The notes beneath the pieces are model-generated. The model had not been told where the DNA came from, ran no database searches, and saw only the letters and a list, made by a program, of their open reading frames with translations. Source: Macrostomum lignano (taxonomy: Eukaryota). From it: a DNA stretch of 64,000 nucleotides. Shown here one piece after another: positions 1 through 64,000 of the stretch (position 1 is the stretch's first letter; every line of letters starts with the position of its first letter). Location: NCBI GenBank assembly GCA_002269645.1, contig NIVC01001000.1:248001-312000 (forward strand), in the 5' to 3' direction. The position numbers and the translations under genes are program-made.

Positions 1-210
1 TCTGAGAAATTCCCCCATGAGCCTATAGCATCTGAGAAATTCCCCCATGAGCCTATAGCATCTGAGAAATTCCCCCATGAGCCTATAGCATCTGAGAAAT
101 TCCCCCATGAGCCTATAGCATCTGAGAAATTCCCCCATGAGCCTATAGCATCTGAGAAATTCCCACATGAGCCTATAGCATCTGAGAAATTCCCCTATGA
201 GCCAATGGCA
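1..210. repeat. 30-bp minisatellite (TCTGAGAAATTCCCCCATGAGCCTATAGCA)n, cut by the window start
   Basis: About 7 near-identical 30-bp units read directly. Confidence 0.95.
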
Positions 211-597
211 TCTGCGCAAGTGCGGAGTTTGCATATTACGTCAAAATCGCAGACAATATGACATTGTAGATTAAAATCATATGAAAATTACAATCATGCT
301 ACATATTGCACTGTTAAATTAATGTACTTCATAATAGTTTTGTTCACTGCTGAATCAATATTATTTGGTTAACAATTGTATTTCGATGATTTTCCAGCTA
401 AAACAGCTTTACTACTCGTAACAGTCTCTAATCGATTGTCCATTTGTGTTGTTTCTAAGAAAATATAAACAAATTTTGTCAATGGTGTGTTGGACTCTGC
501 AACACTCGTGGCTTATTGAATTGTTAACTAAAATAGCCCTTTGTTATGTAATAAGCTGAGTCACTTTTCATTTCTGTGCTTTTCTGACTCACAGCTC

Positions 598-1545
598 TTT
601 GTGCCATGTCTCACAGGGAGATTATGTGTTTGTGCCATGTCTCACAGGGAGATTATGTGTTTATGCCATGTCTCACAGGGAGATTATGTGTTTGTGCCAT
701 GTCTCACAGGGAGATTATGTGTTTGTGCCATGTCTCACAGGGAGATTATGTGTTTATGCCATGTCTCACAGGGAGATTATGTGTTTGTGCCATGTCTCAC
801 AGGGAGATTAATATGTGTTTGTGCCATGTCTCACAGGGAGATTATGTGTTTATGCCATGTCTCACAGGGAGATTATGTGTTTGTGCCATGTCTCACAGGG
901 AGATTATGTGTTTTTGTGCCATGTCTCACAGGGAGATTATGTGTTTGTGCCATGTCTGATGTCTCACACGGAGATTGTGTTTGTGCCATGTCTGATGTCT
1001 CACATGGAGATTTTGTGTTTGTGCAATGTCTTATCGAGAGAGTGTGTTTGCCTGTTTTATGTCTCATTGAGATTACATGTATGTGTCTATCTGTGCCATG
1101 TCCCACAGAGAGTTTGTGTCTTTCTGTACCATGTCTCATAGAGAGAGTTTGTGTCTATCTGTGCCATGTCCCACAGAGAGTTTGTGTCTTTCTGTACCAT
1201 GTCCCATAGAGAGAGTTTGTGTCTTTCTGTACCATGTCCCATAGAGAGAGTTTGTGTCTTTCTGTACCATGTCCCATAGAGAGAGTTTGTGTCTTTCTGT
1301 ACCATGTCCCATAGAGAGAGTTTGTGTCTTTCTGTACCATGTCCCATAGAGAGAGTTTGTGTCTTTCTGTACCATGTCCCATAGAGAGAGTTTGTGTCTT
1401 TCTGTACCATGTCCCATAGAGAGAGTTTGTGTCTTTCTGTACCATGTCCCATAGAGAGAGTTTGTGTCTTTCTGTACCATGTCCCATAGAGAGAGTTTGT
1501 GTCTTTCTGTACCATGTCTCACAGAGAGAGAGTTTGTGTCATGTC
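598..1545. repeat. Compound minisatellite: 31-bp unit (TTTGTGCCATGTCTCACAGGGAGATTATGTG) grading into a related 35-bp unit (GAGTTTGTGTCTTTCTGTACCATGTCCCATAGAGA)
   Basis: Tandem units are visible. The ORFs at 541-1661 are periodic translations of them. Confidence 0.95.
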
Positions 1546-2306
1546 TCATTGAGATTGCATGTATGTGTGTGTCTGTGCCAAGTCTCATAACTCATAGAGA
1601 GATTATCTGTCTGCCAGTGTATTTCCTACTTACCAACCGCATACAGTCTCTAGAACCATAAATTTCTAACCCTAAAGTTTGCATTTGAAAAGCAGAGAAA
1701 ATAGACACAATATCAGTGCTTTACTGTCTGCCCCACGACAAGCTCTATACTATCAAGCCTCATTTGACAGTTTAATTGACAAAGTAAACAGAGTTTGATA
1801 AATTTGAGTTTTCTGTTTTCAGGTTTAGTTAGCAGCTCAGAGGTGCAGCTAAATTGTCAACATTGTTTAATTTTTACCTGCGATTCTGTATCTCTGGCTA
1901 AACTCGACCTAGCGAAATGTGAGTTTGCATTTTGTCTCATTTAACTAGAATTTTGAGACTAATCTTTCTTATTCTGATACGCTGGTATGCAAGAGCTACA
2001 TTATGTACAGAATGTCTTCATTAAGCATTAAGCTTGCTTAACAAATTTAGATGTTTGTCACGTACCGCATAGAAACGACGAGTTGTATACAGCATGAGAG
2101 CTCTCAGTTGGTGTATAGTTTATATAAAAGTTTTTAGATAAGCAAATCATCAAGATGGTGGAAGTCAGGTGCTGAGCCAGAGTCACGTACGGTACTGTAA
2201 GAGAGATTTTAATGAGCGTCAGCTCTATGCAGTGGTGTGCATGGAGGTTATAGCTCGTAGAGAGCGGCTCTTATATTGCCACTTCTTTGATCTGCTATGA
2301 TGTTCT

Positions 2307-3804
2307 CCTTATCGGCACCCCTGACACCCCTTATTGGCACCCCTGACACTCCGTTATCGGCACTCCTGACACCCCTTATTGGCACCCCTGACACCCCTTA
2401 TTGGCACCCCTGACACTCCCTTATTGGCACCCCTGACACCCCTTATTGGCACCCCTGACACTCCCTTATCGGCATACCTGACACCCCCTTATTGGCACCC
2501 CTGACACTCTTATCGGCACTCCTGACACCCCTTATCGGCACTCCTGACACCCCCATATCGGCACTCCTGACACCCCCATATCGGCACTCCTGACACCCCT
2601 TATCGGCACTCCTGACACCCCTTATCGGCACTCCTGACACCCCTTATCGGCACCCCTGACACCCATTTTCGGCACTCCTGACACCCCCATGTCGGCACTC
2701 CTGACACCCCCATATCGGCACTCCTGACACCCATTTTCGGCACTCCTGACACCCATTTTCGGCACTCCTGACACCCCCATATCGGCACTCCTGACACCCC
2801 CATATCGGCACCCGGACACTAAAGATTTTAGGCCTTTGACGGGGCAACAGTCTTCTGGTAAGTCCGGAATCACTTGATGCTGAGGGAGAGATTTGTAGTC
2901 CCACTAGAAATTTTAGAGAAACGGATTATCAGGATAAATCCTGATAAGGATTAGACGCGATATACAAGCAATAAAAGAAACATTTCCCATGCAATTAAGC
3001 CAGGGCTGTAAAAGCAGAGAATCGTATTTCTCTTGCATATATGGCAGCGGAATATTTCTTATCCATCTGTAATATGAGGATCTGATCATGAGCTATATGC
3101 AGGGGTCGAATCCCATTTTCCGGCATTTTATTATGCACGCCCTCTGCATCCGGGGGAGCTCCGCCCACTTCATGTATTTTTCGAGGAGCTGACATAATGA
3201 TTTGCAATGCAAAATGATGGAGAAGCCAAAGAATCAGAGACAGGCATCTCAGACAGATCGAGTGGTTTCCCAGTATCAGTTTCCACAGATGAATTATTTT
3301 GTGTGTCCCTCGGTCTGGCCGTATGCCTCACGTGGTGCTTGACTTCGGTTATTCGAGTCTGGGTGGCTCAGCACAGCTATCACTGAGGGTGTAAGGGGTG
3401 CCGATAAAGGGGTGTCAGGGGTGCCGGTAAGGGGTTGTCAGGGATATCGATAAGGGAGTATCAGGGGTGCTGATAAGGGAGTATCAGGGGTGCCAATCAG
3501 GGGGTGTCAGGGGTTGCCGATAAGGGAGTATCAGGGGTGCCAATCAGGGGGTGTCAGGGGTTGCCGATAAGGGAGTATCAGGGGTGCCAATCAGGGGGTG
3601 TCAGGGGTTGCCGATAAGGGAGTATCAGGGGTGCCAATCAGGGGGTGTCAGGGGTTGCCGATAAGGGAGTATCAGGGGTGCAAATAAGGGGGTGTCAGGG
3701 GTGCCAATAAGGGGGCGTCAGGGGTGCCGATCAGGGGGTGTCAGGGGTGCCGATCAGGGGGTGTCAGGGGTGCCAATAAGGGGGTGTCAGGGGTGCCGAT
3801 AAGG
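2307..3804. repeat. Two 21-23-bp minisatellite arrays in inverted orientation (2307-2817 and about 3386-3804) around a ~570-bp unique core (foldback-like)
   Basis: The left unit TTATCGGCACYCCTGACACCCC is the reverse complement of the right unit GGGGTGTCAGGGGTGCCGATAA. The outer ends CCTTATCGGCACCCC and GGGGTGCCGATAAGG are exact reverse complements. Confidence 0.9.
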
Positions 3805-4221
3805 AAGCATGGACAAAAGCATCAGGCAGGGATTCAACTGGACATCCTGCTGTCCCCCTACGCGGAACAGAGCATCATAAAAGATGCTTTTTTCCTGACT
3901 AAATCCGGTAATAGACGAATATCGTAAAACAATATTATACTTTATAGCAGGCAGCAGAAATATAATAGCACTAATTTGAATGCTTTTAGAACAAAATTTT
4001 GCCTTTTAAAGGCTAAAAGGGTAAGCGTGTTGAAGGGTATAGACTCAATCCCATAATCCTTTTAGTTCCGCTATTCAAAATCCCTAATTGAGACGTCATA
4101 TTTGAATCAGAAATCTTAAATTTCTCCGCTTAGGTTAAATAGAGAGGTACATTTTCTCAACAGACTACTGACGATAGTAGTCTGTAGTTTTTTATTAGAA
4201 GCAAGGCCGGGGCTTTGAACT

Positions 4222-4555
4222 TTAAGCGACATTGTCACACAACCGGCGAGAGGCATTGCTGCCCATTCCACCGACTCCCCTGAGCAGGCACACAAGCGCG
4301 GATACGTACGCAGTCATACGCACAGGCACACACTCACACAGGAGTGTACAGCGGCCCTAACTTTATTTATCGTTAGGCATGTACACTTCACTGTGCCTTG
4401 GGGGGGTGGGGGTTGGCCTTCAAGGCCGTTAATTGCACGAGCAGAGCCAAGCTGAGATTCCAATTTAGATCCAAATTAATGTGACTGCACTTGGAATCGA
4501 GCCTGGGCCGCTGGCACATCAGAGCGCAGCGCTTTATTACTGAGCTATGGGGCCC
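4222..4555 (-). mobile_element. tRNA-headed SINE family 1, copy
   Basis: The minus strand begins GGGCCCCATAGCTCAGT (A-box-like) and contains GGCTCGATTCC (B-box-like). The body is shared with the copies at 15423, 29278, 30275, 45863 and 46752. Confidence 0.8.
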
Positions 4556-5154
4556 TACTAGTCAGTAGTAGTGTACTAAACATTTTACGACTATCTTTTT
4601 GAAAAATACTGAAATAACTAACAAGATAGGGGTTGCCGCAGCTGATGGGAAGTTTTGTCAAAAAATCGTTGAAATGTCTTGAATGTCACGCTGCCAGTTA
4701 GTAGTATGCTTGCTTCTTCATAGTTAAAACAAATGCCATTCTCTCCTTTCTTCCCATGCAGTGGCGGTAGAATGATCTTTTATAAAATAGCCGCTGACTC
4801 ACACATACGGTAAAACTTGCATGCATTTATTAGTCATGCAAAATTTGTAGTTTTTTTACGATGTCCGCATGTGCGGTCAGGTGATATAGATAAAGGGTTC
4901 TAGTCCGTTATCCTTATCATTGCATAGCTGGGGCTGTAAAAAAAGTCATTTCGTCTCGGTTCAGGGACCCCTGGACTGTAACCCCTGGCCATTCCATGGG
5001 ATGACGCTATACATACGACAGATGGGGGGCCTGATAAGCGTCAATGCGTTACTTCAGCCGTTTAAAATTTGCACATTGTCTGTTATTTTTCTGCGTAATG
5101 TCACATTATGCTACAATTTCAAGTACATCGAATATTGTATTTATACAGTTGTAA

Positions 5155-5460
5155 AGGGGCTGTAGCCTAGTGGTTAGAACGTCGGACTTACCACTTGAAG
5201 GTCGGGGTTCGATTCCAAATCCCACTGGAACAATTTGTGTCCTTGAGCAAGACACTTAACTCTGCATTGCTTCAGCTCACCCAGCTGTAAAATGGGTGCC
5301 AGCATTGGCTGGGGTAATTGAGGGTGTGGCGACCCCCCAGTCCTTGGACTGAACAGCCGTACGCAGTCTTCAGATGCGCTGCGCAATAGCTGCGGCTGAG
5401 CTGTCGGTTGCACATCTGCACATTAGGGCAGGTGTGAAAAGCAATTATTAATGTTATTAT
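5155..5460 (+). mobile_element. tRNA-headed SINE family 2 with CORE/MIR-like central domain
   Basis: A box TAGCCTAGTGG and B box GGTTCGATTCC, followed by GTGTCCTTGAGCAAGACACTTAAC...CTGTAAAATGGG, which resembles the CORE domain. Further copies lie at 16936, 26733 and 47940. Confidence 0.8.
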
Positions 5461-5917
5461 TATACTTACTATTATATCATAATGCTAGCTAGCCAAGCTG
5501 CTGCTTTTGAACTTAGCGCACTTAAAAATACGAGAATAAATTAATAACACACCCGGAATACTAAAAACACGCTGCCTTTCCATTGTATAATATAATATAG
5601 CAAAATTATCTTTGAATTTAACTTTAAAGCCAAGTAATAGAGCTATAAGAAAGGCAAGAAATATCAAAACATGAACATTGGGTCTGCCTCCTATCGAAAG
5701 CAATAACAATTTTTGTGCTGTAAAAATGAAAACTTCCGATCTCCGTAGAGTATTTTTTCGTCAAAAACCAGCCTTATTACCACTTTCCAGGAAACGTCTA
5801 CTTTCCCGTCCTTCTACTTGAGTAAGGACTTTAGTATGGTCAAAACTCCACTTCGTTCGCAAGTCTAGCATACACTCTAGATGTGGCTCCTCCACTGTGC
5901 CGCTGTGCCAGCCTTGC

Positions 5918-6352
5918 TACCATAGACAAAAAGCTTCGTTCTACTTTGGCAAGCATTGTCGGCTGATTTTCCATGCAAGAATGGCATTCTTGCACTCTTT
6001 TGCGTGCAGGAATGGATGTCTATGGTAAAATCTCACTGAAAAAGCATTAGGCGCAGAAATGCATTCCTGCACGGTTTTGTGCATTCCTGCACGATGAATC
6101 ATCCGACAATGGAATTCCTTCACGTTCACTCGTGCGTGAAGGACATCGTGCACTCGTGCAGGAATATAGCATTCTTATTTGATCCAGCGTGCAAGGATGC
6201 TTTGGAAGTCGCCATATGCGTGCAGAAATGCAAGTGTCTATGGTAATTGCACCTTGAATTTACATGTGCACTCCGTGCAGAAATGTCAATCGTGCAAGAA
6301 TGTAATGCGCAATGTTTCTGTATTTACAATAGCATAATTAACAGCCATAGAC
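5918..6352. mobile_element. Probable MITE-like remnant with CCATAGAC/GTCTATGG ends and internal inverted GCATTCYTGCAC motifs
   Basis: TACCATAGAC at ~5918 and GTCTATGGTA at ~6018 and ~6236. GCATTCCTGCACG and CGTGCAGGAAT occur in both orientations. Confidence 0.4.
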
Positions 6353-7987
6353 TACAAGCATAAACAGAAACCAGCCATTCGTATATATTTAGCATACGAA
6401 ACGATTCATTTAGCATACACATAAACATAAAGCTAAACATAAACAAAAGTTAATCAACAAAAGAGTAGGGTGTATTTGAAAAAAATGATTAAACAATTAA
6501 AATTCAACAAACAAATTTGAAAGTCAATAGCTTTAGCACTCAGTGTAGTGACAAAAGTTTATTGAAGTAAACCTTAGATCAGAACACATTTAATAAGCAT
6601 CGCAGCATAGCATTGGGGTGGGAGACAGAGATAAGGCATGCACGAGGGAATGGAGAAAGAGCAACGATGTACACAGACGCAAACCCTCACCAGACCAGAC
6701 AAAACCCACCCCAAACACTGACCCCAGAGCCCACAGTCCATAGATGATCAGAGTCAGTCAGAGTCCAACAAAATTGAACCGAATTTGATAAGCACAAGAG
6801 TTATTTTAATTACCTTGACAGCAAATGAGACACAATATCTCACTCAAACACAAATTCGACGATGTAGCGTAGAAGTATCGTAAGAAGCGTGCCAACTCCT
6901 TAGGCAGACAAGACGCCAGATCCAGCTTCAGATTGTGCAAGGCCACAAAGTTCTCAAATCGTCGCTCGGCGGCTATTTCTTTGGCTACAGACGATGCGCA
7001 TTGATTCTGGCGCTCCAACTCAATGGCCTGCTGCTCTAGCTCATCCAGGCCTAGCATGGCTGGATCCAAATTCAACAGTTCCGTGATGAAGGCATCCATA
7101 TCTCCTTCGAGAATGTCACTTATCCAACTGCTCTCTCGTTCTAGATTGCTTTCAATTGCAATCAATTGCCGCAACGCTAACAGCTTCCGTCGACAGACCT
7201 TCCACCTCAACGAATCGTATATCGATCAAAGGTGGCAACAGATTTGGATTAACAATTGCCCGTCTGATAAGATATATCTCTTCTTTCCATCGTACAAGAA
7301 CGTTCAGACTAGCTCGCGCATTGACTCGTGACTGCCATAGACAAAGTATTTTTCGTCTCGTTTTCGCTTTCGTTCCCTTCTAAAAGGTCCGTCCCAGCAT
7401 AGTTCGAGCTCGCATCAAAATATGCTTTCAGCCAATAGGAAAGAACGGGGGGGAAAGGGATGTTAAAAGTGAAAATCGGGCGAGATAAAAATAACTGGCT
7501 CAAATTAGCACTCCATTCTATTCTTTCCTCCATGCCCACACTCCCAGCTCCACCCTTGTCTACTTTAGCCACACATGTTGGATCAAATATGGTAAGAATG
7601 GGAATCAAGCACTTTGACTTATGCGTCTATGGCAAAAACCCTTGTGCGCTCAGCCATTGACGCACTCGTCAGCGTGCTAGATTCCTCCATTTCAATGCGT
7701 GCAGCCCCCAAATGTGGTACAAACCACAGAATATACACAGAATGGCGAATCCCGCATTTTGAGAAAATTTCTTGCACAAGAATGATATTCTATACTGGCT
7801 ACTCTTGTTGTGAAGAGAAACTAAGTAGGCTGAATGGCACTTTACCTATTCTTTGCCATTTATTGCGGGTTTGTCCCACAGAATATAGGAAGGCTTGATG
7901 AACCAACCCACCCCCCTTCTAAACTGTGCTATTTTTAGAAACTACCTTTGGGCTGGCCCTGCCTTCTGCTGCGCTTTAAGTTAGTGC

Positions 7988-8890
7988 CATAGACAGCATG
8001 CCTTGGGCGTTCAAGCACGAGCTCGTGGCGTGAAAGCATGCAGGTCAAATGCATTATTGATTGCGCTAGCCTGTCTTTGCTGTATTGCATTCTCTATGGC
8101 CCAAGCTGGTGCTCCTGAAGCTAGGTCTGGCTTCAAAAGTGCTAATACCGAAGACATAGAGTTTGAATACGCAGCTTATTGTGATACTGTTTTTGCATGA
8201 CTGCGTCTGCTTCAAGGCTTCAGTGCGCTGCGTACGGATGCCCCAACTACGCCGGCAAGTGTCCGCCGGGTATTAGATTTCACCGGTTTCCAGCAGCCAG
8301 CGAGCATCCAAGGTTGCAGTGAGCCAAGAAGCTCCAGATCCAGTCCACCTGCAGGGCAACACTTGTGACTCAGATCTCACAGAAGCAGGTGATGAGCTCT
8401 TTGCTACATCGGATGACTTAGATCACGAGAAGTGCGCATATGTCGGCGGTTGGTTGCTGTTCCGCTTCTTTAAAACCGAGTGCAAGTGTAAGGTGTTCCA
8501 GCAGGAACTGAAGGGAAAGCAATTCGGACACGCTTCCTGCGACTGAAGTGCAAGCGGGATGACAGCTTAGCCACCCCAAGCAGAGCAGTTATCAGAGCTG
8601 TCACTGAGATGGAACGCCAATTAAAATTGCTGGAAGTGACAGAGTTCATGCATGCTGGTGTGTCACACAGAATCAGCAAATTATTGGCCGATTGCATCAG
8701 GCCAATTATTGCGACTCATTGCGCTGAGCACTCAGAGAGATGCGTGATGGGCATTGTGAGGCTGTTCTCGAAGCTGCGCTTGCACCATTGGTGCAATGGG
8801 CACAGGATTGCGGCTCAGGAGAGAAAGCGCGGGCGAGCATTTTGCAATGAGCAATTGAGGAAGTTCAAGAGGATGAGTGTGATTGCATGA
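7988..8890 (+). mobile_element. Internally deleted, decayed THAP/P-element-type transposon
   Basis: ATG at 8197 gives MTASASRLQCAAYGCPNYAGKCPPGIRFHRFP, the N-terminal half of a THAP motif. The region 8410-8890 gives EKCAYVGGWLL..CKCK..L / KRDDSLATPSRAVIRAVTEMERQ..C..H..R, resembling the C-terminal region of P-type transposases, with a frameshift near 8545. A CATAGAC terminus candidate lies at 7988. No matching 3' TIR was found. Confidence 0.6.
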
Positions 8891-9763
8891 GATTTGCTAT
8901 TTCTGTTGCGTCTGGCATTTCCTGCCTTGCGTGCAGCGCTAAACCTGTTGTTATATGTTTGTTACTTTTGTTTTTTAGCTTACATATACATGGCAATGAG
9001 GTTATAACAGTTGTTACTTCTGCTCATGACTTTGCGCACGCACCGTTATGAACAAATAAATTACAAGGATAATTCAGCATTCATCTGCAGCGTCAAAACG
9101 ACGACTCAAGGCTTTCAAAGGCTGTCTTGAGCTCAACTTTTACATTCAACTTTGCGTTCAAAAAACGCAACTACTTATGAGCTTCACAACGTTAGTAGTG
9201 CAAGCGCATTTATTTTCGCTTTCATAGAGAACTGCCGATTCGCCATTCTGTGTATATTCTGTGGTACAAACGGCGATATTTCGTCTTTGCCGTGTCTTCC
9301 AATCCAGGCATCAAAGAGAAAGATCGTCCCTTACCGGTTTTCGTGCGCGTGCACACTTTGAAAATAGCAAGCGGCCATAGGTCTTACTACAGAACCTCGT
9401 TCTCCTCTCCCATCCGAAAGCCTGACCATGTACGCCCGAAGCCGAAAAACGGAACGGGAAGGAAAATGATGGTATTCGGTATTCGGTCCGAAAACCCCAA
9501 CTCCCAGGTTTTGTTCAGAGCCGAGGGAATTCTGCGGGCAGCCGGCCCTTGACTTTACCGCCCAGGGGGGATGGGGTCGGTAGGTGTGCCATCGATCGGT
9601 CTTGCGCTGGGCTGGTCCACCCGCCAGGGTCTGCGGGTCAGGGCTGAGGGCGATGGATAAAGCTGAGGGGGAGAGGGGAATGGTTAGAACAGACAGGATC
9701 TGCTTCTTTGCTGAAAGCTGCGCTCTACAGAAGACGGTACAGGCATTTACTCCCAAACCGCTG

Positions 9764-10691
9764 ATGACAGAGAAGTCCGTCAGCTTGTCACTGACTGGCG
9801 GCCCGCCATGGGGCTTCCGGCTTCGAGGCGGCCCGGCAGCGGGCGGCCTCCGGGTCAGCCGGGTGCGGAGACGCAGCCCAGCCACCGCGGGCGGCCTTCG
9901 CGAGGGCGACCAGCTCATCAGCGTCAACTCCATGCCGGTGTCAGGTCGAACCTACGCCTTCGTGATGGAGTTCGCCGAACGGCAGCGCGTGCTCGACGTT
10001 GAGGTTCGGCGTCTGGTCGGTCCGGAGGGCACTTTGCTGGCCGCCGCGGCCACCTGGGCCTCCGAGGAGGACGACGAAGACGAGGACGCGATGATGGCGC
10101 TGGCAGCTGCGGCCGAGCCGGCTCCGGAGCCGCCGCTGCAGGAGTTGCAGGTCGCCGAGCTCCAACTGGCGCCGTCTCTGCCGCCGCCGACTCAGCCGCC
10201 GTTGAGCTTCGACGAGGACACAGTGATCCCGGCTGACCCCGACATCCGGCCGGTGACCTTCAGCAAGCTGATCACCGAGGCGGAGCCGGAGCCAACGCCG
10301 CCACGCTCGCCGGTGAGAAAGTACGCCGATTCCGCTTATTTCGACGCCACCGATTCGAGCTATCCGACAGTGGAGGAGCAGAAGGAGATGGCCAGGCGCG
10401 TCGCCGAGACCCTCACCGATACGCGCAACCGCGGCAGCCGCGGCGCCAGCATGTTCGAGAAGCGGCGCGAGAGAGCCGCCAAGTACACGCTGGAAGGACC
10501 TGAGCCGGGTGACGAGGAGCTCCTGGGTGCCGCAGCCGGAGTCGCCGGCAGCAGTCATCAGCAGTTCGACGCCGCCATGGTTGACACCTCGGTGAGCAGC
10601 CCGATCGATGAGTGCGGCACCTTTCGAGTGCCGTTGCCGCAGATGTCCGCGCCTCCGCCCGCGCCGCCACCGCCGCCGCCTCCTCCACCGA

Positions 10692-10729
<38 letters not shown>

Positions 10730-11071
10730 AAAACGGTGGCCGAATTCGTGGAACGCGAGATGCGCTCGGCGCCGAAGCTGACCCACCGCGACTACAACCC
10801 CAAGAAGGCGTTTGACATCGCCTCGGCGCTGCACTCAAGCTCCGGCAAGGCCGGCCAGATGTTTCAAAAGCGTCGACAACGGGCGCTGAAGTTTACGACG
10901 GAGAGCGAAGGTCAGGTTGAGCCGCCGGCGCCGCAGCTGAAGCCGCTGATGGCTGGCGGCGGGCTGATGATGAAGCAACAGCCTGGAGGTGACGTCAGCA
11001 TGGCGGCCAAAATCCAGCGTCTGCAGAACAGCCTCGGCGGCGGCGGCGGCGGTGGGCTGTCCGATCTTTGA
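9764..11071 (+). CDS. Intronless PDZ-domain, proline-rich synaptopodin-2/myopodin-like protein (~435 aa)
   Basis: The N-terminal PDZ begins VSLSLTGGPPWGFRLRGG, typical of the ALP/Enigma/SYNPO2 type. Two motifs, RGASMFEKRRER and KAGQMFQKRRQR, resemble the synaptopodin/myozenin G-x-x-MF-x-KR motif, and there is a poly-Pro tract. The sequence is GC-rich and coding-like. The ATG at 9764 is preferred over the GTG start at 9584. Confidence 0.8.
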
Positions 11072-11685
11072 TGGCCGGATGAACAAAGTGAAAGTTAATC
11101 GTGTTTTCAATTTTGTTTTTGAATTTTGTCGGTATATTTTTGCTTCCAAGCGTACATAACATGATAGACATTGTGTCAGTTCTGTGGAAACATTGAACCC
11201 CTTTAATTCGACAAGTTTTTAGCCAATGACCGCTGGCTTTAGGAGGGGAAAAAGGCAATAAATTATCAGGCATGTACACTAACTGTGCCTGGCCCTCATG
11301 TGCGTGAGTGAGTGAGTGAGAAATTCGAATTTCTAAACGGATTTTTATTTTTCAATTTGGTTACTTCCTACCACTATCAGTAGCACTCGCTTTAATCTGT
11401 ATCGGAGTGGCTCTGGTGCCTTCAACCAAGTACATCTGGTTCTTCAGCGGCCTGTTTTGGAAATTGAACTTCGCATCGTCATCGAATTCAAATCGCTTTT
11501 TAGTCAATTCGAATTAACGTTTAGACTGTTTTGTTATATTTATTGTTGAAATATAAGAAAAATGTTTACAGAAGTTCAGCATTGAAGATTTTCTGACTCA
11601 AATTACTTGTCATAATATAATCACTTTATCTATAGATAACCATCACTTAACATGTTTAATTAGTTAATGTATTATGCTCAGTTTC

Positions 11686-14606
11686 TGTTTCTGTTCTGTT
11701 TCTGTTCTGTTTCTGTTCTGTTTCTGTTTCTGTTTCTGTTCTGTTTCTGTTTCTGTTTCTGTTTCTGTTTCTGTTCTGTTTCTGTTCTGTTTCTGTTTCT
11801 GTTCTGTTTCTGTTCTGTTTCTGTTCTGTTTCTGTTCTGTTTCTGTTTCTGTTTCTGTTCTGTTTCTGCTCTGTTTCTGTTCTGTTTCTGCTCTGTTTCT
11901 GCTCTGTTTCTGCTCTGTTTCTGCTCTGTTTCTGTTCTGTTCTGTTTCTGCTCTGTTTCTGTTCTGTTTCTGTTCTGTTTCTGCTCTGTTTCTGTTCTGT
12001 TTCTGCTCTGTTTCTTTTCTGTTTCTGTTTCTGTTCTGTTCTGTTTCTGTTCTGTTTCTGTTTCTGTTCTGTTTCTGCTCTGTTTCTGTTCTGTTTCTGC
12101 TCTGTTTCTTTTCTGTTTCTGTTCTGTTTCTGCTCTGTTCTGTTTCTGCTCTGTTTCTGATCTGTTTCTGTTCTGTTTCTGTTCTGTTTCTGCTCTGTTT
12201 CTGTTCTGTTTCTGTTCTGTTTCTGTTCTGTTTCTGTTCTGCTTCTGTTCTGTTTCTGTTCTGTTTCTGCTCTGTTTCTGTTCTGTTTCTGTTCTGTTTC
12301 TGCTCTGTTCTGTTTCTGCTCTGTTTCTGATCTGTTTCTGTTCTGTTTCTGTTCTGTTTCTGCTCTGTTTCTGTTCTGTTTCTGTTCTGTTTCTGTTCTG
12401 TTTCTGTTCTGCTTCTGTTCTGTTTCTGTTCTGTTTCTGCTCTGTTTCTGTTCTGTATCTGTTCTGTTTCTGTTCTGTTTCTGTTACTGTTCTGTTTCTG
12501 TTCTGTTTCTGCTCTGTTTCTGTTCTGTTTCTGTTCTGTTTCTGCTCTGTTTCTGTTCTGTTTCTGTTCTGTTTCTGCTCTGTTTCCGTTCTAGTTTCTG
12601 CTCTGTTTCTGTTCTGTTTCTTTTCTGTTTCTGTTCTGTTTCTGTTCTGTTTCTGTTCTGTTTCTTTTCTGTTTCTGTTCTGTTTCTGTTCTGTTTCTGT
12701 TCTGTTTCTGTTCTGTTTCAGTTCTGTTTCTGTTCTGTTTCTGTTCTGTTTCTGTTCTGTTTCTTTTCTGTTTCTGTTCTGTTTCAGTTCTGTTTCTGTT
12801 CTGTTTCTGTTCTGTTTCTGTTCTGTTTCTGTTCTGTTTCTGCTCTGTTCCTGTTTTGTTTCTGTTTTGTTTCTGTTTCTGTTCTGTTCTGTTTCTGTTC
12901 TGTTCTGTTTCTGCTCTGTTTCTGCTCTGTTTCTGTTCTGTTTCTGTTCTGTTTCTGTTCTGTTTCTGTTCTGTTTCTGTTCTGTTTCTGCTCTGTTTCT
13001 GTTCTGTTTCTGTTCTGTTTCTGCTCTGTTTCTATTCTGTTTCTGTTCTGTTTCTTTTCTGTTTCTGTTCTGTTTCTGCTCTGTTTCTGTTCTGTTTCTG
13101 CTCTGTTTCTGCTCTGTTTCTGCTCTGTTTCTGTTCTGTTTCTGTTCTGTTTCTGTTCTGTTTCTGTTCTGTTTCTGCTCTGTTTCTGTTCTGTTTCTGC
13201 TCTGTTTCTGCTCTGTTTCTGTTCTGTTTCTGCTCTGTTTCTGTTATGTTTCTGTTCTGTTTCTGTTCTGTTTCTTTTCTGTTTCTGTTCTGTTTCTGTT
13301 CTTTTTCTGTTCTGTTTCAGTTCTGTTTCTGTTCTGTTTCTGCTCTGTTTCTTTTCTGTTTCTGTTCTGTTTCTGTTCTGTTTCTGTTCTGTTTCTGCTC
13401 TGTTTCTGTTCTGTTTCTGCTCTGTTTCTGTTATGTTTCTGTTCTGTTTCTGTTCTGTTTCTGTTCTGTTTCTGTTCTGTTTCTGCTCTGTTTCTGTTCT
13501 GTTTCTGCTCTGTTTCTGTTCTGTTTCTGCTCTGTTTCTGTTTCTGTTTCTGTTCTGTTTCTGTTTCTGTTCTGTTTCTGTTCTGTTTCTGCTCTGTTTC
13601 TGTTCTGTTTCTGTTCTGTTTCTGCTCTGTTTCTATTCTGTTTCTGTTCTGTTTCTTTTCTGTTTCTGTTCTGTTTCTGTTCTGTTTCTGTTCTGTTTCT
13701 GTTCTGTTTCTGTTCTGTTTCTGTTCTGTTTCTGCTCTGTTTCTGTTCTGTTTCTGCTCTGTTTCTGTTCTGTTTCTGTTCTGTTTCTGTTCTGTTTCTG
13801 TTCTGTTTCTGCTCTGTTTCTGCTCTGTTTCTGTTCTGTTTCTGCTCTGTTTCTGCTCTGTTTCTGCTCTGTTTCTGTTCTGTTTCTGCTCTGTTTCTGT
13901 TTCTGTTCTGTTTCTGCTCTGTTTCTGTTCTGTTTCTGCTCTGTTTCTGCTCTGTTTCTGTTCTGTTTCTGCTCTGTTTCTGTTATGTTTCTGTTCTGTT
14001 TCTGTTCTGTTTCTGCTCTGTTTCTGTTCTGTTTCTGTTCTTTTTCTGTTCTGTTTCAGTTCTGTTTCTGTTCTGTTTCTGCTCTGTTTCTGTTCTGTTT
14101 CTGTTCTGTTTCTGTTCTGTTTCTGTTCTGTTTCTGTTCTGTTTCTGTTCTGTTTCTGCTCTGTTTCTGTTCTGTTTCTGCTCTGTTTCTGCTCTGTTTC
14201 TGTTCTGTTTCTGCTCTGTTTCTGTTATGTTTCTGTTCTGTTTCTGCTCTGTTTCTGTTCTGTTTCTGCTCTGTTTCTGTTTCTGTTTCTGTTCTGTTTC
14301 TGTTTCTGTTCTGTTTCTGTTCTGTTTCTGCTCTGTTTCTGTTCTGTTTCTGTTCTGTTTCTGCTCTGTTTCTATTCTGTTTCTGTTCTGTTTCTTTTCT
14401 GTTTCTGTTCTGTTTCTGTTCTTTTTCTGTTCTGTTTCAGTTCTGTTTCAGTTCTGTTTCTGCTCTGTTTCTGCTCTGTTTCTGCTCTGTTTCTGTTCTG
14501 TTTCTGTTCTGTTTCTTTTCTGTTTCTGTTCTGTTTCAGTTCTGTTTCTGTTCTGTTTCTGCTCTGTTTCTGCTCTGTTTCTGTTCTGTTTCTGTTCTGT
14601 TTCTGT
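11686..14606. repeat. ~2.9-kb compound microsatellite of TTCTG/TTTCTG/CTCTG units
   Basis: Read directly. It produces the spurious 988-, 617- and 467-aa F/C/S/V/L ORFs. Confidence 0.97.
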
Positions 14607-15283
14607 CCTTTTTGTATTCTGTTTCTCTTCTAACAGCAAAATTACCAGTTACCATTCAGCAAAATCTAGTACAGAAAGACTCAATCAAAACAAACATATC
14701 CACCGTTAGTTTGAGCAGGATGTGCTCAAAATTTATTCATTCAAAGAGTGACCACAATGAGCTGCAGCTGAATTTACAACTATTTATTATCTATACAAAA
14801 ATATTAAAACTTAAAAATATCATACTTTGTACGTAATACTGGGTTAATTTCTTAGACCTGGCTTAGAATCCTAGACTGTACTACTAATAGTAAATAGACG
14901 CTTTAAAATTAAAATTCCGGTTACTGTTCAATTTTAATTTATTATCTTTTCGCGTTTTTTCAAACTGTTGCGCTCTCATCTTACTACTAGCCAGTAGTCC
15001 TTGATAAAAGTTAAAATGACTCCTTTGAATTCGCCAGGCTAGAAAATGACACTCATTAGTAACTCAATTGCAGGGACGCTACACTGCTCTTGGCAAATCA
15101 GTGCAAAAATTACATTTCAATTAAGTTTTCATTGGTTCTGAGGTTTCAGCCTAAAAATCAAGGCTAAACAGGCTAATACTCAGAAGAGCTCTATTGCTAT
15201 TGTATTGATATTGAACCATCTACATGTGGCTAAATGTCTGCAAGCTTATATTCACTAAAAAACTCTGCATTTCGACTATTGCT

Positions 15284-16132
15284 GGGTTTAGGTTATGGTT
15301 TAGGTTATGGTTCAGGTTAGGGTTCAGGTTAGGGTATAGGTTAGGGATTAGGTTAGAGTTCAGGTTAGGGTTCAGGTTAAGGTTTAGGTTAGAGTTCAGG
15401 TTAGGGTTTAGGTTAAGGTTAAGGGGGGCCGTAGCCCAGCGGTAGCGCAGCTGCTCTGGTGTGCCAGCGGCCCAGGCTCTATTCCAAGTGCAGCCACATT
15501 AATTTGGGGCTGAATTGGAATCTTGGCTTGGCTCGCTTGTGCAATTAACGGCCTTGAGAGCCAACCCCCCAAGGCGCCGTGAAGTGTACATGCCTAACGA
15601 TAATATAAAGTTAGGGCCGCTGTACACTCCTGTGTGAGTGTGTGCCTGCGTACGTATCCGCGCGCTTGTATGCCTGCTCAGGGGAGTCGGCGGAATGGGC
15701 AGTAATGCCTCTCGCCGGTTGTGTGCCTATGTCACTTAAAGTGCGCCAGGGTGCACACAACCCCCCTGCCTCTAAAAAAGGGTTTAGGTTAAGGTTTAGG
15801 TTAGAGTTCAGGTTAGGGGTTAAGTTAGGGATTAGGTTTGGGCTTAATTTAGGGTTTAGGTAAGGGTTTAAGTTAGAGTTTAGGTTAGAGTTTAGGTTAG
15901 GGTTCAGGTTAGGGTTTCGGTTAGGTTTGGGTTAGGGTTTAGGTTAGGGTTTCGGTTAGGTTTGGGTTAGGGTTTAGGTTCAGGGTAGGTTTTAGCTTAG
16001 GGTTTATGGTAGGGTTTCGTTTTGACTTTTTCATAGGTAACGGTTAAAACTAGGCTTTGGTTTAGGGTTTCTGGATTCGATTTTGGGGTTGGTTCAGGGT
16101 TTCTGGATTCGATTTTGGGGTTGGTTTAGGGT
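15284..16132 (+). repeat. Degenerate interstitial telomere-like array (TTAGGG/TTTAGG/TTCAGG variants) interrupted by a SINE
   Basis: Runs of GGTTAG/GGTTTAG/GGTTCAG at 15284-15422 and 15779-16132. Confidence 0.8.
15423..15778 (+). mobile_element. SINE family 1, near full-length copy
   Basis: Head GGGGCCGTAGCCCAGCGG...GGCTCTATTCC, the shared body, and a tail ending TTAAAGTGCGCCAGGGTGCAC...AAAAA. Confidence 0.85.
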
Positions 16133-16299
16133 CAGTTGGCGGTAGTCAAACAGCTGTAAACCCACCGTATCAATAGTTTTCTTTAATTAGCAAACTTGAC
16201 TAAAGTATTTTTGTTCGTAAACTGCGGCCCTCCAGTGACACGTGAAAAGTGAAAAGCATTATTCTACTTCAGAATTGCCGATTGACATTTACATTATAT

Positions 16300-19200
16300 T
16301 TAGCACATATGAAAGCAGCGGCTGCTCATTGTGTCCGGACCTGGGCAGGGCAAGCCACCATTCGTTGGTTCCGGATTGTTGCACTGCCGGGTTCTGGAGT
16401 GGACACCGGGGATGTTGCAGTCAACCGTTGGACTGCATTCGCCGTAGGCTCCCCACGGCCCCCAGCCGCCGTCGACGCGGGAGACGCGGAAACTTTGACG
16501 CAGCGGCTTTGAAATTTTGAGCAGGCCGCCAGCTGTGCTGCGAGTTGAGATTGAGACTTCCACGACGCTGTTTTTGGTTTGATTCCTCAGCCAGAACTCG
16601 TAGGTTTCGCCAAGTACGTCCTGCTGATTGTCCGGTACCACGGAAACATCCGTGTCGTCCATCAGATCCGTGCCGGACACTGTCCAGGTGAGAAAGAACG
16701 AAGATGCGGCCAGGCCGAAAGGAGCTCGACGCCATTTAATCAGCAGATCGGTGCTGTCCAGAAAGCCAACAATGGTGAAGTTCATTGGCGGTTGAACCAC
16801 ACCTTGAAGGGATTTATGGTTTGATTGTCTGTATGATTAAGCTCGAATTCAAAGGTGCAGATTAGTTTTAGCAGATAAACATTTAACTAAAAAGCGTCCA
16901 AGTTCTTTGTTTTAGTAGTTTTTTTTCCCGTTACGGATGTGCAATCGACAGCTCATCCGCAGCTGTTGCTGAAGGCTGCGTACGGCTGTTCAGTCCAAGG
17001 ACTGCGAGGTCACAACACACACACCCTCAATTACCCAGCTAATGCTGGAACCCATTTCTTCAGCAGGGTGAACTGAAGCAATGAAGGGTTAAGTTTTGCT
17101 CGAGGGACGACGCAAGTTCCTTTCAGTCGTGAATCCGACGACGCTCTAACCACTAGGCTAAAACCCATCGCCTTCAGTAGACTTCGAACTCAAAGACTAG
17201 ACTTACTGTTATCGCAGGCGTCCAAATTCCAGCATTGTTTCTTAATCGAAGCCAGCCCAGTTTCGCAGGGCGAGCCGCCGAACTCCGGCTTGGGATTGTC
17301 GCATTTTCTGCAGTGCCTTCGATGGCCAGACGAGCAACGATTCGGAGGTTCCGTTGTGCACTGCGGTCCGCCCAGTTCCAGCGGGCAGGGGGCCCAGGGC
17401 CCCCACTCACCGTGGACTGGGCATTCGCCACCGAGGCATTTTTCGAAACCGGCCGACGGCCCACGGCAGTCGGAGCCGCCGCCGCTCGGTGGCGGGTTGT
17501 TGCACAGTCGATTGCGCACTCGATAGCCGTAGCCGCAGGTTACTAAGCAATTCGACCAAGGATTCCAAGGGCTCCAGACGCCGTTCACTTTCGGACAGTC
17601 GGCGATGGTGCACTCGTTGCGCTGCGTCTGCGTGGAGACGGCCGGTTCGATGCAACTGCCGGGCGGTAAGTTCGATTCGCACTGACGGCTGCGTGTTCGA
17701 GTCCGGCTGCCCGAGCCGCAGGTGGCGGAGCAGGCACTCCACTCGGACCAGGCTTGCCAATCTGAAAAGAAAATGTTGCCGTTACTGGCCTGTGCTCTGC
17801 ATCAAGGACGGTTATTGTTGATTTTTATGAGTGCTTGATGGGACACTGTTGAGGCCATTGTTCTGTCATTGTTGTGACAGTGTTGGGACACTGTTGGGGC
17901 ATTGTTCTGTCATTGTTGTGACAGTGTTGGGACACTGTTGAGGGCATTGTTCTGTCATTGTTGTGACAGTGTTGGGACACTGTTGGGGCATTGTTCTGTC
18001 ATTGTTGCGACAGTGTTGGGACACTGTTGAGGGCATTGTTCTGTCATTGTTGTGACAGTGTTGGGACACTGTTGGGGCATTGTTCTGTCATTGTTGTGAC
18101 AGTGTTGGGACACTGTTGAGGGCATTGTTCTGTCATTGTTGTGACAGTGTTGGGACACTGTTGGGGAAAATATTTCTGTTACTGTTCGACGAAGTAACTA
18201 AATATTCGGAAAGTTAGAGTAAAGTAGCTTCATGAAAGCAGTCCATAAATGCAAGCACAGGCGCAATACTTCCCAGAGAGTATTGAAATCCTAATGGCTT
18301 CCATTTTAGTCCAGTAATTTCACAAGCGCCTTTCCATATACCAGGTTTCTAGCTCAAACCATATCTAACGCATGTTCTGCTGCTTTCAAAGATGCAGACG
18401 CTGTGTAAGCAATCATATTTTAGTAACCATGGTGTGACTAAAATGTGCAGTGTGAATAGCACCTAGGAATGAAAAATTTAAGCTACAGTTTTCAATGTTT
18501 GTTCCATTAGCCCCCCTGCATGCAGACTGACGGATGACAATGTAAATTCAGCTTTAAATAGCTATTATTTTTACCGAATTTTTGCTTGCTTCGATTGCAG
18601 ATGCATTAGCCAGAACATAATATTTCAGTTTTTATACTAAAACCCACCAGACCAGTTTACATGTATCTGCGACAGGTGGCTTCATCAGTCGAAAGCTTTG
18701 GCGGTGAGGAAATTGGCAATCAAAAGCAAAAAATGGGAAATTTATTATGTTGCAAAATGCATATTTGCTACGAAGCACGACGTCTTTCCGGCGATACTGA
18801 AGTCAAGCAAGCATAGAACTCCTCATCCATGGTCAAAATTTGCATTTCTGGGTGCTGCTTTTTAACGACTTGAGTTGTTATATTTTCCCAAGAATCTAAT
18901 AAAATTGTTTTAACAGACTTTACGGTCGCTTTGCAATCGAAGATAGTTTATTCTCTAGTTAAGTAGCTACTTGCTTAGTCAGTTCAAGGTCAGTCGAATG
19001 GGGAGAAGCACTCGCACAGGGCATTCGTTCGGAAAGACAGCGTCTCTGGTGCGTCTACCAGACCTGTTTTTCTTGAGTAGCGAAGAATGTAGTTCTCGAT
19101 ATTTCCACCGTCATTTGGTTCACTTGAATCCCACAGGCTGGGATCGAACTCCAGCCCGCAGTCCAGCCACCGCCACCCTCCGCTTGGCTCGGGACTTCCC

Positions 19201-22200
19201 TCTTCCTGGTGGCCGCCGAGCCAGATGTTCAGGCCGCTGAACTGGGAGCTGATGAAGCGCAGCTCCTCAGCGTCCAGCACGTCGGCCATGATGACGAGGC
19301 CGGTCTGGTAGGCGCAGACCTGCCGGCCCCTCTGCCAGCCAGCCGTGCCGTTCACCAGCCGGTAGCGAATTCCGCACCGCTGGGAGTCGAACTCAGGCGG
19401 GCAGAGTTTTCCAGGCGGCAGGCCCGGCCGCTGCTTCACGAAGACCCGACCGGAGGCCGAGCAGCTGGCGCTGCAGTCCCGCACGCCTTTGCTGCACCTG
19501 TCGAACACGAACAGCTGGCAGGGGCCGCGGGCTAAGCTGAAGGCCTGGCAGCGGGGCCTGCTGGGGCAGAGCAGCGAGCACAGGCCCTCCGATGCTGCCG
19601 CGCTGCTGCCCAGGGGCGTCTCCGTGAACTCGCTGCGGATGCACAGGCTGGCGTTCACGGCTGTGAATGACTGCTGCGATGAGCACTGGCTGCTGCCAGC
19701 CGTCACCGAGATGAGTAGGCACTGCAGCTTCAGCAATACTTCTAGGCCGAAGCGTAGCTTCATTGCAAACCTATTTGGCCTACGGTGACGAGACTTGTTA
19801 TTGAGATGTCTAGCTTTTTATCGGGACGCCAAATCGCTCATTATTGGTCCATAAAGTTTGTCCAATTGGATGGGCAATTGCTTGTTGCAGATTACTTTCG
19901 TTAGACAATAAGCATAAAGAATTCCAAATAAAATCAGATGGACATATTTTCGCTGTACATGTCGTAAAAAAGTTGGCACAAACAGTCAGTTGCCCATGGT
20001 TGGTCTTGCACGATTCTGCAACTCACGTGACCCTCGTACTAGAATGACCTCATACATGTAGTTACTTTTTAGGCGTCGTACTGTATTCATTCAAGTCGTA
20101 GTTAGAAACGTTGCATTAGTCGACCTCGAGTCGACATTGAGTTGCGAGAGATACATGAAAGACTTTTTAAACAAAATTTAATCTGGTAAAAAACATATTT
20201 TTGGTTTGGTTATATTTGGGGCTTTAGCACCAAGGGGCTTTAGCACCAAGGGGCTTTAGCACCAAGGGGCTTTAGCACCAAGGGGCTTTAGCACCAAGGG
20301 GCTTTAGCACCAAGGGGCTTTAGCACCAAGGGGCTTTAGCACCAAGGGGCTTTAGCACCAAGGGGCTTTAGCACCAAGGGGCTTTAGCACCAAGGGGCTT
20401 TAGCACCAAGGGGCTTTAGCACCAAGGGGCTTTAGCACCAAGGGGCTTTAGCACCAAGGGGCTTTAGCACCAAGGGGCTTTAGCACCAAGGGGCTTTAGC
20501 ACCAAGGGGCTTTAGCACCAAGGGGCTTTAGCACCAAGGGGCTTTAGCACCAAGGGGCTTTAGCACCAAGGGGCTTTAGCACCAAGGGGCTTTAGCACTG
20601 TTATGTTATGATTATGTTTATGATTTTGTTATGATTATGTTATGTTATGTTATGATAGACTCATAGACTCATTCTCTGTGTGTTTGATTTATGTCTATGG
20701 ACACGACTAATAAACGAGTGTTAAAGAGCACTTATAACTACACAGCTGCTCTATATCCTTACAAGCATCTGGAAACATAAGACTTCTGTGTCGCAACACA
20801 ACATGGTGTCAGAGGTGCACTTGTGAAGAGCTGTGGATTTGAATTGTCAAACGCAGTACTGTGCTCAACTGGATCTGGATTCAAATGGATGGCGGGCTCA
20901 AACCCCCAAAGCCATTCTGCTTTGATGAGCACAAGGCGGAAAACTGGAGTAAATGGATTTCTGCGTTCGAGCTCTATATGACTGCAACCAAGCGTGACGA
21001 ATCACTGGCTAAAGTGCAAATAGCGACACTGCTAACAGCCATCGGAGAAGAAGGTCGTGAGATTTATTCAACTTTCGAGAAATCGGAAGGAGACGAAGAG
21101 CTGTCGAAAGTGACGAAACTGTTCGAAGAATATTGCAAGCCGAGTGCGAACGAAACTTTCGAGCGCTACAAATTTCGGCAACGCAGGCAGAACGAGCATG
21201 AGAGCATTGACTCATTCGTCAGCGGCCTGAAACAACTTATCAAGACATGCTCATTCGAGAAGCCAGCCTACGAATTGACGGTGAACGAATCAATAATCAG
21301 AGATCAGATTGTCCTCGGAATCAGAGACACAGAGTTGCGAGAACGGCTTCTACGTGAGCAGGAGTTGACGCTAAATAAGGCTATATCTATCTGCCGTGCA
21401 AGTGAATCATCTAAGACCCAAGTGCGGATCATGACGGGAAACACCTCCGGAGAGATTTCGAAATACATCCAGAGAGAAGTCAATTCTGTTGTGAAGCCTC
21501 GCTCAACAGGCAGACCAGATCTCAAGTACAAGGAGAGACGACCGAACAAAAGGTTTGGGTCCAATGGAAAGCCGATGGTAGGAAAGTCGGAGGGTTGCTC
21601 ATTCTGTGGTAAGAAACACAAGAAAGGTTCATGCCCTGCATATGGCAAGACGTGCAAATCTTGCGGAAAGCAAAACCACTTCAGCAACGTTTGTCGGAAT
21701 AAGACCGTAAGAGCCTTGGATCGAAATACAAATGAAAGCTCAGAATCTGATCGTCAAGATTCGTGGGTCATGTCAGCATCTCTGCGACCGGGTGGCAACG
21801 ACAGAGACAGTAGAACAACTGTTGGTATCAAAATCGAAGGTCAGTTGGTGAATTGCAAATGCGACACAGGAGCGGACGCAAATGTACTCCCTGAACATCT
21901 GCTTAGGCGGATTGCACCAAACACGTCGATGCAAGCAACGTCTTGCAGACTCTTTTGCTATAAAAGGTCGCGCCTAACAGTCGCAGGGAAGGTACAATTG
22001 AAACTGGAATATGAAGGAGTCAAGCATGAAAATGAATTTATTGTGATTAAAGAGAGGCTCATTCCACTCATCGGATGGAAAACTGCAGAAAAGATAGGCC
22101 TGGTGAAATTCAACTTCGGAGTTTCTGTTCAACCTGAAGGGTTTAAGTCCACGTGGACAGATGAAAGATTTCTTCGAGAATATCCCGATGTCTTTGAAGG

Positions 22201-25200
22201 AACAGGTTGCTTACCTGGGAGTTATCACATCAGCCTGCGCGATGACAAAGAATCTTGGACGGATCGCCCTCGAAGAATCCCGTTTGCAGCAATGCAACCT
22301 TTGAAGGCTGAATTAGATCGCCTGGTTTCGGATGGACTCATCACCAAGTGTGATGAGCCCACGAAGTACGTTTCAAATGTGGTCGTCGTCTGGAAGGCAG
22401 ACAAGACTATACGTCTTTGCCTAGACCCTCAGCATCTGAATGCCAACATAATGAGAGAGCAGTATCAGATACCGTCTTATGACGAAATTATTGCAGAAAT
22501 CGGAAACGCTGCTCTGTTCTCAACTTTTGATGCGACTGCGAGTTTTCACCAGATTGCATTGGATTATGAAAGTTCGTTGATGACGTGCTTTCACACACCT
22601 TTTGGACGATATCGTTGGCTGAGAATGCCCTATGGAATTTGTTCCGCATCGGAAGTCTACCAGAAGCGAGTTCGGGAGGAGATCTCGGAAAAGATCAGAA
22701 ACTGCAACAATTTTATTGACGACTTCATTGTTTGGGGCAAGACTGTTGAAGAACACGATGAAGCTGTGAAGCAGCTTATGGAAATGTGCCGTGCGAAGAA
22801 TTTGCGCCTGAATTATAAAAAGCGGAAAGTCGGATTGAAGGAATTGAAATTCCTCGGCAACATACTTTCGCACACCGGAATTAAAGTCGACCCAGACAAA
22901 GTAAAAGCAATGCGCGATATGCCCCGACCAGATACTCTATCCGGCAATGAGAGAAAGCAGCAACTTATGCGATTTCTAGGATGTGCAAATTTTTTGTCCA
23001 AATTCATTTTGGATCTGTCATCTAAGGCAGCACCGCTACGCACATTGCTGACGAAGAATGCTCAGTGGAACTGGACAAATGAACACGAAAAAGCGTACGA
23101 ATCAATTTTGCAGAGTCTTTGCGACGCACCAGTCTTAGCTCGCTATAACCCGAATGCACCACTTACTCTGTCAGTCGATGCTAGTCAACACGGTCTCGGA
23201 GCAACTATCCTGCAAGATGGACACCCGCTGGAATACGCTTCGTCATCACTGACGCCATCCCAACGGAAGTATGCTCAGATCAAAAAGGAACTTTTGGCTA
23301 TTGTGTTTGGCTGCAAGCGATTCCACCAGTACGTCTGGGGACACAAGGTAACGGTCGAGAGCGACCACAAGCCGCTAGAGAACATCTTCCGGAAGCCAAT
23401 TTCAACTCTTACAGCAAGATTGCAGAGACTGATGCTACTAGTTCAGAAGTACGACCTGCACATTATATACGTTCCCGGTAAAGACTTGCACATTCCAGAC
23501 ACTCTAAGCCGCGCTTTCTTAAAGAACGTACATGCCTCTAAACAACTCGAAGATGACATCGAAGGTCACGTGCTCGGTGTTAGAATGTCGGTTGGATTCC
23601 CAGAACTGATGCAGAAACTGGAAAATGAAACGGCAAAGGACTCAACACTGCAACAACTCGCTGAGATCATCGGTGTTGGTTGGCGTCACCACAGAAGCCA
23701 GCTCGTGACTGAGCTTCGTTGTTTCTGGAACGTCAGACATGATCTGACTGCGCATGGCAATCTGATCTGGATGAAGAACCGAATAGTCGTTCCAAACTCA
23801 ATGAGAATGGAAGTGCTACAGAAGCTGCATACTGGACACCCTGGAATTGTGAAGGCAAGCTTAAAGGCGTCAGAGAGCGTCTACTGGCCTGGAATTAGAT
23901 GTGATATTCAAGAAATGACTTCAGCGTGCATTGCCTGCCAGGAAAGCCAAAGAAAGCCACAGAAGGAACCGATGGTGGCTCAGTGCCTACCGGACTACCC
24001 ATTTCAGGAATGTGGCACGGATATTTTCCATATTGACGGGAAGAATTTCCTGATATATGTTGATAAATACAGTCGGATGATCGAATACGCTAGGATCAAC
24101 AATACTTCAGCTGCCTCTGTGATTCCCCAACTAAAGAAGTATTTCCAGACCTATGGAGTTTGCGAGATTTTAAGATCTGACAATGGACCTCCATTCTCGG
24201 GAAGAGAATTTGGTCGTTTCGCAAAAGAGTACGGCTTCAAGCATGCTACATCATCGCCGAAGTACAGCCAGTCCAACGGATTAGCGGAAAGAGGCGTTCA
24301 AACGATCAAGAATATTTTAAAGAAGGTTCTGAAGAGCAATGAAGGCGAGCACATGGCACTGCTGCATTACAAGAACACTCCTATCGAGCATGGAATGCCA
24401 TCACCCGCTGAGCTAGTCTTTGGACACAAACTGTGCTATGATTTGCCGATCCCAAAAGCAGATCTAATTCCTAGACAGGTCATGTCCAGGAAAGTACTGC
24501 AGAAGCTAAAGGACCAGCAGAACAAGGCCGAAGAATATTAAAACCGTGGATCTAAGGAGAGGAGAGAATTTGGTTGTGGAGAAAAGGTTTGGATGCAAGA
24601 ATCAACACGACGATGGCAGCCAGCAGAAGTGCACATGAGAGTGAATGACCGTTCTTATATAGTTCGCGATGAACAAGGAAAGCTACTACGTCGGAACAAA
24701 TCGTTTTTGACTCAACGGACTGGAGCAGCAGAAGAAATCGCTGTTCCACAAAGAGAAACCCTTGAAGACGCATTCGGAAAGGAAACTACCGCACCACTGA
24801 AAGCTTCTCAAAGTCAACCGGATAAGCACGAAGCAGTGGAGGAAAATATAGGCAGCAAACCATCAGCACAAGCACCTAATGCACAACAATGTCAGTCACC
24901 TAGGACGACAAATGGCTATACAACACGGAGTGGACGTGTGGTGAAGCCAGTCGTGCGATTTCAGGCACATTGACTAATGAAAAGGTGTCAGTGTAGAACA
25001 GAACTTCCGGAAAGAGGATTTATTTTACTTACACATAGGAATCCCTCTGAAGAAGGGAGATGTTATGTTATGATAGACTCATAGACTCATTCTCTGTGTG
25101 TTTGATTTATGTCTATGGACACGACTAATAAACGAGTGTTAAAGAGCACTTATAACTACACAGCGCCCCCTCTGCCAGCACCAAGGGGCGCCAGCACCAA

Positions 25201-28200
25201 GGGGCGCCAGCACCAAGGGGCGCCAGCACCAAGGGGCGCCAGCACCAAGGGGCGCCAGCACCAAGGGGCGCCAGCACCAAGGGGCGCCAGCACCAAGGGG
25301 CGCCAGCACCAAGGGGCGCCAGCACCAAGGGGCGCCAGCACCAAGGGGCGCCAGCACCAAGAGGCCAAGGGGCGCCAGCACCAAGGGGCTAGTTAACCCA
25401 AAACCACACTGCAGACTAGCCCGACAAACTTATCTATAATTTTCAAACGTCATTTAGCAAGAAATAATTGTAAATGCATAAAGAAACTCACCTGGCAAAC
25501 TGGGACAGGGCACAGCTTCGTTGCAGCTTTGGCTCTGTTGGCCAGTTTCATTTGAGCTGCAGTTCTTCATCGTATCTGGCGCCGGCTTCAACTTCGACGT
25601 GAGGCACTCGCGACTGCGTGTCTGCAGACCACCGGAGCCGCAGGTCTTTGTGCAATCGCTCCAGCTGGACCAACGAGTCCATTGCACCACAGCTGAGCAA
25701 AGAAATATAAATAGCAAATATAATACAAAGCTACAATTTACATATGCGACTAAACTTTGAGTAGATCTTATTTCAAACACTGCTGGTACTTCCTACTCAG
25801 CGCTAAATTCGTTGGATTATTTAAAAAATTATACTTAAACTCGTTTAAGGATTCTAAAAAGCCATATTCTCACTTGATGGGTGATTTCGAATATACCACA
25901 GTTTGACTTGAATCACTTCAAATAAACTATAATTTGACTTGTTGGGTGATTTTTTTAAGAAAAAATTATTTGACTTGAGCGATTTTTAATAAACTATAAA
26001 TTGAACTGTTGGGTCATTTCTAAGAAACTATCATTTGACTGGAGTTATTTCTAAGAAACTAATTTTTTACTTGAGTGATTTCTAAGAAACTATTATTTAA
26101 CTTGAGTGATTTCTAAGAAACTATTATTTGACTTGAGTGATTTCAAGGAAACAATAAATTGAATTCTTTGGGTCCTTTTTAATAAACTATAATCTGCATT
26201 GTCGGGTCGTCTCTAAGCAAATATAATTTGAATTATTGGTCATTTCTAAGAAACCACATTTTCAACTATTAGTGCTTTCTAGGAAATCCAACTTAAATAC
26301 GTTTGGGGTGTACGGGAATTCCAGAAGTCCACGGGACTTGTCGAGCAACATTTTTATGAAACTGTTTTATGCAGTGAGAGAACATATTTCTTATGCTCTA
26401 CTCATAAGCAGTACAAACAGGGCATTTCGTTACTTTTTCAGTTTTTACTCACGTGGACACTCAATCTGATTGCACGCCCGAGTTTCCAACCATTCGCCCG
26501 GGCACAGCAATGTTTTTTGGCCGGCCGGACGCATGTCCGAGTCGCGCAGGCACTCCCGGTTGCGATTGGCAACGCCCTGATTACCGCAGGTGGCCGAGCA
26601 CTCTGACCAGGCCTTCCAGGCCGACCAATGGTAGGTCTCTGTTGGCGTTAATAGTGAATACCCAAGTCGGAGTAATAAACTATTAAACTAGTTAATAATA
26701 ACACAATTTTCTTTATTCACTTCTCAATAACAAGGGGTCGTAGCCTAGTGGTCAGAGCGTCCGACTCACGACTTGAAGGTCGGGGGTTCGATTCCCAATC
26801 CCACTAAAACAATTTGTATCCTTGAGCAAGACACTTAACTCTGCATTGCTTCAGCTTAAAAGCTGTAAAATGGGTGCCAGCATTAGCTGGGGTAATTGAG
26901 GCTGTGTGGCGACCCCCCCAGTCCTTGGACTGAACAGCCGTACGCAGCCTACAGATGCGCCGTGCAATAGCTGCGGCTGAGCTGTCGGTTGCACATCTGG
27001 CCCAATTGGGTCAGGGTTAGGGTGGCCGCAGCTCTGCTACAATTTCTTCTGGTCTGCATCTCCCCAATGAGTTGTTCAACCCGATCAGCGCATACCTTCG
27101 CAAGGTGTGCCGCAGGAGCGACTTTCCACCTCCTTCTCCGACGGATTCAGTACGCTTGATCTGAACCTGAAAGTGCATCAGAAATTTAATGAGATTAACA
27201 CGTAGACGCTTGAGTAACTTTGCAGTAAACTACTTTACATACCAAAGCTACTGCAAGGGGCGCTAAAGCTACTGCAAGGGGGGGGGGCACCAAAGCTACT
27301 GCAAGGGGCGCCAAAGCTACTGCAAGGGGCGCTAAAGCTACTGCAAGGGGGGAGGCACCGAAGCTACTGCAAGGGGCGCCAAAGCTACTGCAAGGGGCGC
27401 CAAAGCTACTGCAAGGGGCGCCAAAGCTACTGCAAGGGGCGCTAAAGCTACTGCAAGGGGGGGGCACCAAAGCTACTGCAAGGGGCGCCAAAGCTACTGC
27501 AAGGGGCGCTAAAGCTACTGCAAGGGGGGAGGCACCGAAGCTACTGCAAGGGGCGCCAAAGCTACTGCAAGGGGCGCCAAAGCTACTGCAAGGGGCGCCA
27601 AAGCTACTGCAAGGGGCGCCAAAGCTACTGCAAGGGGCGCCAAAGCTACTGCAAGGGGGCGCCAAAGCTACCGCAAGGGAGCGCCAAAGCTACTGCAAGG
27701 GGCGCCAAAGCTACTGCAAGGGGCGCCAAAGCTACTGCAAGGGGCGCCAAAGCTGCTGCAAGGGGCGCCAAAGCTACTGCAAGGGGTGCCAGAGCTACTG
27801 CAAGGGGTGCCAGAGCTACTGCAAGGGGTGCCAGAGCTACTGCAAGGGGCGCCAAAGCTATTGCAAGGGGGCGCCAAAGCTACTGCAAGGGGCGCTAAAG
27901 CTACTGCAAGGGGGCGCCAAAGCTACTGCAAGGGAGCGCCAAAGCTACTGCAAGGGGCGCCAAAGCTACTGCAAGGGATGCGCCAAAGCTACTGCAAGGG
28001 GGACCCAAAGCTACTGCAAGAGGGCGCCAAAGCTACTGCACCGGCGCCAAAGCTACTGCAAGGGGGCGCCAAATCTACTGAAAGGGGGCGCCAAATCTAC
28101 TGCAAGGGGGGCGCCAAAGCTACTGAAAGGGGGGCGCCAAAGCTACTGCAAGGGATGCGCCAAAGCTACTGCAAGGGGGACCCAAAGCTACTGCAAGAGG

Positions 28201-28773
28201 GCGCCAAAGCTACTGCACCGGCGCCAAAGCTACTGCAAGGGGGCGCCAAATCTACTGAAAGGGGGCGCCAAATCTACTGCAAGGGGGGCGCCAAAGCTAC
28301 TGAAAGGGGGGCGCCAAAGCTACTCCAAGGGATGCGCCAAAGCTACTGCAAGGGAGCGCCAAAGCTACTGCAAGGGGGGGGGGGCGCCAAAGCTACTGCA
28401 AGGGGGGCGCCAAAGCTACTGAAAGGGGGCGCCAAAGCTACTGCAAGGGGGGCGCCAAAGCTACTGCAAGGGGCGCCAAATCTACTTAAAGGGGGCGCCA
28501 AAGCTACTGCAAGTGATGCAAGGGATGCGCCAAAACTACTTCAAAGAGGGCAATTAAAATTGAAAGGAACCGGAGCGAGTAAAGGAGCACTCACCGAGTC
28601 TGCTTGCCATCGCCGCAGGGCAGACTGCACTTACTCCAGCCGGACCAGTCTGTCTTAGGATTCTCATCGACTCGAGCTGTCTTTCGTTGACCACCGAAAC
28701 AGGCGCTACCGATTCGGCACAGCGAAATTGTCAGCACCAAGACCGACACTGCCGCTGCAAGGTGACGATTCAT
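16300..28773 (-). CDS. TSP1 gene E: predicted secreted protein with signal peptide, 7 TSP1 repeats and 1 FN3 domain (~564 aa, 6 exons)
   Basis: Exons 28773-28595, 27166-27096, 26638-26453, 25692-25492, 17761-17207 and 16802-16300 all have GT-AG boundaries, phases 2,1,1,1,1, and join into one open frame of 1695 nt. WxxWxxWxxCSxTCG..RxRxC motifs occur throughout, and an FN3-like segment (PPMNFTI..LIKW..TYEFWL..VSIST) precedes the last TSP1. Joining exons 4 and 5 across the 7.7-kb intron is inferred from phase compatibility. Confidence 0.75.
16936..17167 (-). mobile_element. SINE family 2 copy in the last intron of gene E
   Basis: Reverse complement of the 5155 element: ...CAGTCCAAGGACTG...CTCTAACCACTAGGCTA. 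Confidence 0.8.
17842..18165. repeat. 45-bp minisatellite (GGGACACTGTTGRGGGCATTGTTCTGTCATTGTTGTGACAGTGTT)n
   Basis: About 7 tandem units. Confidence 0.95.
18990..19763 (-). CDS. Intronless secreted PAN/apple + C-type lectin domain protein (257 aa), nested in intron 4 of gene E
   Basis: Signal-peptide-like N-terminus, PAN-type C..LCSLLC..RPRCQAFS....CQL, and CTLD motifs W..GRQVC, IWLGG, WRWLD, WDSSEPN and terminal LCE. Confidence 0.85.
   Translation of the reverse strand: MKLRFGLEVLLKLQCLLISVTAGSSQCSSQQSFTAVNASLCIRSEFTETPLGSSAAASEGLCSLLCPSRPRCQAFSLARGPCQLFVFDRCSKGVRDCSASCSASGRVFVKQRPGLPPGKLCPPEFDSQRCGIRYRLVNGTAGWQRGRQVCAYQTGLVIMADVLDAEELRFISSQFSGLNIWLGGHQEEGSPEPSGGWRWLDCGLEFDPSLWDSSEPNDGGNIENYILRYSRKTGLVDAPETLSFRTNALCECFSPFD
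20218..20598. repeat. 16-bp minisatellite (GGGGCTTTAGCACCAA)n, ~24 perfect copies, abutting the 5' LTR
   Basis: Read directly. Confidence 0.97.
20599..25164 (+). mobile_element. Ty3/Gypsy LTR retrotransposon (Mag-like single gag-pol ORF) with very short LTRs and a truncated 3' LTR
   Basis: The 5' LTR runs from ~20643 (TG start, preceded by a TTATG expansion from 20599) to 20803 (CA). The PBS TGGTGTCAGAGG is at 20804 and the PPT GAAGAAGGGAGA at 25049-25060. The 3' LTR at 25061-25164 is identical to the first ~100 bp of the 5' LTR. Confidence 0.95.
20885..24973 (+). CDS. Gypsy gag-pol polyprotein with one premature stop at 24539-24541
   Basis: Tandem Cys/His knuckles (CSFCGKKH..SC, CKSCGKQNHFSNVC), protease CDTGADANV, RT (RMPYGI, FIDD), RNase H (VDAS, ELLA, DHKPL) and integrase (H..GH, CIAC, D..SDNG..E) in PR-RT-RH-IN order. 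The same frame continues after TAA as NRGSKERREFGCGEKVWMQ...RSYIV...RRN to the stop at 24973. Confidence 0.93.
25172..25390. repeat. 16-bp minisatellite (GGGGCGCCAGCACCAA)n abutting the truncated 3' LTR
   Basis: About 13 copies, a variant of the array on the other side of the retroelement. Confidence 0.95.
25900..26290. repeat. Degenerate ~28-bp tandem repeat (TTGACTTGAGTGATTTCTAAGAAACTATTAT-like)
   Basis: Recurrent TTTCTAAGAAACTA and TTGACTTGAG motifs. Confidence 0.75.
26733..27012 (+). mobile_element. SINE family 2 copy in intron 2 of gene E
   Basis: GGGGTCGTAGCCTAGTGG..GGTTCGATTCC..CCTTGAGCAAGACACTTAAC..CTGTAAAATGGG. Confidence 0.85.
27240..28525. repeat. 21-22-bp minisatellite (GGGGCGCCAAAGCTACTGCAA)n in intron 1 of gene E
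   Basis: Dozens of units, and the source of the 290-aa periodic ORF. Confidence 0.95.
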
Positions 28774-29277
28774 TTGTCGAAAAACTTCGGCGGCGATCTG
28801 ATAGATCTACCAATGGTTAGTTTTAATGTTTAACTTAAATATCAGAGGCACAATATTGCAGTTATATAGGCCTGTATTTGCGTCTTTCTTCCAGATAGGT
28901 AAACAAAACAGGGTCTGGCATGGGTTGCTTGTGTGTTGAAGCCCTGTGGGGAAGTTATCAAGATAAGCGAGAAAGCGGCCAAGCCGAAAAGTGGCTCCTG
29001 CAGTCACAGTTATAAGTATAAGAATAATTTGAACTGCAGTAGTAGCTTTGCATTGGTTATCTTTATTGCTTTAACCAGCATAAAAGCATCTAGTATTACT
29101 ATCGCTAGCAGGCTTAAGACTGTGGTGAAATAATCTTGTCTTAAAAAAAGGAGTTAATATCGTACAGCAATTAGTTCAACACCATGCCTGACATGCATGG
29201 CCTACTTTGCAAAATATACTTCCACATTAAAGCCAGCTTTTGTACATCAGTGCCGTGATTTGAGCGTTTGTAGTTGA

Positions 29278-29598
29278 CTGCTGCTTAGTAGGTAGCCGAG
29301 TGTGTACAATCTGCTAAGCGGCCCAGGCTCATTTTCAAGTGCAGTCAAATTAATTTCGGGGCTAAATTGGTATCTCGGCTTGGCTCGGCTCGCGTAATTA
29401 ACGGCCTTGATGGCCAACCCCCAAGGCACAGTGAAGTGTACATGCCTAACGATAAAATAAAGTTAGGACTGCTGTACACTCCTGTGTGAGTGTATGCCTG
29501 CTCAGGGGAGTCGGCATAATGTCAGCAATGCCTCTCGCCGGTTGTGTGTGACAATGTCGCTTAAAGTGCGCCAGGGTGCACGCAACCCCTGCCTCTAA
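29278..29598 (+). mobile_element. SINE family 1 copy
   Basis: Shares the body GCGGCCCAGGCTC..AATTAACGGCCTTG..TTAAAGTGCGCCAGGG. Confidence 0.8.
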
Positions 29599-29606
29599 TA
29601 AAAAAT

Positions 29607-29882
29607 TTACCCAGCAACATGGAAAAGTCGCCATCACAGAAGATTCCGTCTGTGGACGCCAATTTTGAGAGCGCAGGTGAAGTCTCTCAATCTTTGCGAG
29701 TGACGCAACTTAACTACGCCTGGGCAGACTTGAGTTGAGGAATGAAGTGAAGGGAGCGGTGTGAGGGTTGGACGGATTAAAGCTACCCCGATCAGTTTTC
29801 TCGCGTCTTTTATTTCAGAATAGTCCAAGAGAAATTGCTCACTGGCGCATAGAGTGGCGGCTTTTCAGTGTTGCTGAGTATG
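29607..29882. mobile_element. ~275-bp MITE sharing both ends with the MULE remnant at 39619-40670
   Basis: CAGCAACATGGAAAAGTCGCCATCACAGAAGATTCCGTCTGTGG matches the reverse complement of 40623-40667. AGAAATTGCTCACTGGCGCATAGAGT..TGTTGCTGAGTAT matches the reverse complement of 39618-39668. Confidence 0.75.
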
Positions 29883-30274
29883 ACTCACTGAGAACAGACT
29901 TACCATATTCCGTGTATGCTTGGGACAAAGACCACTAGAAGTTATACCGAATTCTTTTCGATACAGCATTTAACTTCTTGTGTCTCTTGGCGTTTAATTT
30001 CCTGTACAAAAACATGGTTGAACGTTTTTTAAAAGTCTGGAGTTTCCAGTAATTAACTTTTTTATTGAAACCTTGTTCGCTTTAAAAAGTAAATTATATA
30101 CTTTTTATTCAGAAACTTGCTTATTTTTGGAATCCGATAGACGTATAAAATTGCTTCTGTTTCTCTCGGCAATTTCTGAGAAGTTTAGCAGAACTTGCAA
30201 ATGGTAGCTAGAGAAACAATTTCAGTATTTTTAAGCAAGCAGACACCGCTACTACGTGTCGTAATGTCGGAATC

Positions 30275-30505
30275 TCGGCTTGGCTCTGCTCTTGCAATTA
30301 ACGCCATTGAAGGCCAACCCCCAAGGCACAGTGAAGTGTACATGTCTAACATGAAAAAAAGTTAAGGCCGCTGTGCACTCCTGTGTGAGTGTGTGCCTGT
30401 GCGTATGACTGCGTACGTATCCGCGCTTGTGTGCCTGCTTAGGGGAGTCAGCGGAATGGGAAGTAATGCCTCTCGTCGGTTGTGCGACAATGTCACTTCT
30501 CCCCC
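30275..30505 (+). mobile_element. SINE family 1, 5'-truncated copy
   Basis: Body match from GGAATCTCGGCTTGGCTC to GACAATGTCACTT. Confidence 0.75.
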
Positions 30506-30987
30506 CCCCTTAATGTATGTTGCGAACTTGTTGTCTATGGCCAAAACCTTACAAACCCGACATAAAGAAAATCAGAAGCTTTTTTCACGTTGAGATTTTC
30601 TCAAAAACAGAACCTTTTATTTTTATTTAAAAACGTCGTTAGCTAGACAGGGACGACTTCTATGTATTAGAGCACATGTTTTGTATATAAGCCACAAAGC
30701 GGTTTATAACTTGAATACTACGTATAAAAAAAAATAGCTTAAAGTATATAAAAAGCTTAGCACGGTTGCCTAATGCACTCGTACGCTCGTATATGCATCG
30801 TATATGGATGGGCTGTGTGTATCGATTTCTAAAGTTAGATACTCTTACAACACCAACTCTCTTTACCATAGAGATCGCCACCACTTTAATGGCAGTATTT
30901 AGTTTAACAAAAACTCGATATCGAAATTCAGGCCATTAGGACTCACTCTACCAGACTTCAAACGCAATTGCATCGTACACAGCAAGC

Positions 30988-33375
30988 ATGCAGCCACAGA
31001 ATCATCATCATCAAGGATCTGGTAGTCTAAACGAACACGAAAAAAGTTCAAATTTAACTTCGACTCCGGTTATAACAAAGTCATCTGTAGATAAAGTTCC
31101 TGTCATAGTCGTTCTGATGGGGTCCCTAATTATGCTGATATTTCTCTTAGTCAATGTGCCGTGCATTGTACTGCAGAGAGGCCTGTTTTGCGTTACCGGC
31201 AATTCTAGCAGATTCGAATGGACCCCTTGGGGCAACTGCAGCGCTACCTGCTCCGAGCAGACAGGCATCCAAATCCGGTGAGTGCTCCTAATTTTAACTG
31301 AACTCCTTGCAACTCGTAGGTTTTTTGTCAAATACAGCAACAAAAACATGGCAAAATACTTCTGTCATGGGAGCAGATATTAATGTACCTCGGGAACGTC
31401 GAGAACCAGGTGGACGACCTCGCGGAATTTCCGTCGCATTTTCGTCACTTCCTCGGTACAACATTGCAGAGTCAATATCTTCATCACAGTTGACTCTTTG
31501 TTAGTAGGAGGACAAAACAGTTCACTTTGGGCTTGATCTTCTCTTTGCTTGAAGGCCCAAGCTTTGTAAAAAAATCATTAGTAATTAGACCATTGTCGTG
31601 GTCTAATAGATCCTTGAACAGAAATGAAACGCTCACTGTGCAAGCTTGGATGCTTGTGTAAATCGCAAGACAACCTCCCGGCGGCCAATTTGAACATGGC
31701 CGCGACAGTCTGACGCGTTTACTGCTTTCCTTCATTATCGAGTCCTATACTAATTTTTCAGTCGCCGTTTAACATACTATGGTAGTCCAGCCGCTGTGGA
31801 CACACGGAAGTGCAAATGGACAGCGGACACGTGTGATGCGAACAATGGACATAAGAGTAAGGATGTTTGAGCCTTTTATTGTTACTTGAAGTGCGTGGTC
31901 TTCGACTCTACAGTTGTCTTCGATTTAAATGATAGATATCAATAATTTCAACTTGAAGCCAAATTAAAATTATTTTTCTTCTATTAGACTAAATTTGAAC
32001 ACAATGAGGTACAAATATGCGTTGCTATATAACCTAACGAACTAGAAAATTAGATAGATTGGTGATGCATGTCGATTCTAAAAAATTCTAATATATTGTT
32101 TTCGTTATACTTTGCCCGCAGAAGGCCATTCTACACAAAATAGTACTTGTAAGTGTTGTCATCCCAATTTTATTGACTTTTGCTTGCCAGATAATTAGTC
32201 TTCAACTCATACCGTTAATCATCCTGCACACCGGCACACCCAATGTGACGCTCCTGACACCCCCAGTGTGACGCTCCTGACACCCCCAGTGTGACGCTCC
32301 TGACACGCCCAGTGTGACGCTCCTGACAACCAATGTGACGCTCCTGACACCCCCAGTGTGATGCTCCTGACACCCCCAGTGTGACGCTCCTGACAACCAA
32401 TGTGACGCTCCTGACACCCCCAGTGTTTGACGCTCCTGAGACACTCAATGTGACGCTGCTGACATACTCAATGTGACGCTCCTGACACACCCAGTGTGAC
32501 GCTCCTGACACCCCCAGTGTGACGCTCCTGACACCCCCAGTGTGACGCTCCTGACACCCCCAGTGTGACGCTCCTGACAACCAATGTGACGCTCCTGACA
32601 CCCCCAGTGTGACGCTCCTGACACCCCCAGTGTGACGCTCCTGACACCCCCAGTGTGACGCTCCTGACACCCCCAGTGTGACGCTCCTGACAACCAATGT
32701 GACGCTCCTGACACCCCCAGTGTTTGACGCTCCTGAGACACTCAATGTGACGCTCCTGACACACCCAGTGTGACGCTCCTGACACCCCCAGTGTGACGCT
32801 CCTGACACCCCCAGTGTGACGCTCCTGACACCCCCAATGTGACGCTACTGACACACCCAATCTGACGCTCCTGACAACCAATGTGACGCTCCTGACACAC
32901 CCAATGTGACGCTCCTGACCCACTCAATGTGACGCTTCTGACACACCCAATGTGACGTTTCTGACAACCAATGTAAAGCTTCTGACGCACCCAATGTGAC
33001 GTTTCTGACAACCAATGTGACGCTCCTGACACACCCAATGTGACGCTCCTGACCCACTCAATGTGACGCTTCTGACACACCCAATGTGACGTTTCTGACA
33101 ACCAATGTAAAGCTTCTGACGCACCCAATGTGACGTTTCTGACAACCAATGTGACGCTCCTGACACACCCAATATTACACTCCTGACACCCCCAATGACA
33201 CGTTGAACTTTCAGTCGCCTGGACCAGCTGGGGGCTTTGGACGCTGTGCCGCGAGAACCCGTGGACAAAGCAAATCTATCGCATTCGACGGTGTCAAAGT
33301 TCCATAACAACAAAAATAGTGAATGTGTCGCATTGTCCGGGGAAATTCTATCATATAAAAAGTTGCAAACCTTAA
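30988..33375 (+). CDS. TSP1 gene A: predicted type II membrane protein with 2 TSP1 repeats (181 aa, 3 exons)
   Basis: Exons 30988-31277, 31762-31856 and 33215-33375 are GT-AG with phases 2,1 and total 546 nt in one open frame. Hydrophobic segment VPVIVVLMGSLIMLIFLLV, then NVPCIVLQRGLFC, EWTPWGNCSATC..IR|RR..TRKC..C, and a terminal AWTSWGLWTLC..RIRRC..HCPG..SCKP*. Confidence 0.85.
32225..33195. repeat. 21-23-bp minisatellite (GTGACGCTCCTGACACCCCCAGT)n in intron 2 of gene A
   Basis: Tandem units that share the core CTCCTGACACCCC with the 2.3-3.8 kb arrays. Confidence 0.95.
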
Positions 33376-33669
33376 CGAACTGTGACTTATTTAATATGAT
33401 ATAGTAATAAGATTGCCCAGGCTACACGTAAAAATCGAAGTTATAAAATACGAGCCTCTACAATGCCTATAAACCGGCATAATTGCTTTCAAGTATCAAT
33501 AAATGCATTGTATGACCTCTAAATCGGGTCCCTAATCTAAAAAAGCTTTCTGTTTTAACTGAGACTACTTTTATCATTCTCTAGTAAACTAAGCGCATAG
33601 ATATGAATGCCAACAATATTAAAATATAGCGCAAAAATATACTAAAACTATTTTGACAAAGTGCACAAT

Positions 33670-34450
33670 TCATCTTAGATATAGCGCCAAGAACATCTCA
33701 GATATAGCGCCACAATCATGTTAGATATAGCGCCAAGAAAATTTCAGATGTAGCGCTACATTCATCTTAGATATAGTGCCACAATCATCTTAGATATAGC
33801 GCCAAGAAAATCTCAGATATAGCGCCACAGTCATCTTAGATATAGCGCCACAATCATCTTAGATATAGCGCCACAATCTTCTTAGATATAGCGCCACAAT
33901 CATCTTAGATACAGCGCCACAATCATCTTAGATACAGCGCCACAATCATCTTAGATATAGCGCCACAATCATCTTAGATATAGCGCCACAATCATCTTAA
34001 ATATAGCGCCACAATCATCTTAGATATAGCGCCACAATCCTCTTAGATATAGCGCCACAATCTTCTTAGATATAGCGCCACAATCATCTTAGATATAGCG
34101 CCACAATCCTCTTAGATATAGCGCCACAATCATCTTAGATATAGCGCCACAATCATCTTAGATATAGCGCCACAATCATCTTAGATATAGCGCCACAATC
34201 ATCTTAGATATAGCGCCACAATCATCTTAGATATAGCGCCACAATCATCTTAGATATAGCGCCACAATCATCTTAGATATAGCGCCACAATCATCTTAGA
34301 TATAGCGCCACAATCATCTTAGATATAGCGCCACAATCCTCTTAGATATAGCGCCACAATCATCTTAGATATAGCCCCAAGATCATCTTAGATAAAGCGT
34401 CACACTAATCTTAGATATAGCGCCACAATGATCTTAGATACGGCGCCAGA
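33670..34450. repeat. 23-bp minisatellite (AGATATAGCGCCACAATCATCTT)n between genes A and B
   Basis: More than 30 units. Confidence 0.95.
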
Positions 34451-34607
34451 ATCAAATTGCTATGCATTGTAACGTTAAGCAATTGTCTTTCGAATTTGTC
34501 TATGTCAAAAACTCAGAAAGTGACGACTAAAGAAAGTTGAGAAGTTATAAATATTTCAGAAGTTAGATAATACACTAAATTGTAGGACGTCATCAATTCG
34601 GTCTTTA

Positions 34608-37600
34608 ATGGAAAAAGAAAGAACTGCTCAGGTTGAAGCTTCCAGTGGCAGGAAAACTGACAAAGCAATTCCAAAAACTGTGCTAATACAGGCGAATACT
34701 GTTTCGATTGGTTATTTAATCTGCAGTGTTTCTATTCCTTTAACTATGTTATGCGTTGCTAACATCAACACGGCTTGTATAGCTCTACAGAGAGGCCTGT
34801 TCTGCACTGCCAGCAAGTCTACCGGCTCTTTTGAGTGGACCCAGTGGACCAGTTGCAGTCTGAGTTGCGGCAGTCAGCAAAATCGGTGAATAAATTACAA
34901 TTCTTAGCTATCGATTCATCTTAGATGACCTGTTTTTACCTTTTTTAACACGGGAACTAACTTGGATATTGTCTGAAATGGCTCTGTCTGGATAGTGCTT
35001 GGCTGTTGTTTTTGCAGAACACCTCAATGGTTCTCATATTGTATCTCGTTGGAGTTCTTTGAGAGGGTCTGGGGCATGTTTTTGAATTGTGTTTTGATGG
35101 TGTTCTTGGATGGTGCCTGGGTGGTGTTCTTAGATTCTTAGATGTTGTCTGGATGATGTTCCTGGATGGTGCCTGGATGATGTTCCTAGATGGTGCTTGG
35201 ATGATGTTCCTAGATGGTGCTTGGATGATGTTCCTAGATGGTGCCTGGATGATGTTCCTAAATGGTGCCTGGATGATGTTCCTAGATGGTGCCTGGATGA
35301 TGTTCCTAGATGGTGCCTGGATGATGTTCCTAGATGGTGCCTGGATGATGTTCCTGTTGAGAGCCTTGTCAGTGCTCTTGAAAGATGCCTTGATTATATT
35401 TTGGGAAGGAGCCTGAATGGTGTGGTGCCGGCATGCTTGAAGCTTACAAATGATGTAAACTACATTATCAGCGTATGCGTTGAAAACATATCCAGCTCTC
35501 GACCAGCTGGTTCCAACAGGCCTGCCGAAGTTGAGACTCGGCCCTGTCCAACAGAGAATAGCACTCTGTGCAAGTTTGCCAGTGGTAAGTTGGATTGTGT
35601 CTGGTTGTTTAAGAGAGAATTAGCGAACAAGCAACATTAAACTCGCTTCTATTTGACTCTCAAAAATAGGTTTCCAATGGACGGACTGGTCATCTTGGAC
35701 ACCGTGCAGCAAGTCCTGTATTGAAGGCGTACAACAGCGAACCAGAAGCTGCCAAGACACTTCAACAAGTCGGCTAATGAGAAATGACCCCAGCAAGTGT
35801 TTATCAGGCACGGCAATTGAAACTCAAAGCTGTAATGTTGGTACACCGTGCGGAAATGGTAAGTGGCTTTCACATGGTCACATCTGGGGAGCTTTAGGAC
35901 ACAATACCGAAAATCAAGGTGACAAAATCAAAACAGACAAGCCTTTTTATTGGCTTCTAAGCGTAGTAGAAAACTTGAGCAAGGTCACCCAGTGATGTAC
36001 AGCGACCCTGATGTTTCCATCGCCATTAAGTTGTACATCATTTCTGCTTTTGGTGTCTGGCAATTATGAGCGTGGATAAAACATTATAGTTTATAGGAGC
36101 GCCAGAATGTAGCTGACAAGGGCGCCAGATTGTAGCTGATAGTAGCACCAGACTGTAGCTGATAATAGCGCCAGATTGTAGTTAATAGTAGCGTCAGACT
36201 GTAGCTTATAGGAGTGCTAGACTGTAGCTTATAGGAGTGCTATACTGTAGCTTATTGGAGTGCTATACTGTAGCTTATAGGAGTGCTAGACTGTAGCTTA
36301 TAGGAGTGCCAGACCGTAGCTTATAGGAGTGCTAGACTGTAGCTTATAGGAGTGCCAGACTGTAGCTTATAGGAGTGCCAGACTGTAGCTTAAAGGAGTG
36401 CCAGACTGTAGCTTATAGGAGTGCCAGACTGTAGCTTATGGGAGTGCCAGACTGTAGCTTATAGGAGTGCTAGACTGTAGCTTATAGGAGTGCCAGACCG
36501 TAGCTTATAGGAGTGCCAGACTGTAGCTTATAGGAGTGTCAGACTGTAGCTTATAGGAGTGCCAGACTGTAGCTTATAGGAGTGCTACACTGTAGCTTAT
36601 AGGAGTGCCAGACTGTAGCTTAAAGGAGTGCCAGACTGTAGCTTATGGGAGTGCTAGACTGTAGCTTATAGGAGTGCTAGACTGTAGCTTATAGGAGTGC
36701 CAGACTGTAGCTTATAGGAGTGCTAGACTGTAGCTTATAGGAGTGCCAGACTGTAGCTTATAGGAGTGCCAGACTGTAGCTTATAGGAGTGCCAGACTGT
36801 AGCTTATAGGAGTGCCAGACTGTAGCTTATAGGAGTGCTAGACTGTAGCTTAAAGGAGTGCCAGACTGTAGCTTATAGGAGTGCTAGACTGTAGCTTATA
36901 GGAGTGCTAGACTGTAGCTTATAGGAGTGCCAGACTGTAGCTTATAGGAGTGCCAGACTGTAGCTTACAGGAGTGCCAGACTGTAGCTTATAGGAGTGCC
37001 AGACTGTAGCTTATGGGAGTGCCAGACTGTAGCTTATAGGAGTGCTAGACTGTAGCTTATAGGAGTGCTAGACTGTAGCTTATGGGAGTGCCAGACTGTA
37101 GCTTATAGGAGTGCCAGACTGTAGCTTATGGGAGTGCTAGACTGTAGCTTATAGGAGTGCCAGACTGTAGCTTATGTGAGTGCCAGACTGTAGCTTATGG
37201 GAGTGCTAGACTGTAGCTTATAGGAGTGCCAGACTGTAGCTTATAGGAGTGCTAGACTGTAGCTTATAGGAGTGCCAGACCGTAGCTTATGGGAGTGCCA
37301 GACTGTAGCTTATAGGAGTGCTAGACTGTAGCTTATAGGAGTGCCAGACCGTAGCTTATAGGAGTGCCAGACTGTAGCTTATAGGAGTGCTAGACTGTAG
37401 CTTAAAGGAGTGCCAGACTGTAGCTTATAGGAGTGCTAGACTGTAGCTTATAGGAGTGCTAGACTGTAGCTTATAGGAGTGCCAGACTGTAGCTTATAGG
37501 AGTGCCAGACTGTAGCTTACAGGAGTGCCAGACTGTAGCTTATAGGAGTGCCAGACTGTAGCTTATGGGAGTGCCAGACTGTAGCTTATAGGAGTGCTAG

Positions 37601-38161
37601 ACTGTAGCTTATAGGAGTGCTAGACTGTAGCTTATAGGAGTGCCAGACTGTAGCTTATAGGAGTGCCAGACTGTAGCTTATGGGAGTGCTAGACTGTAGC
37701 TTATAGGAGTGCCAGACTGTAGCTTATGTGAGTGCCAGACTGTAGCTTATGGGAGTGCTAGACTGTAGCTTATAGGAGTGCCAGACTGTAGCTTATAGGA
37801 GTGCTAGACTGTAGCTTATAGGAGTGCCAGACTGTAGCTTAAAGGAGTGCCAGACTGTAGCTTATAGGAGTGCCAGACTGTAGCTGATAAGGGCGCCAGA
37901 GCGCAGCTGATAGGACAATCAATGTGATTGCACTATACATGTAGAAGAAAGCCAGGCAACTGAAAAAGATCACTCAAAATGATTAATTTTAATTCACTAA
38001 AATTTGCAGCAACCTGGACCCACTGGAGTCAGTGGGGTCTGTGCAAGCAAATCAAAAGTCCATTGAAATTTCGTTTCCGCGAATGCGTCTATGATAATAT
38101 GAACGTTGCGGACAAGTACTGCGCAGGATTGTACTTCGAATCCGACGTATGCAATTTTTGA
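34608..38161 (+). CDS. TSP1 gene B: predicted type II membrane protein with 3 TSP1 repeats (243 aa, 4 exons)
   Basis: Exons 34608-34885, 35472-35584, 35670-35858 and 38010-38161 are GT-AG with phases 2,1,1 and total 732 nt in one open frame. Hydrophobic segment IGYLICSVSIPLTMLCVA, then NTACIALQRGLFC, FQWTDWSSWTPCSKSCIEG..RTRSC, and ATWTHWSQWGLC..RFRECVY..YCAG..FES.VCNF*. Confidence 0.85.
35100..35355. repeat. 24-bp minisatellite (GGATGATGTTCCTAGATGGTGCCT)n in intron 1 of gene B
   Basis: About 9 units. Confidence 0.9.
36095..37900. repeat. 23-bp minisatellite (GTAGCTTATAGGAGTGCYAGACT)n, ~1.8 kb, in intron 3 of gene B
   Basis: About 75-80 units with progressively degenerate edges. Confidence 0.97.
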
Positions 38162-38339
38162 ACGACAGCGCACAGCTAGCGTACCAGTGTATGACTTCAA
38201 ACTGAACTTTAATATACTGCAAAATAAGATCTTATTTATTTTAAAGCTGTGCCGGTAAAATGATAAAAATTGCTACATTAACAACAGACCGTTTTCCTGC
38301 ACTTTCTCAATTCTTTAATGTGATTTGGTAATATTGAAG

Positions 38340-38985
38340 CAAGTGGTACCTAATTGAAGTCAGTGGTATCTAATTGAAGCCAATGGTACCTAACTGAAGT
38401 CACTGGTAACTAATTGAAGTCACTGGTATCTAATTGAAGTCAGTGGTACCTAATTGAAGTCAGTGGTACCTAATTGAAGTCAGTGGTACCTAATTGAAGT
38501 CAGTGGTACCTAATTGTAGTCAGTGGTACCTAATTCAAGTCAGTGGTACCTAATTCAAGTCAGTGGTACCTAATTCAAGTCAGTGGTACCTAATTGAAGT
38601 CAATGGTACCTAATTGAAGCCAGTGGTACCTAATTGAAGTCAGTGGTACCCAATTCAAGACAGTTAATGCCGAACTGAAGTCAGTGGTACCTAATTCAAG
38701 ACAGTTAATGCCTAACTGAAGTCAGTGGTACCTAATTCAAGACAGTTAATGCCTAACTGAAGTCAGTGGTACCTAATTCAAGACAGTTAATGCCGAACTG
38801 AAGTCAGTGGTACCTAATTCAAGACAGTTAATGCCGAACTGAAGTCAGTGGTACCTAATTCAAGACAGTTAATGCCTAACTGAAGTCAGTGGTACCTAAT
38901 TCAAGACAGTTAATGCCTAACTGAAGTCAGTGGTACCTAATTCAAGACAGTTAATGCCGAACTGAAGTCAGTCGTACCAAATTCG
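38340..38985. repeat. 20-bp minisatellite (GTGGTACCTAATTGAAGTCA)n converting into a 41-bp dimeric unit
   Basis: 20-bp units to ~38650, then (GTGGTACCTAATTCAAGACAGTTAATGCCKAACTGAAGTCA)n. Confidence 0.93.
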
Positions 38986-39188
38986 ATTAGATCTCGTACA
39001 CAGACGCTGCCACACTTTCTTCCTATATACTAAAATTAAACTCAACTTTAAAATCAAGCTGTCTATGGATGCAGTCCTCTCCGATAGATGCATAACACAC
39101 GGCTACAAGAGGCTGCAGTAAAGTATACTATTCAGAGTATTAATTAAAGCAACTGCAGGCCCTCGAAGTTTACCAAGCCAAGTGCAAG

Positions 39189-45704
<6,516 letters not shown>

Positions 45705-45862
45705 TTTTCATAACTGGTTATTATTTGTACGTACAAATAAATGTAAAAGTTAAATATGACTGCAGAGGCTACTTCAATCTTTTTGCTTTCTGGATCTTTT
45801 AATCAACATTATTCACTGTTTTTAACAATACTTCCACTGCTTTTATCGCACGTACCCCTCAA

Positions 45863-46177
45863 TGCGCACTTTAAGGGACATTGTCACACAATCGGCGAGA
45901 GGCATTACTGCCCATTCCGCCGACTCCCCTGAGCAGGCACACAAGCGCGGATACGTACTCAGTACACAGGGTGTAAGGCGGCCCTAACTTTATTTATCAT
46001 TGGGCATGTACACTTCACTGTGCCTTGGGGGTTGGCCCTCAAGGACGTTAATTGCACGAGCAGAGCCAAGCCGAGATTCCAATTTAGCCTCCAAATTAAT
46101 GTGACTGCACTGGGAATCGAGCCTGGGCCGCTGGCACATCAGAGCGCCGCGCCAGACCACTGGGCTACGACCCAGCA
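45863..46177 (-). mobile_element. SINE family 1 copy
   Basis: Minus-strand head GGGTCGTAGCCCAGTGG..GGCTCGATTCC and the shared body. Confidence 0.85.
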
Positions 46178-46751
46178 GCCCAAGGCCAGATGAGCGCAAC
46201 ATGACAAAAAGTATTATTAAAGCCTCGGTCGTAAAAAACGAAAAAAATGAGAGAGTTTCTACACAAATTTGCTCTTGTTTTGTAGGTAAAAGCCTTTATC
46301 TGGCGTAAAAGTAAAACTTGCATGTACTTCATAAGGAGGAAGTTGAGTAGTACTGCATGACTACTTATTAGATTCTTGTCTGAATATTGAGTCAACTCTA
46401 TTTCTTGTCAATAATCTATTTACAAGTAAGTTTCTCAGGTAAATTTTATATAGAGAACTTATTTCAATTATTGTATTACGAGATATATAGAAAGCAAAAG
46501 TCATAATTAAGCTTCTAAAACATTTGTACCGGTTAGAACAAAGCCAGTCAGCCGTCAGCAGTTGGACCACTCCTCAGACTCTTCTAAGGCATTTGCGAGT
46601 TTGAGTTCTGTGCCCAGCTGGAGTCCCGGCTGCCCAGCGGCAGTTGCACGCTATGGTAGATCTGAAAATAACGGCTTGAAATTTTGTTTGCTGATTCAAC
46701 TTAAACGAGTTAAAATCCGACAGAATTTTTCTTAGTTCTGGGGTCATTCAT

Positions 46752-47087
46752 GGGGACTGTAGCCTAGTACACTAGCGCGGTTCTCTGATGTGCCAGCGGC
46801 CCAGGCTCGATTCCCAGTGCATGCAGTCACATTAATTTGAATCTAAATTGGAATCTCGGCTTGGCTCTGCTCGTGCAATTAACGGCCTTGAAGCCCAACC
46901 TCCGCCGCAAGGCACAGTGATGTATATGCCTAACGATAAATAAAGTTGGGGCCGCTGTACACTCCTGTGTGAGTGTGTGCCTGCGTACGTATCCGCGCGC
47001 TTGTGTGCCTACTCAGGGGAGTCGGCGGAATGGGCAGCAATGTCACTCGCCGATTGTGTGACAATGTCACTTAAAGTGCGCCGGGGA
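46752..47087 (+). mobile_element. SINE family 1 copy
   Basis: GGGGACTGTAGCCTAGT..GGCTCGATTCC..TTAAAGTGCGCC. Confidence 0.85.
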
Positions 47088-47168
47088 AAATAAATCTGTG
47101 CACAAGAAATCAAAGGTCAGCCTCTATAAATAACGCCAAGAAACAAAACGAACAAACCGCAAACTTAC

Positions 47169-50100
47169 AGGACGCGCAGTTTCGACTACTCAAACAACTG
47201 CGCTCCTCGTAGCTGTGCCCGCCGCATTTGGCAGTGTCGGCAAAGCTGACTTCTGTCTGTAGGCCACCGCACTGACGACTGCGCTTTTGAACTCCCTCAG
47301 GTGGAGAACAGGTGGCGGAGCAAGCCGACCAGGCTGACCATTGCAGCCAGGCCACAGACTGCGATTTGGTTAGGTCTCGGATGGCTCTGAGCATTGTCAG
47401 CGCTGGCGCAGCTATTAGGGAGATATAGGAGAATGTTGCAATTAATATAGCTCCGCAACAACTCGCCTCCAAGAAGGTAGACTGCTAAAAGCATTTCTAG
47501 AAACTGGCGACACGGATACAAATGATACAACAGCGCTACTGATAAACCCAACTTGTCTATAAATAGTAATATCGGTGACAATCCATCCATCCAGTTATTC
47601 TAAATATGAATCGATTCAATGAGTGACTGAGTATAATGGATGCATTGACGGTTGCGAACTCTCGCGTCAAAACAGGCTGCCTAAGTTTACCATTGCGACC
47701 AATAGCGGTGCCTGCACCTGCTGTTTGGCACAGATAGCTACTGCTCTAATAGCTGTTAACGCCAATTCTTGTGAATCAGGATATTGAAATCCATTCGAAT
47801 GGAAAAAAACGGCGGAGTGCCAGGTGTGACGTTGACGTGTCTTTTTAATTCCACAATCCTTCATTAATTATTCATTAAAAGTTTTTACTACGTATCTCAA
47901 TTATATGAATAGTTTTTCATGTCAGAATTCACCTGACCCAATTAGGCCAGATGTGCAACCGACAGCTCAGCCGCAGCTAATGCTCGGCGCATCTGAAGGC
48001 TGCATACGGCTGTTCAGTCCAAGGACTGGGGGGTCGCCACACACAGCCTCAATTACCCCAGCTAATGCTGGCACCCATTTTACAGCTGGGTGAGCTGAAG
48101 CAATTCACCCAATTCAAACTCTACTATTCAAGAGTTAAGTAGTATTGTTCAAGGACACAAACTGTTTCAGTGAGACCCCTTCTAGTGGAGTCGAACCCCC
48201 GACCCTCAAATCGTGAGTCCGACGCTCTAACCATTAGGCTAAAACCCCTATTACGACGTAACAATACTTAATTGTAGACTGAATTTAAAGTCGCCGTTGG
48301 TCGTAATATTTAAACTGTTAAATTTTGCGCCTTCTCAGAGGAGGGCATTCTTGGGAGCTCGGCTGTTATGAGCTAGATATAATTGTATAACTAACAAGTT
48401 GATAGCTTGCGATAGAATTCTGCCCACCGAAATGCAGTGTCGCGCATTCGATTAATTATTCCTACCCATGCCAGTAGACATTAGACACCTGATTTCGTTA
48501 CCACTCGTGCGTTTTCACCTGCACTAATTGGCGTAGCAGCAAGTCAGCACGCGAACTCTCACCGTCAGATATTCGTCACACGGGAACTCGACAATGAAGT
48601 AATCGTTTTGCACGTGCCAGCTATTAGGAAGCCAAAACTTCGTATATATAGCAAGCAAACAATAGACTTCAGTTCAGTAAAAAAATTAGAAGCCACACAA
48701 TAATATAAGACTCTTACGCGTAGAACAAGCAACACTGCTGGGACCAGCGCAGAATTGTACTTGATCGGAGCCGCCAGCGCAAGATAGTTCAGTGGAACGA
48801 GCTCCTGTTCGAGCATCGATGCATTGGCGCGTACGCGATCGCATACCGGTAATCTGACAGGTGGCAGAACATGGCGACCAAGCCGACCACTGGGACCAAG
48901 AGACGGTAGAGACTGTACCATGCGAACCAGTGCTCATATTTTTCGCAGAGGTCGTGCTGTTCGCGATAGAACCATTGCCGACCGTACTGTTCATAGTTGT
49001 AGATGATGTGTCTTTTGTGTCAGAAGTTGAACCCGTTGAGGCTGAAATGTCAATCAAGGATCAAGGAGATGGCAATCTTTACATGAAATAGGTGACAAAG
49101 AAGGTTGACTTCAGCTCGACCATGGCATCCAGACAAACTTTTGATCCATCAGTGCCCGGCATTTTATTGAAGCAATGGGTGAAGTAAGGCCTTGTAGAAT
49201 ATCAGGTGGGAATCATTTGCGGAAAAGTATTGTAATATACGCCACTGGAGACACTGGAGACAAAGACTACAATTCTAAATGGTATTAAACTCGGTCGAAA
49301 GTTAGGAGCGTATTCCTAGAAATATTCAATCCAGAATTCCAGCGCACCTCGTCAAGGTTTAGATTAGCAAACCATAAATTAGCTTGCGAAAGAATTGACG
49401 AATGAGAAGTGCGAGACCGAAGATGCATTAACGAGATCAGGCACTGCCCAAAGAATGAAAGAACCATGTGGGATAGAGAGTGAAGTTTACTTCCTGTTCA
49501 AGTGTATAGTTGGAACTTTTACAATGGAAATTCCAACAGAGGAATTCATCACAATTCTACAATACTCTTTTCACTCCAATTAATTCGCCATAACTATTAT
49601 CGTAAAATGTAAAAAGCAGCAATCCTATGAGTGCGTATTTCATAATACTTTTTATGATACATTTAGGAATATAGATCAGCTGAAAATAATCACGGTCAAG
49701 TCTAGATGCACTGGAACAGAGCGGCAGTAGCTGACAAGAAATCAGTCTTCAAACCGAGCTGAAATGATCTAATTTTTCACCTACAGCCTAAATTCCTAGA
49801 ATATTTTCCGTTTGTAACACTTTTGTTTCGTGCACATGTACTATTTCAGAGAGCAATTGGACACTGAATCTGAAAATTACGGTATTTAACTCGAGGGAGA
49901 GGCTAACTGAAAACTGTCACTCACCCGATGCGGTGCTGCAACTGGTTCGATTTCCGCAACTCTGAGCTTCGTGGAACAGTCCGTCGCAGTGTTCCGCATC
50001 AATCACCTCCTTCTTCGAGTTCAAGCATTGGCGCTGGCGAACAAACAGACCGAATTCGCCACAAGTCTGCGTGCAGCTCGACCACTCCATCCAGTACGAC

Positions 50101-51600
50101 CAAGACCCAAGCTCTACGGGGTGGAAATAGTAAAGGACAGGGGCACATCCCGCATGGTGATAAATTTCACCACTGCATGCTATGCAAAGTGTGTGCACTC
50201 ACGCGGACAGGCATCGCTAGACTTGCATGGCTGCATCTGCATTGTCGTGACCGGGGAAGCTGTTTCGCTCTTGCCTTTGGCCTCGCTGAACCTGAAATAT
50301 TTAGCATCTACACTGTATTGGTTTTCGCATTCTAACTCAGCCTACGAGCAACCAATCTAATTCAAAGCACAAACACACATGCTCTATGTGATTTTATCTT
50401 GTCTTCCTCCTTGACACTGGTGTAAACAACCAATGCCGACACGGCACACAGTTTAAGCTTGGGTGTGGACAGCTGGCTAGCCTTTGAGCAAGCGTATTAT
50501 AGGAATAGAGTTGAAGACTAGCAGGGTGAACTGTGTTGTTAAATGCTTTTTCACGTACATGGAATCAGTCTTTAGAGATATGTATATAAATAATTTTGCT
50601 TGTCATGTAACTGCAATCTCAGCACTGCATATTAGGGTAACTTGAAGTCCGTGGCATTGAAATAAGCCATTTGGATGAGATAGATTGCTCGTAGGCTGAG
50701 TTAGAATGGGAAAACCAATCGTACGAGTATGTAGCGCTGCATTGACTTATAATCTAATTGAAGGCACTTGAGACTTCTTGAAATTTAGGTAGATAAAATA
50801 ATTTTGATTTTCAGATTTTTCTTCAGCTTTCATCTGAAATAGTTTCCAAAAAGCGTCTATTTAAAAGTATAAATTTTCTAGAAACAAAGAAAGTCAATGA
50901 AAGTACGAAGATATTTCGAAGATAAAAATGTAGGGAATTTAGAATAATTCAGAAATTGCTGGAAATTATGATTATGAAATAATCATAGCCTCTTGCTTGG
51001 TCATTGAGCTCTTGGTCGGGGTGCATCCCAAGGATCCGGACTCTGGAACTAATCTACCGTCAATAGGTCTCCATGTCTCTGATGTCTCAAAATGATGTCT
51101 CTCATGCCTCAAAACCCTTTTGATGAGACGAAATAATGATTCTATCAAAACTGCAACGATTTTATCTGGCTAAAGGCTAAAGAGAAAAACGTTCAAGAAG
51201 TCTGGCACTCGACCTAACGATAAGTATAGGCATACCGGATCTTGTCTCCCGCGCTGCACCTGATGCTGTTGCTGCACTGCGCCCACTGCGTCCATACATA
51301 CTTGACTCTGGCTTTGCTCGCTCGCGCCGGTCTAGACAAATTTCTGGTGCACAAGGGTCCCCTGTCTATGGAAATGCACACGGTGGTCACCGATAGGCCA
51401 CCGATAATCAGGAAGATCAGCAGCATCAGCGGGCACATTATTGCGCAAGGCATCCAGCTGCATTTGTGCGACATCGAGCGCTGCTGTCGGTTGGAATTTC
51501 CGGCTTGCACCTGCGACTGTTGCAGCTGCTGTTGCTGCTGGGGCTGCTGGTTGTGTTGAAAACCGATCGAACCGTGACTGGTTCCCGGCATGGTTTCCAT
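47169..51600 (-). CDS. TSP1 gene D: predicted type II membrane protein with a polyQ tail, at least 4 TSP1 repeats and a Ser/Thr-rich spacer; 3' end unresolved
   Basis: Exons 51600-51236, 50291-50203, 50113-49925, 49041-48718 and 47411-47169 are GT-AG with phases 2,1,1,1,1 in one open frame. Hydrophobic segment AIMCPLMLLIFLIIGGLSV, then TTVCISIDRGPLC. A candidate terminal exon at about 46663 gives only YLP*. Confidence 0.8.
47940..48249 (-). mobile_element. SINE family 2 copy in intron 4 of gene D
   Basis: Reverse complement of the 5155 and 26733 elements. Confidence 0.85.
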
Positions 51601-52689
51601 TGTATAGCGCGATTTGCAAGACCAATTTAGTATTCGTTCTTAGTATTTGATCTTAGCGTGGACTCTGGTCTGTTTCAATCACAGAAAATAAGTTCTGTGG
51701 TTTCAATCGTAACTTAGCGCGTCAGACAACAGAAGGCGCTGAATAGTCTTCTATTTCGTAAAGTGTCTATGGTTAATTGTTAATTTAACGTCGAGAAGAG
51801 CGTTACGTCTATATCTTTCTTAAAAATAAATTAACTAGATCGTGTCATTCGCGTTGTCCATAAGACACGGCCTGACGTAATGACAAACTCAACTGGCCAT
51901 TATTTCAGCTTTAGCAGGCGTTTGAACCATAGACAATTAGTTAACTATCCATTTATTGACTGACATAAGGAAATAATGTTCGCCAACAGTCTACATCACA
52001 TGTGGTATACATGGCATTCTGGAATACATTGAGTTGAAAAAAGATAGTCAAGACATTTTAGCCACCAAACAATGGATGGTTATTCATGAGACGTGCACGA
52101 GTGAGAATGAGGCGATTGTCCTGAAGTCTCACTTACGAAAATCCACATTGTCTAACTTCAGTGGATGGCCATAGACATAAAAGATGAGCCATAGACAAGA
52201 TTAAACAGACAGGGGTTTAGTGGGTTAAGAGAAGAATAGAGAGGAAACATTGATAAGCTACCTACATAAGCTTGACTATGGTGGAGGACGAGAAATCTTA
52301 TTTGATCAACTGGGCAAATCTGCCTGTCGAAAGCTTAGCCAACGTAACTAGCAGCGAACTTAATTGGATCTCGCAAGTCTTTTTATCAGGGAAGGACATG
52401 AGGGACAATGAAGATTTTTTGAACCTTTTGAACCTATCTTGCACTTTCTTGGAGGCAGGTGATACTGACGAGGATTGTCGGAGGCACCAGGAGATTTTGT
52501 TCAAAGCAGAAAGAAGCGAGGAATCAACTACCTCTTACTTAAGGACCTTAATGAAGGCGCTGAGTAAAGAAGTCTAGCTGTCGAAGGAATACACGAATCA
52601 GCATCCGGTAAGTTGGTGGGTCGATGAAAGTATATTTGACTTTTCCGATGTGTTTGTACGATTGAAATTAACTTGAATTTCCCTGGTCT

Positions 52690-53030
52690 TGCATCCTGCT
52701 CCGTTTACTAGAGTTAGCAGAGTGTGCGACCTGGAATCGGAAGGGCATTCAATGAGCGAGATCATAGCTATTACGGGTCGAAAATCCGAGAGCACCGTCC
52801 GGCGATACCTATAGATAAAACAGCACGAATCCTTGCAAAAATGCAGCGATGCAGTGTCGCGTGCTCTGAACATGGGGGAAAATGCACAGACCCACGGTCA
52901 TGTAACAATGCCTGCAGACATCAGCATCCAGAGATCGGCAGATGAACGGCCGGAGTATCTTCATAGTAAAAAATTGTACTTTCAACAATTGTCAACTGTA
53001 ATGGAGAATGGTACTGTGACAATTCTGCGG
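52690..53030 (+). pseudogene. Decayed C-terminal fragment of a Crypton/DUF3504-type tyrosine recombinase
   Basis: Reads V..VCDLESEGHSMSEIIAITGRKSESTVRRYL*IKQHESLQKCSDAVSRAL, matching L..G....I..ITGH(K)S..S...Y with H replaced by R and a stop after the Tyr. An out-of-frame FNNCQ motif follows near 52980. Confidence 0.5.
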
Positions 53031-53139
53031 TACTTATGGAGACTTATTCTCACCATTCATATTTTATTGCGTTTATTCTTTCCTGTTCGCGTTGTTTAAA
53101 GAAAGAATTGCATCGTTGTTTCTGTTCTAAAAATAACCC

Positions 53140-54229
53140 ATTGTTTAGCAATTTGACGATCATTATTCACATTTTTAATGCAGAACAATCCATTACTACA
53201 AACAATGCAGGATCGTCAAACAGAAAAACAATGCAAAGAATCAGCGGTCGCAGTGCGTGACAACGATTGTCTATGGCTCGCGCCGGACTGGGACCGCTGA
53301 TTATTTATCCATTGTTATCCCGAGGTCAACAGCATTATCCAGAGGTTTCAAGCATGGATGAAGGATGAAGAAATATATGGGTGTGAATCAGGTTTGACCA
53401 TAGACACTTTCATTATCATAAAGGCTGATTTTTTACAATGGAAAACGCGCACATTGAGCACAAAAACAACACAGTAGTCATAGACTGTTCATCATAAGTT
53501 GCTCATTAAAACCGAAACGTGCAATTCTTGAAGTGACAGTTCTCGAAGAAGCGAACTGCGCGTTCCGAATCCATCCGACCTGCAGATTAATGGACAATGT
53601 AAAAAATTCACAGTTTCTACGAGCGTATGTAGCCATTAGTGTAGCCACAAATTTACTTGCAATGTTGACATACTATGCTTACCATGCTTTACCCGCATCT
53701 CCTGTGTCATCTCCACTGAAGCATAGGTCGCACGGTTCGTTCAGTCATCGACAAGCAGATTTTTCCAATTAATAAGCGGGGCTGTTTGAAGAGATGCACC
53801 AGCCATAGTTGTTTGACAAGGCAAATAAGCTTTCCCTAGCACTACCCGCTTTCCTGATTTCTTGCAAGACGCAAACGAAATCAGCACTCATCACAGTGTG
53901 TCTATGTCAAACTAAAACACATCTCAGCCGTCTATGGGTAAAATAACTACCAAAACAGCCAATTAAAGCATGATAAAAAAGTGTGAAATAATGACCGCTT
54001 CCGGCACGCTGAAATAATGGCCGCCAGACTACGCAATGCTGAAACAATGGTAGATTGTATAGTATGCAACTGAGTTGAATAATGGATAAATAATCGTTGT
54101 CACGTGCTGCGACCGCTGATTCTTTGCATTGTTTTTCTGTTTGACGATCCTACAGACAATGCATTATTTGTAGTAATGGATTGTTCTGCATTAAAAATGT
54201 GAATAATGATCGTCAAATTGCTAAACAAT
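53140..54229. repeat. ~130-bp long inverted repeats (53140-53270 and 54092-54229) enclosing ~820 bp
   Basis: TTGTTTAGCAATTTGACGATCATTATTCACATTTTTAATGCAGAACAATCC... is matched by its reverse complement ending ...GATCGTCAAATTGCTAAACAA. Confidence 0.9.
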
Positions 54230-56054
54230 GACGTTGCGTAGTAGGTATAGGGCCTGAGATAATGGCCATAGACACTCGTGCGCTACTCGTGTTTGGCCAT
54301 TATTTCAATCCCCTACGAGAGATATTCAACGATTCTTGTCGAAGACACTGTTGGCAAGGACAACCAACAATACACTGTATAAACCTTTATGGTGAATGGT
54401 CTTATGGTTTATGGTCCGTTGAAGGTCCCGAAGGTCGCCTGTATGTCTACAGGTCAACCTAGAGGGTCGCCATTGTCCATTTCATTCACCGATTATGTCT
54501 ACTGACTGCATGAATGCTGCATGCAGAAGAGGATTATTCCATTTCAGTTTTGGGAACACAGCCATCTCTGAGATGCCGATCGGGTGCTTTTGTTGAAGGT
54601 CCCGACGGTCGCCGCCGATGCTCCAGACGTTGATGAAGGGAACCCTGGTGCATGGGATGCGGAGAGCAAAGGCCTCTACGACTGATATGCATAGTTTGTT
54701 CAGCCGATGTGGTTTCTTGATGAGATTTTGTGGGCAGAAAAATGTTGGTGGTTTTGCCACCAGACACCCTGAGGAGAATCGTCGAATATCTCGACGATGC
54801 CGATTTTTCGTGATTCTCGAAGTTGCTCCATCGAATAGAGCGGAAAATTTTAGCCCGTGTTCTGGATTTTCATGGCAATTGGTTGAATATTCTTGGAGAT
54901 CCAGACAAAGGAAAAATGTGTGTATTTGAAATACACCCTATGGTATTTCTACTGTTAATGACTGAGAGCCTTGACATTTAGTCAAGAGTGAAAGCCTTGA
55001 CCACTCTCGTGAAGTGTTCCAGGGCGGGTGCCTTTTAACTCCGCACAGTATTGGCACCCACAATTGTCGGACTTGGCTTCTGGTTTCTTTCTCCTAATAC
55101 TAAAACCGACGCGATGTTTGTCTGTCTGTCTGTCTGTATGTAGCAAGTGAACTCCTACAATTCTGCCAAGTCAGCGTCGAAACTTATATGGGGAAACTGC
55201 AAATTTTCCGGAGCAGGCTTTAGGCTATTTTAATTTTTAATTTTCTCATTTTAACATCCCTAAAAAAGCAGAAAACTGCTTTTTTAACCCTCAATAACCT
55301 TATTTGGCCACTCTGACTGGGGCTGCAGCCAGTTTGTAAAAATAGCCACCCCAACCTCCGCCCGCGGGCCGCTGTGTATTGAGGGGTGGTAGGTGCGCGT
55401 GTTCTGGGTTCAATGCAAATAAAACCCCCCGCGTGTTGGGGGGTTGAGTTAAATTTAATGCTTCCCCCAGAACGGGGGTTGGGCTTGGGCTGAGTGTACA
55501 TAGCAGTTGTACAGTGTAAACAGATAGACTGTGTCGAGATTCAATTGGTTTTATTATTGGCGCCTTTTTTCCATTGGCAGCCCTGTGTATTGTTTGGCAG
55601 TGAAATTCAATGAATAAACTTGCGAGCTTCTCTATCTCACTCAAGCAAGCAGTCGGGAAATTGGTAAATTTCAAACGCTAACTGTTCCTCGAGTTTTAAA
55701 CTTTGAGAGGAGACACTTATATTGCTGGAAAGATCTTGCAACGCTGAGTTCGGGGATAAAAGTTGTTTGCTTTATATATGAAAAGAAAAAGCACCGCATT
55801 TAAAAAACTATTTGCATACTTTTAACTTTGCAAAAATTGTACTCAGTTTTGCGAGACGAATAGATAAAGTTGGGGGGAGGGTTCAACTTCTCACTGCTGC
55901 TGTGTATTGGAGGGTTGATTTAGATTGCGCAATGTTTTTGTTAACTTTAACTGAGACTGATACTGACTGACTGTGAAATCGGTTGCGCAGTGAATTGATT
56001 CAATTAGTTCAATATTTTTTATCAGTGCCTTTTAACACGAAGCTGTGCGTAGTT

Positions 56055-56090
56055 CTAACCCTAACCCTAACCCTAACCCTAACCCTAACC
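56055..56090 (-). repeat. Six perfect telomeric hexamers (TTAGGG on the minus strand)
   Basis: (CTAACC)6. Confidence 0.9.
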
Positions 56091-58420
56091 AATGAATCCG
56101 GAGAGTTGAGTTGTTTGACGGAAAAAATTCGATTGAGTCCAGTTTAGCGGAGACGATTTCAATGTTTTAATTTTGACGGACAGGATTTCTGTTTCGTGGA
56201 GAGGATTTCGATGGTGTTCAGTTTCACGGAGAGGATTTCGATGGTTTTCAGTTGTACGGACAGGATTTTTCTGCTTCGCGGAGAGGATCTTGATGGATTT
56301 GGCATCTTCAATTAGTCAGAGAAGAGAGTAAAGAGAAGAATGAAAAGAGAAGAGAGATGAGATGATAGAAAACAGAGTAGAAATGAGTGGAGAGATTAGA
56401 CATGACAGATGGGAGAGAAGAGGGGAGTAAGGCGGGAACGAAGGAGAGAGAAGAGAAGAGGAGAGAGGAGATGAAGGAAGAGGATATGAGAGAGAAGATA
56501 TGAGATAGAAGAGAGGAGACAGGACAGAGAAGAAAAGAGGGATAAGAGCGCACAGAGGCAATAGAAGAGAGGAAAGAGAGGAGAGAGGTGAGAGTTGAGA
56601 GGAGAGAGATGAAAGATCAGAGATCAGAGATTTGAGAGAAGAAAGTAGTGAGGAGAAAGAAGAGGGTAAAGATGAGAGTGCAGAGAGGAGAGAAACGAGA
56701 GGAGACAGGTGGTAGAAAGGAGTGTAAAAACAGGAGATAAGAAAGGAGAGAGTGAGAGTGAGAGCATATAGGAAAGTGTAAAAGGGGAGCAGAGTAGAGA
56801 GAATAGATAAGTGAGTAGAGAAGAGATATGAGAGAGGAGAGACGAGGGGAGAGAGGAGACAGGAGAGAGTAAATTTGAAAGACCTGGGAGAAGAGATAAA
56901 TAAGATAGTACAGATGAGAGGAGAGAGATGAGAGATGCAAATAGAAAAGAGATAAGTGAGAAAAGAGAGAGAGAGAGATTTGAGAAGAGAGGGGAAAAGA
57001 TGAGAGGAGAAAGGAAAGGGGAGAAGAAAAAATGGAGAGGAGAGAAAAGAAAGGTGACAAGAGACGGTAGTAAGGAGGGCAGAAAGATGGAAGATAAGAA
57101 AGGAGAGGGTGATATGAAAGATATGAGATATGAGAAATGAGAGCAGAGACATGAGAGTCCGAGTCTGGACAATGCCAGTGAGTTTTTGCAAATAGGGAAA
57201 ACAAGATATCCGGTAATTGAAATGCATTGTAGAGGATTTGGAGATGATTTGGAAGATGGGATTCAAGTCATGGAATTTCAGCTGATGGGAGTTCTTCCCC
57301 TTCAGAATTCCAGTGATGGGAGTTCTTCCCCTTTCTCCTCCAGAGGAGGAGTTCCACTCGTCTTAAACTATAATCATATCTCTACCTATAAAAATCAAAA
57401 CTCTGTGTGTGTGTGTGTGTGTGTGGACAATTTTGATCGCTATGGACTCCCAAACCGCTCAACCAAATTACACCAAACTTTACACCCACCCTAAACTCAC
57501 TACGGAGAATGTCTTAGGCTACCTTTAAATTTCCTAAATTTGAGTCTTCCTACCTAAAAGTGCAAAAAACTGCTCAAAATGCGCGATTTTTTTACTAAAG
57601 CCTCCTTAGCGCCGCTCCACTTCTACCGATCCTCTTCAAATTTTACACAATCAATTTTCAACTATTTTGACACAATCGTGTAAAATTCGAGTCTCAAAGT
57701 TAATCCTGAACGGCGCTGTGCACTTTTAAAGTTTGGCTGTTTTATTCAGCGTAGCAACCACCCAACCTCCGCCCGCCTGCCTCTCTTTCCCGATCCCGAT
57801 CTGGGCCCAGATGTGTAAAAGGGTTTCAAAATTGACTAACTTTCAGCTGCCATAAGTTTGCTCCACGTAAAGCGATTGACTTCAAACTTTACACAATTTT
57901 TCATTGACCCATTCTCTATCTTAATGTAAAGTTTCAACTCTGTAACTCAACCGAAAAAGAAACTGTAAGAATGTGAAGTTTGTCTGCTTTTTCTGTTGTT
58001 TGCCGCTCATCCAACTCATTCCCCCAGACGAAGGATCAGGCGATAGGGCTCAATGTACACAGCGAATGTACAGTGTTTTGGAATAACTTTTTAATAGCCT
58101 TCTCTGTACCCCCGCGAGTGGAGAGGCGTGGAGAGGAGAGAGTTTAGCGAGAGATTCAATTTCAAACCATCAAACCACGACCCTCTGAATAGACAAGTCG
58201 CAGCATGCAGTTAAACAAGGATGGCAAATCAAGGCGATACGGGATGGTTTATAAAATATCTAAAAATTAATGAATAACTGATTACAATGCAATCCTACTT
58301 AATTGGTTACACCATGAAAATTTTAACATTAAGATTCGCATAAGGTACTTTAAAATTTAAATGGCCTCCTAAGAAATGCGTATTTCCATGGTACTGCTGC
58401 AGACTGTGGTGGTGGAGCTG

Positions 58421-58800
58421 GAGCCTCTTCATATCACCGATTCGAAAAACGGAACCGGTTCCGAACCAGTTCGACGCTCTTCATATTGATGGTTCGAAAA
58501 ACAGAATCAGTTCCGGAACATGGTTCTGGTTCTAGAATATGGTTCGAGAAATTTTGTCGAACCGTTGTCATGTTTACACTTTAACAGTAAAATATATTTG
58601 AAATCGTCAATTTTTTATTATTGTTATATAATTATTCCTTTTCTGTCATATCCAATAGGAAACAAAGTCAAAGAACGACAAAATTAAATTGTAAAGACTG
58701 TCAAACATAAAATGGGTTCGAAGCTCCTCATTTCACACTGGTTCTGGTTCTAGAACTCGAATTTATTCTGGTTCTAGAACCGATTTTCGTGAAGAGGCTC
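58421..58800. mobile_element. 380-bp MITE, TIR GAGCCTCTTC/GAAGAGGCTC, 3-bp TSD CTG
   Basis: CTG at 58418-58420 and 58801-58803. The homologous site in unit 2 (~61562) is empty. Internal GAACC/GGTTC palindromic motifs are present. Confidence 0.85.
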
Positions 58801-59666
58801 CTGGAGATATACAAATTTCTCTCAGGGCTGCTAATTGGCCAGAAAGATGACGTGATTAAAGCGTGAGAAATGATAACAACCATGATAGTACTACGTCCCA
58901 CAAACTGGCTTTCCAAGCAGGAATCAGCAGATTTTTATCTCAAAGGCCAGATAAAGAATCCAGCTCATAGCTGAGGGGCAGATGAAAGTGGAAAGAAGGA
59001 ATAGACGATTCGAAGAGAGGAGAGGCGACAGAGGGGATAAAAGAAAAGATAAAAGATAATAGGAGAGATGAGGGGGTGAGGACGATGAGAGAGAGGGGGA
59101 GAAGAGGGGAGAGAGGAAAAGCGAGAGGAGAGAGTAGAGATGAGAGAGCAGAGAGCTGCAGATGAGAGGAGAGAGGAGACAGCAGAGAGGAAACAGGTGA
59201 AAGAAGAGATGAGAGAGTAAAGGGAAGAGAGAAGAGATAAAGATACATATCTACATCTCTAAGGTTGTAGAGATAAGAGAGGTGGAAGGAGAGATGAGAA
59301 ATGAGAGATGAGAGATAACGGAGAGAGGAGAGTGGAGTGAGAGAAGAGAGGGAGACAGAGTATAGAAAAGGGAAGAGAAGAAAAAAGAAGAAAGGAGAAA
59401 GGAAAGTGAGGAGTCAAAAGAGGGGAAAGAAAAGAGTACAGAGGAGAGAGGTGAGAGAATATATAAGACAGAGATGCCAGATTAAAGAGGGGGATGAGAG
59501 AGCAGAGACGAGAGTGAACAGATAAAAGATGGGAGAGTAGAGAGAACAGAGGAGAGGTTACAGAGACGAGAGGAGAGAGGAGAGACAAAGGTAGAGAAGT
59601 GAGTGAGGAGAGAGGAGAGGAAAGAGGAGAATGGAGAGGGGAGAGAGTAGAGAGAGGAGGGAGATA

Positions 59667-59835
<169 letters not shown>

Positions 59836-61765
59836 GGGAGGGGAGCAGAGAGAAATGAGAAGAGATAAGAGAGAAAAGATAAAAGAAGAGAAAGGAAAGA
59901 TGAGAGAGCAAAGACGAGAGAGAAAAGAGGTGAGGGAAGAGACGAGAGAAGAGAGGAGAGATGAGAGAGTAGAGGAGAGAGTTAAGAGAAGAGAGAAAAG
60001 AATAGAAAGGAGAATGAAGATCAGAGAGAAGACAGGGTGAGAGGAGAGAGGAGAGAGAAGAGGAGAGAGGAGAGGAGAGAGAGAAAAGAAGAGACAAGAG
60101 ATGAGATAAGAGAGATGAAAGAGAAGAGAGATGAGGGAAGATACGAGAGAAGAGGGGAGAGAGGAGAGACGAGGGACGAGAGAGATGAGAGGAAACAAAG
60201 AGACGATAGAAATTTTAAAGGATCCAAGGGAAGTAGGGAGAGTCAGGGAGAGACCAGAGTTTAGCAATATATGCTTTAGAGTCAGACAGACATTGCCTGA
60301 CATTCTGCGCAGTACCCCAGCCAACAATGTCTCAAACCTTAATTTTACACGAATGTGCTCCATTTTATGTCTACCTCTATCCTACTAACTATTAACAAGT
60401 TTTTGTTTGTGTATGGCCTTAGATTTCAGAATACATGCAAAAGTAGTTCCGGGTATTGGAATTCCCCGGGTTCAAAATCCGCGGGTTTCAACAGCTTGTC
60501 TATCTATAAAAATCAAAACTCTGTGTGTGTGTCTGTGGACAATTTCGTTCGCTATGGACTCCCAAACCACTCAACCAAATGACACCAAACTTTACACCCA
60601 CCCTAAATTTACTACGGAGAATGTCTTAGGCTACTTTTAAATTTCCTAAATTTGAGTCTTCCTACCTAAAAGTGCAAAAAACTGCTCAAAATGCGCGATT
60701 TTTTCACTTAATCCTCCATAGCGCCGCTCAACTTCTACCGATTCTCTTCAAATTTGACACAGACAATTTTCAACTATTTTGACACAATCGTGTAAAATTT
60801 CAAGTCTCAAAGTTAATCCTGAACGGCGCTGTGCACTTTTAAAGTTAGGCTGTTTTTTTCAGCGTAGCAACCACCCCAACCTCCGCCCGCCTGCTTCTCT
60901 TTCCCGATCTGGGCCCAGATGTGTAAAAGGGTTTCAAAATTGACTAACTTTCAGCTGCCATAAGTTTGCTCCACGTAAAGCGATTGACTTCAAACTTGAC
61001 ACAATTCTTCATTGACTCATTCTCTATCTAAATGTAAAGTTTCAACTCTGTAACTCAACCGAAAAAGAAACTGTAAGCGTGTGAAGTTTGTCTGCTTTTC
61101 TGTTGTTTTTGTCACTCACTCACTCATTCCCTCAGAGCCAGACGAAGGGTCAGGCGATAGGACTGAATGTACATAGCAAATGTACAGTGTTTTGGAATAA
61201 CTTTATTTATAGCCTTCTCCTCACCCCGAGAGTGGAGAGGCTACGTTTAGCCATGACAGTTTAGTGAGAAATTCTAACCCCTGCCCTCCCCTCTGTATTG
61301 GCAAACTCTGCAGCAGTTTAACAGTGGATGGCAATTGGCAAATCGAGAGGGAATCCACTATCCAGCAGGGTTTGTAAAAGCGAAGGATTTATGAAAAGGC
61401 GATGCGATGCAATGCAATGCAATACAACCCTACTAAATTAGGCACACCATGGAAATTTTAGGTTTCTTTTAAAGGTACTGTGTAAATTTTAAATGGCCTC
61501 CTAAGAAATGCGTATTTCCTTGGTTGTTAGACTGATGCAAATTGCAGACTGCAGTGGAGCTGAAGATACACAAATTCCTTTCAGGGCTGCAAATTAGCAA
61601 GAAAGATGACGTGATCTAAGCATGAGAACAGATGAGAGATTACAGAGACGAGAGGAGAGAGGAGAGACAAAGGTAGAGAAGTGAGTGAGGAGAGAGGAGA
61701 GGAAAGAGGAGAATGGAGAGGGGATAGAGTAGAGAGAGGAGGAGAGATAAGAGAGAAAGACAGAG

Positions 61766-61852
<87 letters not shown>

Positions 61853-63300
61853 GGGGAGCAGAGAGAAATGAGAAGAGATAAGAGAGATAAGATAAGAGAA
61901 AGGAAAGATGAGAGAGCAAAGATGAGAGATAAAAGAGGTGAGGGAAGAGACGAGAGAAGAGGGGAGAGATGAGAGAGTAGAGGAGAGAGTTAAGAGAAGA
62001 GAGAAAAGAATAGAAAGGAGAAGGAAGATAAGAGAGAAGAGGGGTGAGAGGAGAGAGGAGAGGGGGAGAGAGGAGAGAGGAGAGGAGAGAGAAAACGAAA
62101 AAAGTAGAGAGGAGAGAGGAGAGGAGAGAGAAAACGAAAAAAATAGAGAGGAGAGAGGAGAGGAGAGAGAAAACGAAAAAGTAGAGAGGAGAGAGGAGAG
62201 GAGAGAGAAAAGAAGAGACAAGAGATGAGATAAGAGTCTCTACCTATAGACTCTTTCAGGTCTTTAAGAGTCTCTACCTATAAAAGTCAAAACTCTGTCT
62301 GTGTGTGGACAATTTTGATCGCTATGGACTCCCAAACCGCTCAACCAAATGACACCAAATTTTACACCCACCCTAAACTCACTACGGAGAATGTCTAAGG
62401 CTACCTTTAAATTTCCTAAATTTGAGTCTTCCTACCTAAAAGTACAAAAAACTGCTCAAAATGCGCGATTTTTTCACTTAATCCTCCATAGCGCCGCTCC
62501 ACTTCTACCGATTCTCTTTAAATTTGACACAGGCAATTTTCAACTATTTTGACACAATCGTGTGAAATTTCAAATCTCAAAGTTAATCCTGAAAGCCGCT
62601 GTGCACTTTTAAAGTTAGGCTGTTTTTTTCAGCGTAGCAACCACCCCAACCTCCGCCCGCCTGCTTCTCTTTCCCGATCTGGGCCCAGATGTGTAAAAGG
62701 GTTTCAAAATTGACTAACTTTCAGCTGCCATAAGTTTGCTCCACGTAAAGCGATTGACTTCAAACTTTACACAATTTTTCATTGACCCATTCTCTATCTT
62801 AATGTAAAGTTTCAACTCTGTAACTCAACCGAAAAAGAAACTGTAAGAATGTGAAGTTTGTCTGCTTTTTCTGTTGTTTGCCGCTCATCCAACTCATTCC
62901 CCCAGACGAAGGATCAGGCGATAGGGCTCAATGTACACAGCGAATCTACAGTGTTTTGGAATAACTTTTTAATAGCCTTCTCTGTACCCCCCGCGAGTGG
63001 AGAGGCGTGGAGAGGAGAGAGTTTAGCGAGAGATTCAATTTCAAACCATCAAACCACGACCCTCTGAATAGACAAGTCGCAGCATGCAGTTAAACAAGGA
63101 TGGCAAATCAAGGCGATACGGGATGGTTTATAAAAATATCTAAAAATTAATGAATAACTGATTACAATGCAATCCTACTTAATTGGTTACACCATGAAAA
63201 TTTTAACATTAAGATTCGCATAAGGTACTTTAAAATTTAAATGGCCTCCTAAGAAATGCGTATTTCCATGGTACTGCTGCAGACTGTGGTGGTGGAGCTG

Positions 63301-63680
63301 GAGCCTCTTCATATCACCGATTCGAAAAACGGAACCGGTTCGGAACCAGTTCGACGCTCTTCATATTGATGGTTCGAAAAACAGAATCAGTTCCGGAACA
63401 TGGTTCTGGTTCTAGAATATGGTTCGAGAAATTTTGTCGAACCGTTGTCATGTTTACACTTTAACAGTAAAATATATTTGAAATCGTCAATTTTTTATTA
63501 TTGTTATATAATTATTCCTTTTCTGTCATATCCAAGAGGAAACAAAGTCAAAGAACGACAAAATTAAATTGTAAAGACTGTCAAACATAAAATGGGTTCG
63601 AAGCTCCTCATTTCACACTGGTTCTGGTTCTAGAACTCGAATTTATTCTGGTTCTAGAACCGATTTTCGTGAAGAGGCTC
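63301..63680. mobile_element. Second copy of the 380-bp MITE in unit 3
   Basis: Same TIRs, TSD and flanks as 58421-58800. Confidence 0.85.
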
Positions 63681-64000
63681 CTGGAGATATACAAATTTCT
63701 CTCAAATTCCTTTCAGGGCTGCAAATTGGCAAGAAAGATGACGTGATCAAAGCATGAGAACAACCATGAGAGTACTACGTCCCACAAACTGGCTTTCCAA
63801 GCAGGGATGGGCATACTTTTACCTCAAAGGCCAGATAAAGAATCCAGCTCATAGCTGAGGGGCAGATGAAAGTGGAAAGAAGAAGGAATAGACGATTCGA
63901 AGAGAGGAGAGGCGACAGAGGGGATAAAAGAAAAGATAAAAGATAATAGGAGAGATGAGGGGGTGAGGACGATGAGAGAGAGGGGAGAAGAGGGGAGAGA

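Follow-up and report, generated by a model that had tools for sequence, protein, structure and literature searches.

Five related TSP1-repeat (TSR) genes of Macrostomum lignano form a genuine tandem cluster at positions 16300-51600 of the window, the 64,000-nucleotide stretch of DNA analysed here. In the reading that we favor, with a probability of roughly 70%, these are paralogous, transcribed protein-coding genes whose products consist almost wholly of TSRs, with four products (A-D) predicted to be anchored in the membrane and one (E) predicted to be secreted. The spliced cluster reported in the initial annotation is confirmed, while its interpretation is partly supported.

Structure of the gene cluster

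Reconstruction from the sequence returned five spliced paralogous genes in the order first described, E(-), A(+), B(+), C(+), D(-), with 7, 2, 3, 5 and 4 TSP1 repeats in E, A, B, C and D, respectively (for D, at least 4 had been claimed). Every intron in all five genes is bounded by GT...AG and the phases are consistent, as annotated. The shared first-exon architecture was also recovered: intron 1 splits the same Arg codon (CG/GT, phase 2) in each gene, after the first half of repeat 1. Exon 2 (71-95 nt in all five genes) supplies the final two Cys of repeat 1 and ends in phase 1, and all introns after intron 1 are likewise in phase 1. The resulting phase 1-1 exons encode one TSR apiece, except for E exon 5 with three repeats. 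Because these exons are symmetric, their duplication or loss can alter repeat number while the frame is kept. Note that the introns of the cluster are packed with minisatellites, and that a fresh retrotransposon insertion is present.

Six-frame translation of the window contained 21 matches to the pattern W-x2-W-x2-5-C, compared to 2.8 ± 1.4 (maximum 6) in 50 dinucleotide-preserving shuffles. All but one fell within 16435-51294, on the strands given in the initial annotation; the remaining match, at 35098, was discarded as a minisatellite artefact.

Gene A begins with exon 1 (30988..31277, +), encoding a 36-residue N-terminal tail, a 26-residue hydrophobic segment (the predicted anchor), the motif C-IVLQ-RGLFC and the first half of repeat 1. 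Exon 2 (31762..31856, +) completes repeat 1 and is 100% identical in the second genome copy, and exon 3 (33215..33375, +) encodes a terminal 4-Cys repeat and the stop codon. Both repeats of A are degenerate. The gene has no model in the GenBank annotation, although both genome copies preserve an intact reading frame for it.

In gene B, the tail, predicted anchor, RGLFC motif and first half of repeat 1 are encoded by exon 1 (34608..34885, +), in agreement with BOX15_Mlig032991g2. Exon 2 (35496..35584, +) holds the second half of repeat 1, exon 3 (35670..35858, +) a 6-Cys repeat 2, and exon 4 (38010..38161, +) a terminal 4-Cys repeat 3 with the stop codon. The GenBank product (235 aa) is the same protein, with 4 amino acid differences. 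AlphaFold2 prediction of B from the single sequence was uninformative (mean pLDDT 35, pTM 0.20).

The six exons of gene C reproduce the annotated GenBank 413-aa product in exon set and length. Exon 1 (39189..39523, +) encodes a basic 49-residue tail containing KRKR, the predicted anchor, an ERGLFC motif and the first half of repeat 1, which exon 2 (40915..40994, +) completes. Repeats 2, 3 and 4 follow in exon 3 (41141..41347, +), exon 4 (42919..43116, +) and exon 5 (44824..45018, +); exon 3 is absent from the UniProt ab initio models and is required for the 413-aa product. Exon 6 (45548..45704, +) corresponds to a terminal 4-Cys repeat 5, which is out of frame in the window: compared with two other copies of the gene, 1 nt is deleted near 45556. 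The spliced frame after the deletion stops at 45640-45642, and the repeat frame would stop at 45702-45704. A second copy of C carries a different 1-nt deletion in its last exon, and a third (P0002) is intact. Both indels may be assembly errors, since they lie at 2-nt single-base repeats in long-read-based assemblies and the third copy is intact.

Gene D starts at the same ATG as its annotated GenBank product. Exon 1 (51236..51600, -) encodes a Gln-rich 48-residue tail, a predicted anchor of 30 residues, a DRGPLC motif and the first half of repeat 1; exon 2 (50203..50291, -) contains the second half, exon 3 (49925..50113, -) repeat 2, exon 4 (48718..49041, -) a Ser/Thr/Asn-rich linker and repeat 3, and exon 5 (47169..47411, -), with a phase 1 donor, repeat 4. 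We tentatively place the coding part of the terminal exon (..YLP, stop) at 46651..46661 (-), the acceptor there being the only strong one that yields the GenBank product length of 406 aa. UniProt model P0107 extends D at the C-terminus; this extension was rejected, as it is the antisense strand of C exon 5.

Gene E equals GenBank BOX15_Mlig004534g2 (564 aa) exon for exon, with 4 amino acid differences. Exon 1 (28595..28773, -) encodes Met, a 14-residue signal-peptide-like hydrophobic segment and the first half of repeat 1, ending at the CG/GT phase 2 donor. Exon 2 (27096..27166, -; phase 1 end) adds the two Cys of the second half, exon 3 (26453..26638, -) a 6-Cys repeat 2, and exon 4 (25492..25692, -) repeat 3 and the donor of the 7730-nt intron 4. 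Repeats 4-6, the most canonical and nearest to properdin and thrombospondin-1 TSRs, are encoded by exon 5 (17207..17761, -). Exon 6 (16300..16802, -) encodes repeat 7 and the stop, together with a weak fibronectin-III-like stretch (Pfam fn3, E=0.048, below cut-off).

Intron 4 of E harbors an open reading frame (18990..19763, -) with PAN-like and C-type-lectin-like sequence, homologous to the terminal exon of a further family member, G. It evolves nearly neutrally (pN/pS 0.74), and a relic or an alternative 3' exon is the probable explanation. The seven repeats of E had raised the suspicion of two merged genes, because this frame (19763-18990) is ATG-initiated and signal-peptide-like and splices in frame to the downstream TSR exon. 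The merger was dropped as the main model because the transcript-based GenBank 564-aa product equals the E model exactly.

The five units could in principle be exons of one or two large multi-TSR genes of the SCO-spondin or hemicentin type that were wrongly divided. UniProt ab initio model P0002 indeed fuses the last exon of B with C, and the top non-flatworm matches are large 'SCO-spondin-like' or 'coadhesin-like' proteins. We consider such a division error extremely improbable. The cluster uses both strands, with E and D on the minus and A-C on the plus strand, and each unit has its own ATG, tail and anchor. That each of the five has its own ATG-initiated first exon bears out the earlier claim of five genes, as against pieces of one large gene. 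Moreover, A, B and E terminate by stop codons inside TSR exons, which are their last exons, and B, C, D and E are kept apart as separate genes in the GenBank annotation of assembly Mlig_3_7, whose gene models were built from StringTie/TACO RNA-seq assemblies (PMC5730564). The oyster protein aligns by threading TSR on TSR, with no further module in common. For the same reason, we rejected the C-terminal half of E as an orthologue of the oyster and coral 'SCO-spondin-like' proteins. The size of the cluster was only in part correctly given: five genes lie within the window, but the cluster is not confined to these, as members G and H are located just beyond the window end. The genome contains at least seven genes of the cluster.

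Repeat content, family range and selection

TSP1 identity was assessed with the Pfam TSP_1 profile (PF00090; gathering cut-off 21.6 bits). B (43.5 bits), C (67.6), D (61.7) and E (67.8) scored above the cut-off, upholding their assignment, and A below it (19.7 bits); H (P0116) reached 23.8 bits. Besides TSP1 families, no Pfam family matched A-E at E<=0.1 except for CfaA_B_C in A, a match at chance level (E=0.026, below its cut-off). The Trp motif is present in 21 of 21 repeats. Thirteen repeats contain six Cys and seven contain four, namely the split first repeats and the terminal repeats of A, B and C; E6 has seven in the extracted segment. The O-fucosylation consensus C-x-x-S/T-C-x-x-G occurs in six repeats. 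As initially noted, divergence outside the Trp/Cys/Arg scaffold is strong, with pairwise repeat identities of 15-45%.

We defined the family by an exon 1 encoding a tail, a hydrophobic segment, C-x4-R-G-[LP]-[FL]-C and W-x-x-W-x-x-C-S-x2-5-C...R, with exon 1 ending in phase 2 within the Arg codon and the last two Cys on exon 2. A, B, C and D fit this definition, as do G and H, outside the window. The seven members share the juxtamembrane motif and the intron position; E keeps the first intron, the Cys and the Arg and has lost the tail and the G-L-F-C portion of the motif. P0115 and P0129 were rejected as members: they have an N-terminal hydrophobic segment and many TSRs, but neither the RGLFC motif nor the split repeat. 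In an exhaustive search of 1.84 billion representative proteins, full-length matches to a profile of anchor, motif and half-TSR were restricted to M. lignano. The genes are a lineage-specific variation on an adhesion domain that is very widespread, and lineage-specific expansions of TSRs are frequent among invertebrates. The family is undescribed, as had been surmised: GenBank labels read just 'hypothetical protein' or 'TSP1 domain-containing protein', and a full-text literature search returned no paper with the gene identifiers.

The family had also been called rapidly diversifying. Comparison of the window with contig NIVC01001000.1 does not support this, with pN/pS values of 0.29 (A), 0.27 (B) and 0.24 (E), each based on 4-5 substitutions per class per gene. 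Exons of the two genome copies are 98-100% identical and introns 87-97%. Between these copies the genes are under purifying selection, on small counts.

It appears highly unlikely that the cluster has no present function, its genes (all or part of them) being pseudogenes in decay or duplicates that are not expressed, in a region rich in repeats. The absence of A from the GenBank annotation would fit such decay, as would the minisatellite-filled introns with their fresh retrotransposon insertion, the two different 1-nt deletions in the last exon of C (window and second copy) and the almost neutral PAN/lectin frame of E intron 4. However, RNA-seq-derived models exist for B, C, D and E, and the C indels may be assembly errors at 2-nt single-base repeats, P0002 being intact. 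Apart from these indels in C exon 6, the reading frames, including that of A, are intact in two copies whose introns differ by 2-7%, with pN/pS of 0.24-0.29.

Predicted membrane topology

The initial annotation had proposed four type II anchored proteins (A-D) and one secreted protein (E). This assignment holds as a prediction from hydropathy. Each of A-D has a single Kyte-Doolittle peak (19-residue mean 2.0-3.0) starting at residues 32-58. The hydrophobic segment comprises 22-30 residues, lies 30-60 residues from the N-terminus and is followed by the C-x4-R-G-L-F-C motif. The preceding tails are basic or polar (e.g. KRKR in C), and no N-terminal signal peptide was seen by hydropathy in A-D, G or H. 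The segment of A-D, and also of G and H, fits an uncleaved type II signal anchor; type II topology is a prediction from hydropathy and charge. Such a segment would anchor the proteins with the tail in the cytosol and display 2-5 TSRs outside the cell, and the Cys-x4-Arg-Gly-Leu-Phe-Cys motif would sit at the outer membrane face. TSRs require the oxidising secretory pathway. In E, the hydrophobicity peak spans residues 3-20 with a 14-residue core at 5-18. Given this core and a plausible cleavage site, E would be secreted, carrying 7 TSRs and the weak FN3-like stretch.

A considerably less likely reading is that all members are secreted proteins of the matrix or body fluids. The segment of A-D would then be a cleaved signal with a long n-region, or translation would start at a downstream Met, so that 'type II' would be an artefact of choosing the first ATG. 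An in-frame Met codon (Met43 in each) lies 6-7 residues ahead of the hydrophobic segment in both C and D. Its use would create an ordinary N-terminal signal sequence, and UniProt model P0107, a model of D, begins at this Met. E, the closest relative, is clearly signal-peptide-like, and secretion is the rule for most TSR proteins. However, a Met immediately before the segment is absent in A, B, G and H, and a length of 22-30 residues is typical of anchors, signal peptide cores having 7-15 residues. The N-terminal tails stay open reading frames in both genome copies. Furthermore, for B, D and H the transcript-based CDSs in GenBank begin at the upstream ATG, although these are longest-ORF calls and not protein data.

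Possible function and comparison with known TSR proteins

Few extracellular binding modules are used as widely in animals as TSRs, and TSP1 repeats mediate cell-surface adhesion and recognition. By analogy with this established role, the cluster proteins would function outside the cell in binding or adhesion. The Trp-Arg-Cys core would hold the fold, and the diverged surface residues would set the ligand preference of each paralogue. The cytoplasmic tails have no common motif, and tethering or presentation therefore seems likelier than signalling. The roles in adhesion, gamete recognition, allorecognition or immunity raised in the initial annotation are speculation. Nothing on expression, localisation, ligand, function or phenotype was found in the full-text literature under Mlig004534, Mlig032991, Mlig003893 or Mlig032365, and supplements of M. 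lignano papers yielded only the unrelated gene Mlig032365.g3.

A bolder and distinctly improbable proposal is that the cluster is a Macrostomum-specific, copy-number-variable recognition system at the cell surface, directed at partners or gametes or at microbes or food algae, and shaped by shuffling of phase 1-1 exons and by gene fusion. M. lignano is a reciprocally mating hermaphrodite, and exon shuffling would tune repeat number. E may be a fusion of a family gene that once ended in the PAN/lectin exon, now left behind in intron 4 of E, with a downstream TSR-FN3-TSR gene.

RNAi works in M. lignano. Transgenesis is established as well (PMC5730564). An anchor with few TSRs in 180-490 residues would make a minimal, genetically tractable system for TSR binding at the cell surface. 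The cluster also illustrates the generation of repeat-number diversity by symmetric-phase exons and tandem duplication, and possibly the origin of E by gene fusion. The advance is incremental, in that the genes were already publicly annotated as hypothetical proteins.

The best non-flatworm matches of E are the 'SCO-spondin-like', 'coadhesin-like' and 'ADAMTS adt-1-like' proteins of oyster, corals and sponges, with chained TSRs at ~30% identity. In contrast to the cluster proteins, these are secreted proteins of 800-2400 aa without anchor, RGLFC motif or split first repeat, and the similarity is generic TSR-to-TSR. Within M. lignano, Mlig-ap2 also has multiple TSRs, but is a giant secreted glue protein of the adhesive glands with vWD/TIL/LDL domains and 46 long repeats (PMC6410801), unrelated to the cluster proteins in architecture and size.

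Properdin and thrombospondin-1 TSRs (PDB 1w0r, 9u62, 7yyk, 1lsl) were the best solved-structure matches (E about 4e-34 for E repeats 4-6), sharing the Trp ladder, the RxR motif and six Cys. The first and last repeats of the flatworm proteins, in contrast, are 4-Cys variants in which one of three disulfides is missing. Properdin, moreover, is soluble and oligomeric and has a TB domain (PF18487) at its N-terminus; this domain is present in the fish properdin matches and absent from all of A-E.

The known membrane-bound TSR proteins are nearly all type I or seven-pass (adhesion G-protein-coupled receptors). Like A-D as predicted, the type I receptors UNC5, semaphorin-5, apicomplexan TRAP/MIC2 and THSD7A are cell-surface proteins with outward-facing TSRs; UNC5, semaphorin-5A and MIC2 chains were among the E matches to solved structures. 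However, these receptors have the reverse topology. They carry a signal peptide, their transmembrane segment is C-terminal and their cytoplasmic domain is structured, whereas the sole hydrophobic segment of A-E is N-terminal and a C-terminal transmembrane segment is absent. The Ig, Sema and vWA ectodomains of these receptors are likewise lacking in A-E.

A parallel in topology is ascidian Tast. Tast proteins lack a signal peptide, span the membrane once, near the N-terminus, and have their TSRs outside the cell (predicted type II); their genes lie in tandem clusters. In contrast to the flatworm proteins, which are without catalytic domain, Tast has an astacin protease domain between anchor and TSRs; this domain (HExxHxxGxxHE) was not found in A-E by Pfam, and the gap between anchor and repeat 1 is too short for it. 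The sequence relationship is confined to the TSR, and Tasts are sperm-surface enzymes. With Tast as one example, type II TSP1-repeat proteins are rare but not unprecedented.

Five spliced TSR genes and their public counterparts

The window consists of intron-rich eukaryotic DNA with minisatellites throughout. Six-frame translation revealed 21 occurrences of the TSP1-repeat (TSR) signature W-x2-W-x2-5-C, compared with 2.8 ± 1.4 (maximum 6) in 50 dinucleotide-preserving shuffles. All but one of the 21 fell into strand-coherent blocks within 16435-51294, the remaining one being a minisatellite artefact. Using sequence alone, we rebuilt five gene models: E (28773-28595, 27166-27096, 26638-26453, 25692-25492, 17761-17207 and 16802-16300, minus strand), A (30988-31277, 31762-31856 and 33215-33375, plus), B (34608-34885, 35496-35584, 35670-35858 and 38010-38161, plus), C (39189-39523, 40915-40994, 41141-41347, 42919-43116, 44824-45018 and 45548-45704, plus) and D (51600-51236, 50291-50203, 50113-49925, 49041-48718 and 47411-47169, minus, with a tentative terminal piece at 46661-46651). 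Every intron is bounded by GT...AG. Intron 1 interrupts one and the same Arg codon in each of the five genes (CG|GT, phase 2), past the first pair of Cys in repeat 1. The second exon (71-95 nt) provides the final two Cys of this repeat and ends in phase 1, and the introns after exon 2 are all phase 1. The TSR numbers claimed in the initial annotation were recovered on recounting in the rebuilt proteins (E 7, A 2, B 3, C 5, D 4). In a search with Pfam TSP_1, which that annotation had proposed, B, C, D and E exceeded the gathering score, and A scored 19.7 bits, just under the threshold of 21.6.

GenBank products agree with the models of B, C, D and E. BOX15_Mlig004534g2 (564 aa) corresponds to the six-exon E and is identical but for 4 substitutions, including the splice over a 7.7-kb intron, and BOX15_Mlig032991g2 (235 aa) matches the B model with 4 substitutions. 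On NIVC01001000.1, GenBank annotates the neighbouring genes separately, with products of 235, 413 and 406 residues; splicing this contig at sites homologous to the six C exons returns exactly 413 residues. The GenBank D product and our D model have an identical start ATG. The genome paper (PMC5730564) describes this annotation as a genome-guided transcriptome, filtered and built by running StringTie and TACO on RNA-seq data together with a de novo assembly. Since the annotation is transcriptome-derived, B, C, D and E are transcribed and spliced as modelled. The five TSP1 genes reported initially are confirmed. Much of the five-gene observation is already present in public, unnamed gene models. 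With the C model as protein query, two M. lignano UniProt entries were matched at E ≤1e-174, and the next-best match outside these was fish properdin (1e-13).

A has no entry in the GenBank transcript-derived annotation. UniProt holds it solely as the ab initio model P0100, with a different, out-of-frame splice; the splice sites and reading frame of our model are unbroken in both genome copies. In UniProt P0107, the C-terminal 50 residues of D come from C exon 5 read in antisense (44825-44974, minus), and UniProt P0002 fuses the last exon of B to C. We rejected both the extension and the fusion as prediction artefacts. The ab initio UniProt models of the older annotation are unreliable in the cluster region.

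In the final exon of C, a single base is missing near 45556, where the window reads TGGACGAG and other copies read TGGAACGAG or TGGACCGAG. Because of this 1-nt deletion, the spliced frame stops early, at 45640-45642. On the second contig this exon has lost a different single nucleotide, close to the exon end, and the exon is intact in a third copy (P0002). Each indel falls at a single-base repeat of just 2 nt in assemblies based on long reads, and may be either real polymorphism or assembly error.

Long minisatellites (periods 16-23 nt) or (TGTC)n tracts are present in most of the cluster's introns and intergenic spacers (27242-28513, 32235-33197, 33664-34454, 36087-37915, 38333-38984, 41377-42863 and 43778-44489), and these repeats yield long spurious frames such as CLSVCLSV... 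or PLAVALAP.... A short dispersed repeat with the translation ...HTLTQECTA..., probably a SINE- or MITE-like element, recurs in either orientation within introns and spacers (4219-4452, 29446-29637, 46830-47012 and others). The second genome copy has a 4.2-kb C intron 1, compared with 1.4 kb in the window, where the intron contains a 192-codon frame (39680-40258, minus) that resembles a transposase fragment by eye and had no Pfam match at E ≤0.001. Outside the cluster and unrelated to it, a 495-codon frame at 9584-11068 (plus) encodes a PDZ domain (Pfam E=5e-11) together with a proline-rich tract; its counterpart on the GenBank contig is an annotated gene of 461 aa. A 2.9-kb array at 11683-14631 comprises ~272 copies of the 11-nt unit TTCTGTTTCTG and has extreme AT skew.

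Predicted topology and repeat architecture

A to D each have a single strongly hydrophobic segment (19-residue Kyte-Doolittle mean 2.0-3.0) of about 25-30 residues, beginning 30-60 residues from the N-terminus; the Kyte-Doolittle scan detected no second such segment. The N-terminal tails are polar and basic (KRKR...NRK in C, GRKTDK...PK in B, NRQQRSMSHK in D). Immediately past the hydrophobic segment, every anchored member carries C-x4-R-G-[LP]-[FL]-C, followed by repeat 1. TSRs contain disulfide bonds and usually acquire C-mannose and O-fucose in the secretory pathway, and six of the repeats retain the consensus C-x-x-S/T-C-x-x-G. The repeats would therefore face the lumen or exterior, from which A to D are predicted to be type II membrane proteins. 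Secretion of A to D, by means of a long cleaved signal or of a start at Met43 (C) or Met43 (D), is a less likely alternative, disfavoured by the length of the hydrophobic segments and by the lack, in A, B and the further members G and H, of Met codons comparable to those of C and D. E begins with MNRH and a 14-residue hydrophobic core followed by G-S-A|C, which by the (-3,-1) rule for signal-peptide cleavage looks like a cleavable signal peptide.

Repeat 1 in all family genes is a split 4-Cys variant, in which the Cys that follows R-x-R is missing together with its partner. A, B and C end in a different 4-Cys variant, lacking the second and sixth Cys, and the internal repeats have six Cys. Pairwise repeat identity is 15-45%, with no strong block among the repeats indicative of recent internal duplication. 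Since the exons are phase 1-1 and mostly encode one repeat apiece, repeat counts of 2, 3, 5 and 4 are as expected from exon duplication or loss.

A larger, probably duplicated cluster and a possible origin of E

A 79-position profile (anchor, motif and half-TSR) was used in an exhaustive HMMER search of 1.84 billion representative proteins. Only M. lignano proteins matched the profile over its full length, namely A to D and a new protein of 214 aa, P0116 (H); the remaining matches covered the TSR half only. P0171 is a near-twin of P0116 (BOX15_Mlig003893g1, Mlig032365g1/g2), and both are located upstream of D on both contigs. The first intron of H lies at the same phase-2 position (split AG|GT). 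Adjoining H is G, with annotated lengths of 377 and 486 aa, in which an anchor, GRGLLC, a split TSR and two TSRs are followed by a PAN-like and then a C-type-lectin-like stretch. From NIVC01003780.1 and NIVC01001000.1, G and H are expected just past window position 64000, beyond a repeat array at ~55100-62200. This array, between D and H (214 aa) / G (486 aa), is rearranged and shows strong GC skew. Thus, the window does contain the five genes described initially, but the cluster is larger, with G and H just outside.

The window is 99.7% identical to NIVC01003780.1 across the overlap, and colinear with NIVC01001000.1 at 87-98% identity. Both contigs belong to the same assembly of the DV1 line, and M. 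lignano is known to have undergone a recent genome duplication (PMC10733133); they are therefore most likely duplicated copies rather than alleles. Between the copies, exons are 98-100% identical versus 87-97% for the indel-rich introns. Nei-Gojobori counts between the two copies, small in number, gave pN/pS of 0.29 for A (5 non-synonymous and 5 synonymous), 0.27 for B (4 and 4) and 0.24 for E (4 and 5). Even with such small counts, these values point to purifying selection on A, B and E, not accelerated change. The family interpreted initially as lineage-specific and rapidly diversifying is a real family of TSR proteins with predicted type II topology, lineage-restricted and undescribed. Rapid diversification is not seen in the sole comparison at hand (pN/pS of 0.24-0.29), and the roles suggested for the family in adhesion, gamete or allo-recognition or immunity are speculative.

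E intron 4 contains an 825-nt stop-free frame (275 codons; 19817-18993, minus), in which ATG 19763 opens a 257-codon ORF with its stop codon at 18992-18990. We first read 19763-18990 as the start of a separate gene and dropped this reading, as the transcript-based 564-aa GenBank product is exactly the six-exon E. The ORF and the PAN/lectin exon that terminates G are homologous, with the common ending ...C-E-C-[FL]-S-P-F-[DE]-stop. A paralogue, UniProt P0040, is named 'C-type lectin domain-containing protein'; Pfam gave only a weak PAN_4 match (E=0.16). A phase-compatible acceptor is present at 19660. The ORF is intact in both copies. As its identity between them (98.2%) is the same as that of the flanking intron and pN/pS is ~0.74, it resembles the remnant of a terminal exon, or at most an alternative 3' exon under weak constraint. 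Its homology to the G exon suggests that E may have arisen by splicing of a G-like gene (signal, three TSRs, PAN/lectin) onto a downstream gene encoding three TSRs, an FN3-like stretch and a TSR.

The same intron harbors a Ty3/gypsy-type LTR retrotransposon (~20600-25170, plus), located in a 16-bp minisatellite. Its gag-pol frame of 1226 aa is intact, with RT, RNase H and integrase identified by Pfam, and its 105-nt direct repeats (20642-20746 and 25060-25164) are 100% identical. No retrotransposon is present at the homologous position of NIVC01001000.1, indicating that the insertion is recent.

Comparison with known TSR proteins

Repeats 4-6 of E are ordinary TSRs, nearest in sequence to properdin and thrombospondin-1 (E ~4e-34). 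Identity with properdin was ruled out, as the flatworm proteins have no TB domain, and the large 'SCO-spondin-like' matches in oyster, corals and sponges align TSR to TSR only. Type I TSR receptors have the opposite topology to that predicted for A-D, and the flatworm proteins lack their other domains. Mlig-ap2, the giant glue protein of M. lignano, is unrelated to the cluster proteins. The only described type II TSR proteins we found are the ascidian Tast metalloproteases, sperm-surface proteins that combine TSRs with an astacin domain (PMC11673157). As the astacin domain is absent from the flatworm proteins, the likeness to the Tasts is one of layout and clustering, not of membership.
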